Shown here piece by piece: positions 1 through 64,000 of a DNA stretch of 64,000 nucleotides. The position numbers were made by a program, and so were the translations under genes. Positions within the stretch are counted from its first letter, which is position 1. Each line of letters begins with the position of its first letter. The DNA comes from an uncultured Trueperaceae bacterium (lineage in GTDB: Bacteria > Deinococcota > Deinococci > Deinococcales > Trueperaceae), in assembly GCA_963799485.1 (NCBI GenBank), contig CAWCXJ010000007.1:160001-224000 (forward strand). The letters are read 5' to 3'. The notes beneath the pieces were generated by a model. It worked only from the letters and a program-made list of their open reading frames with translations. It did no database searches and was not told where the DNA came from.

Positions 1-705
1 TCCGGCGATGTCGGCGACGCCCGAGACGTGGTTTTGTTCGTGAAAGTCCGGCAGCCAGCCGTGAACGGGCCAGAGCGGAAGTTTTACGGCGAAGGCCAGC
101 GTAAACGCCAAAAAGAGCCAAATTTGGGTGCTTGGCGGCAGAGCTTGTGTGGCCGGCATGAGGTCGGTCAGGCGAAAGCTTGTCGCACCAGACAGCGGAC
201 GAAGCGCCAGAATTGCAACCAGCATAATGAACGACCCGGCAACCGCGTAAACGAGATACTTTACGGCGGCCTGACGGCGGCGCTCGAGCCCCCAAATCCC
301 CAGCATCAGCACGCTCGGTATCAGGGTCGCTTCCCAGAACAGGTAAAACAGCACCACGTCTTGCGCCAAGAAGATGCCGGCAAGTCCCGCCTGCATCGCC
401 AAGAGCAGTCCAAGAAAACGGTTGGTGTTCTCTTTAACCACGAAGCTCGCGTAAAACGTCGTGGGGAGCATGACGATGGCTGCAACTAAAACCAGCAACC
501 CGCCGGCCCCTACCGCTGAAAGCGAAAAGTAAACACCGAAACTGCCCAGCCACGGCGTTTCATAAGGGAGGGCTTGCGGCAGGGCAATCGCCGCGAGCAG
601 CGTAAACACCGACGTGGTGAGCGCAACCGTGCGGCCCATACCTTTGGAGACGAAAAAGAGCAAAATTGCGCCGATAAGCGGGATTAACACCGTTGCCAGC
701 GTCAT
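1..705 (-). CDS. nuoM: NADH-quinone oxidoreductase subunit M (5' part, runs off window)
   Basis: ATG at 705-703 overlaps the nuoL stop (ATGA); reads [15 protein letters not shown]..., hydrophobic; follows nuoL. Not in ORF track because truncated. Confidence 0.9.
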   Translation of the reverse strand, partial: MTLATVLIPLIGAILLFFVSKGMGRTVALTTSVFTLLAAIALPQALPYETPWLGSFGVYFSLSAVGAGGLLVLVAAIVMLPTTFYASFVVKENTNRFLGLLLAMQAGLAGIFLAQDVVLFYLFWEATLIPSVLMLGIWGLERRRQAAVKYLVYAVAGSFIMLVAILALRPLSGATSFRLTDLMPATQALPPSTQIWLFLAFTLAFAVKLPLWPVHGWLPDFHEQNHVSGVADIAG

Positions 706-2633
706 GCTGCGCCTCCGGTAAAGACAGCGACCAAAACGAGTACCGCCAGACCGACCAGCATCAGCAGCGCGTAGAGCCGGACAAAACCCGACTGAAGCTG
801 CGACACCGACTTGCCGAGTTCACCAACGCTGCTGCTCGAGCCCCCCACCCGCGTATCTAAAACCTCACGGTCGACCTCACCGAAGCCCTGCGCGAGTTCT
901 TCACCCGGACGGGTAAAGAGGGCGCGGTAAAGTGCGTCGAAGCCGAGCGCCGAAAACGACGCGGCGCGGAGACCGCCCAAAAGACCGGCGACCTGCGGCT
1001 GCTTGGCCGCCATGAAATCGGCCTTTTTGTGATAACGCAGATAGCCCAGATAAAGCCCGAGAAAAGCTGCGACTACCGAGATTAAAACGAGCAGCCATTC
1101 GACCCACAAGGCCAGGTGGCTGAAGGTAGCGGCGGTAGGGGTCTCGAGCCACGGTGCAATCAGGTTGGGAAAGGCAAACTCCGGCAAACCGATGTAGCCG
1201 GCAAAAATACTTAAAAAGGCCAAAATCAGTAGCGGTACGGTCATCACTTGCGGCGACTCGTGCAGGCGTGCCCGCGCCGCATCCGAAAACCGCTCCTCGC
1301 CGGCGAAAACCCGGTAATACCAGCGGAACATGTAAAACGCCGTCAGCACAGCAGTAAAGAGCAGAACGAGGTAGAGCCAGATATTACCGTACCCCGCAAT
1401 CAGCTCAGAGGTAAACACACGCGCCAAGATTGCATCTTTACTAAAAAAGCCCGACAGGAAAGGTACCCCTGAGATGGCCAGCACCGCAATCAGCGCAGTC
1501 GTTCCCGTAATCTTCATGTGTTTGCCGAGGCCGCCCATCTTGCGAATATCCTGTTCACCACCGAGCGCGTGAATGACCGAGCCCGACCCTAAAAAGAGCA
1601 GCGCCTTAAAGAAGGCGTGCGTCAAAACGTGAAAGATAGCGACCCAGTACGCCCCCACGCCGACCGCCGCAAACATAAAGCCGAGCTGCGAAATCGTCGA
1701 GTACGCCAGGATTTTTTTGATGTCTTGCTGCGTCAGCGCAGCGAACGCAGCGACGAGCGCGGTAATCCCCCCAACCCAGGCGACGACCGCCGAGGCGTCC
1801 GGGGTACTAGCGAAAAGTGGCGCAGTCCGGGCAATCAGGTAAACCCCGGCTGTAACCATCGTCGCGGCGTGAATGAGCGCCGAAACCGGCGTCGGCCCCG
1901 CCATTGCGTCGGGGAGCCAAGTTTGCAGCGGCAGCTGCGCCGATTTGCCGCACGCTGCAAGTAAGTAGAGCAGACCTAAAACCGTGACAACCGCCGAACC
2001 TGCCAGGAGCGGCGCGGCAGCGTTGACCTCGGCGATGTCGAGCGTTCCAAAGGTCTTGACCGTCAAGAACATACCCAGCAAAAAGCCGACGTCGCCGATG
2101 CGGTTGACGATAAACGCTTTGCGGGCAGCGTCGGCATTTTCCTTGATGGCGTACCAGAAGCCAATCAGCAGATACGAGCAGACCCCGACGCCTTCCCAAC
2201 CGATAAACATCAGAAAGAACGAGTCGGCCATGACCAGAACCAGCATTGCGGCGATAAACAGGTTGAGCGCCGAGAAGTAGCGGCTGAAGCCGGGGTCGCG
2301 GTGCATGTAGCTCGCGGAATAGACGTGAATCAGGAGCCCGACCCCGGTGATAATCAGCATCAAGGTAATGCTCAAGGGGTCGATGACGAAGCCTAAGTCG
2401 AGGCTGAACGGGCCACCCTCCAAGTACCCCCAGAGCGGAATCCGCGCTGTGCGCTCGGGGTAGGCGAAAAGTCCAAAAAAGGCCAGCACGGAGAGGACAA
2501 AGCCCGTACCGACCGCCGTTGCTGCGATGATACCCGGCAACGGTTCACGCAGACGTTTACCAAATACTCCGTTAATGAGTGCGCCTAGCAAAGCGACAAA
2601 AGGCGCAGCTGCAGCTAAGGTGACGACCGTCAT
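702..2633 (-). CDS. nuoL: NADH-quinone oxidoreductase subunit L
   Basis: [51 protein letters not shown] motifs. Confidence 0.97.
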
Positions 2634-2962
2634 CGGTTCGCCACCGAAAGCGCGTCAACGTCGGCAGAGTGCCGGTAGCGGAAAATGGCGACGAGGATGC
2701 CCAAACCAACGGCAACTTCAGCGGCGGCGACGGCCAGGATGATAAATACCGCAACTTGTCCCGAAAGCGCAACAGCGGCTCCAGACGCGGCCCACCCCCT
2801 GGCAAACGCAACCAGCGCCAGATTAGCTGCGTTTAGCATCAGCTCGACCGACAAAAAGATCATAATTGCGCTGCGGCGCGTCAACACGCCGACCGCACCG
2901 ATCACGAAGATAAGCGAGCTGAGCGCGACGTAGTATTCGGTAGGCACGGGGCCGCTAAGCAT
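2630..2962 (-). CDS. nuoK: NADH-quinone oxidoreductase subunit K
   Basis: [11 protein letters not shown] and AAAEVAVGL motifs; position. Confidence 0.96.
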
Positions 2963-3518
2963 GGGTCAGCTCCCTCTCGCGGGGTTCGGATTGCGCCGTC
3001 TCCTGAGCGCGGTCTTTTGGCACGGCGCGGCGCTCGACGAGGCTGACTGCCGCGATAATGCCGGTTAAGAGCAGCACCCCGACAAGCTGAAAGGCCAAGA
3101 CGAATTGGCTGAAAAGAACCTCGCCTAAAACGTTGGCGTTACCACCCTGCAACGCTGCATCTACGACAAGAGCGTCCGGCAACGGGGTACGACCGATAAA
3201 CGCGGCAGCGATGAGCCCACCCGCAGCGATAGCACCGACGATGTACGCCGTAGGTGTCACCCAGCGCAGGCGTTTGGCCCGTTCGTCGCCTTGGGCATTT
3301 AAGAGCATGATGACGAACAAAAATAGCACCGTGATCGCGCCTGCATAGACGATAACCTGCACCGCTGCCAAAAAGTGCGCCTGCAGGGTTACGTAGGTCG
3401 TTGCAACCGTTAGGAGCGTCCCGACCAGCGAGAGCGCAGCGTGAACGGGCTGACGCAGGGTTATAACCCCGAGCGCACCGACAATCATCACGGCGGCAAG
3501 AAGCGCAAACATCACCAT
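2955..3518 (-). CDS. nuoJ: NADH-quinone oxidoreductase subunit J
   Basis: [19 protein letters not shown]; start moved to ATG 3518 (GGAG upstream) because the longer ORF overlaps nuoI. Confidence 0.93.
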
Positions 3519-3570
3519 AAAATGGGCTCCGCCGGGGAGGCGATAACGAGCATCCGAAACTCGTAACACA

Positions 3571-4095
3571 TTAGTATTCGACCCCCTCGAGTTCAGGTCT
3601 ATGCGCCGCCTTAAAGCCGAGCCCAACGTCTTCGCCCAGTTTTTCCGCCTCGCGCCGTTGCCACTTCGAGCCGACCGTCCCGACGAGCATGTCGTCTTTG
3701 CCGTAGGTAAAATCTTTGTACTTAAAGTCGGCCAACTCAAACTCGTGCCCTAAAACGACCGCGCCTGTGGGACACGCCTCTTCACAAAAGCCGCAAAAGA
3801 TACAGCGCAGCATGTTGATTTCATAAATCTTGGCGTAGCGCTCCCCCGGTGAAGTTGGATGTTCCGGGTCGTTTTCCGCCGCCTCGACGTAGATCGCGTA
3901 AGACGGACACGCCGCTGCACATAACGAGCAGCCGATACATTTTTCCAACCCGTTCGGATGCCGTAAAAGATGATGACGCCCGCGAAAACGCGCCTTGATG
4001 TCGGCTTTTTGTTCCGGATACGAGACCGTTACCGGCTTTTTGAACAGGTGCGAGAGCGTCACCCCCATCCCCTTGGCAATATCTAAAACACTCAT
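3571..4095 (-). CDS. nuoI: NADH-quinone oxidoreductase subunit I
   Basis: Two CxxCxxCxxxCP motifs ([24 protein letters not shown]). Confidence 0.97.
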
Positions 4096-4604
4096 ACGCT
4101 CTCCTTTTCGATTTGAACGGTGTCGCTTTGAATGGGGTCACCGGTGTTAATTTTACCGCTGGACACGATGCCTGCGCGAAGTCCCGCCTGATGCACCATC
4201 TTCAGTACGTCCCGGTGAACGATGGTCGCAAGGTGATTGCAGGGTTCACACAGCCGGGTGCCCTCGAGGGTTACGTCGCCGACTTTGAACGTTTTACCGA
4301 CCAACGTGTTCAAGCTGACGCCCCTGGTCAAGATGTTGCGGCGAAAGGCGTGAGGGGAAAGTTCTACCTCACCCCGCGCATTAAACGCTTCGATCATCTC
4401 GGACTCGATCAGTGTCACCTCATAAGAGGGCGCTTCGACCGTTTTTGAAAAGGTGCCCCTACCATCAAAGTAGCGGTCGCCCTTTAAGCCCTTACCGGCA
4501 ACGGCTGCTACCGAACGAACCTCGGTCATCGGCGCTTCGGCTTCAGGCGCGACAAAGATAGAAACGACAGAGGACGTATCATTAAAGGACAAGTTAGAGG
4601 ACAA
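4092..4604 (-). CDS. MOSC-domain protein inserted in nuo operon
   Basis: [28 protein letters not shown]-x-GD pattern of MOSC domains; TTG start overlapping nuoH end, stop overlapping nuoI ATG. Confidence 0.85.
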
Positions 4605-5606
4605 ACGCGATCACCGCCCCCGTAATGAGCGCACTAAAAAGCGCAATCTCGAAAAGCCAAATCCAACCGAACCGCATTAGCTGATCGTAACGAAACCGGG
4701 GCAGCGTGGCGCGCAGCCAGATGAACAGAAACATAAAAATCGCCATCTTGAGAAGCAACCAGATAAAGGGCCACTCGGACACGCCCGGAATCACCGCGTC
4801 CAAAAACCCCGGCCCGCGCCAGCCGCCCAAAAAGAGCGTGCTGATAAACGCCGCCGCCGTCATCATGTTGACGTATTCCGCCATCTGAAAGAGCGCCCAC
4901 TTGATAGACGAGTATTCGGTCAAGTAGCCCGCGACGATCTCTTGCTCGGCTTCAGGCAAATCAAACGGCGTGCGGTTGACTTCGGCCACCGACGAAATGA
5001 CGTAGGTGACAAACGACACTGCGAGCGGGAGCCAGAGCAGCGGACTCAGCGACCAGACGCCGAAGTCAACGATTTCGCGCAGGTTGAGCGTGCCGGCAAT
5101 CAGGATAATCGTCAGCGCGGAGAGACCCAGACCCAGCTCATACGAAATCATCTGCGCCGACGAGCGCAGGCCGCCCAGGAGCGAGTATTTACTGTTCGAC
5201 GACCAGCCCGCCAAAAAAATCCCGTAAACGCCGATGCTTGTTGCCGCAAACACGTATAAAAGCCCGATGTCGAGGTCGACAATCCACGGGTTCAGGCCGA
5301 ACAAGCTACCCGCCGGACCAGCCGGAATCGCGCCGAACGCCGAGAGCGCAAAGAGGATACTGACAAACGGCGCTAGAAAGTAGACGAAACGGTCCGAGGC
5401 CGAAACCACGATGTCTTCTTTGAAAATGGACTTGATGGCGTCGGCGATGGGTTGCAAAAGTCCAAAGGGGCCGACGCGGTTGGGGCCGTAGCGGTGCTGC
5501 ATCCGGCCCAGGATTTTACGCTCAATCACGGTCATGTAGGCGAACGCGCCGAGGAGCACGGCGCACAAGACGAGCGCCTTGACGAAAGTGACGATAAACC
5601 CGTCTA

Positions 5607-5610
<4 letters not shown>
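4594..5610 (-). CDS. nuoH: NADH-quinone oxidoreductase subunit H
   Basis: [38 protein letters not shown]. Confidence 0.97.
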
Positions 5611-7979
<2,369 letters not shown>

Positions 7980-8015
7980 ATGCGTGTCCTCGTTGGCCCA
8001 TTTCTATTTGGCGTT

Positions 8016-9356
8016 TCATTCGGCCCACCAGTCCGACTTCTGATATCGCGAGTGACCGTGTTCGATCAGGTATTCGTATTCGTCGCGAAAGTGCTTGAAG
8101 CTCGACTGCACCGGCATCACGCACGAATCTGCCAACAGGCAAAAAGCCGTGCCGCGCATGTTTTTGAGCATCCCTTCGATCAGCTCCAAGTCGCCGGGTT
8201 CACCGTAACCCGACAGCAGTTTTTTGAACATCTTCGGCAACCAGGTCGAAACCCCTTCGCGGCACGGCGTGCATTTACCGCACGACTCGTGCGCGTAAAA
8301 CCGCACCACGTTGTACATCGCGTCGACCATGCACTTTTCTTTCGGGATGAGGATGACGCCGCCCGTGCCCAGCATCGAGCCTTTTTTAGCGACCGACCCG
8401 TAGTCCATCGGCGTATCGAGCGTATCGTCGTCGAAAGGCAACATCGGCGCGGAAGAGCCACCCGGGATTAGCGCTTTAATCTCTTCGGTCGGACCGCCGC
8501 CGAGGTCGTAGAGCAGCTCGCGGAAGGTCGCGCCGATAGGCAGCTCGTACACACCGGGCCGCGCAACCGGGCCGCTGATCTGAAAGAGCTTGATGCCCTT
8601 CGAGTCTTCTGTACCCATCGACGAATACCACTCGGCCCCCTTATTGATGATGTGAACGACGTTGACGAGGCTTTCGACGTTGTTGATGGTCGTCGGCAAG
8701 CCGTAAACGCCCGCTTGCGCCGGAAATGGCGGTTTGAGGCGTGGATTGGCCCGCAACCCTTCAAACGAGTTCATCAGCGCAGTTTCTTCACCGCAGATAT
8801 ATGCGCCCGCGCCTCGGTGCAAAATTATGTCGAAGTCGAATCCCGAATCGAAGATATTTTTGCCGAGATACCCTGCTCCGCGCGCATCGATGACGGCTTG
8901 CTGAAGGTGTTCGTAAGCGGTGTAGTATTCGCCGCGAATATAGATGACGCCGATGGTCGCCTCGATCGCGTAGCAACCGATCAGTAGCCCTTCGATAAGC
9001 TGGTGCGGGTCGTCCTCCAAGAGGTAGCGGTCTTTGAACGACCCCGGCTCCGACTCGTCGGCGTTGCAGACCAAAAAGCGCTGCCGCCCGTCGGGTTTGG
9101 GCATAAACGACCACTTGAGGCCGGTCGGAAAACCCGCGCCGCCGCGTCCGCGCAGACCCGACTTTTTAACCTCTTCGACGACTTCAGCGGGCTTCATCGT
9201 CGTCACAGCTTTTTTTGCCGCCTCGTAGCCGCCACGCTCCAAGTACGTGCTGAGCTTGTGCGAGTCTTTGACCCCGGCGTATCTGTAAAGCGTGACCTCG
9301 AAACGCGGGTCTTTACGCGAGTTAATCAGCTGTGGTTTTTCGGCAACGGTTGTCAT
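8016..9356 (-). CDS. nuoF: NADH-quinone oxidoreductase subunit F
   Basis: [46 protein letters not shown]. Confidence 0.97.
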
Positions 9357-9370
9357 AGAAAACCCCTAAA

Positions 9371-9443
9371 AGCAGTGGGCAACGAGCAATGAGCAACGAG
9401 AGGTAAGGCGCTACTCATGGCTCACCGCTTTCTGCTCATTGCT
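9371..9443. repeat. Inverted pair of degenerate heptamer arrays (AGCAAYG-like x4 per arm)
   Basis: 9371-9400 AGCAGTG GGCAACG AGCAATG AGCAACG AG; reverse complement of 9414-9443 AGCAATG AGCAGAA AGCGGTG AGCCATG AG. Confidence 0.7.
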
Positions 9444-10004
9444 GATATCTGGCTTTTCGGCCCCTGCGTTGTCACCGCCGCGTTCTCGCGGGACTTCGGG
9501 CATCTCACCACCTCGGAGCGTGTCCAAAATCTGCCGACACCGCGACCGCGACACCCGCTCGTAGTAGGTATCATTGACCTGTAAAACCGGCGCGGTCCCG
9601 CATGAACCCAGGCATTCAACCTTTTGCAGGCTGAAAAGGCCCAGGCCGTCGGTTTCACCATTCACCAGCCCCGTCTCCTCGGAGATAAAGTCGTACATCT
9701 CGTCGGAACCCGCGAGCGAACACGAAAGCGTCGAGCAGATTTGCAAATGATATTGTCCCACTGGCTGTTCGTGGTAGGTCGAATAAAAAGTCATGACGCC
9801 CTTGACCTCGGTCGCGTGCATGTCCAGAATCTGCGCGATCTCTTCGACATGCGCTTCGCTGATGTGCTTTTCAGCGTTTTGGACGGCCCACAAGAGCGGC
9901 ATAATGGCGCTGCGCCGACCGTAGTCGGGGTAGCGACCTAAAATTTCGCTCAGCAGGTCTTGTTTATCGGAGAAAAACCCCTGAATGGTCTCGAGTTCAA
10001 TCAT
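9411..10004 (-). CDS. nuoE: NADH-quinone oxidoreductase subunit E
   Basis: CSTLSC ... ECLGSC 2Fe-2S ligands; position. Confidence 0.96.
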   Translation of the reverse strand: MIELETIQGFFSDKQDLLSEILGRYPDYGRRSAIMPLLWAVQNAEKHISEAHVEEIAQILDMHATEVKGVMTFYSTYHEQPVGQYHLQICSTLSCSLAGSDEMYDFISEETGLVNGETDGLGLFSLQKVECLGSCGTAPVLQVNDTYYERVSRSRCRQILDTLRGGEMPEVPRERGGDNAGAEKPDISNEQKAVSHE

Positions 10005-10246
10005 TTAGGCTCCGGCATTTCATCGGCAATTTTGCGGCTGTCTTTACGAACGGCGTTGAGCCCGAAAGCGACTGCAACCGCGATCACAACGCCGACGCCT
10101 ATAGCAAAGAGCCAACGGTCGAGCAGCAGTCCAAAAAGCAGCGCAAAGGCCAGACCAATACCCAGACCAGCTAACAGCGCCGTAAGCTGATTGGTACGCT
10201 TCTGCTTCTGCCGCGCTTTCTCTCTCTCCGGGTGTTCGTAGCTCAT
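10001..10246 (-). CDS. Small two-helix membrane protein of unknown function between nuoD and nuoE
   Basis: ATGA overlaps with both neighbours; two hydrophobic stretches flanked by charged tails. Confidence 0.8.
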
Positions 10247-11484
10247 TTGTCAACGTCCCCCAAAACCGGGTCGAGCGTGGCGATGTTGATGACCATATCA
10301 GCGAACAGACCACCGACGCAGGCGGGCTCGAGGCTCTGCAAATTAATCAAACTCGGTACCCGCACCTTGACGCGGTAGGGCATCGAACCGCCGTCTGACA
10401 CGAGGTAATAGCCCAGCTCTCCCCTAGCGCTTTCAGTCGGCACGTAAACTTCGCCGCGCGGCGGGTGAAACCCTTCTGTTACCAGTTTGAAGTGGAAGAT
10501 CACCGCTTCCATCGAGGTTTCCAGCTCACTACGCGGCGGCAGTGAAATCCGGCGGTCGGGGTCGCTGATGGGGCCGGGCTCGAGCTTATCCAGCGCCTGC
10601 GCGACAATCTTGAGGCTCTCTTCCATCTCAAAAAACCGCATCATAAAGCGCGTGTAAGCGTCGCCCACGTCGCTTGTCGGAACATCAAAATCGTAATCTT
10701 CATACGAGCTGTAAGGCTGCGCTTTGCGAAAGTCGAGCGGGACACCCGACGCCCGTAAACTCGGCCCGGTCAGGCCGTAATCGAGGGCGCGCGCTTTGGA
10801 GATGTGCCCGACGCCTTTTGTCCGGTTGACGAAGATGTCGTTTTTACGGAACATCGCCGCGTACTGCTTGAGCATGTCCGGAAACAGCTTGATAAACGCT
10901 CGGGTCGCCTCTTCAAACCCTTCGGGTAAGTCACGTGACAAACCGCCGACGCGGAAGTAGCCGTAATTCATCCGCACGCCGCAAACCATCTCGAACAGGT
11001 CTAAAATCTTTTCGCGTTCGCGCATGGTGTAAAAAAACGGCGTCAGCGCCCCCATGTCGAGGATGCCGGTACCGAAGAAAACCAGGTGGCTGGCAATGCG
11101 GTTGAGTTCGTTTAGGATGACGCGAATCCGCTGCGCCCGAATCGGTACTTGTGCCCCGATCAGCTTCTCGGCTGACAAAACATACGCCAGGTCGTGCGCG
11201 AAACCGTGCAGGTAATCCATTCGGTTCGAGTAGGTAACGCCCTGCTGATAGGTGCGGTTTTCCATCGTCTTTTCAAAGCCGCTGTGTAAGTAGCCGATCT
11301 GCGGGACGATTTTGGCGACGCGCTCACCGTCTAGGTCAACGACGAGGCGCAGGACGCCGTGCGTCGAAGGGTGCTGCGGCCCGACGTTGAGCCGCATGTA
11401 TTTGGTTTGAAAATCTTGTCCGCCCGGTGCGGGCACGTCTTGTTCGGTAACGCCCGGAACCGCACCTGCTTGTCCAATCGTCAT
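10243..11484 (-). CDS. nuoD: NADH-quinone oxidoreductase subunit D
   Basis: [31 protein letters not shown]. Confidence 0.97.
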
Positions 11485-12113
11485 CGTCCCCCCTCCCCCG
11501 TCGTTTCGTGGATGTCCGGGTCGGTTTTGACCTCGGTACCGCCCGGTACCTGACTGCTGACGCCTTTGCGGGCACCGCCGCGCCAGCCCGACAACCCCGA
11601 GGCTTGCCCGCTCATCCCGGCCCGAAACGCTTCCGGGTCGAGAAAACGCCCGTCGTTAAAAAGCGTCGGCGTTTCACCCAAAGGAAAATCTTTACGGTGC
11701 GGATGCCCGTCTAGGTCTTCTGGTGTGATGAGTTTACGGAGGTCGGGGTGGCCCTCAAACTCGACGCCGAACATGTCGTAAACCTCGCGCTCCATAAAGC
11801 TCGAGCCCTGCCAAAGCCCCGTAACCGTCGGCAGCGCTTCGCCGTCGTCAACGTTCACCCGGATGAATAACCGCTCGTTATGCGCCACGCTGTAGAGGTT
11901 GTACGACACCGTAAAACGCTTGCCCTGATGCCCCGGATAGCTCAGATAATCAGTGCCGAACACGTCCGAAATCATCTCGAAGCCCTGCTTTTTCGCCTCG
12001 GCGATAGCATCCACGAGTTCGGACTTGTCTACGGTGACGCTGACCATATCCTTGAACTGCGCGGGTTTGCCGCCCCTTGCTTTGAGCTTGTCGACGGTCT
12101 GCTCTAGGGCCAT
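11481..12113 (-). CDS. nuoC: NADH-quinone oxidoreductase subunit C
   Basis: [29 protein letters not shown]. Confidence 0.96.
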
Positions 12114-12649
12114 CAGGGACGCCAGCCTTGTACCATCGGCAGTTCGGTGCCGGTGCTATCGAACGCTTCGCCGCGGACTTTTTTCTGCAACTGCACGACA
12201 CCAAAAATCAGCGCTTCGGGGCGCGGCGGGCAACCTGGCACAAAGATATCGACGGGCACGACGCTATCGACGTTTTGCACGATGGCGTAGTTGTTAAACA
12301 TCCCGCCTGAGGACGCGCACGCACCCATCGAAATCACCCATTTGGGGTCGGGCATCTGGTCGTAAACGCGGCGCAAGACCGGAGCCATCTTTTTAGACAA
12401 CCGTCCGGCGACGATCATCACGTCGGACTGACGCGGCGACGCGCGAAACACTTCGGAGCCGAAACGTGCCATGTCATTGCGGGCGTTCGTGGACTGCATC
12501 ATCTCGATGGCGCAGCACGCCAGACCGAACGTCGCGGGCCAGAGGCTGTTACTTCTGCCCCAAGCGACAAGCTTTTCCAAGTTTGAGAACAAGATGCCCT
12601 CGTTCTCGAGTTCTTGGATATCACTGGTGAACAAATCTTGTAAGGCCAT
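12113..12649 (-). CDS. nuoB: NADH-quinone oxidoreductase subunit B
   Basis: [23 protein letters not shown]. Confidence 0.97.
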
Positions 12650-12666
12650 GGGCTCAACTCAACTTC

Positions 12667-13014
12667 CTAGCGCCAGTTTAGGACGCCCTTGCGTAAAACG
12701 TAAACGTAGCCTACGGCGAGTACGGCAACAAAAATAATCGCCTGAACGAACAGAAACTCGGGTTGCGCCTTGAAGTGAACAGCTAACGGGTAAAAAAATG
12801 CCGTCTCGATATCGAAAACGATAAAGAGCATGGCGACGAGATAAAAATGAACCGGAAAACGCTCACGGGCACTGCTCGTCGCAGCGATCCCCGACTCATA
12901 CGCTGCCAGCTTCGTTTCCGAACCCTTTTTCGGCCCGAGTAGCCCACCGACCAAAAGCGCCAAAGCGCCGATAAGACCGGCAGCGAGAAACATCATCAGT
13001 AGATTTAAGTACAC
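12667..13014 (-). CDS. nuoA: NADH-quinone oxidoreductase subunit A
   Basis: [14 protein letters not shown]; start moved to GTG 13014 after AAAGGGG SD. Confidence 0.93.
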
Positions 13015-13057
13015 AGCGCTCAGCCCCTTTCGCACTCCCAAAACCTGCTCGAAATCC

Positions 13058-13075
13058 TCGTGCGGCATTTCACAA
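13058..13075 (-). promoter_or_regulatory. Candidate Rex operator
   Basis: Minus strand TTGTGAA-ATGC-CGCACGA vs consensus TTGTGAA-N4-TTCACAA, just downstream of the nuo -10. Confidence 0.6.
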
Positions 13076-13085
13076 CCTAGCAGCA

Positions 13086-13114
13086 ATTTTAACATCTCAC
13101 ACACGCAGGTACAA
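13086..13114 (-). promoter_or_regulatory. SigA-type promoter of nuo operon
   Basis: TTGTAC-N17-TAAAAT with TG extended -10. Confidence 0.7.
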
Positions 13115-13184
13115 GGGCGCATCTCTCGTTCTAAAGAGGTTTAATCCATACTTTTCAGGTCGGATATGAGGCAAACCCGGGAAA

Positions 13185-13215
13185 CGTAAACGGCTCCAAA
13201 GAGGAGCCGTTTACG
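13185..13215. terminator. Perfect 13-bp hairpin downstream of fur/perR
   Basis: CGTAAACGGCTCC-AAAGA-GGAGCCGTTTACG. Confidence 0.65.
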
Positions 13216-13248
13216 GATAACTGATGTGTTAGTCGGGTTTGGAAATGT

Positions 13249-13707
13249 CTACAAATCGTTATCTTTTCGCTCTTGACAATCAGGGCAAACACCTTGCAGA
13301 CCGATGCTCGGTTCGTCTACCTGCCAGCCCGTCGCTGAGGTCGCTCGAGCCTTGAGCAGCGCCGAAAGGGTCATATCGGCTGTTACGACCTCCGGCAAGT
13401 CGAGCACTTTACTACAGCGGGTACAGATAAGGTGGTAGTGCGGCCCGACGTTCGAATCGTAAAGCGCTTCGCCGCCGACACCATTAAACTCGCGTACCAG
13501 GCCTGCGTGCTTGAGTACACCTAGATTGAGGTAAACCGTCGACAAGCTGAGGTTCTCCCCCCGATTTTTAAGTTCGTGGTAAACCTCTTCAGCGCTTACA
13601 TGCATGTCACGTTCACTGAAATAGGTCAAAATGACCTCACGGGGACGGCTGTAACGCAGACCGTGCACCTGAAGCACCTCTCTCAACTTTTTGCCTTGCC
13701 TTGTCAT
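13249..13707 (-). CDS. Fur-family transcriptional regulator (Fur/PerR-like)
   Basis: HVSAEEVY, LSTVY, HYHLICTRC and CPDC. Confidence 0.92.
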   Translation of the reverse strand: MTRQGKKLREVLQVHGLRYSRPREVILTYFSERDMHVSAEEVYHELKNRGENLSLSTVYLNLGVLKHAGLVREFNGVGGEALYDSNVGPHYHLICTRCSKVLDLPEVVTADMTLSALLKARATSATGWQVDEPSIGLQGVCPDCQERKDNDL

Positions 13708-13821
13708 ACTGTTTCCTCGAAATATAGCACCGACTTCTCGTGCAAGCTAAAGACAGTTTAGCACAGCCGCCCAAAAAGCTGCACTACGCGAACACCGACG
13801 CTAAAACCAGCTTCCAAGTTC

Positions 13822-14808
13822 TTACGAAGTCGCAAGTAGATGTTCGACGGCGGTACGTTCCTCGAGCAGCTCTTTCTCGCTCACTTTTAGCTTCTCTTGA
13901 ATAAACGGTGAAAGCTCCAAATCCCCGACCACGGCAACTCGACCCGCCTGGGTCGTAACCGGGAACGAGTAGATAATGCCTTCAGCGACGCCGTAAGCGC
14001 CCTTGCTGAGAACTGCCATGCTCGTCCATGTGCCTTCCGGGGTTCCGTGAACCCAGGTTTGCATATGGTCGATCGCTGCCGATGCTGCCGACGCCGCGCT
14101 CGAGGCTCCCCGCGCTTCGATAATTGCCGCACCCCGTTTTTGTACGGTTGGCATAAAAGTCTCACGCGTCCAGCTTTCGTCAACGACTTCGGTGGCGGCG
14201 CGGCCTGAAACCGTAGCGTGGGTCAAGTCGGGAACCTGCGTACTCGAGTGGTTGCCCCAGATAATCACACCCTGAACATCTTTGACGGCACTTTCTGTCT
14301 TCTCGGCAAGCTGCGCGGTCGCGCGGTTGTGGTCGAGCCGCGTCATCGCACTGAACTGTTCGGGTTTGAGGTCGGGTGCATTGCGCATAGCGATAAGCGC
14401 GTTTGTGTTTGCCGGATTGCCGACGACAAGGACTTTGACGTCGCGGCTCGCCACCTCGTTCAAGGCTCTCCCCTGTTTGGTAAAAATCGCACCGTTGGCA
14501 GCGAGTAAATCCCCGCGTTCCATGCCGGGGCCACGCGGTCTCGAGCCCACCAGCAGCGCGTAGTCGGCATCTTTGAAGGCGACGTTGGCATCATCTGAGG
14601 TCGTAACGCCGTGCAGTAGTGGAAAGGCACAGTCGTTGAGTTCCATTACGACGCCACCGAGTGCGCCCAGCGCAGGCGTAATCTCGAGCAGTTGCAAGAC
14701 AACGGGTTGGTCTTTGCCCAACATTTCACCTGAAGCGATACGAAACAGCAGCGAATAACCAATCTGCCCCGCCGCGCCAGTCACAGCTACTTTTACGGGT
14801 TCATTCAT
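13822..14808 (-). CDS. mdh: Malate dehydrogenase
   Basis: [34 protein letters not shown]. Confidence 0.97.
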
Positions 14809-14896
14809 AGATTTATCCTTTCAAGAATGGCATCGTAGCATCTTGAGGCGTTACAGAACCAGAGGTTTTCAAAACTCGAAACGACTTTACGCTCGA

Positions 14897-14912
14897 TGTT
14901 TCACGTGAAACA
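14897..14912. promoter_or_regulatory. parS site
   Basis: Perfect palindrome TGTTTCACGTGAAACA downstream of parB. Confidence 0.93.
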
Positions 14913-14915
14913 ACT

Positions 14916-14944
14916 TCAGTACCGTAACCTCAGTACCGTAACCT
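14916..14944. repeat. Tandem 14-bp direct repeat x2
   Basis: TCAGTACCGTAACC twice, between parS and the parB stop. Confidence 0.8.
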
Positions 14945-15770
14945 AAGCCTGATAATTGAGTAGCTCGAGCAACCGCTCCAACTCATCACGTGAGGCAAAG
15001 TGAAGTTCGATCTTGCCTTTTTTGCCCCCGGAAACACGAACTTTTGTTCCCACAGTGCGCGAGAGATTTAGCTCGAGGTCGCTATATTGGTTTTCGCTCG
15101 AGCTGCGATCAGCTTGAGCATTTTGTCCCACCGGGCGTTTGAGCCCTTCTGCTTGCCGTACCGAAAGCTGCTTTTCTAAAATCGTAGCAAGTGCCCACGT
15201 CTGATCGTCTTGCGGTTGCGCGAGAATCGCCCGCGCGTGACCGGCGCTGATTTTACCTTCGTCAAGCGCTGTTAGAGCCGCGTGGTCAAGGCGAAGCAAC
15301 CGTAAGGTGTTGGCAACTGCGCTCCGGCTCTTGCCCACCGCGTCGGCAACCGCTTCTTGCGACAAACCGAATTCTAGAAGCTGCTGGAATGCCCGCGCCT
15401 CTTCGACTGCGCTCAGGTCTTCACGCTGGACGTTTTCGATCAGGGCGATCTCGAGGGTTTCCCTGTCGCTGAGCGTTTTAACGACGACCGGCACCGTCGC
15501 TAGACCTACCTGCTGCGCGGCCCGGAAGCGCCTCTCGCCTGCAACGATTTCAAATCCGTTTTCAGCCGGACGCACGAGCAGAGGTTGTAGTACGCCTTTT
15601 TGCGCGACCGAACGTGCAAGTTCAGCGATGCCCTCCGGGTCGAGGCGTTTACGCGGCTGATAAACCGACACTGAGAGTTGCTCGAGCGGTAACTGCTCGG
15701 TACCCCGCTCTTTTTCGACTCTAGGTAAGAGCGCGTCTAAACCCCGACCCAAACTACGCTTCGCTGACAC
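14943..15770 (-). CDS. parB: Chromosome partitioning protein ParB (Spo0J)
   Basis: [31 protein letters not shown]; start set at GTG 15770 after GAGGAGG. Confidence 0.96.
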
Positions 15771-16512
15771 GTAAAATGACCTCCTCGGAGAGTTGCCGAT
15801 ACGCCTGCGCCCCGGACGACGCAGGTGCGTAGGCGTAAATGGGTTGACCGTAAGACGGGGCCTCGGCAAGGCGGACGTTACGCGGGATGACCGCCGAAAA
15901 GACGAGCGCTTCAAAATGTTTGCGGACGTTTTCTTCGACCTCTTGCGACAACCTTGTCCGACCATCGAACATCGTAAGCAAGATACCTAAGATGTTTAAG
16001 TTCGGGTTGAGCGAACCGCGCAAGCGCTCGACCGTATCCATCATACTGGCGATGCCCTCGAGCGCGTAGTATTCGGTCTGCAGTGGAATTACAAGGTGGT
16101 CGGCAGCGACGAGTGCGTTGAGTGTGAGTGCACCAAGCGAAGGCGGCGCGTCGACCACGATAAAATCGAAGTTTGGCCTAACCCCGATCAGCGCTTTGGT
16201 GAGCAGCTTCATATTGTCTGTGCTGGCGTCGAGTTCTACCGCTGCGCCGGAAAGCTCCATCGAAGCGGGCAGGACTTTGAGGTTTTCTATATCGGTATCG
16301 GTAATAGCGCGCCGCGCCGAAAGCTCGCCGACGAGAACGTCGTAGATGGTACGTTCTGCGCCCCTAACGCCGACGCCGCTGCTAGCGTTCGCTTGTGGGT
16401 CCATATCGACAAGGAGCACCCGCCGCGTCTCGGCTAGAGCGGCAGCAAGGTTGATCGCGCTTGTCGTCTTGCCGACACCGCCTTTTTGATTGATTACACC
16501 GACGATGGGCAA
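15754..16512 (-). CDS. parA: Chromosome partitioning ATPase ParA (Soj)
   Basis: [29 protein letters not shown]. Confidence 0.96.
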
Positions 16513-17081
16513 GGCCGCCCTCCTTGGAGCCGTAACGCTATGAGCTTACCATGCGTTGGCAAAGGTGACAGAAACGTCTCCAAAATCGGCCCGGTGATAG
16601 GCGTAAGCTCAGCTTGTTCGGTAGGGGAGAGGTCGCCACGCCGCGAGACGATGGTAACTGTCTCTGCGTGAAGATGCCGCGTCAGACAGTAAAGAAGCGA
16701 AAACCGCCCGACCGCCTGCGCACAAACCCAGTTGTAGGGCGTGTCTTGCAGCGCCCGCACGTCGTCGGCGACGACCGTGACATGCTCGAGCCCCAGCTGA
16801 CCGACAACCAACTTAAGAAAGCTCGCACGTTTTTGCCTTCTCTCGACCAGCGTCACCTGATGCTGCGGAAAGGCGATAGCAAGCGGAATACCCGGCAACC
16901 CGACACCCGAACCGATATCTAAAATGCGGTCGGCAGGGGAGAGGCGGGAGGAGAGGAACTCAGGGTAAGCTTGAGCCGCGAGCAACTTGGCATCGAGTTC
17001 GGCTACAGCCCGCGCCGACATCAGATCGAGCGTGTGCTGGTACCGGAGGATCAGTGCTTTGTACGCCTCGCGCTTATCCAA
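16494..17081 (-). CDS. rsmG: 16S rRNA m7G527 methyltransferase
   Basis: [16 protein letters not shown]; sits between mnmG and parA; TTG start. Confidence 0.9.
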
Positions 17082-17083
17082 AA

Positions 17084-18919
17084 CTACCTTGCTACCGCTG
17101 TTTCACGTGAAACACTTGACTGCTTACCTCTGCAATAGACGAGTAGGGCGGTAATATCGCTGTCTCTCACGCCCTGAACACGCTGGGCCGCGCCCAGGGT
17201 TGCAGGCTGAGCGCCCGTCAACGCCTGTCTACCTTCGTGCGACAAACTGGGGATGCCGTCAAACGATAAGCCGGATAAGCTGACCGTTTCGTAACCCCTA
17301 CGCGCCTCGAGTTCGCGGCGACTACGTTCAATATACGAGGCATATTTGACCTGGATTTCGACCTTCTGTTTTTCTCTAACAGACAAGCTTTGCGCCGGTA
17401 AACCGAGTTGCGTTTCCAGCTCGCGGTAGGTCATCCCCGGACGGCAGAGCACTTTGCTGGCTGTTACGCCGCCGAGCTGCACTTTACCCAAACGCTGGAT
17501 TTCGGCTTCGACTCGAGCTTGGCTCGCCTGCTTTCTCTGCAGAGATTCGCCGGACTGCAAACCCCAAGCATGACCCAGTGCCAGCAGACGGTCGTCAGCG
17601 TTGTCCTGACGGTGAAGCAAGCGGTATTCGTTACGCGATGTGAGCATTCGGTACGGCTCGTTGAGACTCCAGCGCACCAGGTCGTCGAGCATCACCCCGA
17701 TGTACCCCTGGTCGCGCCGCACGCTCACGAGCTCTTGTGCTGCCGCAAACCGCGCAGCATTCACGCCTGCAACAAGTCCCTGAGCGGCTGCCTCTTCATA
17801 ACCGCTTGTACCGTTGATCTGTCCGGCGCTAAAAAGCCCCGGCAGGACTTTCGACATGAGCGTGACGCTGAGCTGTGAGGCGTCGAGCGCGTCGTATTCG
17901 ACCGCATAGGCGTAGCGCTGAATCTGGGCATAGGTGAAACCCGGCAGCGTACGAATCATCTCGTCTTGTAAAACAGGCGGCATCGAACTCGAGAACCCCT
18001 GTAAATACACTTCACTCGTCCCACTGCCGTCGGGCTCGACAAATAACAGGTGTCGGTCTTTGTCCGAAAAACGGACGATTTTGTCTTCAATCGAAGGGCA
18101 GTAACGCGGCCCTTGCCCGTGAATCACGCCGCCGTACATCGCTGAGTGCTCGAGGTTTGCTTGAATCAAGGTGTGCGTTTCCGGCGTCGTGTGCGTCAAC
18201 CAGGTCGGGGAACTCGCGGCGTGCTTACCGGGAGTACCGCTAAACGACGCGGGCGGGTCGTCGGCGGGAACGACCTCGAGCCGAGAAAAATCAACCGAAT
18301 CCGCACGAATGCGTGGCGGTGTGCCGGTCTTGAAACGCTGTAAAAGGTGTCCTGTCGCCCGCAAACTGTGCGACAAATGCCGTGCCGGGGCCTCACCCTG
18401 CCGCCCCGCCGGACGCTGCTGTTTACCGTACCAGACCACACCTGCCAAAAACGTGCCGGTACAGAGAACGACACTCGGCGCACGCAACGTGCGACCATCG
18501 GTAAATGAAACACCGCGCAGTACGCCCGCATCCTCGCTAAGAGCAGCGACCTCGCCCAAGACTAGCGTAATGCCGGACGTTTGTACGAGCAGTTTTTGCG
18601 CCGCCGCCGCGTAACCGTCGCGTTCGTTTTGTACCCGTAGCGACTGCACCGCCGGGCCTTTGCTGGCATTGAGGGTGCGGGCGTGAATCGCCGTCTCATC
18701 GGCTAGCTGACCCATCACCCCGCCGAGGGCGTGAAGCTCGAAGACCATCTGCGACTTGCCGGGGCCGCCAATCGCCGGATTGCACGGCATCAAACCGATC
18801 TTGTCGGGGTTAGGGAGGCAAAGCGCAACTGCCGAGCCGAGCCGAGCCGCAGCGGAGGCCGCCTCGATTCCGGCGTGCCCGCCGCCGATTACGATTACGT
18901 CGAAAGTAGAACGCGTCAT
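17084..18919 (-). CDS. mnmG: tRNA uridine-5-carboxymethylaminomethyl modification enzyme
   Basis: VIGGGHAGIEA, CNPAIGG, GPRYCPSIEDK, AGQINGTSGYEEAAAQG; start ATG 18919 or GTG 18922. Confidence 0.96.
   Translation of the reverse strand: MTRSTFDVIVIGGGHAGIEAASAAARLGSAVALCLPNPDKIGLMPCNPAIGGPGKSQMVFELHALGGVMGQLADETAIHARTLNASKGPAVQSLRVQNERDGYAAAAQKLLVQTSGITLVLGEVAALSEDAGVLRGVSFTDGRTLRAPSVVLCTGTFLAGVVWYGKQQRPAGRQGEAPARHLSHSLRATGHLLQRFKTGTPPRIRADSVDFSRLEVVPADDPPASFSGTPGKHAASSPTWLTHTTPETHTLIQANLEHSAMYGGVIHGQGPRYCPSIEDKIVRFSDKDRHLLFVEPDGSGTSEVYLQGFSSSMPPVLQDEMIRTLPGFTYAQIQRYAYAVEYDALDASQLSVTLMSKVLPGLFSAGQINGTSGYEEAAAQGLVAGVNAARFAAAQELVSVRRDQGYIGVMLDDLVRWSLNEPYRMLTSRNEYRLLHRQDNADDRLLALGHAWGLQSGESLQRKQASQARVEAEIQRLGKVQLGGVTASKVLCRPGMTYRELETQLGLPAQSLSVREKQKVEIQVKYASYIERSRRELEARRGYETVSLSGLSFDGIPSLSHEGRQALTGAQPATLGAAQRVQGVRDSDITALLVYCRGKQSSVSRETAVAR
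17099..17114. promoter_or_regulatory. parS site inside 3' end of mnmG
   Basis: Perfect TGTTTCACGTGAAACA, encoding VSRET. Confidence 0.92.
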
Positions 18920-19119
18920 CACCCTACACTCTATAAGGTCGGCGGAGGTTTTGCGGTCGCCCCGAGTCCCGGGCTGAAGAGCGCCTACAAGGTATTGGTT
19001 TTTTCGCAAACAGCCAATGCCAACGTGGCGGGCGCAGATTTGTTAGACTAGCGCCCTATCTCCCGCTGGCCCTGTAAATACGATAACAAGCTGCCGGGGC
19101 GTACAGGGAAAAGGACGCG

Positions 19120-20451
19120 ATGAGGCAAGAAAATGCTATCTGGCAGGACATCCTAGAGTATGTACAGACCCAGATTCCCGAGGTCGAGTTTCGCACCTGG
19201 TTCAAGCAGGTACGCCCGCTAGGAATCGACGACGGCATCTTCATGATCGGGGTACCGCATTCGTTCGCGCGGGAATGGCTTAAGAACCACTATGCCCCGG
19301 TACTCGAGCACGCCCTTAAAGACCTCGGGGCGGCGTCCCCACGGGTCGGCTTTCAGGTCGTTCACTTTCCCAGTTCCGAGCAACCCGACATCTTTCAGCC
19401 GAGCGCACAAACTAGCGCTACGCCTGCGGTCAACCGTCCACGGCTTAACCCCAAATATATCTTTTCCAACTTTGTCGTCGGACAAAATAACAATTTGGCG
19501 AGCGCGGCGGCCCTTGCCGTCGCCGAAGCGCCCGGACGCGCCTACAACCCGCTCTTTATCTACGGCGACTCGGGGCTCGGCAAAACCCACCTGATGCACG
19601 CAGTCGGGCACGCGGTTGCCGAGCGGTTGCCGAACCTGCTGATCGAGTACGTCACGACCGAAGCATTTACCAACGACACCATCAACGCCATCCGTGAGGA
19701 CAAGATGGTGGCGTTTCGTGACCGCTACCGCAGTATCGACCTGCTGCTCGTCGACGACGTACAGTTTATCGCGGGTAAAGAGCGCACACAAGAAGAGTTT
19801 TTTCACACCTTTAACGCGCTTTACGAATCGGGCAAACAGATTATCGTTTCGTCTGACCGCCCGCCCAAAGATATTCCGACGCTCGAGAACCGCCTCCGTA
19901 CCCGTTTCGAATGGGGGCTGATTACCGACATTCAAGCACCTGAACTCGAGACGCGTATCGCTATCTTGAAGATGAACGCCGAGTACCGGGGCGTTAAAAT
20001 TCCCCCGGAAGTCATCGACTATATCGCCCGTCAAGTCACCTCGAATATCCGGGAACTCGAGGGGGCGTTGGTGCGCGTCATTTTGTACACCAGCATGAAC
20101 CAGATTGAACTAAACCGGCAAACGGTCGCCGCTGCCCTTTCAGACGTTTACGCACCGAGTGAGCTGAACCTGACGATGGATGAGATTCTCGACGCGACCG
20201 CGTTCGCCTTCGAGGTCGAAGCAGGCGATTTACGCTCGAAAGGGCGACGGCACGAACTCGTAATTCCGCGGCAGGTAGCAATGTACCTGATGCGTGAGTT
20301 TACCACCCACTCATATCCAGAAATCGGTCAGTTTTTTAGTGGTCGCGACCATTCGACGGTTGTTTACGCCGTGCAAAAAGTTACCGAACAACTTTCTAAA
20401 GACCGCGACCTCGAGGAACGTATCCAGACGGTTAAAGGTGCCTTGTTGTGA
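19120..20451 (+). CDS. dnaA: Chromosomal replication initiator DnaA
   Basis: [39 protein letters not shown]. Confidence 0.98.
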
Positions 20452-20788
20452 CAAAAAACTTTCTCATAACGTCTATTTTTACTCATTTTTCATATATTTC
20501 ACTCACGAATAATTGTGGATAACCCTGTGGATAAGCTGTGGATAAGCTGTGGATAAGCTGTGGATAAATCCAGCTTTTTATCAGCCTGTGGATAGCTGTG
20601 GATAACTTCGGTACTTATCCACAGGTAAGGGCGAGTTATCCACAAAGTTATCCACAGGTACTTCGCCGTGCTGAACAGGCCAAATGGCAGTTATCCACAC
20701 TATCCACAGCCCCTACTATAGAGAGTTTTTCTTTTCAACCTGTGGAGATTTCAAAGTCATCCCCCGAACGCCTTAAGGGAGTTTTCTC
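20452..20788. other. Replication origin oriC
   Basis: 10 perfect DnaA boxes (TGTGGATAA at 20514, 20526, 20537, 20548, 20559, 20597; TTATCCACA at 20615, 20636, 20648, 20691), 1-mismatch boxes at 20587 and 20700, AT-rich tract 20452-20513, located between dnaA and dnaN. Confidence 0.95.
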
Positions 20789-21874
20789 ATGATCGCACAC
20801 GTCTCAAGAAAAAAACTAGCCGATGCACTTGGCAGTGTCGAACGTATCGTGCCAAGTCGAAGTAGCAACCCCAGTTTGAGTTTGGTCAAGCTTACGTTAG
20901 GTCAGGGTCTACTTACCTTGAGCGGAAGCAACCTCGATATCGATATCGAGGCTTCTTTAGACGTGGATACTAAAGACGAAGGAACTTGGGCACTTCCGGC
21001 GCAGGTTTTTAGCCAAGTTGTCCGGGCGCTGCCGGGTGAACTCGTCGAGTTGTCGTTTGAAGCAGCCGAACTCGAGCTTCAAGCCGGGTCTTACGCGACC
21101 AAACTGCAACTCGTCGAAGCGGCGCTGCCGTCTTTGACGTTTCCAGCAAGCTACAGTGGCAGCTTTTCCGGTGACCGGCTGGCGACTGCCCTGACGCACG
21201 TACGTTACGCCGCGGCGGTCGCCGAGTATCAGGCCATCTTTCGGGGGGTACGGCTCGAGTTCGATGACCGCCATATTCGGGCGGTTGCGACCGACGGTTT
21301 CAGGCTCGCGTACTACCATATCGACGATGCTGCTGGTTTAAGCGGTGAGGTCGTGTTGCCTGCACGCAGCGTCGACGAACTTGCCAAGGTGCTCACCACC
21401 GAAGCGGCGAAGCTCGCGCTCTCAGAAGGTCAGCTCTCGCTTGCAACCGGCCCTTACAAGCTCAATCTCAAACTGATGGAAGGCGCGTTTCCCGACTATC
21501 AGCGGGTAATTCCCAGCGAGTTTCCGGTCAGCGTCGTTGTCAGTGCTAAAGAGCTGCTCGAAGGGGTGCAGCGCGTGGCGGTGATGGCCGACAGGACGGC
21601 GAACAACCGCGTTGACCTGTTTATCCGGGGTGGTGCTATCCAAGTCACTGCCGAAGGCGCTTACGGGCGCTCTCAGGAGGCACTGGCGGTCGCGCAAGAA
21701 GGCAGCGAGTCGGAAATTGCCCTGGCTTACAACGCCGACTATCTTTTGAGTGCGCTCAGACCGGTCGCAGGCGACGTGCGCTTCTCGTTTTCCGGGCCGA
21801 CCAGTCCGAGTGTTCTCTCGAGCCTGCAAGACCCCAGCTACCTGGCGATGGTCGTGCCGCTCCGCACCGGCTGA
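20789..21874 (+). CDS. dnaN: DNA polymerase III beta clamp
   Basis: VATDGFRLA, GAFPDYQRVIP, MVVPLR; follows dnaA. Confidence 0.96.
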   Translation: MIAHVSRKKLADALGSVERIVPSRSSNPSLSLVKLTLGQGLLTLSGSNLDIDIEASLDVDTKDEGTWALPAQVFSQVVRALPGELVELSFEAAELELQAGSYATKLQLVEAALPSLTFPASYSGSFSGDRLATALTHVRYAAAVAEYQAIFRGVRLEFDDRHIRAVATDGFRLAYYHIDDAAGLSGEVVLPARSVDELAKVLTTEAAKLALSEGQLSLATGPYKLNLKLMEGAFPDYQRVIPSEFPVSVVVSAKELLEGVQRVAVMADRTANNRVDLFIRGGAIQVTAEGAYGRSQEALAVAQEGSESEIALAYNADYLLSALRPVAGDVRFSFSGPTSPSVLSSLQDPSYLAMVVPLRTG

Positions 21875-21970
21875 TACTGCTGCACACCGGTCGGAACTTT
21901 CTGGAGGCAGCTATCAAGTCATCGGGTTAAGGTAGAGGAAGTGCGTCATTTATGCAGAGGTCAGAAGTAG

Positions 21971-23292
<1,322 letters not shown>

Positions 23293-23293
<1 letters not shown>

Positions 23294-24750
23294 TGCAACT
23301 CGTCAGACGCACAAAAATCGTGGCGACGCTTGGCCCGGCGAGCAGCGACCCGAAGGTCATCAAACGGCTCATAGAAGCGGGCGTCAATGTTTTTCGGCTC
23401 AACTTTTCGCACGGCAGCCGCGAGATGCACCAGAACAACGTCGAGTTTATCCGCACCGAAGCGGAGCGGTTGGGCAGCCCGGTCGGTATTTTGCAAGATT
23501 TACAGGGGCCGAAAATCCGCACGGCGACCTTTGCCGAAGGCAAAGTCATGCTTACCGAAGGGCAGAGCTTTCTGCTAACCTGCGGCGACAACAGCCCCGG
23601 AGACGCGACGCGGGTCGGCGTGACCTACACGAACCTCTACACCGACGTAAAGGTCGGCGACGCGTTGCTATTAGACGATGGACGCTTGGCGCTCCGCGTT
23701 ACCGGCTTGCGCGGTGAAACGATAGAGACCGAGGTCACGCTTGGCGGAGTTTTATCGAACAACAAGGGCATCAATATCCCCGACGCCGACCTGAGCATTC
23801 CGGCGATTACCGACAAAGACATGGAAGATCTGCTCTTTGGGGCCGAACTCGAGGTCGATTGGGTGGCCATCAGCTTCGTCCGGAGCCGTGACGATTTGCT
23901 CTTGGCGCGTCACTACCTGGCGCGAGCCGGGTCACGCGCCAAACTTATGGCAAAAATCGAAAAACCTTCGGCTGTCGCACGCTTTGACGAGATTTTAGAA
24001 GAAGTTGATGGGATTATGGTCGCGCGCGGTGACTTGGGTGTCGAGCTGCCCCCCGAACAAGTTCCGCTGATTCAAAAAAAGCTTATCCGGGCGTGTACGC
24101 GGGTCGGTAAGCCGGTTGTGACTGCGACGCAGATGCTGGAAAGCATGATCTCGAGCCCGACCCCGACCCGCGCCGAAGCCTCGGACGTTGCCAACGCCAT
24201 TTACGACGGTACCGACGCGATTATGCTCTCCGCTGAAACCGCTGTCGGGAACTACCCTATCGAGGCGGTCAAGATGATGGTGCGGATTGCGCGTTCGGTC
24301 GAAAGTGACCCGAACTACCAGGCCGACATGCGTGAACGCTATCCCGAGCCCGACTCGACCACCGCCGACGCCGTATCTTTGGCTGCTTGTCAAATGGCAC
24401 ACTTTATCTCGGCCAAGATGATTGTGACGTTCACCTCAACCGGAACGACCGCGCAGCGGGTCGCGCACAATCGTCCGGCGTCACCAATTTTTGCCCTAAC
24501 GCCCAGCGAACGTGCTTACCGTCAGCTCAGCATTGTTTGGGGGGTTATTCCGTCGCTGTCGCAAGAGGTTTACACTACCGACGAGATGGTTGAAGTCGCT
24601 AACGCCAAGCTCGTCGAGATTATGAGGCAGATTACCGACATCAGTGTCGGCGACCGCTACGTGATTACCGCCGGGGTACCTTTCGGGATGCGCGGTTCGA
24701 CCAACCTCATCCGCATCGAAACCGTTCGCGGCGAAACAAAAAGCAGCTGA
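23293..24750 (+). CDS. pyk: Pyruvate kinase
   Basis: TKIVATLGPAS, RLNFSHG, MVARGDLG, ATQMLESM. Confidence 0.98.
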
Positions 24751-24760
24751 CGAAAACGTA

Positions 24761-24788
24761 AAAATCCCTCACAAACGTGGGGGATTTT
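24761..24788. terminator. Bidirectional intrinsic terminator between pyk and rplI
   Basis: AAAATCCCTCAC-AAAC-GTGGGGGATTTT. Confidence 0.8.
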
Positions 24789-24809
24789 ATTTTGCCGACG
24801 TGTAAGCCT

Positions 24810-25253
24810 TTACTCGGCGCTGACGTTGACCTTGAGGTCGATAGGGACTTCAGGGTGAGGTTTGTAAACGACGATGTACTCGCCGAGCGTTTTGATCGGG
24901 TCGCCTAGCTCGAGTTTACGGCGGTCGATCTCGACATCAAAACGCTGCTCTAGCACCTCGGCGATGTCACGACTCGTAACCGAACCGTAGATACGGTCCT
25001 CACCGGCGCGCACCTTGATATCGACCGTAGCGTCGGCGAGCATCTCGCGGAGGCGTTCGGCGTCGGCTTTGCGGGCCGCGAGCTGTTTCGCGCGTTGCGC
25101 GAGCCGCGCGTCGAGTTCGCGCTGATTGGCCTGCGTCGCAGGCAAGGCGAGGCCGCGCGGAACTAGGAAGTTACGGGCATAACCGGGTTTTACGGTGACG
25201 AGCGCGCCGGCTTCACCGAGGCGATCAACGGGCTCGAGCAGAATAACGTTCAT
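24810..25253 (-). CDS. rplI: 50S ribosomal protein L9
   Basis: VKPGYARNFLVP, GSVT. Confidence 0.97.
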   Translation of the reverse strand: MNVILLEPVDRLGEAGALVTVKPGYARNFLVPRGLALPATQANQRELDARLAQRAKQLAARKADAERLREMLADATVDIKVRAGEDRIYGSVTSRDIAEVLEQRFDVEIDRRKLELGDPIKTLGEYIVVYKPHPEVPIDLKVNVSAE

Positions 25254-25278
25254 AGGTGATACCTCTGGCTACGCGTGT

Positions 25279-25569
25279 TCACTTGCGTACCAGCTTCTCG
25301 GTAATCGGGATAATTGCCAGGACGCGCGCTTCTTTAATGGTGTTGGCAAGCCTACGCTGGTGCTTGGCGCACACCCCGGTGCGGCGGCGCGGCAAAATCT
25401 TGGCGGTATCCGAGATAAAGCGGCGGAGCATCCGGGCGTCGCGGTACGCGGTCACTTCCTGCTCACCCGTACAAAACGGGCAGACTTTGGGCCGACGGCC
25501 CCGGCGACCACCACGGCGGTCGTCGCGGTCGCGCTTGCTGCTGTTGCGTGCTGCGGGTCTTTGTGCCAT
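25279..25569 (-). CDS. rpsR: 30S ribosomal protein S18
   Basis: CPFC, KILPRRRTGVCAKHQR (Zn-binding type). Confidence 0.97.
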   Translation of the reverse strand: MAQRPAARNSSKRDRDDRRGGRRGRRPKVCPFCTGEQEVTAYRDARMLRRFISDTAKILPRRRTGVCAKHQRRLANTIKEARVLAIIPITEKLVRK

Positions 25570-26409
25570 CTAGAAAGGTAAATCCTCTTCCGGTGGAAAC
25601 TCTTCGTCGATGTCCAGCCGGGGACGGCTGGGCTGACTTTGCTCCTGACTCTTCTGGACGCCCGTTTGTGACGGGCGGGCGCTGGTGCCACCACCACCAG
25701 GGCCACGAGTCAGATATTCGATACGGCTACCCTCGAGCTTGTTTTTATACTGCCGGTTGCCCTCTTTGTCCGTCCAGTTATCGGTGACGAAGCGTCCCAT
25801 AATCAAAACCGGATCGCCTTTGGCGAGTTCGGCTGAAGCCTCGGCAAGCTCGCGCCACACGTCGACGTCAACGTAGTGCGTGCGTTCTTGCCACTCCCCT
25901 TTAGCTTGGTACGACTCGTTGACGGCGACGCTCAGCCGTGCAACTGCGCTGCCGGTCGGCGTATACCGGAGTTCGGCGTCACGGGTCAGGTTGCCGATAA
26001 TGACCACCTGATTGAGAGCGTTTTTAAGCCGGGCTTGCCCGCGCGCGTCGGTTACAGTCGCCTCACCCTTGCGGTTGCCTAGAGTCAGCGAGGACACCCG
26101 CGCGGCGGTGACGTCGAGCGAGCTGCGACGTTGACCTTCCGGGCTGTCCCATGAGCGAAAGTTAAGTCGCCCTTCGACAAACACCGGACTTCCGACCTCG
26201 AGGCTTTCGACGAGCCCTTCAGCCGCAGCGCCGAAAACGGTGACGCGGTGATACCAGGCCAGTTCTCTCGTCTGACCGTCCTCCCCGGTTACGTGGTCGT
26301 TGCCGGCCAAGTTGAGGGTCAAAATCGCCAGACCACCTGCGGTGTAACGCATCTCGGGGGTTTGCGTAAGGGTACCGATCAGTAAAACGCTATTTAGCCC
26401 ACGGGCCAT
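25570..26409 (-). CDS. ssb: Single-stranded DNA-binding protein, two-OB-fold Deinococcus-Thermus type
   Basis: Two repeats (LNSVLLIGTLT..EMRYT; LNQVVIIGNLTRDAELRYT) and EEDLPF tail. Confidence 0.97.
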   Translation of the reverse strand: MARGLNSVLLIGTLTQTPEMRYTAGGLAILTLNLAGNDHVTGEDGQTRELAWYHRVTVFGAAAEGLVESLEVGSPVFVEGRLNFRSWDSPEGQRRSSLDVTAARVSSLTLGNRKGEATVTDARGQARLKNALNQVVIIGNLTRDAELRYTPTGSAVARLSVAVNESYQAKGEWQERTHYVDVDVWRELAEASAELAKGDPVLIMGRFVTDNWTDKEGNRQYKNKLEGSRIEYLTRGPGGGGTSARPSQTGVQKSQEQSQPSRPRLDIDEEFPPEEDLPF

Positions 26410-26457
26410 GATGTTTCCTCCTGGAGTCTTGGGTTGGGGTAAGTATAGATTCGAGTC

Positions 26458-26844
26458 TTAAGCTGAGGTGGGCGGAATTTCACGTGGTTCGGAACGGGGT
26501 TCGGAACGCGGCTCGCTGCGAGAATCACTGCGCGGCGCTTCTTTGCGGGTGCGCTGCTCGGGCCGGTCACGCGTAATCAAAACGCGCATGACGTTATCGC
26601 GCAAACGCAAGTTAGTACCTAGTTGCCGCGGCGCACTCTCTGAAAGCGACAATTTGTAGATCAAATAGTAGCCTTCGTTGAGTTTGCGAATCGGATAGGC
26701 GAGGCGTTTGTTGCCCCACTCGTCGAGTTCGTGGACTTGGCCTTCGACGCGCCCTATCTGCGCGGCGATAGCGTCTTTCTCGAGTCCCAGCTGCGCTTCG
26801 TTCAGGTTCGGGTCGAGGATGACATTTAGGTCGTAGTTATGCAC
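26458..26844 (-). CDS. rpsF: 30S ribosomal protein S6
   Basis: EWGNKRLAYPI; GGAGG SD before GTG. Confidence 0.97.
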   Translation of the reverse strand: MHNYDLNVILDPNLNEAQLGLEKDAIAAQIGRVEGQVHELDEWGNKRLAYPIRKLNEGYYLIYKLSLSESAPRQLGTNLRLRDNVMRVLITRDRPEQRTRKEAPRSDSRSEPRSEPRSEPREIPPTSA

Positions 26845-27024
26845 CGTTTACCTCCTTTCACGGGGTTTGTGCCGTTGCGTAGGCTTGCTGAAATTTCAGC
26901 CCTGTATTCTAGCACGTCCGCAGCGCTTTGGCCAATCGTCAACTTGCCCAGCTATCTCGGACAAATTTTACGTGAAGCTCGGTGACGCGCGCGAGGTTGC
27001 ACCAAGCTGTTATCGTAAAGGCTC

Positions 27025-27711
27025 ATGGGACCTGCTGCACCAAAGCGAGAGCCGAGACCGAAAAGACTTTTGTACGTTGCTTTGTTGTGGCTGGCTACCT
27101 TGGCAGGCTTTTGGCTTTACGCGCGCGCTTACGGCGAGACCCCGGTTACGCTCCTTAGAAACCTGTTAAACGCACTGCGAGACGATCCGCTGGCACCTTT
27201 TTTTCTACTTTTTATCTACCTGGTGCGACCTCTTTTTCTACTTCCCGTGGGTCTTTTAACCGTTGCGGTCGGGCTGCTTTTCGGCGCTTTTTGGGGCACG
27301 GTTTACGCGCTCTTTGCCGCTCTGCTAACGGCGGCGGTCGCTTACTGGCTCGGTCGTCTTTTTGGTGGTGACTTGCCTGAAGCGGCGCAGGCGGGATGGC
27401 TGGGGCGGCTTAAACAGTACCCGTTCGAAACCGTTTTGCTCTGCCGTTTCCTGGCGGTACCGGGCGACTTGGTGAACTACGCGGCCGGCTACTTGAAGAT
27501 CAGCTTTGCCGCGTTTTTAGGAGCTACGGCAATCGGCGGCTCTCCTGGTCTGCTCGTCGCCGTGTTGGCGGGGGCGTCGCTGACGAGTTTGTCCGAGCGT
27601 TCGACGCGTTTTAGCCTCGACTGGCGTTATCTGCTGGCCTCGGGGGTGCTGCTGCTCCTAAGCCTCGGCGGGTCGTGGCTGTTGCGGCGGCGCACGCGCC
27701 TCAAAATGTAG
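27025..27711 (+). CDS. TVP38/TMEM64 (VTT/DedA superfamily) membrane protein
   Basis: RPLFLLP, GLLFGAFWG, RFLAVPGDLVNYAAG. Confidence 0.85.
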   Translation: MGPAAPKREPRPKRLLYVALLWLATLAGFWLYARAYGETPVTLLRNLLNALRDDPLAPFFLLFIYLVRPLFLLPVGLLTVAVGLLFGAFWGTVYALFAALLTAAVAYWLGRLFGGDLPEAAQAGWLGRLKQYPFETVLLCRFLAVPGDLVNYAAGYLKISFAAFLGATAIGGSPGLLVAVLAGASLTSLSERSTRFSLDWRYLLASGVLLLLSLGGSWLLRRRTRLKM

Positions 27712-27749
27712 AAACGGCTGGGCGCGTAGTAGCTTTATCGACTTACAAA

Positions 27750-27770
27750 CTTGATACAAACGCACTCATA
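27750..27770. promoter_or_regulatory. HAIR-like (HspR) operator upstream of dnaK
   Basis: CTTGATA-N7-ACTCATA vs CTTGAGT-N7-ACTCAAG. Confidence 0.55.
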
Positions 27771-27774
27771 TCTG

Positions 27775-27803
27775 TTGACAAGAGAAGCTCGAGGCAGTAT
27801 ACT
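27775..27803 (+). promoter_or_regulatory. SigA-type promoter of dnaK operon
   Basis: TTGACA-N17-TATACT. Confidence 0.85.
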
Positions 27804-27902
27804 CACGGCTGGATATGAGCGTCTTACGCGCAGATACATTTGACATCACCTTATCAACACATCTGTGGGGCGCAAACTACATAAATAAGATTAGGAGAGA
27901 TC

Positions 27903-29780
27903 ATGGCTAAAGCAGTCGGTATTGATTTGGGTACGACGAACAGCGTCATCGCCATTATGGAAGGTGGCGAACCGACGGTTCTCGTCAACAGCGAAGGCAA
28001 CCGCACGACTCCCTCGGTGGTGGCTTTCAAGGGCGACCAGCGGCTCGTCGGGCAGGTGGCCAAACGGCAGTCGGTGCTAAACGCCAAAGGCACCCTGTTC
28101 GAGGTCAAACGTTACATCGGTCGTTCGTGGGACGAGGTGAAAGCAGAGGCCGAGCGCTCACCCTACGAAGTCGTGCGCGGTAGCGACGGCGGCGTCCGCT
28201 TTGTCGTCGACGGCAAACAGTACACTCCCGAAGAAGTCTCTGCAATGGTCTTGCAAAAGCTCGTCGAAGACGCTTCGGCAACACTCGGTGAAAAGGTCAC
28301 AAAGGCTGTGATTACCGTGCCCGCGTACTTCAACAACTCGCAGCGCGAAGCGACGCAAAACGCCGGACGTATCGCCGGCTTGGAAGTCTTGCGTATCGTC
28401 AACGAACCGACAGCGGCGGCGCTCGCTTACGGTTTGGAGAAAAAAGGCAACGAGACCGTGTTGGTTTTTGACCTCGGCGGCGGCACCTTCGACGTGTCGG
28501 TGCTAGAAGTCGGCGACGGTGTATTCGAGGTGCGGAGTACAAACGGGCACACCGACTTGGGCGGTTCGGATTTCGACTACGCAGTCGTCAACTGGCTTGC
28601 CGAAGACTTCAAAAAGGAATATAGCGTCGATCTTCGTAAAGACAAGCAGGCGCTCCAGCGTATGCTCGAGGCGGCCGAAAAAGCCAAAATCGAACTCTCA
28701 GGCATCCCCGAAACGACCATCAGCTTGCCGTTTATTGCGATGGATCCGGCGTCGAACGCGCCCTTATACCTCGAGAAAAAACTCTCGAGGGCCAAGTTCG
28801 AAGAACTCATCGGCTCGCTGCTCGACCGGGTTCGCGGCCCCGTAGAAGCGGCGCTCAAAGACGCCAAGCTCTCAAAAAGCGATATCGACGAGGTGATTTT
28901 GGTCGGCGGCTCGACGCGCATCCCGGCGGTTAAAAAACTCGTTCAGGAAATGCTCGGCAAAGCGCCCAATCAGTCGGTCAACCCCGATGAAGTGGTGGCG
29001 TTAGGTGCGGCAGTTCAGGCGGGTGTCCTGACCGGCGACGTGGAAGACATTGTGCTTTTAGACGTAACTCCGCTTTCACTCGGCGTCGAGACCAAAGGCG
29101 GCGTGTTTACCAAACTCGTCGAACGCAACACCGCCATTCCGGTACGCAAGACCGAAACTTTCTCGACCGCCGAGATGAACCAGACGGGCGTCGAGGTTCA
29201 CGTGCTTCAGGGTGAGCGTTCGATGGCGCATGACAACAAGTCGCTGGGCCGCTTTAAGTTGGACGGTATCCCACCCATGCCCGCCGGCATGCCGCAGATT
29301 GAAATCTCGTATGACATCAACGCCAACGGCATCTTGAACGTCACCGCCAAAGAGAAGTCGACCAATAAAGAAGCGTCGATCACCATCCAGAACACCACCA
29401 CTTTGTCCGAAGATGAAGTCGATCGGATGGTCAAAGACGCCGAGGCGAACGCCGAACGCGACCGCGAAGCGCGCGAACACACCGAGGCGAAAAACACGCT
29501 CGACAGCCTCCGGGTGCAGGCGCAGCGCACCGTCGACGAATCGACCGCCGATGACGACGCGAAGCAACCCGTTAAACGCGTGATTGCCGAAGCGCAGAGC
29601 GCCATCGACAGCGACGCGCCCAAGAGCCGTTTAGAGGAACTGACCCGCGAGCTGAGCGAAAAGGTCGCCGAACTGCAGCAGGCCGCGCCGCCCCAGGGTG
29701 ACGACACGCAGGGCGAAGGTGAAGGGCAGCCACAAGGTCAAGACGACGTGGTAGACGCCGACTTCAAACCGGCAGGTTAA
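27903..29780 (+). CDS. dnaK: Chaperone DnaK
   Basis: [26 protein letters not shown]. Confidence 0.99.
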
Positions 29781-29782
29781 CG

Positions 29783-30349
29783 ATGCGTAACGACGAGACG
29801 CAAACCAAAGTTGCAACAGACGACGCGGTGGGGGACGACCCCACCGCTACCCCTAAAGCCGACACCGACACGGTAGAGCTGAATGAGGTCGAGGTGTTGC
29901 AGGGCGAGTTGGAGCGTGCCCACGCTGAAACCGCCGACTTTAGAGACCGCTTTTTGCGGGCCAGAGCCGACCTCGAGAATTACCGCCGCCGCGCGGCACA
30001 AGATGTTCTGCGTGCCCGCGACGCCGGGTTGGAAAGTGCTGTACTACCGCTTTTAGCTGTTTACGACGACCTCAGCCGCGCGCTCGGCGTCGGTGCAGAC
30101 GACCCGGCGCAACTTGTTCCCGGGATTCAGGCAGTACGCGACGGACTTCAGCGCAATTTGGGCGCGCTCGGGTTTACTGAGATCGGCGTCAAGGGTGAAC
30201 CGTTTAATCCCGACCTGCACGAAGCCCTCACTGCAATTCCGGCAGGAGACGAAAACGCCGCCGATACGATTGCCGAAGTCGTTCAAACCGGTTTTACCAA
30301 AGACGACCGGCTCGTTCGGCCTGCTCGAGTCGTCGTTTTTCAGGGTTAA
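29783..30349 (+). CDS. grpE: Nucleotide exchange factor GrpE
   Basis: ADLENYRRR, FNPDLHEA, LVRPARV. Confidence 0.96.
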   Translation: MRNDETQTKVATDDAVGDDPTATPKADTDTVELNEVEVLQGELERAHAETADFRDRFLRARADLENYRRRAAQDVLRARDAGLESAVLPLLAVYDDLSRALGVGADDPAQLVPGIQAVRDGLQRNLGALGFTEIGVKGEPFNPDLHEALTAIPAGDENAADTIAEVVQTGFTKDDRLVRPARVVVFQG

Positions 30350-30375
30350 GTCTGTTAGCCGGAAAGGAGGGGTGA

Positions 30376-31323
30376 ATGGCTGCTTACAAAGACTACTACC
30401 AGACGCTCGGTGTACCTCGGAGCGCGTCGCAAAAAGAAATCCGCTCGGCGTACCGTAAACTTGCAGCCAAGCATCACCCCGACCGCAACCAAGGTGACGC
30501 GGCGGCTGAAGAGAGGTTCAAGGAAATCGGCGAAGCCTACGCCGTTCTAAACGACGACGAAAAGCGCAAAATCTACGACCAGTACGGCGCGGAGGCGGCG
30601 AAAGGCGGCTTTTCACCGGGTGCAGGCGGCTTTACCGGGGCTACTGGTGATTATGCCGGTGGTTATGCCGGAACCCAGGCCGGGGACTTCAGCGACTTTT
30701 TTCAAACGCTCTTCGGCGGCGGTTTCGGGAGTGCAACCAGCTTCAGCACCGGTGGGTTTGACACCCGGTTTCAAACTGCCGCACAACCCCGCACCGGAAC
30801 AGCGCGCAGCTCGTTCGGATTTCAGGCGAGACCGCTCGAGGCCGAGTTGCAGGTCGCTTTGCGCGACGCCTACAGCGGCGCGACCAAAACCATCAGCCTG
30901 GAAGGAAAACGGCTCGAGGTCACGCTCCCGGCAGGCAGCCGTGACGGCAGCCGCTTGCGCCTGCGCGGACAAGCCCCCGACGGCGGCGACGTGGTGCTGA
31001 CGCTCAGGTTTGCACCGGACAACCGCTTTACGCTCGAGGGCGACGATGTGCGCGTCACAATAGACGTGCCCGATTACGTCGCTGTCTTGGGCGGCAGCGC
31101 CCGCGTACCGACGCTCGGGGGCGACGTGGAGATGACCTTACCGAAAGGTACGCGCGCCGGACGTTCGTTTAGACTTAAAGGCCAGGGTTGGCCCCGTAAG
31201 GGTGGCGGCAAGGGCGACCAGTTTGCCGTGGTGCGAATTACCACCCCGGAAAGGCCGAGTGAAACGCAGTTGGAGCTTTATCGGCAGCTTGCAGCCTTGA
31301 ACCGTGAACCCGTTCCCGGTTGA
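30376..31323 (+). CDS. dnaJ: DnaJ co-chaperone lacking the Zn-finger (class B)
   Basis: J domain with HPD, G/F region, C-terminal domain; no CxxCxGxG repeats. Confidence 0.92.
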
Positions 31324-31479
31324 CCTTCAACAGGCTGACCCAAACAGACCGACATGAACAAACTTGGTTTGGTGGGCGAGATGTTTAACGTTTCGTCCAC
31401 TTTCTCATACGCTGCGTGTTAGGGTTTGGCTAGTCAAGTGAGGCGGCAACGCGCCGCTTTTTTAGTGAAAGGAACCTCC

Positions 31480-32601
31480 GTGAACACAAAAGGCCCCTTC
31501 GTAAGCAAGCAGCGCACAAACGAAAAAAGATTTCCCGTTTTTTGGACGGTTGTGACGCTTCTCGTTGTCTCCGGACTGATGCTCGTTGCGGCGCAAACCG
31601 CTGCCCAGTCTGGTGGCGCAGTGTCCGGCGGCGCAGCGTCCGGCGGCGCGCAGACCGCAACGCCCGCCGACCCTAACGCCGTCGTTTTGGAACTAGGTAA
31701 CAAGACGGTTTCGGTAGCCGGGTTTGAAAAACGCTTTAACATCGCCCTGCGCGCACTAGCGGCGCAGCAAGGCGCACCTTTGGATGAGGCGACGCTCGCT
31801 CAGTTCGCCAGCCTCAGGCCCAACTTTCTAGACCAGTTTGCCACGCAAGAAGTCTTGTTGCAGCAAGCGCAAGAGCGGGGTGTCGAGGTTTCTAAAGCGG
31901 ACGTCGACGCTGAACTCGAGGCTGCCAGAGCCTCTGCCGGAGGCAATTTTCAGCAGGCGCTTACTGTGGCGGGGTATCAAAACGAGGCTGAACTGCGGAG
32001 CTACATCCGCGAATCGTTGACCCTGCAACGCGTGGTCGAGCAAATTCGGAGCAATATCACAGTCGATGACAACGCCGTTCGCACTTTTTACGACAACAAC
32101 AAAGACCAGTTTGGGCAGTCCGAGCAGGTTTGCGCGCAGCACATCTTGGTTGCAGACAAGGCCAAGGCCGATGAGCTGTACCAGCAGTTGCAAAATGGTG
32201 GCGACTTTGCCGAACTCGCCGCTGCCAACAGTATCGACCCGGGCAGCAAAGATAGCGGCGGCGATCTGGGTTGCCTGAGCCGGGGTCAGACCGTACCGGA
32301 ATTTGAGGCGGCGGCGTTCGGCGCTGAAGTCGGGACGATAACCGAGCCGGTTCAGAGCCAGTTCGGGTATCACATCATCAAGGTCAACGAGAAAAACCCG
32401 GCAACGACGACCCCGTTTGCCCAGGTCAGAGACCAGGTACGCCAACAACTCGTTAGTGAACGGCTGGGTGAAAGGATCGCAGCCCTGCGCGAAGCTTCCG
32501 GCATCCAAACTTTTCCTGAAGTGTTGCCGCAAACGCCGCCGGTTGCACCTGTCCAACCCGAAATTACGCCGCCGCCCGCCCCGGAGAGTGGCGGTCAGTA
32601 G
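31480..32601 (+). CDS. Exported parvulin-type peptidyl-prolyl isomerase (PrsA/SurA-like)
   Basis: Signal/TM segment, QHILV, GGDLG, VPEFE, QFGYHIIKV; start uncertain (GTG 31480 after AAAGGA). Confidence 0.88.
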   Translation: MNTKGPFVSKQRTNEKRFPVFWTVVTLLVVSGLMLVAAQTAAQSGGAVSGGAASGGAQTATPADPNAVVLELGNKTVSVAGFEKRFNIALRALAAQQGAPLDEATLAQFASLRPNFLDQFATQEVLLQQAQERGVEVSKADVDAELEAARASAGGNFQQALTVAGYQNEAELRSYIRESLTLQRVVEQIRSNITVDDNAVRTFYDNNKDQFGQSEQVCAQHILVADKAKADELYQQLQNGGDFAELAAANSIDPGSKDSGGDLGCLSRGQTVPEFEAAAFGAEVGTITEPVQSQFGYHIIKVNEKNPATTTPFAQVRDQVRQQLVSERLGERIAALREASGIQTFPEVLPQTPPVAPVQPEITPPPAPESGGQ

Positions 32602-32623
32602 CCCGCATTCTCGCGTCTTTAGC

Positions 32624-32650
32624 AAGGAGCCCACCAGGGCTCCTTCTTTT
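32624..32650 (+). terminator. Intrinsic terminator
   Basis: AAGGAGCCC-ACCA-GGGCTCCTT then CTTTT. Confidence 0.8.
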
Positions 32651-32662
32651 GTTTAACCGAGC

Positions 32663-33334
32663 TCAGGGCGCCAGCCGCTCGAGCCGCCACCCTTCACCCT
32701 GCCGAGAATAGCGGAACCTGTCGTGCAGTCTATTGGGCCGTCCTTGCCAGAACTCGAGCCTCCCCGGTCTCACCACAAGGCCGCCCCAAAAGTCCGGTAG
32801 CGGCACCTCGCCCGGAAACTCGGCCTCGACCTCTTTGAGGCGGGCCTCGAGTACCCCCCGGTTGTCGATCACCCGACTTTGCGGCGAAACCCACTCGCTC
32901 AGCTGTGACCCCCTGGGCCGCGTTTTGTGGTACGCTTCGGACTCTTTGGTAGGAAGCTTTGAAACCGTCCCTTCAACCCGAACTTGACGTTCTAAAGCAA
33001 GCCAGTTAAAGACAAGCGCAACTTTCGGGTTTTCTGCCAGTTCGTGTGCCTTGCGGCTTTCGTAATTTGTGTAGAAGACAAACCCGCGCTCATCTAAACC
33101 TTTGAGCAGCACGACCCTTGCCGAAGGTTGACCGGCAGCATCTACGGTTGCCAGAGTCATGGCGTTGGCCTCGAGCATCGCTCCCTCTTTAGCAGCGTTT
33201 TGCGCGTCGTCCAGCCAATTTTGAAACTGTTTTACGGGATCGGCGTCGAGGTCGTGTTCGTCTAGAGTACCCTGGGTATAGTTTCGTCTTAAGTCGGCTA
33301 GGTCTTTGGTGTTCACTCCGGTATTATCCCGCAT
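32663..33334 (-). CDS. pdxH: Pyridoxamine 5'-phosphate oxidase
   Basis: RVVLLK, FYTNYESRK, EFWQGRPNRLHDR, RLAP; start may be GTG 33316. Confidence 0.96.
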   Translation of the reverse strand: MRDNTGVNTKDLADLRRNYTQGTLDEHDLDADPVKQFQNWLDDAQNAAKEGAMLEANAMTLATVDAAGQPSARVVLLKGLDERGFVFYTNYESRKAHELAENPKVALVFNWLALERQVRVEGTVSKLPTKESEAYHKTRPRGSQLSEWVSPQSRVIDNRGVLEARLKEVEAEFPGEVPLPDFWGGLVVRPGRLEFWQGRPNRLHDRFRYSRQGEGWRLERLAP

Positions 33335-33433
33335 TAACAGCGCCGAGTGGCGGCGTGTGCCCCTTACGTCACAAACAGACCCACGCCGCGTTCTATAAAC
33401 TTGGGTTTAGTATTGACCAAGAGGAGGCGAAAG

Positions 33434-33733
33434 ATGAACGATTACGACCGCGAACAAGACGGCGATTTGGGCGGCGACGAAACCCCGTACATGAGCGACG
33501 ACGACGAGTTCGAGCGCGACGGTACCCACGAGATTGCGATTGACGAGCTGAGCGAAAATACGGCGCGGCGCGACGAGCTTGCGCGGCGACTCGAGGATTT
33601 GGTGGCAACCGCGCTCGAGTGGTCTGAAATCAGCGAAGACGAAGACGCCCAAGACATCTACGAGGCGCTCGCTGACCTTTACGAACGCGTGAGTGTGCCG
33701 CTCGAGGACACCGACGACGAGTTGGTCGAGTAG
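33434..33733 (+). CDS. Very acidic 99-aa hypothetical protein
   Basis: GAGGAGG SD before ATG 33434; fills the gap between pdxH and yyaL. Confidence 0.8.
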   Translation: MNDYDREQDGDLGGDETPYMSDDDEFERDGTHEIAIDELSENTARRDELARRLEDLVATALEWSEISEDEDAQDIYEALADLYERVSVPLEDTDDELVE

Positions 33734-33920
33734 CCTGAAGCGCACTGATTCGGGTTTGGTTGCAAAGGTGCTACGAAGCAAGCATTAAAGAGCAAGCATA
33801 ATGAAAACGGCGTAGGCTCGAGTTCTACGCCGTTCGTTTTGAGCAGTACAGACTTTGAGCCATACGAATATCGTAAGCTGCACGGTCACGCCGTAAAACC
33901 GGGTCGTTTACGGTGAAGTT

Positions 33921-35960
33921 ATGTCTAACGAAGCCACATCCAACCGCCTCAAAAATGAAACGAGTCCGTACCTGCTGCAACACGCCGAGAATCCCGTAAA
34001 CTGGTTTCCCTGGGGCGACGAAGCGTTCGACCTCGCCAAAGCCCAAGACAAACCCGTGCTGCTTTCTATCGGTTACTCCGCGTGTCACTGGTGTCACGTG
34101 ATGGCGCACGAATCGTTTGAAGACCCGCAAATTGCCGCGCTGATGAACGAGCTCTACGTTTCCATCAAGGTTGACCGCGAAGAGCGCCCGGACGTGGACG
34201 CGGTGTATATGAGCGCGGTGCAGGCGTTGACCGGTTCGGGCGGCTGGCCGTTGACGGTGTTTTTAACGCCTGAAGGCAAGCCGTTTTACGGCGGCACGTA
34301 TTACCCGCCCGCAGACCGTTTGGGGCATCCCGGTTTTCGGCGTGTCTTAACGAGTCTCGCGGGGGTTTGGCAGGAGCGCCGGGGAGAGGCGCTTGAAGCG
34401 GCGGAGTCTCTGACCGGGCAGCTCGAGGCGCAAGTCCCGTCGGTACCGGGAGATTTAGACAATGTTACAACGGACGCTTTAGAGACCCTTTCCAACACCT
34501 TCGACCCGGTTTACGGCGGTTTCGGCAGTGCGCCCAAGTTTCCGCCGCACACGGCGCTGAAGTTTCTCCTGTTACGCCCGGAACCGCGCGCTTTGGAGAT
34601 GGCGAACGTCACCCTTACAAAGATGGCCCAGGGTGGTATTTACGACCAACTCGGCGGCGGCTTTTCGCGTTACAGCGTTGATGCTAAATGGCTCGTCCCA
34701 CATTTTGAAAAGATGCTCTACGACAACGCGCAGCTTGTGAGCCGCTACGCCGAGGCGTTTACGGCGTCTCAAAATCCGCTTTACCGGCAAGTTATCGAAG
34801 ACACGCTGACGTTTGCCGAACGCGAACTCATGTCCCCCGAAGGCGGCTTTTACAGCGCCTTAGACGCCGATTCCGAAGGGGTAGAAGGCAAGTATTACGT
34901 CTGGACGGCGGCAGAATTAGACGCGCTTTTAGGCGATGACGCCGAACTCGTCAAAGCGCACTACGGCGTGACGGCTGCCGGAAACTTTGAAGGTCAGAGC
35001 ATTTTGTTTGTCGCTCAAAATATCGAGGCTTTAGCAGAACAGTTCTCCCTCGCCGAAGCTGACGTTACGGAAAAGCTAAACCGCGTCAAAAAAACCCTGT
35101 TCGACGCGCGGCAACCTCGGGTTCGGCCCGGTCTCGACGACAAGATTCTCTGTTCGTGGAACGGCCTGATGCTGTCCGCTTACGCCGACGCGGGGCGCGT
35201 TTTACGGCGAGCGGATTATCTGGAGACGGCCCGTAAAACCGCAAGGTTTATGCAAGAAGCGTTTTACGGTAACGGGCGGCTCAAGCACACCTATAAGGCG
35301 GGGCGGGCCAAAGTTGAAGGGTTGTTGGAGGATTACGCCTACTTCGCCCACGGGCTCGTAAGCCTTTACGGGGCGACGCTCGAGGCCGACTGGCTGCTGC
35401 TCGCGCTGGACCTCACCGAAACCATCGTCAAAGACTTTCACGACGCCGACGCGGGCGGGTTTTACGGCACGGTTCCCGGCGGCGACCTCATCGTCCGGCC
35501 CAAAGACCTGTTCGACGCGGCGACGCCTTCGGGCAACGGTGCGGCGGCAGAACTGCTTGTCACCTTATCGCGTCACACCGATAACCGCGACTGGGAAGAC
35601 CTGGCGCTCGACGCCGTAAAACCGCTGCAAGAGGCGCTGCGCCGCTATCCGACCGGGTTTGCGTCATGCCTCACGGCTGTTGAAAAGCTTTACGCGCCGC
35701 CCAGGGAAATCGCCGTCTTCGGCAGCCGCAACGACCCGGAAACGCAGGCGCTTTTGGACGTACTTGACGAATTCGACCTGACGTTTACGGCGGTGGCGCT
35801 CATTGAAACAGATGACCCGCTCATAAAAAAACTGCCTTTTACGCAGAACCGGGGCCGAGTGGAGGGCCGACCGACGGCTTATGTCTGCGAACGGGGCGCG
35901 TGCCGCTTGCCGGTTACGACCCCGGACGCTCTACGTGAACAGCTCAGCCAAGCAACCTGA
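33921..35960 (+). CDS. Thioredoxin-domain protein, YyaL/SSP411 family
   Basis: [41 protein letters not shown]. Confidence 0.93.
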
Positions 35961-36018
35961 ACGGGGCCGATTTGCGATTTCTGGCATGTGTTTCGCCGCT
36001 AGTCGTTAAGATAAAAGG

Positions 36019-38337
36019 GTGACTACCGAGCGCAAGCCGCTTAATCTCCTCGTCGGGCCACCGGGTTCGGGCAAAACCACAAGGCTTTTAGAGGTAGCGC
36101 TTACTGCCACCCGCGCCGGAAAACGGGTGTGGTGGGTCGGCCTGCCGAGTCAGCGGAGTTACGTGTACACCCGCGCGACGGTGCAGGGCGCGGTGTTGGG
36201 GCTCGAGTTCCTCTCTTCACAGCAGGTCTACTACCGGCTGTTAGCAGCGGCGCTCAAACTCAAACCGCTGTTAGTTGGGACAGGTCGGATTGCGCTCGTG
36301 GGTGAAGCGCTCCTTACCTGCTACGGCGAACTGCCCGCTCCGGGCGAAGCGCGGCTTTTTACCCGGGCGATTGCCGAGGCCAAACGCTACGGTTTAGAGC
36401 CCCAAACGCTGCCGCAAACCGACCGCGAAAGCGAACGGCTCCGTGAGGTTTTTGCGGTGTATGAACGCATCAAGGGCGAACGCTGGGACTACGACGACTT
36501 CCGCCGTGAAGCGTTCGTGCTGGCGAGTCAAGCTACCGTAAAACCTGAAGCCGACCTCATTATCATCGACGGCTTTCGGGAAGTGGGGCCGCTCGAGCTG
36601 GGTCTTTACACAGCGCTTTCGCGGCAAACCGAGGTGTGGCTGTCGCTGCCCGAAGCGCCGCCGGGTTTTACGGCAACCCAAATGCTACCGCCGCGCCCCT
36701 CGTCCCACACGGTTGTGCATCACGCCGCCAACCCGGTTGCCGAAGCGCGCTGGGTGCTGCGTTCCCTTAAACGCGACCTCGCCGAAGGGGCCGACCCGCT
36801 CTCGCTGGCGGTCATTTTGCCCGAAGGAGAGGTGCGGGCGTTTGCTGTCTTAGCCGACGAATACGGCGTCCCGCTGATGGACGAGACGCCCAAAGCGCTC
36901 GCCGACACACCGGGCGGACGGCTGCTTTTGGATTTGCTCGAGTTACCCGACTACCCGACGCCGTCGCGCCTATTAGCCATTCCCGAACTTATCCCGCTGG
37001 CGAACGCGGCTCTGAAACGAAACCTGGGCGGACGCGAGGCGCTTTCGCTTTTGGCTAAAGAATTGGGTTTGGAGCGGCCCTTACTGTTCTGGCTGGCGCG
37101 GCTCGAGACCCCCGGAGACGAACTCGCGTGGGCTAGAGAACTCCTCGACAGCCTGCCCGAACTCACCCAACGCTCGCCGGAACGCGGTTGGGACGGCTTC
37201 AAGGCGCACGCGCTCGAGCGGGCCAAAGAAGCCGCGCAACTTGCTCGGGGGCCGCAATTTCGGGCGTGGTGGGGTGCATTGTTGCAAGAGACGGCGGTGT
37301 TCGACCGGCCCAAAGGGGGCGTGGCGCTCTTGACACCGAACCTCGCGTCGGGGCGGCGGTTTCGGCGGGCGTATCTGTTACGGGCGCTCGAGGGCGTCTA
37401 CAACGCCGGTGAACGCGAAGATTATTTTGTCCCGGAAGAGTCGCGAAGTAGTTTGGAAAGCGTTTTTGAGCGTTTCGGACTCCCCAAACGCTTTTTGGGC
37501 CGTGACCCCGTGCTTCTAGAAGAGCTGCAAACTCGAGCCGACGAGGTTGTCATCCTCTACCCCGAAGCCGACCAGGGCGGGCCGAGGGTCGCCGAAGTGT
37601 CCCTTACCCGTGACGCGCTGCCCCTGAGCGAGCTGCCTGCCGGGAGTGTGCTCGAGGCGGGCAAACGCAGCCGTTTCAGCGCTACTGTCACGCCGGTGTC
37701 GCTCAAACGGGCGAGTGTCAAGCAGTTGTCACGTTTTGAGACCTGCGGCTTTCGCTTTTGGGCGGAGCGCTTTACCGAGTTTGAGCAGGTCTGGTGGCGT
37801 GAGCTGATTCACGAGTTCAGAACCTATGAACGGCTGAACGGGGCGAGGCTGGGGTCGCTGCACGCAGCTTTTCCGGGCGCGGCCTCGTGGTTGGACGAGG
37901 TGGAGGCTACGCTTTTGCCGCTGACGTTCGGCTATATGCTCACCAGCTTCGATGACGGCCCTTATGCCTACCTTGATGCGGTCGGGCGGAGCGGCGACAC
38001 GTACCGCGTATATACCTTTACCGAACCGGGTGAGCTGAGCGCCGCCGACGCCAAGCGCTTCGTTGAGCGGAGCGGGCGCTTGCATGAGCTCTGGGCCGCA
38101 GCAGAACTTTTTACGCGCGGCGCGGCGTCCGTTGAACTTTACGTCTGGCCGGTGCTGGGTCGTCCGGTTGCCGCTTACGACGCGGGTGTGACGAGGCCGA
38201 CGCGGGCGATGGTTGGGCGGCAGCAGCAGGCGGCCCGCCTTCATGAGCGTTTTACGGCAGGGGAGATGCAGCCCAAACCCGGTTTCGGCTGCCGTGAGTG
38301 CGGCGTCTTCGACCTCTGCCGGGTCGGGACGAGATAG
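36019..38337 (+). CDS. addB: AddB-like helicase/nuclease subunit
   Basis: N-terminal GPPGSGKTT, single Cys (TCGF) plus terminal CRECGVFDLC Fe-S staple; directly upstream of an AddA-like gene. Confidence 0.75.
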   Translation: MTTERKPLNLLVGPPGSGKTTRLLEVALTATRAGKRVWWVGLPSQRSYVYTRATVQGAVLGLEFLSSQQVYYRLLAAALKLKPLLVGTGRIALVGEALLTCYGELPAPGEARLFTRAIAEAKRYGLEPQTLPQTDRESERLREVFAVYERIKGERWDYDDFRREAFVLASQATVKPEADLIIIDGFREVGPLELGLYTALSRQTEVWLSLPEAPPGFTATQMLPPRPSSHTVVHHAANPVAEARWVLRSLKRDLAEGADPLSLAVILPEGEVRAFAVLADEYGVPLMDETPKALADTPGGRLLLDLLELPDYPTPSRLLAIPELIPLANAALKRNLGGREALSLLAKELGLERPLLFWLARLETPGDELAWARELLDSLPELTQRSPERGWDGFKAHALERAKEAAQLARGPQFRAWWGALLQETAVFDRPKGGVALLTPNLASGRRFRRAYLLRALEGVYNAGEREDYFVPEESRSSLESVFERFGLPKRFLGRDPVLLEELQTRADEVVILYPEADQGGPRVAEVSLTRDALPLSELPAGSVLEAGKRSRFSATVTPVSLKRASVKQLSRFETCGFRFWAERFTEFEQVWWRELIHEFRTYERLNGARLGSLHAAFPGAASWLDEVEATLLPLTFGYMLTSFDDGPYAYLDAVGRSGDTYRVYTFTEPGELSAADAKRFVERSGRLHELWAAAELFTRGAASVELYVWPVLGRPVAAYDAGVTRPTRAMVGRQQQAARLHERFTAGEMQPKPGFGCRECGVFDLCRVGTR

Positions 38338-38338
38338 C

Positions 38339-41071
38339 GTGAAAGTCCGAGTTGCCTCCGCCGGAACCGGTAAAACGACGAGTTTAGTAAGGCGTTACCT
38401 CGAGCTGACCCAAGCCGGCGTCCCGCTCCGCCGAATTGCCGGGGTGACGTTTACGAACGCCGCCGCCGCCGAGTTGCGGCAGCGCGTCGGAGCCGGAGTG
38501 CGCGAGGCACTCGCTACGGACAGCTACCTCGACCTGAGTTTTACGGCGGACGACAAGCCGAGGTTGGCGGCTGCCGAACGCGAACTCGGCGGCGCGACCT
38601 TAAACACCATTCACGGCTTTATGGGCGGGGCGCTCCGTTTGACCGCGCCGCTGCTGGGTCTAGACCCCGACTTTAGCGTTTTGGGCGAGTGGGAAGGCAC
38701 CGCATTGTTCGAGGAGGAGTTGAAAACGCTCCTCTACCTCGCTGCAAGTCCACAGCATGGGCTTTATAGCACTGTGCAACGAGCAGGTCGAGATGCCTAT
38801 GAGTTGACGCTTAAACTCTTTCGCTCACGCTCACTTGCAGAGCAGTACAGCGCCGATAAAGCCAACGCTGAAGAGGTCGCGGTCGTCGCTCTGTTCGACG
38901 CGGTGTACGCCCGTTACCGGGTACGGCTGGGGGCGAAACTCCTCACCCCATCCGAGGTCGAGCGGCGGGCGCTGACCCTGATTCGGCATCCGGAAGCCTT
39001 GAAACGCTTGACGAGCCGCTATCAGGTTTTACTCGTAGACGAGTTTCAAGATGTCAACCCGCTGCAAGGTGCGTTTTTCCGGGCGCTCGAGCACGGCGGC
39101 CTGCAAACCGAAGTCGTCGGCGACCCCAAACAATCCATCTACGGCTTTCGTCACGCGGATGTCGAGGTATTCCGGGCGGCGCTTGCGACCGGCGAGGTGC
39201 AACCGCCGCTGGACGAAACGCGCCGTCACGCCGTCGTAATCAACCGGTTCTTAAACCACCTGACGCGCAGTTTTGCCGAACGGGAGTGGGGGTTTTCCGC
39301 ACTCGAGGCTCCCGAAGTCACCCCCGTCGGCCCACAAGGGGAGAAAACCGGGCGCGTCGAACTGCACTGGGTCACGGGGTCGGTGCCGGTCGGCGAGTTG
39401 CGGGCGTATGAGGCGCAGGTGCTGGCCTCACGTCTTGCCGACTTGAGTAGAGATTACGCGCCGCACGAGATGGCCGTTTTGGCCAAATCGCACGCGGGGC
39501 TCGGGCTTATCGAGACGGCGCTCCGTGAGATGGGTTTGCCGAGCGTCTTGCTGCAAGGGCGCGGCTACTACGAACGCCGCGAGATTCGTGACCTCTACCA
39601 CGCGCTGCAAGTGGGACTCGAGCCGAGCGGTTACAGCCTCGCAGTCTGGCTCAGAAGCCCGTTTGCCGGGTTGACGATGCCTCAGATTGACGACGTGATG
39701 GGGGCCGAAAGGCCGCTCGAGCGGCTCGAGCTGGACTTTCCCGAAACATTCGCGCGGCTGGGGCGCATCCGTGAAGCCGTCCGGACGCCGCCGCTCACCG
39801 CCCTCAAAACCCTGATTCGGGAACCGTTTTTGGGCGGACAACGTTATGTGGACTTTTTAGAACCACGCGCACGCGAAAATGTAGACGCCCTGTTATTTAC
39901 CTTTGCCGGTAGGCCGCCGCAAGAAGTTGGGGTGCTTTTGGAGCGCCTGGAGCGCCTCAGCCGTCAGACCGATGCGGGCGACGTGCCGCAGCGCGGGAGC
40001 GGCGTCAAGCTGCTGACGGTTCACAGCGCCAAGGGGCTCGAGTGGCCCGTCGTCGCCGTGTTCGATACCGGGCGGATGAACCGCGTCCAGAGTGAAACGC
40101 TCTACGTTGCTCCGGCAGGGGGCCGGGTTGCGCTTAGGGGCAGCGCGGCTTACGACGAGGTGAAGGGGCAGCTTACTGAACGCGAAGCGGGGGAGAGCTA
40201 CCGACTCCTCTACGTCGCCGCGTCGCGGGCCAGAGACGTGTTGCTTTTGTCCGGCAGCGTCAAGGACGAGCGCCCTTCAGGGTGGGCCAAAGCCCTATCC
40301 GACATCGGTTTTGGCCCGGACGCGCGGCCTTATACGCGCCCCGATTTCGTCCTTAAAGCTTGGCCCGTACAGGCGACTGCGCCTGTGCAGGGCGTAACGG
40401 CTGAGGTCTCAGGGTTACAGGTTGCGCCCTGGACACGCCGAACGTTTCCTCATTTACGGCACGCGCCGGTGTCGTCGCCGTCTTCACTCAAACGCGACGC
40501 CGAAACACACGAACCGCTGCCCGTCACCGACCCCGATGAGGGCGAACGCCTGCCCGGACGGGCGCGCACGGTTGGAACGCTCGTTCACTACGCGATTTCA
40601 CAAAACTGGTCGGCAGAGAACCCGGTTCACCTGGAGAACTTGCGGGCGCAAGAGGTGATGTTCCCTTTTAGCGAAGCTGAAAAAAGTGACGTCGTTGCCG
40701 AGGTCGCCGGACTGCTCGCTACTTACGAAAAGATGCTCGGTCATGAGCTTCCGGCGCTTGCCGAGCGCAGCAAAGACCACGCCGAGGTGCCGCTGGCCTT
40801 GCCGCACGGCGGGACGGTCTGGCAGGGTATCATCGACCGGTTTTACTGTGCGGACGGGGTATGGTACTTAGAAGACTACAAAACCGACCGCGAAGTCGTG
40901 CCGGAACACTACACCTTTCAGCTGGCCTTGTACGCTCGAGTCTTGCACCAAGTCAGGGGCATTACGCCGGTAGTGCAGCTCGTTTATCTGCGTGCAGAGC
41001 GGGTCGTTACGGTGCCGTTAGGGGTGCTCGAGGCTGCCTTCGACGAAACGCTCGCGGTTCCCGTCGGCTAG
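38339..41071 (+). CDS. addA: AddA-like UvrD helicase with C-terminal PD-(D/E)xK nuclease
   Basis: ASAGTGKT, VDEFQD, VGDPKQSIYGFR, TVHSAKGLEW, YVAASRA, GIIDR..EDYKT..QLALY; start GTG 38339. Confidence 0.85.
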   Translation: MKVRVASAGTGKTTSLVRRYLELTQAGVPLRRIAGVTFTNAAAAELRQRVGAGVREALATDSYLDLSFTADDKPRLAAAERELGGATLNTIHGFMGGALRLTAPLLGLDPDFSVLGEWEGTALFEEELKTLLYLAASPQHGLYSTVQRAGRDAYELTLKLFRSRSLAEQYSADKANAEEVAVVALFDAVYARYRVRLGAKLLTPSEVERRALTLIRHPEALKRLTSRYQVLLVDEFQDVNPLQGAFFRALEHGGLQTEVVGDPKQSIYGFRHADVEVFRAALATGEVQPPLDETRRHAVVINRFLNHLTRSFAEREWGFSALEAPEVTPVGPQGEKTGRVELHWVTGSVPVGELRAYEAQVLASRLADLSRDYAPHEMAVLAKSHAGLGLIETALREMGLPSVLLQGRGYYERREIRDLYHALQVGLEPSGYSLAVWLRSPFAGLTMPQIDDVMGAERPLERLELDFPETFARLGRIREAVRTPPLTALKTLIREPFLGGQRYVDFLEPRARENVDALLFTFAGRPPQEVGVLLERLERLSRQTDAGDVPQRGSGVKLLTVHSAKGLEWPVVAVFDTGRMNRVQSETLYVAPAGGRVALRGSAAYDEVKGQLTEREAGESYRLLYVAASRARDVLLLSGSVKDERPSGWAKALSDIGFGPDARPYTRPDFVLKAWPVQATAPVQGVTAEVSGLQVAPWTRRTFPHLRHAPVSSPSSLKRDAETHEPLPVTDPDEGERLPGRARTVGTLVHYAISQNWSAENPVHLENLRAQEVMFPFSEAEKSDVVAEVAGLLATYEKMLGHELPALAERSKDHAEVPLALPHGGTVWQGIIDRFYCADGVWYLEDYKTDREVVPEHYTFQLALYARVLHQVRGITPVVQLVYLRAERVVTVPLGVLEAAFDETLAVPVG

Positions 41072-41081
41072 ACCGTTGTTT

Positions 41082-41984
41082 TTACGGCGACGAGACCGCC
41101 ACGTAACCACGTACCGGGCGGTTAGCCGAATTGCCGAGCCCGTCGGTAGCCCTAGCCCGGAAAACGTAGGCAAACTCGTTCCCTGAACCGGGCAAGTCGC
41201 TGATGTTGCGCGCGTTTTCGGCGACGCGGATAGGAAATACGCAGCGCACAGTGGTTGGGAGTAAACCTATGCGGCAATCTCCGGTCGGCGCGCCGACAAT
41301 TGAAAAGGGCGGCCTGTCGGGGGAAATCTCTCCGGCGAGACCTTCCGGGCGACCGTTGACCAAAAGGGGTGAGACCCTAGCGATGCCGTCGGGGTCGCTA
41401 AACATGACCTCGAGATAAAACTCGCCCCCCGGTGCGACTTTAAGGACGCGGTTGTCGTCTCGGCTTTCGATTCCGCCGGCCTCATCGTTGACAAACGGCC
41501 CGTTGGGTCTCAAGCTGACGCCCAGGGTTCCTTCGGGAGCTTCTGCGGCGCTGTCACCCTCACCACCACTTGCTGCGCTACTAGAACCTGCGCCACCGGA
41601 CGCTCCCCCGGAAGCTGCACTGCCGCCGACGCTCGCTACGCCCCTTACTTCGACCTGCCGCGTCTGCTGAACGCTCCCGAGGCGGTTTTGGGCAATAAGT
41701 GTGTAAGTTGTAGAAATAGTGGGTTTCAAGCTTACCGACGAACCCGAATAGGTTGAGGCGGTTTCTGCATCCTCCGAGAGAAGCCGCGCCGCGTCGGTTC
41801 CGGCTAGTTGCCACGACAGCGTTACAGGTTCACCGCTCGTAATGACGGGGCTCGAGACGCTAAAAGCCTTAATCTCCGGCAGAGCCGAACCCGCTACCAC
41901 CGGAAATCTCGCATAACCGAGCCCGCCCGCAACCACAGCGAGCAACATCAGCCGAAACCATCTTGTCGTAAAAGCCTTTTTCAC
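41082..41984 (-). CDS. Secreted hypothetical protein with Ig-like domain and Gly/Ser linker
   Basis: GAGGAG SD, signal peptide, I..FS..SP.I..G..VTLSW...TTYTL.A.N..G pattern. Confidence 0.75.
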   Translation of the reverse strand: MKKAFTTRWFRLMLLAVVAGGLGYARFPVVAGSALPEIKAFSVSSPVITSGEPVTLSWQLAGTDAARLLSEDAETASTYSGSSVSLKPTISTTYTLIAQNRLGSVQQTRQVEVRGVASVGGSAASGGASGGAGSSSAASGGEGDSAAEAPEGTLGVSLRPNGPFVNDEAGGIESRDDNRVLKVAPGGEFYLEVMFSDPDGIARVSPLLVNGRPEGLAGEISPDRPPFSIVGAPTGDCRIGLLPTTVRCVFPIRVAENARNISDLPGSGNEFAYVFRARATDGLGNSANRPVRGYVAVSSP

Positions 41985-42109
41985 CTTGTCTCCTCGGCTA
42001 GCGTCACTATAACTTGAAGTTTGACCTCTCGAGGGGCTATACTAGCAAGGTTTTGCCCGCGAGGGCTTCTTAACGGTACTGTAAAATTTGCGAAACTGAG
42101 GTGCAGAGC

Positions 42110-42586
42110 ATGAACTACAACAAAGGCGCGATTTTGCGCGCTATCGAGCAGCCTTTTCTCAAGGACAACCTGCCCGAGTTCGATACCGGAGATACCGTAC
42201 GCGTCGATTACCGCGTTTCGGAGGGCAACCGCAGCCGCATTCAGGCATTCGAAGGGGTCGTCATCGCCCGCAACAACGGCAAACAGGGTGCGCGCGCGAC
42301 CTTTACCGTTCGCAAGATGAGTTTTGGAACGGGCGTCGAACGTATCTTTCCGCTGCATTCGCCGCTGATTAGCGCTTTGAGCGTGGTGCGCCGTGGTCGC
42401 ACGCGCCGCGCTAAACTCTACTACCTGCGCGACCTGCGCGGTAAAGCAGCGCGCCTTAAAACCGACGTGACCCGCCAAGAGGTCGATCGCGCCGCCTTCC
42501 GCGCCACGCGTGACGAGAAAAAACAGCGCGCCCAGGCCGCGTCTGCAGAGGCAAACGAAGCCGCTGCGGAGCCAACCCAAAGCTAG
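42110..42586 (+). CDS. rplS: 50S ribosomal protein L19
   Basis: [32 protein letters not shown]. Confidence 0.97.
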
Positions 42587-42711
42587 CACAGCGCTGCTGT
42601 GGTTTGCCTGCGCTCCGCTAGAGTGAACGCTCGTTTGTTACGCTGTCGTTGACAGGGAGCAGGCAAACTCGTTAGTATGGTTGGGCTGGCATGGCTGTTA
42701 AAGCCGTTTTT

Positions 42712-42788
<77 letters not shown>

Positions 42789-42902
42789 AGCTGCTCGGCT
42801 GAGCAAAGTCCTGAGTCAAGGTTTGACAAAACCATGGCACTCGGGGCTTCGTCTTATGGTTACAAGTGCTAGACTTTTAACTTTTATGTTTCGGAGGACA
42901 TA

Positions 42903-43208
42903 ATGTTTGCAGTTATTCAAAGTGGGGGCAAGCAGTACAACGTCGCTGAAGGCGATGTGGTGCGGCTCGAGACCCTCGACGCAGAACCCGGTGAAACCGT
43001 CAAGCTAGACGTGATGATGTTGAGCGGGGATGAAGTCAAGGTCGGCGCCCCCTTAGTCGAAGGGGCAAGCGTCAAAGCCGAGGTCGTCGGTCACGGGCGC
43101 GGCAAAAAGCTCTATATCTACAAGTTCAAAGCCAAGTCGAACTACCGCCGTAAAACGGGGCACCGTCAGGGTTACACCGAAGTCCGCATCACCGCAATCG
43201 AGAGCTAG
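42903..43208 (+). CDS. rplU: 50S ribosomal protein L21
   Basis: MFAVIQSGGKQY, GHRQ. Confidence 0.98.
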   Translation: MFAVIQSGGKQYNVAEGDVVRLETLDAEPGETVKLDVMMLSGDEVKVGAPLVEGASVKAEVVGHGRGKKLYIYKFKAKSNYRRKTGHRQGYTEVRITAIES

Positions 43209-43241
43209 AGGTTAAAAGCCAAAAGGCATTAGGAGAACAAC

Positions 43242-43523
43242 ATGGCACATAAGAAGGGCGTAGGCAGCTCGAAAAACGGACGCGACAGCCAGTCGAAACG
43301 TCTAGGCGTCAAACGTTTCGAAGGTCAGCTCGTTCCGGCGGGCAACATTTTGGTACGGCAGCGCGGCAGCAAGTTCAAGCCCGGCTTAAACGTCGGTCAG
43401 GGGCGCGACTTTACGCTGTTTGCGCTCCGTGAAGGCGTCGTCAAATTTCATAATCGCGGCGTCAAGGGCCGGTTCATCAGCGTCGAAGCACAAACCCAAA
43501 CCGAGGCCATCGCAGCCGATTGA
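43242..43523 (+). CDS. rpmA: 50S ribosomal protein L27
   Basis: [16 protein letters not shown]. Confidence 0.98.
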
Positions 43524-43545
43524 GCTGCCTTTGCAAGTACATTCT

Positions 43546-43573
43546 GGCGCGGGCACCACGCTCGCGCCTTTTT
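43546..43573 (+). terminator. Intrinsic terminator after rpmA
   Basis: GGCGCGGGC-ACCAC-GCTCGCGCC then TTTTT. Confidence 0.75.
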
Positions 43574-43610
43574 GTTGAGTTATCAGGTTGTTAAGTTATC
43601 AGAGGTCGGG

Positions 43611-44942
43611 ATGCCGTTAAGAGACACGCTGACAATTACTGTACAAGGAGGCAAAGGCGGCGACGGCGGGATGTCGTTTTTACGCCTCAAATACATGCCC
43701 AAAGGCGGCCCTGACGGGGGGCACGGCGGGCACGGCGGCAGCGTCTGGTTAGAAGCCGTCGATGACGTGGCGTCGTTAGAGCGCCTCGTCAGCCGCCGTC
43801 ACTACAAAGGCGGTACCGGCGCACAGGGTGAAGGTCGCAACAAGGCCGGTAGGCAGGGCGAAGACCTCGTGCTAAATGTTCCAACCGGGACGCTGGCGCT
43901 CGACGCCGATACGGGTGAGCGGCTTGCCGATTTGCTGCACGTCGGCGAGCGGGCACTCGTTGCCCAGGGCGGGTTGGGCGGGCGCGGGAACGCCTCGTTC
44001 GCCTCGTCACTAAGGCGCACCCCGCGTTTTGCTGAAAAGGGCACGCCGGGGATTAAGCGGGAACTGCGGCTCGAGCTGCGCGTGATTGCCGATGTGGGGC
44101 TGGTCGGCTACCCGAACGCCGGTAAATCGAGCCTTTTGGCGGCCCTGTCAAACGCCAAACCGCAGATTGCGGCGTATCCGTTTACCACCCTAAGCCCGAA
44201 TTTGGGTATCGTCGAACGCGACCTGGAGCGCCTGACCTTAGCCGACATCCCCGGCATCATCGAGGGGGCGAGTGAAGGCAAAGGGTTGGGTCTCGAGTTT
44301 CTTCGGCACATCTCGCGCACCCGGCTGCTGGTCTTTGTTCTCGACATCGCCGAGGCTCCGGCGGAAAACCTCGAGGCTTTAAGGAGCGAACTGCGCGCTT
44401 ACGACCCAAGTTTACTGACGCTCCCGGCCCTGATTGCGCTCAACAAATGCGACGTCGCCGACCCGAGGGAAGTTGCCGAGGCGGTAGACGCGTTGACGCG
44501 TTTCGGCTTGCCGGTGCTGGCGATTTCGGCGCAAGAGCGTAAAGGTTTGGACGAGCTGCGCGGCGCACTCTTCGAGCTTTTACCCGAACGCACCGAGTTG
44601 ACGCCGCTCGAGCTGCCGCCGACTCGTGTCCACGTCGAGCCGGTCGTCGTTACGGCCTTACCGGACGGGGCCGGCTGGGAGGTATCGGGGTCGGAGATCA
44701 CGGCGGTCGTGTCGCGTTTCGACGCCAAAAACCGCGAAGCCGTCGCCTATTTGCAAAATCATTTTATGAACCTGGGCGTTTACAAACTCCTAAAACGTGC
44801 GGGCGCACAGGCCGGCGACGACGTATATATCGGCGAGGCTGCGTTTGAATACTTCGACGACGAAAAACCCCCAGTCGCGGCGGAAGCGGATTTTGTAAAG
44901 GCCGAAACCGAGCTAGAGGACGGTGTTCAGGACGAAGCTTAA
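43611..44942 (+). CDS. obgE: GTPase Obg/CgtA with C-terminal domain
   Basis: [27 protein letters not shown]; start ATG 43611 after GAGG. Confidence 0.97.
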
Positions 44943-44990
44943 ACTGCTGGTCATGGCTGGGTACACAGGCTTGTACATGTGTTGGCGCAG

Positions 44991-45566
44991 ATGCGTTTAG
45001 GGCTTTTTGGAGGGCGCTTCGACCCGGTTCATATAGGCCACTTGCTGGCGGCTCAGGAGGCTTTCGAGGCCTTAGGGCTCGACGAACTCTGGTTCATCCC
45101 GGCCAAGTCGCCGCCGCATAAACCCGCCGTGGCAAGCCCCGAAGACCGCCTGCAGATGCTCGTTTTGGCGACCCTGAGCAATCCGGCGTTTGTGGTGCAG
45201 GGCCTCGAGCTCGCTCGTCCCGGCCCTTCGTACACTTTTGATACGGTCTGCGAAATCAAAAGGTTGCGCCCGCGCGCTACCCTCTTCTTTATTGCCGGCA
45301 TAGACGCCGCTGCCGAGTTCGCCTCGTGGTACCGCGCCGAAGAACTCAGTACGTTAATAAACACTGTCGCGCTCGCACGTCCGGGGTATACTACAGCTGA
45401 CTTGGGGCCGCCCTTTCGGGGGCGTATCCAAACCCTGAATACGCGGCTTTGTGACGTCTCGAGTACCGAGGTTCGCAGCCGCTTAAGCCGCCACCGCAGT
45501 GTCCGTTACCTCGTTCCCGAGCTTGTGGAGACCTACCTTGACCGAACCGCTCTTTACCGTCAATAG
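44991..45566 (+). CDS. nadD: Nicotinate-nucleotide adenylyltransferase
   Basis: GGRFDPVHIGH, PPHK, SYT, VSSTEVR. Confidence 0.95.
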   Translation: MRLGLFGGRFDPVHIGHLLAAQEAFEALGLDELWFIPAKSPPHKPAVASPEDRLQMLVLATLSNPAFVVQGLELARPGPSYTFDTVCEIKRLRPRATLFFIAGIDAAAEFASWYRAEELSTLINTVALARPGYTTADLGPPFRGRIQTLNTRLCDVSSTEVRSRLSRHRSVRYLVPELVETYLDRTALYRQ

Positions 45567-46131
45567 CCCCTGCACCCGGCCCAGCATCGCGCCCTACTGC
45601 GCCCGCGTCAAAACACAGGTCTCGGCCCGGCGGTTCGAACACATCGTCCGCGTCGCCATCCTTACCGAAACGATTGCCCAGGCTAACGGGTTTTCCAGAG
45701 ACGAGGTGCGCGTCGCGAGTTTGGCGGCAGTCTTGCACGACGTTGCCCGTGACTTCTCAGCGGAGGAACTTTTTGCACTCGCACCGCCCGAAACGGATTT
45801 GGAGCGTCAACAACCGCTCGCCGTCCATGGTCGCGCGGGCCGTCGCCTGATTGAAACCTGGGGCGTCAGCGACGAACGCGTACTAGACGCCGTTGAAGGG
45901 CACGTGTTCGGGGTCTCGCACGGTAACCGTATCGGCATGGCGCTTTACATCGCCGACGTGTCCGAACCGGGGCGCGGCGTCAACGCCGATATTCGCGACC
46001 TCGCCATGCGGAACCTTTTTTGGGCGTATCAGCGGGCGGTCGCCAGCAAAGTCACCTACCTCCGCGCGCGGGGCAAGGCGGTTCACCCGGATACCCTCAG
46101 GGTCTACCGGGAGATTTGCGGCCCCGGCTGA
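45499..46131 (+). CDS. yqeK: YqeK-family HD hydrolase (Ap4A hydrolase-like)
   Basis: RFEH, LHDVAR, HG, ADVSEPGR; between nadD and LCP/rsfS; start uncertain. Confidence 0.85.
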   Translation: MSVTSFPSLWRPTLTEPLFTVNSPCTRPSIAPYCARVKTQVSARRFEHIVRVAILTETIAQANGFSRDEVRVASLAAVLHDVARDFSAEELFALAPPETDLERQQPLAVHGRAGRRLIETWGVSDERVLDAVEGHVFGVSHGNRIGMALYIADVSEPGRGVNADIRDLAMRNLFWAYQRAVASKVTYLRARGKAVHPDTLRVYREICGPG

Positions 46132-46148
46132 GCAGTCATGTCAATCCG

Positions 46149-47477
46149 GTGACGCCTAAAAACCCGACGCCAAAACGGGTGCGACGCTGGGCGCGGCTGG
46201 TCAGCGTACTCGGTATCCTTATCGCGCTGCTCGGGCTGAGCGGCTACTGGCTGACGCGCAGCGAACAGCAGACCGTTTTAACCAGTGAAGAAAAAGCACT
46301 GGTCAATCCCGACGGCGAGTTTCAGATGAGCTTCGTACTGGCAGGGCGCGATTACGACTACAGCGAGGCGGCGGGGCCGCTGGTGACGCGTGGTGGTGAG
46401 CAAGTCCGAAGTTTTGTCACTAAAGCGCAGCTCGGCAACCGCACCGATACGATCATGTACGTCAATATCGTCGGCAACCGGGTTTTTATGGTGTCGCTGC
46501 CTAGAGACATTATGCTGAGAGTGCCGGAAGGTGTAGATATTGCTACCCGCCGCATTGGGCTCAACGAGGTTTACGATTATCCGCAGCTTTACGGCACCCG
46601 CGACCGTGCCGACGCCTTACGCAAAGCCGTAAGTACCCTGCTCGACCTGCCGGTCGACTACTACGCTGTTATCAACATCGACATCTTCGAGCGCCTCGTC
46701 GACGATGTGGGCGGGGTTGACCTCGAGGTGCCGCAGCGGATGTACTACGTCGACCAGGCAGGGGGGCTGACCATCGACCTGCAACCCGGCCTGCAACACC
46801 TTAGCGGTGAACAGGCCGCCGGGTTCGTCCGTTACCGCCAGCTTTTGCGCGGCGACATCGACCGCATCGACAACATCAAAACGCTCGCCTACGCGGTGCT
46901 GAGCCGATTGAAAGCGCTGAATGTGCGGGCGGTTACAGCGGTTCCGGCGCTGCTCGAGACCTTCTTTTCCGAAGTCGATACGAATATGAGCCTAAGCGCC
47001 TTGTCACGACTTGTGCCGCGGCTCGGAGAATTACAGCTCGAGGCCGTCACCTTACCGACGCAAGACGTCGAAGGGAGTAAACGCTTCGTTCGGACGGTAC
47101 CGAGTGAAGTCGAGACGTTCCTAGCCGGCGTGTTCGGCGGTGAGGCGCGCCCCGTCACTGAGACGCCGCGCGCCACCCTGATGCTGAGTAACCGCAGCGG
47201 TTTGCCGGGGCTGGCAAAAAGCATCAAGACCGAACTTGTCCGGCTGGGTATTCCGGCTGGACGTATCCGCATTCGCCAAGGGCCGCGCGACCCGGTAACG
47301 CGCGTGGTGACGACCCACACGGGGCTCGCTGCCGCCCCTTTTTACGCCGACCTGCTTGGGGTAGGCTGGCAACAAGTCGACCGGCTGGCATTAGACGAAG
47401 ATATAGAAATCGTACTCGGTCAAGACGCAAAAAACTTTTATCTGGCGACGCAACTCGCCGAAGGAGGCCAACCATAA
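46149..47477 (+). CDS. LCP (LytR-CpsA-Psr) family protein
   Basis: N-terminal TM, RTDTIM, SLPRD, FVRYR, C-terminal LytR_C-like domain; start uncertain. Confidence 0.9.
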   Translation: MTPKNPTPKRVRRWARLVSVLGILIALLGLSGYWLTRSEQQTVLTSEEKALVNPDGEFQMSFVLAGRDYDYSEAAGPLVTRGGEQVRSFVTKAQLGNRTDTIMYVNIVGNRVFMVSLPRDIMLRVPEGVDIATRRIGLNEVYDYPQLYGTRDRADALRKAVSTLLDLPVDYYAVINIDIFERLVDDVGGVDLEVPQRMYYVDQAGGLTIDLQPGLQHLSGEQAAGFVRYRQLLRGDIDRIDNIKTLAYAVLSRLKALNVRAVTAVPALLETFFSEVDTNMSLSALSRLVPRLGELQLEAVTLPTQDVEGSKRFVRTVPSEVETFLAGVFGGEARPVTETPRATLMLSNRSGLPGLAKSIKTELVRLGIPAGRIRIRQGPRDPVTRVVTTHTGLAAAPFYADLLGVGWQQVDRLALDEDIEIVLGQDAKNFYLATQLAEGGQP

Positions 47478-47839
47478 CTGCAACGACGCAAATCCCCCGG
47501 GAAGTGCAACTTATCGTCGACGCTCTAGACGACCGCCGCGCCAAAGACATAACTGTACTAGACCTGCAAGGCGTCTCGGAGACGCTCTCTTACTTCGTCG
47601 TCGCCACCGGCGAATCGAGCGTACAGCTTAGGGCGATGGAAGACCGGGTGCGCGAGCGCCTGAAAGAAGCAGGGTTCGTGCCCAAAGCGATCGAAGGCCC
47701 CTCGGCGCGCTGGGTGTTGATGGATTACGGCTTTATCGTCGTTCACATCATGAGTCCTGAAGCTAGAGAGTTTTACGACCTCGAGGGTCTCTGGGTCGAC
47801 GCCGAACAGCTCACCGTTACCCCTTCGCCGCCGAGCTAA
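47474..47839 (+). CDS. rsfS: Ribosome silencing factor
   Basis: YFVVATG, WVLMDYG, HIMSPEAREFYDLEGLW; start placed at ATA 47474 behind AGGAGG (alternative GTG 47504). Confidence 0.93.
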   Translation: MTATTQIPREVQLIVDALDDRRAKDITVLDLQGVSETLSYFVVATGESSVQLRAMEDRVRERLKEAGFVPKAIEGPSARWVLMDYGFIVVHIMSPEAREFYDLEGLWVDAEQLTVTPSPPS

Positions 47840-47848
47840 CCAAACCCT

Positions 47849-48187
47849 ATGCGCCACTGGGCGGAAGACGCCGCAAAACGTTATCTGCTCGCGCGCGGCT
47901 ACCGCATCTTGGCAGAAAACTACACGGTGCGCGGCGCGGAGGTCGACCTCATCGCTGAAAAAGACGGGATAATCGTCGTTGCCGAGGTCAAGCAGCGCCG
48001 TTCGGAGCGTTTCGGGACACCTGCCGAGACAATTTCTAAAAAGAAGCTGGTACGCCTTCAAGGGGCCGCCCTCCGGTACATTTCAGCAGAGTTCGGCCGA
48101 GACGACCTGCCCCTCAGGTTCGACGCCCTGCTGTTTTTGGGCACCGAAGTGAACTACCAAGTTACGCACCTCGAGGGAATCGAGTAG
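47849..48187 (+). CDS. YraN family predicted endonuclease (UPF0102)
   Basis: GYRILAEN, EVDLI, EVKQR, RFD. Confidence 0.92.
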   Translation: MRHWAEDAAKRYLLARGYRILAENYTVRGAEVDLIAEKDGIIVVAEVKQRRSERFGTPAETISKKKLVRLQGAALRYISAEFGRDDLPLRFDALLFLGTEVNYQVTHLEGIE

Positions 48188-48530
48188 CGGTCAACTCTTC
48201 CGGCAGTTCAAAGGTGCCGTCGGCGTGGGGCGGAAAATCTATCACTCTGACAACCGCTTCTAGATTAAGCGGGCCGTAAAGATGTGGATACGCTTCTTCG
48301 GTGTTTAGAGCTTCGTATCGCAGTTCAGCCGTGAGTCTTTCGGGTAAAACGCAGAGCAGAGCAAGGTTTTGCCGTCCACGATAAAGAAAGTTTGCAACAG
48401 CTACGACTTGCCCGGGTTCGGAGAGATGAATAAATCCTTCTTCCTTTAGACTCGGCGTTTTATAAACGTTTTGGCGCTGCGCCTCGTTCCAGGCTTCTTG
48501 CGTTGTAATGTGCCAAATAATCTCAGACAT
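48162..48530 (-). CDS. DUF952 family protein
   Basis: EGFIHLS, YPHLYGPL. Confidence 0.9.
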   Translation of the reverse strand: MSEIIWHITTQEAWNEAQRQNVYKTPSLKEEGFIHLSEPGQVVAVANFLYRGRQNLALLCVLPERLTAELRYEALNTEEAYPHLYGPLNLEAVVRVIDFPPHADGTFELPEELTATRFPRGA

Positions 48531-48546
48531 TCTTTATACTAGACCG

Positions 48547-49206
48547 GTGAGTCTTCAGCCCGTACGCGTCAAAATTTGCGGTATCACCCGTCCTGAAGAT
48601 GCGCTCGCCGCCGAGGCTGCCGGGGCGGACGCGGTAGGGCTCATCTTTGCCGCGCGCTCTAAACGCCGGGTGACGCTCCCGCAGGCTCAGGCGATTTGCT
48701 CACAGCTCGGCCCGTTTATTGCCAAAGTCGGGGTTTTTGTCGATGCACCTTTAGAAACGGTACTCGAGGCTGCGCGGCAGCTGCGACTCAGCGCAGTGCA
48801 GCTTCACGGTGCTGAAACCCCGGACTACGCTCGAGCTCTGCGCCGTGAAGTGCAGGTTATCCGGGCCGTCGGCTTTACCGCTGAACTGGATATGGGAGCA
48901 CTTTCGGACTTTCCGGCAGATGCTGTACTGCTCGACGGCCTGGTACCGGGGAGCGGTGACACGTTCTGTTGGGCGGACGCCGCGGCGCTGCGGGGTTTTC
49001 CGCGTCTTATTCTTGCAGGTGGGTTGACGCCGGAAAACGTCGGTGCGGGTATCGAGGCGTTGCGCCCCTACGCCGTCGACGTCGCATCAGGGGTAGAGTG
49101 CACGGCTGGGATCAAAGAAACTAGCAAGATACAAGATTTTGTGCGCAACGCCAAAAACGCATCAAACCCCGAAGTTATCCACAGATCGCCTGAGGGCTGT
49201 GGATAA
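48547..49206 (+). CDS. trpF: Phosphoribosylanthranilate isomerase
   Basis: VKICGIT, VQLHG, LAGGLTPENV, VDVASGVE; start GTG 48547. Confidence 0.96.
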   Translation: MSLQPVRVKICGITRPEDALAAEAAGADAVGLIFAARSKRRVTLPQAQAICSQLGPFIAKVGVFVDAPLETVLEAARQLRLSAVQLHGAETPDYARALRREVQVIRAVGFTAELDMGALSDFPADAVLLDGLVPGSGDTFCWADAAALRGFPRLILAGGLTPENVGAGIEALRPYAVDVASGVECTAGIKETSKIQDFVRNAKNASNPEVIHRSPEGCG

Positions 49207-49380
49207 CTCTGTTTCGCCGCGCACGACGCAAAAAAACCCGCTCAAACACCGTTTTTTACGTCCAGGACGACATCCTTCGCTTTCTGTCGATAATTCGGAC
49301 GGCTACCAAATCCGCCACCATTTTGTCAAGCACTATAGTTATCCACAGCCTGACCCCGACTTATCCACAGGTTATCCACA
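49175..49380. promoter_or_regulatory. Second DnaA-box cluster
   Basis: Perfect boxes at 49175, 49198 (opposite orientation), 49339, 49361, 49372; 1-mismatch TGTCGATAA at 49285. Confidence 0.88.
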
Positions 49381-49510
49381 GCTTTTCGAGCAACTTCGGG
49401 ATGCATATACATGTTCGTGTGAATAACGGAGAGACTTCTAAACGGCGCTCTTATCGAATTTCCAGGGGCCGTAAAACCGTATAACGTCTGCAAACGCGAA
49501 GTTTTTTACA

Positions 49511-50089
49511 TTACGGATTTGTAACTTGTCGGGGTGACCAGTCTCCCAGGGTACGGCGCAAGCTGACGATTTGTCCGGTGTGATACGCCGAATGGTCGGC
49601 GACCAGCAAGAGCTGGCGCAAGTAGGTGCGCCCTTCGCCGTGCGGGATTTCGGCGGTGAGTTCGTAGGCCGGATTTTGGGCCAGCGCGATAAGCCCTTTA
49701 AGGTCGCGCGCATACGCTAGGCGCGCGCCTAGCCACGCCTCGTCGGAAAGGTCGCTGCGGTTTTCCGGCCAGTAACCTTTGGGCCACGGCGGAGAGTGCC
49801 AGTCCGGGTCCAGCGTATAACGCAAAATATCCTCTTGAGTGATGCGGATATGCTCGAGCAGTTGCCACACCGAGTGGGCTCCGGGGGGGCGGTGCGTCCG
49901 CCATTCGGGGCGCAGGCCGTTTAGCGCGTCCTCCAGGCGGACGTGCGCGGCACCCTTTTGTAAAAGCTCAACGACGGTTTGCCGAAGCGTAGCGGAATCA
50001 GAGGGCACGCAGTTACGGTGCACGCGGTTGTGGCATGCGGGGCCTCGAGGTAGGGGAGACAGGGGGCTGAGACATAGCGGTTCGCTCAC
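49511..50089 (-). CDS. DinB superfamily (four-helix) protein
   Basis: HSVWQLLEH, WPKGYWP, DHSAYHTGQI. Confidence 0.88.
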   Translation of the reverse strand: MSEPLCLSPLSPLPRGPACHNRVHRNCVPSDSATLRQTVVELLQKGAAHVRLEDALNGLRPEWRTHRPPGAHSVWQLLEHIRITQEDILRYTLDPDWHSPPWPKGYWPENRSDLSDEAWLGARLAYARDLKGLIALAQNPAYELTAEIPHGEGRTYLRQLLLVADHSAYHTGQIVSLRRTLGDWSPRQVTNP

Positions 50090-50172
50090 CGTTATACCCT
50101 AGACACCTATCCCAAGTGCGGTAAAATGAGCCAAATGTTGTGCTTAATGCGCCCTTTTCTCAGCTGCTTGCC

Positions 50173-51831
50173 ATGCTGACGTGGCTTGCACCGAACGCTC
50201 TCTGGCTGCTCCTCGCGCTACCGGTTATTGTACTACTCTACGTCGTGCGGGCGCGGCGGCGGCAGCAGGTCGTATCGGCGCTTTTTTTGTGGACAGAAGC
50301 GAAGGTCTCCGCACGCCAGCGCCGCCGTATCTCGCCCACCCTGCTCTTGCTGCTCCAGCTCTTGCTCGCGACACTTTTGGCTTTAGCCCTCGCCCAGCCG
50401 CGCCTTCGTCTTAGCGGCGCGCCGCCGCGCGTGCTGGTCGTTGACGCTTCAGCGAGCATGGCGGCTGACTCGGCGGGCGGTTCACGCTTGGCGGAGGCCG
50501 TAGCCCAGGCTGATGCGCTCCTGGCGGACGCGGGCGAGGTCGCGGTGGTGCGCGCGGGGCTCGGCGTGCGGGTGGTGCAGCCGCTTACGGGTGACCACGC
50601 GCAGGTACGCCGGGTTCTGGCAGGGCTCGTTGCAGCGGACGCGAGCGCCGCGACCGCCGAGGCTCTCGCACTCGCCCGCTCGCTCGTACCCGGCGCTGAA
50701 GTGCATCTCTTTAGCGATCAGGCCAAACCTGCCGGGTTTAACGAGGTTGCGCTGCACGCCGTTGGTCAAGCTGCCCCCAACCTCGGTATCAGCGCGTTCG
50801 AACTCGCTTACGGTCAGCTTTTCGTCTCCGTCGTCAACAACGCCGACACGCCGCGAACCGCCGAGCTGAGCTTGAGCGAAAGCAGCGGCGACGGCGTAAA
50901 TGAGGTAAGAACCAGTTTGCTCGTACCGGCGCGGGGTCAGGCCAATACGTCGTTGCCGGTTGCGTCGGCAGTCGGGTTCTACCGGGCGCAGCTGGCGGAG
51001 CTGCAAGGTGCAGGTTTACAAGGCGACGCGCTTGCGCTCGACAACGAGGCGTTTGCCGGGGGCCGCGCGCTGCGTATTCGCTTTCTAGGGGACGCGCCCG
51101 CGCTCGACCGGCTTTTAAGGGCGCTACCTGATACGGTTTTGGACGTGCCGGAAGACGCCGATGTGACCGTTTCAGTTGGGCAGACGGGGCCGCTCCCGGC
51201 AGGTAACGTCGTCCTTTTTGCCCCTCCGGAAAGCGCCCCCGCCTACAGTGAGATCGCCGACTGGACGCGGAGCGACCCACTGCTCCGGTTTGCCGATCTG
51301 AGCGGTACGGTCGTTGCGCCCTCGAGCGCTCCCCCACCCTTGCCACTCGCGGCGGCCGACGTCCTCGCCCGCACCGCCGACCTGACACCCGTCCTGCTCC
51401 GCTGGAATCAGGGGGGGCGTGAGGTGCTCTATTTTGCCTTTAACCCGGCTCAGAGCGACCTGCCCCGGCGTCCCGCCTTTCCTATCGTGCTGACAAACGC
51501 CCTCACCGGGTTTCGCAACGAGGCGCAGGTTCCGCTCGGGACAGCGCTGGGCGGCGGCGACTACCTTACCGAACCGGGGCGGCTAGAGCGTGCGGGCCGC
51601 ACTTACACCTCCGCGCCGCTCCCGGCAGCCGAGTCGCGTCTAGCAGTAACGGCCCTCGAGAGCACTCCGCCGCGCCGCGAAACCGGCAGCGAAGCCATCC
51701 GCGACCCGGCCCTCTGGCTTGTTCTCGGCGCGCTCTTTTTGCTTTTGACAGAATGGTTGCTATGGTCGCAAGGTTTTGCCGGGGGCGCGGCGCGCGTTAC
51801 GGGGCGAACGTCCCCGCCAGCGAAACCTTAA
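50173..51831 (+). CDS. BatA N-terminal plus vWA domain membrane protein
   Basis: LLLALPVIVLLY, LALAQP, MIDAS DASAS, C-terminal LLLTEW TM; start uncertain. Confidence 0.82.
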   Translation: MLTWLAPNALWLLLALPVIVLLYVVRARRRQQVVSALFLWTEAKVSARQRRRISPTLLLLLQLLLATLLALALAQPRLRLSGAPPRVLVVDASASMAADSAGGSRLAEAVAQADALLADAGEVAVVRAGLGVRVVQPLTGDHAQVRRVLAGLVAADASAATAEALALARSLVPGAEVHLFSDQAKPAGFNEVALHAVGQAAPNLGISAFELAYGQLFVSVVNNADTPRTAELSLSESSGDGVNEVRTSLLVPARGQANTSLPVASAVGFYRAQLAELQGAGLQGDALALDNEAFAGGRALRIRFLGDAPALDRLLRALPDTVLDVPEDADVTVSVGQTGPLPAGNVVLFAPPESAPAYSEIADWTRSDPLLRFADLSGTVVAPSSAPPPLPLAAADVLARTADLTPVLLRWNQGGREVLYFAFNPAQSDLPRRPAFPIVLTNALTGFRNEAQVPLGTALGGGDYLTEPGRLERAGRTYTSAPLPAAESRLAVTALESTPPRRETGSEAIRDPALWLVLGALFLLLTEWLLWSQGFAGGAARVTGRTSPPAKP

Positions 51832-52372
51832 GCGCAACCTCATCTTCGGCAACAATGCCGAACAGACTTGGACGTTTCATCTCGTAGTCGCTTAGCAGCA
51901 CGGTAAACGAACCCGTCGCCGTCGCCTGCGCGCCGTCCCGCGAGACCTCGACGGGGAAGCTCACCCCCTTGGTGACGCCGTGCAGCGTCAGGGTACCGCT
52001 AAACGTCGCCGTCGCCCTGCCCGACGCTGCGGGCGCTCTAAGGGGCGCAGCTAAAGGCAGCGTCCCGGTAAGCGTCGCCGTAGGAAATTCACCGGTCTCG
52101 AAAACGGTAAAGCGGGCGTTGCCGTCACGGACGAAGTTGCCGGAGTCGAAACGTCCGGGCTCGAGTACGGCCCTCACCCGGAGGCCGTTTGTGATCTCCT
52201 CCAAGGTCACGTCTTCAAGCGGCGCGACGCCCCGCCACGTGCTTCGTGAGTCGTATGCGGTATAGGTTACGGTACTCGCGTCTAGTGAAAAACTCAGACC
52301 GAGAAGTAGCGGAACCGTAAACAACAGCAGCCCCGGAAAAAGACGCCGAAGACGAACCGGCAAAAGCTTCAT
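51797..52372 (-). CDS. YceI family protein
   Basis: FDSGN..RD, GTLTLHGVTK, DY..P; signal peptide from ATG 52372. Confidence 0.87.
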   Translation of the reverse strand: MKLLPVRLRRLFPGLLLFTVPLLLGLSFSLDASTVTYTAYDSRSTWRGVAPLEDVTLEEITNGLRVRAVLEPGRFDSGNFVRDGNARFTVFETGEFPTATLTGTLPLAAPLRAPAASGRATATFSGTLTLHGVTKGVSFPVEVSRDGAQATATGSFTVLLSDYEMKRPSLFGIVAEDEVALKVSLAGTFAP

Positions 52373-52540
52373 CCCTCGAGCATGGTCGATTCGGTTACCC
52401 GTAATGGTGTATGTAGTCACCTTTGGGCGTCGGCGCGGTAACCATCAGGGACAAACATGCTGTGGTGCCGGTTTACGCCGCGCACGCGGTACAGTTAGGC
52501 GCGTCCCGACCCCGACGGACGGGGCATTAAGGAGGTTCAG

Positions 52541-53056
52541 GTGCGTTCACGGGGCATCATCGTTACTCTCGTCGTGATTCTGGTGGTACTTTTTACGCTG
52601 CTCAACCTGGGGCCGCTCTCGCTCGGACTACCCATCAACCTGATCTTTTTTACCGTTCAGGCACCCCTGGGTTTGGTCTTGGTCGGGTTTACCCTCGTTC
52701 TCAGCTTCGGGTTTTTGCTCGTGTCGCTCTTTCGCCGCGCCGGACAGCTGCGGCAGATTTCACACCTCGAGACCGAGCTAGAGCGCGAACGGGCGCTCGT
52801 CCAGAAAAAGCGTCTGGCTGAACTTGAAGCCTTGGAGACCCGTCTCGGTGAGCGCTTCGGGACGCTCGAGGCGAATCTCCGGGCCACCCTGAATGAACAC
52901 TACAACCGCCTCGAGTCCGGGGAAAAGGCGCAGGTCGAGCGGCTCGAGGGGCACGTCCTCAGTATCCGCCGCGAATTGGCAACCGACTTGGCGCAGATCG
53001 AAAGCTCGATCCGCCGGAACTTGCCCGCACCCCGCTCAGAAAACGAACGCGGCTAG
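52541..53056 (+). CDS. LapA-like membrane protein with coiled-coil tail
   Basis: AAGGAGG SD; TM-N...P-TM layout followed by a helical tail. Confidence 0.7.
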   Translation: MRSRGIIVTLVVILVVLFTLLNLGPLSLGLPINLIFFTVQAPLGLVLVGFTLVLSFGFLLVSLFRRAGQLRQISHLETELERERALVQKKRLAELEALETRLGERFGTLEANLRATLNEHYNRLESGEKAQVERLEGHVLSIRRELATDLAQIESSIRRNLPAPRSENERG

Positions 53057-53078
53057 CGGTATCTGCTACGCTTGGCTT

Positions 53079-53459
53079 ATGAGTGATGTTACCGATACCG
53101 ATGTTTTTGCTAACGAAGCGGCCCTAGACACATCCGCAAGCGACTTGCCGAGCAAAGAAGCGCTGCTAGAAGCGCTCAAGGTCGTTAAAGACCCGGAAAT
53201 CCCCGTCAACGTCGTCGATTTAGGGCTAATTTACAACGTTGATATCAAAGCGGGTGGCGAGGTCGATATCGACATGACCCTGACGAGTATGGGCTGTCCG
53301 GTTCAGGACATGATTCAAGCCGACGCCGAACTCGCGTGTATGCAGGTCGAGGGCGTAAAAAAAGTCAACGTCGAGTTCGTCTGGTCGCCGCCGTGGAGCC
53401 CTGCCAAAATGAGCGAAGACGGCAAAAAACAGATGCGGATGTTCGGCTTCAATCTGTAA
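53079..53459 (+). CDS. DUF59 (SufT/PaaD-like) metal-sulfur cluster assembly protein
   Basis: DPEIPVNVVDLGLIY, TLTSMGCP, PPW. Confidence 0.92.
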   Translation: MSDVTDTDVFANEAALDTSASDLPSKEALLEALKVVKDPEIPVNVVDLGLIYNVDIKAGGEVDIDMTLTSMGCPVQDMIQADAELACMQVEGVKKVNVEFVWSPPWSPAKMSEDGKKQMRMFGFNL

Positions 53460-53515
53460 CGGCGTTTTTACGGCAGGTTGAAGCAGTCCGCCCAAGGTCT
53501 GCGCCCGCGGTTCGG

Positions 53516-53664
53516 CTTACGACACCGTAAAAGTCGGAGAAAACCCTATTCAACGTGGACTGGACTTTTCAAGTTCTAACACTTACAACGCCGTAAAGGT
53601 CGGAGAAAAGTGACGGGTTTTACGGCGCTGCACGGCTCAAGCCCTATCCAACGTCGGCTCGGCT
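53516..53664. repeat. Degenerate direct duplication in convergent intergenic region
   Basis: CTTACGACACCGTAAAAGTCGGAGAAAA (53516) / CTTACAACGCCGTAAAGGTCGGAGAAAA (53582); CCCTATTCAACGT (53544) / CCCTATCCAACGT (53642). Confidence 0.75.
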
Positions 53665-53690
53665 ACTGCTCCTGACCCAAATATCCCGCC

Positions 53691-54134
53691 CTAAGCGCGG
53701 TGATACGGATGCCCCGCCCGAATCGTTTCGCTGCGGTAAAGCTGCTCCAAAAGTAGCAGCCGCGCGAGTTCATGCGGCAACGTCAGTTTAGAAAGGCTCC
53801 ACAACTCGTCAACCTGAGCTTTAAGCGCCTCGCCGTGACCGTTCGCGCCGCCGAGCAGAAAACTCAGCTGAGAGACCGAGCGGGTCTCGAGGTCGCTCGT
53901 GCGCGCCGCCCACGACGCCGAAGTGTGTTCTTTGCCGCCTTCATCGAGCGCAATCAGGTAGCCCTTTGCCGCTTTGAGGAGCGCCGCGCCCTCTTGTTCA
54001 ACTTGATCACGGCCCTCTTTAAGCTCGCGCATTTCAACCTTGGCATACGGCCCGAGCCGCGCCAAAAAGTGGTCGCACCCCATTTGCAAAAACCCGCGCC
54101 TGAGCTTGCCGATGGCGATAACTTGATATTTCAC
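53691..54134 (-). CDS. rlmH: 23S rRNA m3Psi1915 methyltransferase
   Basis: LDEGGK, SLSKLTLPHELAR, EQLYR, GHPYH. Confidence 0.96.
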   Translation of the reverse strand: MKYQVIAIGKLRRGFLQMGCDHFLARLGPYAKVEMRELKEGRDQVEQEGAALLKAAKGYLIALDEGGKEHTSASWAARTSDLETRSVSQLSFLLGGANGHGEALKAQVDELWSLSKLTLPHELARLLLLEQLYRSETIRAGHPYHRA

Positions 54135-54161
54135 AAAAATCTTAGCAGAAACTGCAGCAAA

Positions 54162-55058
54162 CTAGGCCGGGGTTTTTTCATTCGGTTCGGTTTCGTAGAG
54201 TGGCGTCTTCGCGGTTACGCTGAGTTTGTCCAACAGCTCTCGCTGCCGCGTTTTTCGTAGGTTGCTGGACTCGAGCGCCGCCTCTAAAACCTCCCGGTCC
54301 AGAGCCGTAAGCAAAAGTTTCATCTCGGAGCGTGAAAACGTCTTGGCGTACAAGATGTGTTCTTCAAAGGCCCGGTACGCTAAGGGCGCGACGGCGCGGG
54401 CAAGTTCTGCTATCACCTCGCCGTAAACCCGGATTTCGTACTGGGCGTGCGCGTCTAGCCGGAGCCGTAAAAAGTGAAAGAGATTGTGCAGGTCGATCTG
54501 CCAGTACATCTCGGTGTACAAACTCAGCGGCAGGTTGATGCGGGCGAGTTCACGAGCGACGTCTTCGTCTAGCAACGCTTCATACGCCGTAAACGCACCC
54601 TGCTGACCGCTTTGGAGTAGCTTTAAGGTCCGTGCTTGCAGTTCGGCCGGAACCTCTTCATCGCTGCGGCCTTGTTTGTTCGCCGCACTTTGCCGCCGCA
54701 CTTGCGCCGCGTCGGGCAGGTAAAACTCGTCTCGCATCACGCTGTAACGCCCGGAAATCTCGTTGAGCCGCGCCGTGCGGTGCCGTAACCACTGCCTAGC
54801 TACAAAAATCGGCAGCTTGAGGTGAAACGTCAGGACGACTTGCTCGAGGGGTGAAGTGTGTTTATGCCGCACCAAGTAATCGATCAGCGCCCCGTCTTCA
54901 CGAACCGTCTTGGTACCCTCCTGATACGACACTCTCGCCGCCTGCACGATGCGGGCGTCGCCGCCCAGATAATCCACCAGCCTTACAAATCCTTTGTCCA
55001 GCACGCGGTGCTCGCGTCCTAGAAGCGCGTCTGCCGCTGCAACATGGGGCCTCGTCAT
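54162..55058 (-). CDS. thyX: Flavin-dependent thymidylate synthase
   Basis: AARVSY, HTSPLE, RQWLRHRTARLNEISGRY, HAQYEIR. Confidence 0.97.
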   Translation of the reverse strand: MTRPHVAAADALLGREHRVLDKGFVRLVDYLGGDARIVQAARVSYQEGTKTVREDGALIDYLVRHKHTSPLEQVVLTFHLKLPIFVARQWLRHRTARLNEISGRYSVMRDEFYLPDAAQVRRQSAANKQGRSDEEVPAELQARTLKLLQSGQQGAFTAYEALLDEDVARELARINLPLSLYTEMYWQIDLHNLFHFLRLRLDAHAQYEIRVYGEVIAELARAVAPLAYRAFEEHILYAKTFSRSEMKLLLTALDREVLEAALESSNLRKTRQRELLDKLSVTAKTPLYETEPNEKTPA

Positions 55059-55326
55059 AGACTCATCTTACGCTTTGCACGGGGCGTCACTTAGGTTTTT
55101 GGCGCGAAGCTCGAGCGCCCGGTCGGACAGGTCGGCGAACCAAGCCGAGCTGTGTACTTTGTACTTTCTCACGCAAGTTTGGCGTGTTGCGCGCAGAGAA
55201 AGTCTTGTGTTAGAGGTAGCGCGCACCACCTTTGCCAGACGCACCACACCGGTATGAAGTATGAGTCGGCTTGTAAGAGCTATGTGTAACTTACGCAAAT
55301 GCCGTGTGACACGTGACAAACGAACC

Positions 55327-55500
55327 TTGGCAGTGAGGTGTAAGAATACCTATAATTCAGCTCGAGGCATTCTTTCTCATCTTTACGGGGGCGTCAAAAA
55401 GAGTGTTCCAGAGTGCATTTTTTGTTTACAGTCGGCGGCTTCGGGATTTCTCACAGGCTGCTAATCCTATTTGACACTCACCTAAAGCTTATGGAATACT
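55327..55500 (+). promoter_or_regulatory. Two candidate promoters for slpA
   Basis: TTGGCA-N18-TATAAT (55327-55356); TTGACA-N18-AATACT with TG (55471-55500). Confidence 0.55.
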
Positions 55501-55697
55501 GCCTGTGGATTTGTGCCTTTAGGGTCGCAGCGGAGGGAGGTGACTACCACTTGAACCGGCCTAAAAAGATCACGACTCCCGGTGTGCAGCGTCTTCTTGA
55601 AAGCGTAGCTATGAGGAAACTCGGAAACTCTCGTTACGCCCCGTTTTACTACCGCCCACCGACGCTATCTACCGTACGTTCAAGGGGTATACCTACT

Positions 55698-58628
55698 ATG
55701 AAAAAAATCCTACTCGCTCTTCTAGCTTCGACCGCCGTAGGCGGCGTTGCAGCCGCGCAGAGTTTCCCGGATGTTCCGGCCGACTCTTACGCGGCGGAAG
55801 CTGTTTCGCGACTTGCCGACCTTGGCATCGTGATCGGTTTTCCCGACGGCACCTTCCGTGGCAACGAAGCGTTTACCCGCTACCAGGCCGCGCTTGTCGT
55901 CACCCGTCTGCTCGACACCGTGCAAGGTGAGATGCTCACCGACGCCGACCTCGACACGCTCCGTAACGCGCTGCAAGAACTTGCCAGCGACGTTGCCGCC
56001 AATCAGCAGTCGGTCAGCGACCTTCAGGCCGCGATCGACGGCGCCGGCAACGCCGATTCCCAAGCGGTTGAAGAACTCCAGGCCCAGCTCGACGCCCTGA
56101 CCGTCGAACTCGATACGCTGAGCGCTGCGGGCGCTGCAGGTGCAGAGCTCGAGCAGCAGGTCCAGTCGAACACCGACCAGATCGGTCAGCTCAACGACCT
56201 CGTGGGCATCTTAAACGAGGACATTTCCGGGCTCAGCACCGGCGGCGAAGTCGATACTGCATTTTTGGACGACATCGCCCAGAACACCTCCGACGTTGCC
56301 AACCTGCGCGAATTCGTGGTGCTGCTCCGCCGTAACCAGGCCGGTCTGACCGAACGCGTCGCGACGATTGAAGAGAGCGACACCGCGCAAAACGCACGTC
56401 TCGACGATATCGACACCCGGGTTGCAGCTTTAGAGCAGGCTGCGGTTGCCTTTAGCGGCTCGATCGGCCTCAAGTACGACGTGGCCCGCCTTAGCGGTGC
56501 GGAAGTTCCCTTCGACGTCGACCGCATCTTCGGGATTGGTCAAGAACGCGCACAATCCGAATCGTACTTCTCCGGCGACTTCGCGAGTGCCACCGACGAC
56601 CTTAACGACGACGGCGACGAGACGGACGAAGGCGAAACCGCCCAAGACCGTCAGGACATCGAGTTTTCAGCAGGCAACTTCGGCCCGGAGCTGACCCTAA
56701 ACATCAACTTCTCGCAGGCGCGCGGTATCGCGCCCGAGTCGGGGCTTAACGCCTTCGACGCTTCTGTAGCCCTCGAGCTTCGTGAAGCCACGATCCTCAA
56801 AGAGGGTATCGATGTTGCTGTTCCGGGTGCGACAACCGACCCCGACAACTACTTCGGTGGGTACGCCTTCGAGTTCAACTCGTTTGAAGCAACGCTTGGG
56901 CCTATCGGCGCTGACCCGATCAACTTCTTCTACGGCGAAGACCCGGGTGCTTCGTTTACCGACTACGTGTTCGAGTCCCTCGGGCCGGGTTTCCGCCTCG
57001 ACATCGGTACGCCCGACTTCTTGGCCTTCTTGCAGCCCACCTTGCAAATCGCATACGGCGTTTACAACAGCGGTGGCGACACCGACGACGATACCCTCGA
57101 GCTGCCCGACAACGGCAAAGACACGCTCGCGCTGGGCGGTGCGCCGGTTCCGAACCCCCTTGCCGACGCCTACTACCGCGGCATCCGCGGGACGCTGACG
57201 CCCTTTTCGGGTGAAGGCTTCTCGGCTACGGGTGGCTTCTCGGTCGCGCAGCTCTCGGGCTTTGCTGCCGACAACGCCGACGCCGCCATTGGCCCCGACG
57301 GAACACCTGGTGACAACGTAGACGTCAGCGTTTACGGCCTCGACGGCGAAGTCAACCTGAGCATCTTCAACCTCACCTTCGAGTACGCTCAAAACGACAT
57401 CAGCGACGGCTTTTTGTTCCAGCAAGACGACAACTACCTCAACGGCCCCGGTGCTGGCGATACCGACTATGTTGACTTCACGGGTGCGCCCATAGACTCA
57501 GCCGACCGTATCCCCATCGCGGTTGACGGTTCAGACCTCGACAGCTCGATGGTCTACGGCGAACTCTCGGTTGACACCGAAGCCGCCGGCATTCCGCTCC
57601 TCCGCAGCCTCGAGGCCAACTACCGCGACATCCCCCAATTCTGGTACGGCCTCAAGTACGACGAGGACACCTACCCCTGGAAAACCGACCAAACCGGTTT
57701 CGGCGCTTCGGCGACGGTCGGTCTGTCCATCTTCAACCTGACTGGTTTTTACGATACCTACACGATCGCCGAAGCTGTAACTGAACCCGGCCTCGGTAGC
57801 GATCCGGCTGTTACGGGTAACGAAGTTGCTGCCTACGGTGTTGAACTCGGTGCTACGCTCTACCGCGCAGTTGAAGTCTACGGCTTTTATACCTACATTA
57901 CGCTCGACGGTAGCCCTGTCCAGCTGCTCGACAGCGCCGACCGCAACGACGCATACGTCGCCGGTGTAGGTGTCGGCGTGCGGCACGACGGTGAGGCCGA
58001 AGATGCGCTCGTTCCGGGTGTCGACTTCGATGTGGTCTACAGCATTAACAACAACAAGTTCTCGGCGGCAAACCTAAATGCCGAAGGTACCGTTGCAGGC
58101 TTTACCCTTACGCCTTATGTTGACTTTACCGTCGACGACATCAACCTGCCCGCATCGGACGACGTAACGGCGCTCGAGGCTGGTACCGGCATCACGACCC
58201 AACCGCTCAACGTCTTGCTCCAGCCGAGCTTTGCGGGAAATATCAACTACCGCAACGCCGACCATACGGATGTTGAGGCCGTTCCCGGCGGTTACACTGC
58301 CAACGTACTGCAGTACTCGGTTGGTGTGAACTTCAACCAGTTCTTGCTCGAAAACAGCACGCTCGGAGTCCGTTACGGCTACTACTCGGGTACGAACATC
58401 CAGCTCAACCCGAACGTCAACGGCACAGGCGACTTTGCCAGCGACATCTCGGACGGCGACGTGTTTACAGATGGCGTAACCCAGGTTACCAGCGGCTACG
58501 AAGTCGTGTGGAACTACTACGGGCTCGAGTTCGGTTACGGTGCCTACCTCAGCGATATCAACGGTGACGCTGCAGGTGGCGCAACCGGCGGGCAAGCCTT
58601 CTCAATCCTCTACACGGTCAACTTCTAG
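55698..58628 (+). CDS. slpA: SlpA-type S-layer/outer-membrane protein (SLH, coiled coil, beta-barrel)
   Basis: Signal MKKILLALLA, SLH (FPDVP..GFPDGTFRGN..TRYQAA), heptad-rich stalk, C-terminal YTVNF barrel signal. Confidence 0.88.
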   Translation: MKKILLALLASTAVGGVAAAQSFPDVPADSYAAEAVSRLADLGIVIGFPDGTFRGNEAFTRYQAALVVTRLLDTVQGEMLTDADLDTLRNALQELASDVAANQQSVSDLQAAIDGAGNADSQAVEELQAQLDALTVELDTLSAAGAAGAELEQQVQSNTDQIGQLNDLVGILNEDISGLSTGGEVDTAFLDDIAQNTSDVANLREFVVLLRRNQAGLTERVATIEESDTAQNARLDDIDTRVAALEQAAVAFSGSIGLKYDVARLSGAEVPFDVDRIFGIGQERAQSESYFSGDFASATDDLNDDGDETDEGETAQDRQDIEFSAGNFGPELTLNINFSQARGIAPESGLNAFDASVALELREATILKEGIDVAVPGATTDPDNYFGGYAFEFNSFEATLGPIGADPINFFYGEDPGASFTDYVFESLGPGFRLDIGTPDFLAFLQPTLQIAYGVYNSGGDTDDDTLELPDNGKDTLALGGAPVPNPLADAYYRGIRGTLTPFSGEGFSATGGFSVAQLSGFAADNADAAIGPDGTPGDNVDVSVYGLDGEVNLSIFNLTFEYAQNDISDGFLFQQDDNYLNGPGAGDTDYVDFTGAPIDSADRIPIAVDGSDLDSSMVYGELSVDTEAAGIPLLRSLEANYRDIPQFWYGLKYDEDTYPWKTDQTGFGASATVGLSIFNLTGFYDTYTIAEAVTEPGLGSDPAVTGNEVAAYGVELGATLYRAVEVYGFYTYITLDGSPVQLLDSADRNDAYVAGVGVGVRHDGEAEDALVPGVDFDVVYSINNNKFSAANLNAEGTVAGFTLTPYVDFTVDDINLPASDDVTALEAGTGITTQPLNVLLQPSFAGNINYRNADHTDVEAVPGGYTANVLQYSVGVNFNQFLLENSTLGVRYGYYSGTNIQLNPNVNGTGDFASDISDGDVFTDGVTQVTSGYEVVWNYYGLEFGYGAYLSDINGDAAGGATGGQAFSILYTVNF

Positions 58629-58654
58629 ACCGCTGGAGCGAACAGCTAAAGTAC

Positions 58655-58680
58655 AGAGAGTCCTTCGGGGCTCTCTTTTT
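58655..58680 (+). terminator. Intrinsic terminator after slpA
   Basis: AGAGAGTCC-TTCG-GGGCTCTCT then TTTT. Confidence 0.88.
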
Positions 58681-58739
58681 ATTTTTTGTTATGTTCTTGC
58701 ACGCCAAATCGGGTTTACGGCGCGCGGTAAGATTTAGCT

Positions 58740-59402
58740 ATGTTTACCACTGCACAACTCTTCGACGCGGCGCAGCTGTCCCCGGAACTGCAGGTTTTGT
58801 TAGAGACAGAATTTCCCTGGGAAATACTTGCCCGACTCGACGCGTTTGCTGCTGATATTCCCGCGCAAATTCTCGGCGATGTTCACCCTACGGCGGTACT
58901 CACGGGTAATGTGTACGTCGCCGCCGGAGCTAAGGTTATGCCGCACGTCTTTATCGAAGGCCCGGTGTGGCTCGGCGCAGGAGCGGAAGTGGGTCATGGG
59001 GCTTACTTACGCGGCAAGGTCGTACTTGCGCCTAAAGCCAAAGTCGGTCACGCGGTCGAGGTCAAACGGTCGGTCTTTTTACCTGGCGCAGTAGCGGCGC
59101 ATTTTAACTACGTTGGTGACTCGGTACTTGGTTCGGGCGTCAATCTAGGTGCCGGGGCCAAGCTCGCCAATTTTCGGACGCTTGCTGGAACGGTTAAGGT
59201 CGCAGGTGTTGACACGGGTTTGCGTAAGTTCGGCGCGGCGCTCGGCGACGGCGTTTCGCTCGGGTGTAACAGCGTCACCGGGCCGGGTACGGTCATCGGC
59301 CCGCGCACGGTGGCGTATCACGGCTCGCTGCTGCGCGGGCTCTACCCGGCAGATACGGTGCTTAAGGTGCGGCAGGGGCTCGAGACCGCAAAGCTACGGT
59401 AA
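58740..59402 (+). CDS. Left-handed beta-helix protein, GlmU C-terminal-like acyltransferase
   Basis: Hexapeptide repeats, EVKRS, HFNYVGDSVLG, NLGAG, RKFGA. Confidence 0.85.
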   Translation: MFTTAQLFDAAQLSPELQVLLETEFPWEILARLDAFAADIPAQILGDVHPTAVLTGNVYVAAGAKVMPHVFIEGPVWLGAGAEVGHGAYLRGKVVLAPKAKVGHAVEVKRSVFLPGAVAAHFNYVGDSVLGSGVNLGAGAKLANFRTLAGTVKVAGVDTGLRKFGAALGDGVSLGCNSVTGPGTVIGPRTVAYHGSLLRGLYPADTVLKVRQGLETAKLR

Positions 59403-59410
59403 ACAGCCCC

Positions 59411-59960
59411 TGGTCTTTCCCCTCTACGACGCTAACTTACGTTACCTGGGGGCTTATCTTCGTCAACGTCCTCACCTTTTTTATGTTCTCTCCCTTCCAA
59501 CACTTGAAACCGAACCTCTTGTTGTACAGCCTTATTCCGCTGCCTGACGCCTACCGCCTGTGGGCCAGTGTGTTCGTTCACGGCGGTTGGGCGCATATTT
59601 GGGAATATGTTTCTGCTCGCTTCGGCGACAACATCGAGGACTGCTTGGGGCGTGGGCGCTACCTGCTGTTTTATCTTGGCGGCGGGGTGTTTGCAACGCT
59701 TGCTCACGGGCTTTTTGTTCCCGGCTCACCTGCGCCCGATGATCGGCGCGTCGGGGCTATCAGCGTGGTTTTAGGCGCGTACATCGTGCTGTTTCCCCGC
59801 TAACGCATCCTGACGTTCGTCCCGACTTTTTTATCTTCCGGCTCCCGGCGTGGTTTTACCTGGGGTACTGGGCGCTTCTTCAGGCGCTCGCGGCAGTGAG
59901 GGCGCGGTCGTCGCCTCCGGTGGCGGGGTAGCGTGGTGGGCGCACGTGGGCGGTGCGTTT
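59411..59960 (+). pseudogene. Frameshifted rhomboid protease
   Basis: FPLYD, HGGWAH, GNMF, FGDNIED, IGASG, GAISVVLGAY..LFPR*, AWWAHVGG spread across different frames. Confidence 0.85.
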
Positions 59961-60010
59961 CCGGGTTCCGGTCAGAGCTACAGAGCGGTCCCTGTAAAAA
60001 TCGAGTGAAA

Positions 60011-60037
60011 AACGCGCGCCGGTAGGTGGCGCGCGTT
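60011..60037 (-). terminator. Intrinsic terminator after hpf
   Basis: AACGCGCGCC-GGTAGGT-GGCGCGCGTT preceded by an A-tract (U-tract on minus). Confidence 0.8.
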
Positions 60038-60061
60038 CAAACGACGGCGGGAATAGCGCCT

Positions 60062-60637
60062 TTAACTTTCGGGTTCGATAAGGCCGTAGTTGCCGTCGAA
60101 GCGCAGGTAGATCACGTTGATGTCGTCTGATTCCATGTTGCGAAAGACAAAAAACGAGTGTCCGAGCGCCTCCATCTGCATGGCGGCGTCTTCAGGCGAC
60201 ATCGGGCGCATGACGTGCCGCTTGACCCGGACGATTTCGCCTTCTTCGGGTTCCGCTTCCGTTTCGGCGGGTAGATCGCCTTCCAAAGGCAGCGGCGGCA
60301 ACTCACCCTCGAGCAGTGTGGGGTCTTGCGTCCGTTGGGTGATTTTACGTTCCTTAAAACGCCTGAGCTGACGCTCGAGCTTCTCTACCACCATATCGGT
60401 CGCCGCGTAGGTGTCGGGGCCATTTTCTTCGGCGCGCACAATGCCCTGAGGCAAATTGAGCTGCACCTCGACCTTCGCCGGGAGCGCCGGGTTACCGTCG
60501 GTCTTGTAACTCATGACGACTTTGGCGTCGACGATGTGGTCGGAGTAGCGGCTGAGTTTATCGAGCTTTTCCTCGGCGTGGGTACGCATCGCGTCGGTAA
60601 CTTCGATGTTGCGACCAATCAGCTTGTAGATATCCAT
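60062..60637 (-). CDS. hpf: Long ribosome hibernation promoting factor
   Basis: GRNIEVT, KLERQL, PMSPEDA..QME.LGH.FFVF, GNYGLIEP. Confidence 0.96.
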   Translation of the reverse strand: MDIYKLIGRNIEVTDAMRTHAEEKLDKLSRYSDHIVDAKVVMSYKTDGNPALPAKVEVQLNLPQGIVRAEENGPDTYAATDMVVEKLERQLRRFKERKITQRTQDPTLLEGELPPLPLEGDLPAETEAEPEEGEIVRVKRHVMRPMSPEDAAMQMEALGHSFFVFRNMESDDINVIYLRFDGNYGLIEPES

Positions 60638-60848
60638 CTAAACCTCCTGGGAGTGGCGGAAACCCTGACGTATCCGCATGTCGATTCGGTGCGTCTTGGT
60701 CTAGCTGCGCTCAGGCCGACCCAACCTAAACGCAACCGGCTTTGAGTGACGCCTAGTCTAGCACCCGAAGCTTTGCCTGACGGGGTAGCGTTCATCACAA
60801 ACGTGCAGCGGACCAAACTTGTTCCCATAAAGGACAAGTCGCGGTCGG

Positions 60849-61085
60849 CTACGCTTGTTTTGCAGGCAAGTTGGCGACTAAAACCATCCGGTCGCCCTGC
60901 TGCTCCAAAGACACGTCGTAGTCGGTATCGTCGGCAGGAAAGTATTTGCTGATGACCTGCAAAAGTTCGTTTTTCAGTTCGTCCATCTTGCCGGGGGCGA
61001 GGCCCGAGCGGTCGTAAGAGAGGATGATTTTAAGACGCTCTTTAACCTTGTCTTTGCTCTTTTGCCGTCCAAAAAGCCCAAACAT
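60849..61085 (-). CDS. minE: Cell division topological specificity factor
   Basis: KERLKIILSYDR, VISKY, ANLP. Confidence 0.95.
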   Translation of the reverse strand: MFGLFGRQKSKDKVKERLKIILSYDRSGLAPGKMDELKNELLQVISKYFPADDTDYDVSLEQQGDRMVLVANLPAKQA

Positions 61086-61891
61086 CAGTCCATCCCCAAA
61101 ATGCGGCGCAAATACGACATCAAGCCTTTTTTGCTCTCCAACGCGGCGTGCGGGATGTCTTGCCCCTGCACCCGTTTGGCGATGCTGCGAAACGCGTCTC
61201 CGGCTTTCGATTTGCCGGTCTCCAAGCTGATCGGACTCCCGATATTTGTCGAGATGATAATCTGTTCGTCTTCCGGGACGATGCCGATAAGTTTGATGCC
61301 TAAGATTTCCAGCACATCATCGACTTCCAGCATATCGCCGCGTTTGACCATCTCGGGGCGCAAACGGTTGATGATGCACTTGACCTCGGTGATGCCGCGC
61401 GCTTCTAACAGGCCGATGATGCGGTCGGCGTCGCGGACGCTGCTGACCTCCGGGTTGACGACGACGAGCGCCCCTTCTGCGGCGCTCGCAGCGGTTTGAA
61501 AACCCGACTCGATACCTGCGGGCGAGTCGATCAAAATGCGGTCGAAACCCTCTTCGTCGATAAGTTTCTGCACCGTCTCCTGCATCCGCTCCTCACTCAA
61601 GGCGCTCTTGTCGCGCGTCTGCGAAGCGGCCAAAAGGTGCAGGTTTTCTACGCGCTTGTCGCGGATGAGTGCCTGTTTGAGTTTGCAGCGTCCTTCGAAC
61701 ACGTCGATGAGGTCGTAGACGACGCGGCCCTCGAGCCCCATCACCACGTCCAAATTACGAAGTCCGACATCGGTGTCGATCACGACGACTTTTTCGCCGA
61801 GTTGTGCGAGCGCCGCCCCGACGTTGGCGGTCGTCGTAGTTTTGCCGACGCCCCCCTTGCCTGAAGTGACGACGAGTGCTTTAGCGTTCAA
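61085..61891 (-). CDS. minD: Septum site-determining ATPase
   Basis: [35 protein letters not shown] start after AAGGAGG. Confidence 0.97.
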   Translation of the reverse strand: MNAKALVVTSGKGGVGKTTTTANVGAALAQLGEKVVVIDTDVGLRNLDVVMGLEGRVVYDLIDVFEGRCKLKQALIRDKRVENLHLLAASQTRDKSALSEERMQETVQKLIDEEGFDRILIDSPAGIESGFQTAASAAEGALVVVNPEVSSVRDADRIIGLLEARGITEVKCIINRLRPEMVKRGDMLEVDDVLEILGIKLIGIVPEDEQIIISTNIGSPISLETGKSKAGDAFRSIAKRVQGQDIPHAALESKKGLMSYLRRILGMD

Positions 61892-61956
61892 TGTGCCTCC
61901 TTCGGCTCGGCCTCAGCAGCGGAGCCAACCCTACCTAAATCGGTAGATTGTAACAT

Positions 61957-64000
61957 CTAGGCTGCCGGGCTCAGATTGGCGTACTTGATTAAAAGTCGTT
62001 TCGGCCCGACTTCTTTGAAGACCACCGTAATTTCGGCGCGCGGCCCATCACCTGAAACGCCGACAACCGTCCCGGTGCCGAATTTAGGGTGCGTGACCTT
62101 TTCGCCGCCCCGGTAGCTCTCGCCGCCAGCTTTGCTGTCGCCATTCTTGGACGAGGACGATGGACTCGAGCTCCCTGTACTCGGCGGTGCCCAGACTGCG
62201 CGGCTGTACTTGTTCAGCTTCGCTTCGCTCAGGTCTTGCCCGAAGATGTCGATCTCTTGCAGCATGGTTTTCGGGACTTCTTCTAAAAAGCGGCTGGGGC
62301 GGGCGAACTCGGTACGCCCAAAGCTCATTCTGGATTCGCAGTTGACCAAAAAGAGCTGCTCCTGGGCGCGGGTAATGCCGACGTACAACAGGCGGCGCTC
62401 TTCTTCGATCTCTTGCAGCGAGCCGGTCGAGGAGCGGTGCGGGATGAGATTTTCTTCTAATCCGACTAAAAAGACGACGGGAAACTCGAGCCCCTTGGCG
62501 TTATGCAGCGTCATCAGGGTCACCGCTTCTTCAGGCACGTCGCCCTTGTTGACCGCTTTTACGGCGCGGTCGTCTACACTCGCCATGAGGGACGCTTCAT
62601 CTAAAAACTCGCCAATCGAGCCGCCCGTCTCCTCCTGCCATTCGGTCACGGCGCTGATAAGTTCGTCCAAGTTTTCAATCCGGCCCTGCGCCTCGAACGA
62701 TTTCTCGTCTTTCAGAGACTGCATATACCCTGACTGATCCATCACCGCTTTAAGAAACTGTGCGGCGGGCAGCGTGTCGGCGGCCTCTTTGAGGTCGTCC
62801 ATCAGTTCGGCAAACTCCGCAATGCGTTTTACGGCGGGTGTGCCCCGTAAAACCTCGTCGCTACGGCGCACCGCGTCGGAAAAACGGGCCGAGTGCTTCG
62901 CTGCCCACGCCGTGAGGTTGTCCTCGCTGGTTTTGCCGATACCGCGTTTGGGCCGGTTCAAAACGCGCCGCCACGCGATGTCGTCGGCTGGGTTGAGCGC
63001 CGCCCGCGCATACGAAAGCATGTCTTTAACCTCGCGCCGTTCGTAAAAACCGACGCCGCCGACGATTTTGGCGGGGATTCCGGCGCGGCGCAGCGACTCT
63101 TCCATCACCCGCGACTGCGAGTTGGTGCGGTACAAGACCGCGAAGCTGTTGGGCGTCAGTTTGGCTTGCAACTGCTCGATCTGCCGCGCGACGAAGTCGG
63201 CCTCGGCGCGGTGATCCGTGGCGCGGTAGAGTTTGACGCTTTCGCCTGCACCTTTTACCGGCTTGAGGTTTTTTTCCAGGCGACCTTCGTTGGCGGTGAT
63301 AATCGTGTTGGCAAGTTCTAGCACGCTGCTGACCGAGCGGTAGTTGAGCTCGAGCCGATAAATCTTCGCCTCCGGGTAATCATCCCGGAAGTCCAGAATG
63401 TTGCGCACATCGGCCCCGCGAAACGCGTAGATGCTCTGATCGGGGTCGCCGACGACCATCAGGTTGCCGTAAGAACTCGCTAACTGTTTGGTCAGCCGGT
63501 ACTGCGCGGTGTTGGTATCCTGATACTCGTCTACATGGATAAAGACGGCGCGTTGCTGAACTTTTTGCAAAACGTCCGGGAAGGCGTCGAACAGCTCGAC
63601 GGTGCGGCCCAAAATGTCGTTGAAGTCTACGGCGTTGGCCTGCCGCAAACGTGAACCGTAACGTTCAAACGCCTCGGCGATGAGGTCTAAGGGCATCCCG
63701 GCGACCATCCCGCCCAGCACCCGTTCACCCTCACGCATCAGCTCGGCGGGCGTCCAGAGGTTCGATTTGGCGCGGTCTATAAGCGACCGTAAAACCCTCG
63801 GGTTCGCGTCGCCCAGACCTGAAACGCGCTCCAGAATCTCTTTAAGCACCTCTAACTGATCGGTGTCGTCGTAGATAGCAAAGCCGTTCTCGAGGCCGAT
63901 CAGCGGCCCGTAGTTTCGCAACACCCGCAAACACGCCGAGTGAAAGGTGCTAACCCAGAGGTCTTTGGCTTTTTCACCCATGAGGTGACGCACACGCTCT
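61957..64000 (-). CDS. pcrA: PcrA/UvrD ATP-dependent DNA helicase (5' end outside window)
   Basis: STFHS, VDEYQDTN, VGDPDQSIYAFRGA, TLHNAKGLEF, EERRLLYVGITRA, C-terminal HPKFG domain. Confidence 0.93.
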   Translation of the reverse strand, partial: ERVRHLMGEKAKDLWVSTFHSACLRVLRNYGPLIGLENGFAIYDDTDQLEVLKEILERVSGLGDANPRVLRSLIDRAKSNLWTPAELMREGERVLGGMVAGMPLDLIAEAFERYGSRLRQANAVDFNDILGRTVELFDAFPDVLQKVQQRAVFIHVDEYQDTNTAQYRLTKQLASSYGNLMVVGDPDQSIYAFRGADVRNILDFRDDYPEAKIYRLELNYRSVSSVLELANTIITANEGRLEKNLKPVKGAGESVKLYRATDHRAEADFVARQIEQLQAKLTPNSFAVLYRTNSQSRVMEESLRRAGIPAKIVGGVGFYERREVKDMLSYARAALNPADDIAWRRVLNRPKRGIGKTSEDNLTAWAAKHSARFSDAVRRSDEVLRGTPAVKRIAEFAELMDDLKEAADTLPAAQFLKAVMDQSGYMQSLKDEKSFEAQGRIENLDELISAVTEWQEETGGSIGEFLDEASLMASVDDRAVKAVNKGDVPEEAVTLMTLHNAKGLEFPVVFLVGLEENLIPHRSSTGSLQEIEEERRLLYVGITRAQEQLFLVNCESRMSFGRTEFARPSRFLEEVPKTMLQEIDIFGQDLSEAKLNKYSRAVWAPPSTGSSSPSSSSKNGDSKAGGESYRGGEKVTHPKFGTGTVVGVSGDGPRAEITVVFKEVGPKRLLIKYANLSPAA

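Follow-up and report, generated by a model that had tools for sequence, protein, structure and literature searches.

A hyper-abundant, lineage-specific, non-palindromic word built on TTACGG in a Trueperaceae genome

We found that the 9-mer GTTTTACGG, singled out by a sequence-only reading of a 64,000-nt stretch of Trueperaceae DNA (hereafter the window) as a candidate uptake-like sequence, is a slice of a hyper-abundant, non-palindromic word that is genome-wide and lineage-specific. Around a TTACGG core, the word is rich in T on the 5' side and prefers CG on the 3' side; TTTTACGGCG is its best long form. The excess belongs to the DNA itself and does not stem from codons, peptides, repeats or replication strand. 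By its pattern of occurrence the word appears to behave most like a weak, young self-DNA tag as used in DNA uptake or recombination.

The over-representation in the window is real. Exact GTTTTACGG occurs 21 times against a mean of 0.73 (maximum 3) in dinucleotide shuffles, and 0 of 100 shuffles reached 21; all 20 copies listed earlier were recovered, together with one overlooked copy at 33229 (+). The heptamer TTTACGG, previously put at about 50 copies against about 6 expected, was recounted at 58 (34 plus, 24 minus, spanning 83..63793) against 9.6 expected, and the extension to GGTTTTACGG described for 11 copies was reproduced from the flanking bases (11 of 21). To the right of oriC, which was placed by a cluster of DnaA boxes (20514-20708), the GTTTTACGG strand split is 11 plus to 8 minus (10 to 8 in the sequence-only reading), and the absence of polarity stands. 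The features of the window are given below, where G000 is the genome under analysis and G001 to G005 are its congeners.

81..89, plus strand: GTTTTACGG copy between gene calls
11909..11917, minus strand: GTTTTACGG copy on the sense strand of the NADH dehydrogenase 30-kDa subunit gene (11481-12113, minus)
14799..24914: TTTACGG-free 10-kb stretch spanning oriC, dnaA and dnaN
25187..25195, plus strand: GTTTTACGG copy antisense to the ribosomal protein L9 gene
33229..33237, plus strand: GTTTTACGG copy antisense to the PNP-oxidase gene, absent from the earlier list
33891..33899, minus strand: GTTTTACGG copy in the spacer 5' of the DUF255 gene, with a plus-strand TTTACGG 16 bp off at 33907
33921..35960, plus strand: DUF255/thioredoxin-like gene, 679 aa, with 11 TTTACGG, six of them GTTTTACGG
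34283 (+), 35199 (+), 35231 (-), 35261 (+), 35459 (+) and 35614 (-): the six GTTTTACGG copies of the DUF255/thioredoxin-like gene
36536..36544, minus strand: GTTTTACGG copy in the AddB-like ORF (36019-38337)
36665..36673, plus strand: GTTTTACGG copy in the AddB-like ORF, present in G005 too
38249..38257, plus strand: GTTTTACGG copy in the overlap of the AddB-like and AddA-like ORFs
38538..38546, plus strand: GTTTTACGG copy in the AddA-like gene (UvrD helicase and PD-(D/E)XK nuclease)
43148..43156, minus strand: GTTTTACGG copy antisense to the ribosomal protein L21 gene, identical in G005, G001 and G002
49469..49477, minus strand: GTTTTACGG copy in a spacer adjoining a second DnaA-box cluster
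53617..53625, plus strand: GTTTTACGG copy in a spacer, with a minus-strand TTTACGG at 53591
62826..62853: two facing GTTTTACGG copies (62826 plus, 62845 minus) inside the UvrD/PcrA-like gene, both also in G005
63787..63795, minus strand: GTTTTACGG copy in the UvrD/PcrA-like gene, G000-only, with GTCTTGCGT in both G005 and G001

Twelve of the 21 copies fall within 33.2-38.6 kb. The reported clustering held, with one correction to its place: the cluster lies mostly in the DUF255/thioredoxin-like gene, and the AddA-like and AddB-like ORFs carry ∼3 TTTACGG apiece. The DUF255 gene is the richest in TTTACGG of 2943 gene calls (11 in 2 kb; Poisson p 3e-6), and its G000-only copies at 35231, 35261 and 35459 originated in 2-3-base codon changes that alter amino acids. 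Three GTTTTACGG copies do lie in the UvrD/PcrA-like gene, as claimed for pcrA; an enrichment in genome-maintenance genes was not evident locally in the window. The oriC stretch is also poor in relatives, with 4 TTTACGG in the aligned DNA of G005 and 0 in G001.

Enrichment is not confined to the window. The G000 genome (3.66 Mb, ∼59% GC) has 517 copies of GTTTTACGG (260 plus, 257 minus), 5624 sites of the core TTACGG (observed/expected (O/E) 2.5-2.9 under order-3 and order-1 Markov models), 3274 sites of TTTACGG (O/E 3.4-5.9 under the same models, ∼one per 1.1 kb) and 540 copies of TTTTACGGCG (O/E 10-26, likewise). The 9-mer did not survive as the unit, since GTTTTACGG is only part of a softer word whose edge leaves the leading G outside: the NTTTTACGG words with A, C, G or T as the 5' base number 183, 429, 517 and 418, and the 5' G is therefore uninformative. 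Both TTTACGGCG (1113) and TTTTACGGC (832) outnumber GTTTTACGG. Information drops off within 2 bases of the hexamer, and no 12-mer containing the word exceeds ∼50 copies.

The excess also survived a codon-preserving shuffle, which the sequence-only reading had named as a way to dispose of it. After synonymous shuffling of coding sequences, 64 ± 7 copies of GTTTTACGG were expected and 402 observed; the corresponding figures were 688 and 2601 for TTTACGG and 38 and 433 for TTTTACGGCG. The synonymous-shuffle null was itself 1.4-2.2x the codon-permutation null, which measures the peptide effect. TTTACGG occupies all five stop-free frames (sense 551, 656 and 488; antisense 517 and 384), and in 1409 short spacers it reaches 1.30 per kb (O/E 4.0-7.0), an enrichment at least that in genes, with a density only ∼1.5x the genic one. 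With six bases fixed and codon usage taken into account, the motif base outdid every synonymous alternative by a factor of between 1.5 and more than 100; this held in sense and antisense frames and for transition and transversion alternatives alike. All seven TTTACGG positions are favoured jointly, and a factor with a footprint of ∼7-10 bp must therefore read the whole word. We concluded that a DNA-level force acting on the whole word very probably exists.

Replichore polarity was absent on contig C7 as well, where the leading strand carries 269 of 520 TTTACGG (52%) and 475 of 888 TTACGG (53.5%), and where the split between genes is 86 leading to 79 on the other strand. The ground on which the sequence-only reading set Chi and KOPS aside is thus confirmed. 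Strand asymmetry is minimal in this genome (leading-strand GC skew 0.01; the most skewed 7-mers reach only 0.60-0.69). The close inverted pairs noticed in the window are not a genome property: among neighbouring TTACGG less than 40 bp apart, 242 pairs are direct and 127 inverted. Close TTACGG pairs showed no favoured spacing or phasing except the codon period, the metagene profile of the word was flat across gene ends, and the sites are clumped, not evenly spread.

The excess is confined to three of the six species of the genus, G000 being about equal to G005 and both above G001. Counts of GTTTTACGG against its reversed control were 517/64 in G000, 490/65 in G005 and 210/63 in G001, compared with 57/37, 25/15 and 38/43 in G003, G002 and G004. 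Most of 25 genomes of other genera had no GTTTTACGG excess over the reversed control, and a few had small counts above it (16/4 in G024, 9/0 in G023). Within the G000 genome, contigs C2 and C3 carry TTTACGG at 0.25-0.27 per kb, versus 0.84-1.10 on seven of eight contigs longer than 200 kb (C9, 0.66); in G005 the O/E of TTACGG was 1.38 on five small contigs versus 2.94 on the chromosome. There are 22 TTTACGG gaps of at least 8 kb in the genome versus 2.5 expected, among them the oriC stretch and a 24-kb island of 66% GC. The uneven regional density is common to G000 and G005, and the oriC region is poor in both.

Sites are conserved and yet turn over in unusual ways. Of the TTACGG sites of G000, 240 of 488 (49%) are intact in G005 versus 35% pooled over 176 control words of the same composition, and of 747 synonymous third positions within sites 566 (75.8%) are identical, versus 60.7% for the same codons elsewhere. 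G000-only copies were created by multiple simultaneous changes (GCC to AAA, CAA to GGT, TTT-AGC to TAC-GGC). Changed sites differed at three or more bases in 47 of 153 cases (controls 221 of 1105) and had an amino-acid difference in 77 of 124 (controls 319 of 816; p 2e-6). Turnover falls at amino-acid positions that vary between species.

The reading that we prefer, tentatively, is an uptake-signal-like drive. Accumulation of the word may reflect a molecular drive tied to DNA exchange, in which word-bearing fragments of relatives' DNA would be preferentially taken up or recombined; word-gaining alleles would then spread and word-losing alleles would be replaced, as with the DUS of Neisseriaceae and the USS of Pasteurellaceae. 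Such a system would be young and weak, with an origin inside the genus, its greatest strength in G000 and G005 and half that strength in G001, and it would stop short of the sharp, long, hundreds-fold enrichment of classical uptake sequences. The uptake option raised earlier is partly supported: it gains from density, strand equality, peptide rise, turnover, uneven spread over contigs and islands and lineage specificity, and loses on length, strength, inverted pairs and breadth. Like uptake sequences, the word occurs ∼once per kb on both strands equally, its encoded peptides are raised ∼1.4- to 2.2-fold, its distribution is lineage-specific and dialect-like, and it is scarce on small contigs and islands. 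In the account of Findlay and Redfield, uptake-sequence tripeptides are about doubled, and uptake sites favour poorly conserved residues and were reported from no genes without homologs (PMC2817400). About half of all DUS/USS sites are described as located in terminators (bioRxiv 10.1101/2025.10.24.684340). Unlike DUS and USS, the word has no single long, sharp-bounded form, its excess is 3-26x and not hundreds-fold, it lacks an inverted-pair excess or terminator pairs, and it is raised in three species out of the six of a single genus and not in a family; every described uptake sequence has a far stronger excess and a longer, sharper-edged word. The competence genes comEA-comEC and dprA were found, but species that lack the excess have them too, along with a ComEA of nearly the same sequence, and hence no candidate receptor emerged. 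The word-poor 10-kb oriC stretch is native DNA and is not explained by the idea that foreign DNA lacks the word.

A Chi-like role, which we regard as unlikely, would have TTTACGG(CG) read in single-stranded DNA by an AddAB-type helicase-nuclease encoded in the window, switching the enzyme from degradation to RecA loading and so protecting or marking chromosomal self DNA. The AddA-like gene with its adjoining AddB-like ORF and the scarcity of the word on small contigs and in islands favour this role. Known Chi sites are of comparable length (6-8 bases) and excess (3-6x), and the Firmicutes AddAB Chi sequences end in GCGG, which loosely resembles the ACGG end of the word. Chi sequences vary between lineages, and known ones are reported to have a significant leading-strand skew even allowing for GC skew (PMC3384302), unlike the nearly unskewed word (52 and 53.5% on C7); if desiccation or radiation, and not fork collapse, caused most breaks, the two orientations would serve equally well and there would be no need for a replichore skew to arise, and a genome nearly without strand asymmetry for any word fits this. 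Against it, the AddAB region is also present in the excess-free G002, G003 and G004 (no comparable word stood out in the G002 sample), Pfam matches of the AddB-like ORF are weak and below cut-off, and per-site Chi selection would be weak, so that multi-base, amino-acid-changing gains fit transmission bias more easily. It is improbable, too, that the word is the binding site of an abundant nucleoid-associated protein, new or respecified in the ancestor of G000, G005 and G001, with the word kept frequent on the chromosome by weak selection on thousands of copies. A preference that involves seven bases jointly implies a footprint the size of a protein's, conservation is above controls, and the shared uneven density with a poor oriC could mean exclusion from, or needlessness in, some domains; a nucleoid-structure role was argued for the cyanobacterial word HIP1 on similar evidence (PMC5861425). 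However, no candidate protein was found, close pairs lack preferred spacing or phasing beyond the codon period, and the sparseness of the word on co-resident small contigs would have to be explained in another way.

That nothing reads the word, and that it is a by-product of overlapping compositional pressures (a preference for T runs, strong effects of codon-pair context and marked avoidance of restriction-type palindromes) in a genome fallen from high to ∼59% GC, seems very unlikely. Context effects are indeed extreme (NNT-TTA codon pairs 4-6x expected, TTT-AAA 0.01 of expected), TTT and AAA make up 62% and 61% of their codon families despite 59% GC, many hexamers are avoided, the T-rich 5' flank matches the T-run tendency, and the excess is limited to the three low-GC species sampled (56-59%, versus 67.8% in G002). 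However, order-3 Markov models leave 2.5x (hexamer) to 10x (decamer), synonymous shuffling leaves 3.8-11x, and no position among the seven is independent of the other six, a dependence that context effects of one or two bases cannot produce. G001 and G005 have equal GC (56.6 and 56.5%) but TTACGG O/E of 1.95 versus 2.94; of the 18 hexamers that head the list of those raised in G000 and G005 relative to G001, TTACGG is the sole non-palindrome whose rise is not owed to G001-specific depletion; and small contigs are lower in GC yet also poorer in copies. A HIP1-like origin, in which abundance would come from sequence-specific DNA modification plus a biased repair or recombination step, is modelled on what was proposed for GCGATCGC, a palindrome of cyanobacteria, and its orphan methyltransferases, and we consider it quite unlikely for the non-palindromic TTACGG. 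HIP1 sites are reported to be conserved above expectation (PMC5861425), as TTACGG sites are too; HIP1 has been linked to methyltransferases (PMC4390886), and a preprint describes methylation-dependent gains in natural transformation (bioRxiv 10.1101/2024.09.10.611283). DNA methyltransferase genes are far more numerous in the three excess species than in G002 and G003, and G000 encodes a type III Mod as well as a type IIG enzyme of the MmeI family, both from classes that recognise non-palindromic sites. The methylation-linked option of the sequence-only reading nevertheless went unsupported: Vsr was found in 0 of 5 genomes searched, no one-mismatch neighbour of TTACGG is depleted, and neither of the two candidate methyltransferases compared is intact in both G005 and G001 (for the MmeI-family enzyme the best matches in G001-G005 are partial, at 31-42% identity, and none is close; for the type III Mod G005 has no close match, and the G001 copy was recovered in two pieces, one with a stop codon). 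The deamination products TTATGG, TTACAG and TTACGA have O/E of 1.0-1.3, and the motif base beats transversion as much as transition alternatives, which also tells against a HIP1-like origin. In the same genomes the palindrome CTCGAG is a stronger and older iterated word than TTACGG, and forces of the HIP1 kind therefore act in this lineage; it has 7252 sites (O/E 5.9; 8.4 in spacers), and CTC-GAG encodes 4813 of 9004 Leu-Glu pairs.

The 9-mer GTTTTACGG occurs in 21 exact copies in the window, against a mean of 0.73 and a maximum of 3 in 100 dinucleotide-preserving shuffles, and the heptamer TTTACGG in 58 copies, against 9.6 expected. A sequence-only reading of this DNA had called the 9-mer over-represented on the basis of 20 copies; all of these were found, together with one that had been missed (33229, plus strand). 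Its other local descriptions agree with the counts: a G precedes 11 of the 21 copies, 12 of them cluster within 33.2-38.6 kb, three lie in a UvrD/PcrA-like gene, and right of oriC the orientations are 11 plus to 8 minus, without polarity. The enrichment is not confined to the window, since the analysed genome (G000, 3.66 Mb, 59% GC) holds 517 copies, 260 on the plus and 257 on the minus strand. The boundaries of the word had to be corrected from k-mer statistics and flanking bases: GTTTTACGG is a slice of a shorter, softer word with the core hexamer TTACGG, which ranks second, after CTCGAG, among the hexamers of G000 by over-representation.

Copies of the word and its extensions in G000 (both strands), with observed/expected ratios (O/E) under order-1 and order-3 Markov models
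TTACGG, core hexamer: 5624 copies; O/E 2.9 (order 1), 2.5 (order 3)
TTTACGG, heptamer: 3274 copies; O/E 5.9 (order 1), 3.4 (order 3)
TTTACGGCG: 1113 copies; O/E 15 (order 1), 6.7 (order 3)
TTTTACGGCG, best 10-mer: 540 copies; O/E 26 (order 1), 9.8 (order 3)

Around TTACGG, T is preferred at -1 (58%) and -2 (33%), C at +1 (51%), and G at +2 (46%); the information fades within 2 bases, and beyond -2/+2 only the codon period remains. The 5' G of GTTTTACGG is uninformative because ATTTTACGG, CTTTTACGG, GTTTTACGG, and TTTTTACGG occur 183, 429, 517, and 418 times in G000, respectively. A sharply defined word of 9-12 bases in hundreds-fold excess was not found in the k-mer counts, and all 12-mers that contain the word stay at or below ∼50 copies.

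Genes were called with our own crude ORF and codon-score method, which yields 2943 genes (80.6% coding) and misses some; the AddB-like ORF at window 36019-38337 was dropped owing to overlap with its neighbour. According to these calls, TTTACGG populates the three sense frames (551, 656, and 488 copies) and the two stop-free antisense frames (517 and 384), and 640 copies (19.5%) lie outside the calls, in DNA that makes up 19.4% of the genome. Short spacers (n = 1409, 30-400 bp, 223 kb in total) carry 1.30 TTTACGG per kb, with an O/E of 7.0 (order 1) or 4.0 (order 3). When synonymous codons were shuffled within each gene (20 rounds), GTTTTACGG fell from 402 observed copies in coding sequence to 64 ± 7, and to 33 under permutation of whole codons, so that a 6.3-fold excess remains over the synonymous null. 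The corresponding values are 2601 observed, 688, 498, and 3.8-fold for TTTACGG and 433 observed, 38, 17, and 11.5-fold for TTTTACGGCG. The synonymous-shuffle null relative to the codon-permutation null shows that the encoded peptides are themselves raised 1.4- to 2.2-fold. The excess thus survives the codon-preserving shuffle in which, according to the sequence-only reading, it might have vanished. An artefact of codon or dipeptide usage was ruled out, since the excess outlasts synonymous shuffling and populates five frames as well as spacers. A dispersed repeat of the REP/MITE type was also ruled out, because the flanks around the 21 window copies are unrelated and ∼80% of copies sit inside gene calls.

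Strand preference was assessed on contig C7, which carries the window at positions 160001-224000, with the arms assigned from oriC alone as the boundary. TTTACGG lies on the leading strand in 269 of 520 cases (52%; 269 vs. 251 lagging, p = 0.46) and TTACGG in 475 of 888 (53.5%), with 86 vs. 79 between genes. The slight surplus is what the strand bias of genes (56% of coding bases are leading) and the forbidden antisense frame would give. The lack of replichore polarity claimed earlier is upheld on C7 (52-53.5% leading), and a polar motif of the KOPS/AIMS type was ruled out, as the word has no origin-to-terminus orientation there. No more strongly skewed word was found on C7 as a Chi or KOPS candidate, all words with at least 60 copies having a leading-strand share of at most 0.72. 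The weakly most skewed words of this contig include some that contain TTACG, such as TTACGCG (97 leading, 44 lagging), which is borderline given the number of words tested. Leading-strand GC skew on both arms of C7 is 0.01, strand asymmetry being almost absent. The density profile of the word is flat over gene starts and gene ends, with no concentration at stop codons. The close inverted pairs that had been described as a feature of the word are not in excess: neighbouring TTACGG copies less than 40 bp apart are direct in 242 and inverted in 127 cases genome-wide.

The window looked striking because it contains a gene very rich in TTTACGG. This DUF255/thioredoxin-like gene (window 33921-35960) is the richest in the word, with 11 TTTACGG in 2 kb (p = 3e-6 among 2943 genes), and the 5-kb bin 35001-40000 holds nine copies of the 9-mer, the genome maximum (runner-up bin, five). 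With about three TTTACGG each, the addA-like and addB-like ORFs are near average, so that at the window loci the suggested bias toward genome-maintenance genes finds no local evidence. The AddA-like gene adjoins a 772-aa AddB-like ORF with sub-threshold Pfam hits only. A stretch of ∼10 kb (window 14799-24914) that spans oriC, dnaA, and dnaN is free of TTTACGG. The oriC itself (window 20514-20708) has 12 DnaA boxes between dnaA and dnaN, 10 of them exact TTATCCACA and two with one mismatch. A second cluster of seven DnaA boxes (five exact) lies in a spacer at window 49175-49426, 29 kb from oriC and beside a copy of GTTTTACGG.

We examined coding places at which six of the seven TTTACGG bases are present and the seventh falls on a third codon position, and compared the motif base with its synonymous alternatives relative to genome-wide codon usage. 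The motif base beats every synonymous alternative at all seven positions, in sense and antisense, by 1.5-fold to more than 100-fold, the weakest preference being that for ACG over ACC after TTT (1.5). Because the seven bases are mutually dependent, nearest-neighbour mutation bias is an inadequate explanation. In the same test, transversion alternatives are disfavoured equally with transition alternatives, which argues against Vsr-type repair, since that would single out transitions. No one-mismatch neighbour of TTACGG is depleted genome-wide; TTATGG, TTACAG, and TTACGA have O/E of 1.0-1.3 in G000. Compensation for avoidance of CGTACG was considered, as CGTACG is more depleted in G000 and in the related species G005, and was rejected because C is unfavoured before TTACGG (14%). 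We concluded that a DNA-level, strand-symmetric force acting on the whole word makes and keeps TTTACGG-like words in three related species, and that this force acts within genes as well as in spacers, with enough strength for amino-acid changes to go along with it. It points to a reader of the whole word, with a footprint of perhaps ∼7-10 bp, and would be a bias in transmission (drive) or else a weak selection that favours a sequence reader at each of thousands of sites.

The taxonomic range of the word was determined in 31 genomes, six of the genus (G000 and five other species, G001-G005) and 25 of 19 other genera, which were searched for the 9-mer and, as a control, for the 9-mer read backwards.

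Copies of GTTTTACGG and of the reversed control in the six species of the genus
G000, analysed genome: 517; reversed control 64
G005: 490; reversed control 65
G001: 210; reversed control 63
G003: 57; reversed control 37
G002: 25; reversed control 15
G004: 38; reversed control 43

Rather than a family-wide word with dialects, we found an excess in three of the six species of the genus. Outside the genus, the 9-mer does not exceed the control in the majority of the 25 genomes, and a few lie slightly above it (16 vs. 4 in G024, 9 vs. 0 in G023). The O/E of TTACGG (order 1) is nearly equal in G000 (2.90) and on the G005 chromosome (2.94), lower in G001 (1.95), and at expectation in G002 (1.00), and the grading of the excess (G000 = G005 > G001) tracks relatedness to G000. 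Base composition fails to explain the difference between G001 and G005 because their GC contents are equal (56.6% vs. 56.5%). No non-palindromic word comparable to TTACGG stands out in the G002 sample.

Within G000, the density of TTTACGG is 0.84-1.10 per kb on seven of the eight contigs longer than 200 kb, 0.66 on contig C9, and 0.25-0.27 on C2 and C3, which belong to a class of small, lower-GC contigs. The small contigs C1-C5 of G005, used as an internal contrast, barely align to G000 (43 of 251 kb) and have a TTACGG O/E of 1.38, vs. 2.94 on the G005 chromosome. Gaps of at least 8 kb without TTTACGG number 22 in G000, against 2.5 expected. Judged by GC, contig size, and poor alignment, we infer that the word-poor contigs and gaps are foreign DNA. 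The gap that spans oriC is native, well-aligned DNA, so foreign origin is no explanation for it; its aligned counterparts hold four TTTACGG in G005 and none in G001. A 24-kb island (G000:C4:217359-241697, 66% GC) has no TTTACGG and a normal density of CTCGAG (2.1 per kb), and looks imported, from a relative of high GC in which CTCGAG is abundant and TTACGG is not.

To follow the sites among relatives, sampled chromosome stretches (360-400 kb each) were compared with G000 by blastn; alignments at the identities obtained (73-81%) may be locally wrong.

Sampled chromosome stretches and their alignment to G000
G005: 400 kb sampled; 279 kb aligned; mean identity 81%
G001: 400 kb sampled; 270 kb aligned; mean identity 79%
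G002: 360 kb sampled; 205 kb aligned; mean identity 73%

TTACGG sites found intact in the second species, with pooled control words that match the motif in base composition, not in coding context
G000 to G005: 240/488 (49%); pooled controls 35%; 13 of 176 control words reach the motif's level
G005 to G000: 240/470 (51%); pooled controls 33%
G000 to G001: 26%; pooled controls 28%
G001 to G000: 40%; pooled controls 28%
G000 to G002: 5%; pooled controls 18%

With 5% of sites intact in G002, most G000 sites are new relative to that species, and the differences at these sites fall mainly on the three A/T bases. At 566 of 747 synonymous third positions that lie within G000 sites (75.8%), G005 has the same base, vs. 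60.7% for the same codons elsewhere; five control words ranged from 9 points below to 11 points above expectation in the same test. There is no such identity excess in the comparison with G001 (59.1% vs. 57.5%) or G002 (40.5% vs. 42.5%). Several window sites are new in G000 and involve multiple base changes.

New G000 sites in the window
35231: GCC to AAA (Ala to Lys)
35261: CAA to GGT (Gln to Gly)
35459: TTT-AGC to TAC-GGC (Phe-Ser to Tyr-Gly)
63787: three bases changed; G005 and G001 still agree with each other

Of 153 TTTACGG sites changed in the whole of the DNA aligned with G005, 47 carry at least three base differences, compared with 221 of 1105 control-word sites, and 77 of the 124 changed sites in coding sequence have an amino-acid difference in the overlapped codons, against 319 of 816 (Fisher p = 2e-6). 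Three-way parsimony of gains and losses (G000, G005, G001) was discarded, as G005 and G001 agree for only 11 of 62 apparent G000 gains; it gave no substitution spectrum because a divergence of ∼20% is too noisy.

Candidate readers were sought among DNA methyltransferases and competence proteins. DNA methyltransferase genes are far more numerous in the low-GC genomes G000, G001, and G005 than in G002 and G003, and those of G000 include the following.

Restriction-modification loci of G000
G000:C5:165411-168350: MmeI-family type IIG restriction-methylation enzyme, 979 aa; the gene carries 9 TTTACGG
G000:C4:100470-110583: type III Mod/Res pair beside a DrmD-like SNF2 helicase
G000:C7:472389-479062: complete type I system

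A methyltransferase for non-palindromic sites common to the enriched species was rejected because neither of two G000 candidates is shared intact: the MmeI-family enzyme has no close counterpart among G001-G005, and the type III Mod lacks one in G005, while its G001 copy was recovered in two pieces, one of them with a stop codon. C5-methyltransferases occur in the three enriched species only, at unrelated places, the G000 copies being on the small contigs C2 and C3. One C5 cytosine methyltransferase gene of G005 (locus L089, G005:C8:2486910-2487809) lies in a segment that is absent from G000 and adjoins a G005 stretch syntenic with the window at ∼33.9 kb. In E. coli, repair of the Vsr/Dcm type is associated with a CCWGG-linked word that is over-represented at the DNA level irrespective of frame. 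TTACGG resembles such a product in being over-represented whatever the reading frame; unlike it, TTACGG has no depleted deamination neighbour, and no Vsr homologue (PF03852) was found in the five genomes searched (G000, G001, G002, G003, and G005). With Vsr absent, neighbour words undepleted, and C5-methyltransferases at unrelated places, an origin from Vsr and a C5-methylase was ruled out. All five genomes searched, enriched and non-enriched alike, have the competence genes comEA-comEC and dprA, and ComEA was rejected as a clade-specific receptor, its sequences being alike in both groups. The comEC-like gene G000:C7:108-893 runs into the contig end, with an open frame of 541 aa vs. 746-819 aa in relatives.

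TTACGG is a real, lineage-specific iterated word that is read as a whole by some factor, and its properties were compared with those of known words. Like the uptake words of Neisseriaceae (DUS) and Pasteurellaceae (USS), it is short, non-palindromic, equal on both strands, and present about once per kb; it occurs in all usable reading frames with the peptide imprint of ∼1.4-2.2×, turns over at amino-acid positions that differ between species, is scarce in apparently foreign DNA, and is lineage-specific like a dialect. This set of properties matches descriptions of coding-region uptake sequences in the available text of two papers (PMC2817400; PMC3630211). Unlike DUS and USS, its excess is 3-26×, not hundreds-fold, and it has a soft core of 6-7 bases and no fixed 9-12-mer. 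It also lacks an inverted-pair excess and a concentration at gene ends, and about half of DUS and USS sit in terminators, according to the accessible part of a preprint (bioRxiv 10.1101/2025.10.24.684340). A further difference is the limitation of the excess to three species of one genus, assigned to the phylum Deinococcota in the sequence-only reading. The uptake-sequence receptor in Neisseria is ComP; no receptor candidate for TTACGG was found among ComEA, comEC, and dprA. We rank an uptake-signal-like drive first, as the best single if tentative reading, because density, strands, peptide imprint, variable residues, foreign-DNA scarcity, and lineage specificity all match; the weak excess, soft edges, absence of terminator pairs, narrow range, and lack of a receptor lead were counted against it. 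A transmission bias would favour word-bearing DNA, and multi-base, protein-changing gains would be easier under it than under weak per-site selection. Second in rank, and doubtful, is an unpolarised Chi-like or self-marker word for an AddAB-type enzyme. Like Chi, the word of RecBCD/AddAB, TTACGG is short and over-represented, and an AddA-like nuclease-helicase is encoded in the window; Chi sequences differ between lineages, as the available text of one paper has it (PMC3384302). The same text states leading-strand skew for all known Chi sites, the one property so stated (PMC3384302), and here the Chi-like reading fails, with a leading-strand share of 52% for TTTACGG and 53.5% for TTACGG. Relatives with the same AddAB region also lack the excess. 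In favour of a Chi-like word, the G000 genome is almost without strand asymmetry of any kind. TTACGG further bears a loose likeness to Firmicute Chi sequences and to the site structure of the MmeI family.

HIP1 (GCGATCGC) of cyanobacteria is likewise hyper-abundant in and between genes and conserved above expectation, and links to methylation, transformation, or nucleoid structure have been proposed for it in the accessible parts of three sources (PMC4390886; PMC5861425; bioRxiv 10.1101/2024.09.10.611283). Its over-representation is given as 15-300× in one of them (PMC5861425, available text), whereas TTACGG is non-palindromic, is in 2.5-26× excess, and found no cognate methyltransferase among the two candidates; the CTCGAG excess of the same genomes is closer to HIP1 than TTACGG is. 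We consider a methylation- or repair-linked word of the HIP1 kind unlikely, and a nucleoid-protein site similarly hard to favour. According to the available portion of a preprint, HIP1 increases natural transformation of a cyanobacterium, an effect that depends on methylation, and both uptake-like and Chi-like roles are discussed there (bioRxiv 10.1101/2024.09.10.611283); the uptake, Chi, and HIP1 readings are therefore maybe not exclusive. A pure compositional by-product is improbable, being hard to reconcile with the synonymous shuffle, the equal-GC contrast between G001 and G005, and the dependence among seven bases.

To our knowledge, few short words are written thousands of times into bacterial genomes, namely uptake sequences, Chi, and HIP1; being old and saturated, these give little insight into how such words arise. 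TTACGG is young: it is enriched in three related species (hexamer 2.9×, 2.9×, and 1.95×) and not in a fourth sampled relative, and its gains are visible base by base, protein-changing ones included. It is conceivable, though we hold the idea loosely, that TTACGG serves natural transformation as a self-DNA recognition word of the uptake-signal type, which would be the first outside Proteobacteria and caught early in its build-up: it would have originated within a single genus, risen to roughly one site per kb in two species and to about half their excess in a third, and already begun to reshape proteins. If the uptake reading is true, these species form a natural time series for the birth of uptake sequences. 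Were the word to act in recombination or in the uptake of DNA, self-recognition by sequence would be extended to a further phylum, and the onset of molecular drive could be watched in this system; as a binding site or methylation-linked word, TTACGG would still be a strong clue, open to testing, to a new sequence reader. A bolder variant makes TTACGG and the older palindrome CTCGAG two layers of one system by which a lineage adapted to radiation and desiccation would tag its own DNA for exchange. Our literature search, limited in coverage, found nothing linking Truepera with uptake sequences or CTCGAG over-representation with Deinococcus.

CTCGAG is an older, broader, HIP1-like iterated palindrome. 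It is the most over-represented word of G000 (7252 sites, O/E 5.9, order 1), with an O/E of 8.4 in short spacers, and CTC-GAG accounts for 4813 of 9004 Leu-Glu codon pairs, CTC-GAA standing at 0.14 of expectation. On the small contigs it stays close to its normal density, in the window it is denser than TTTACGG, and its sites are conserved above expectation in G005 and G001. Sites of the decamer GGCTCGAGCC number 100-600 in many genomes of the family and order, and some genomes hold about 0-6. Restriction-type palindromes are extremely avoided in G000, with O/E (order 1) of 0.03 for TTTAAA, 0.07 for GGCGCC, 0.08 for GTTAAC and CGGCCG, 0.09 for GGATCC and GCATGC, and ∼0.1 for GGWCC words; the codon pair TTT-AAA occurs four times against 397 expected. 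The avoidance profile of G000 and G005 differs from that of G001 (AGCGCT, for example, 1.04 and 1.10 vs. 0.11). Codon usage in the G000 gene calls is unusual for 59% GC: TTT makes up 62% of Phe and AAA 61% of Lys codons, and GAC, AAC, CAC, and TAC stand at 74-81%. Codons ending in T are followed by TTA or TTG 3-6× as often as expected, giving T-runs across codon borders.
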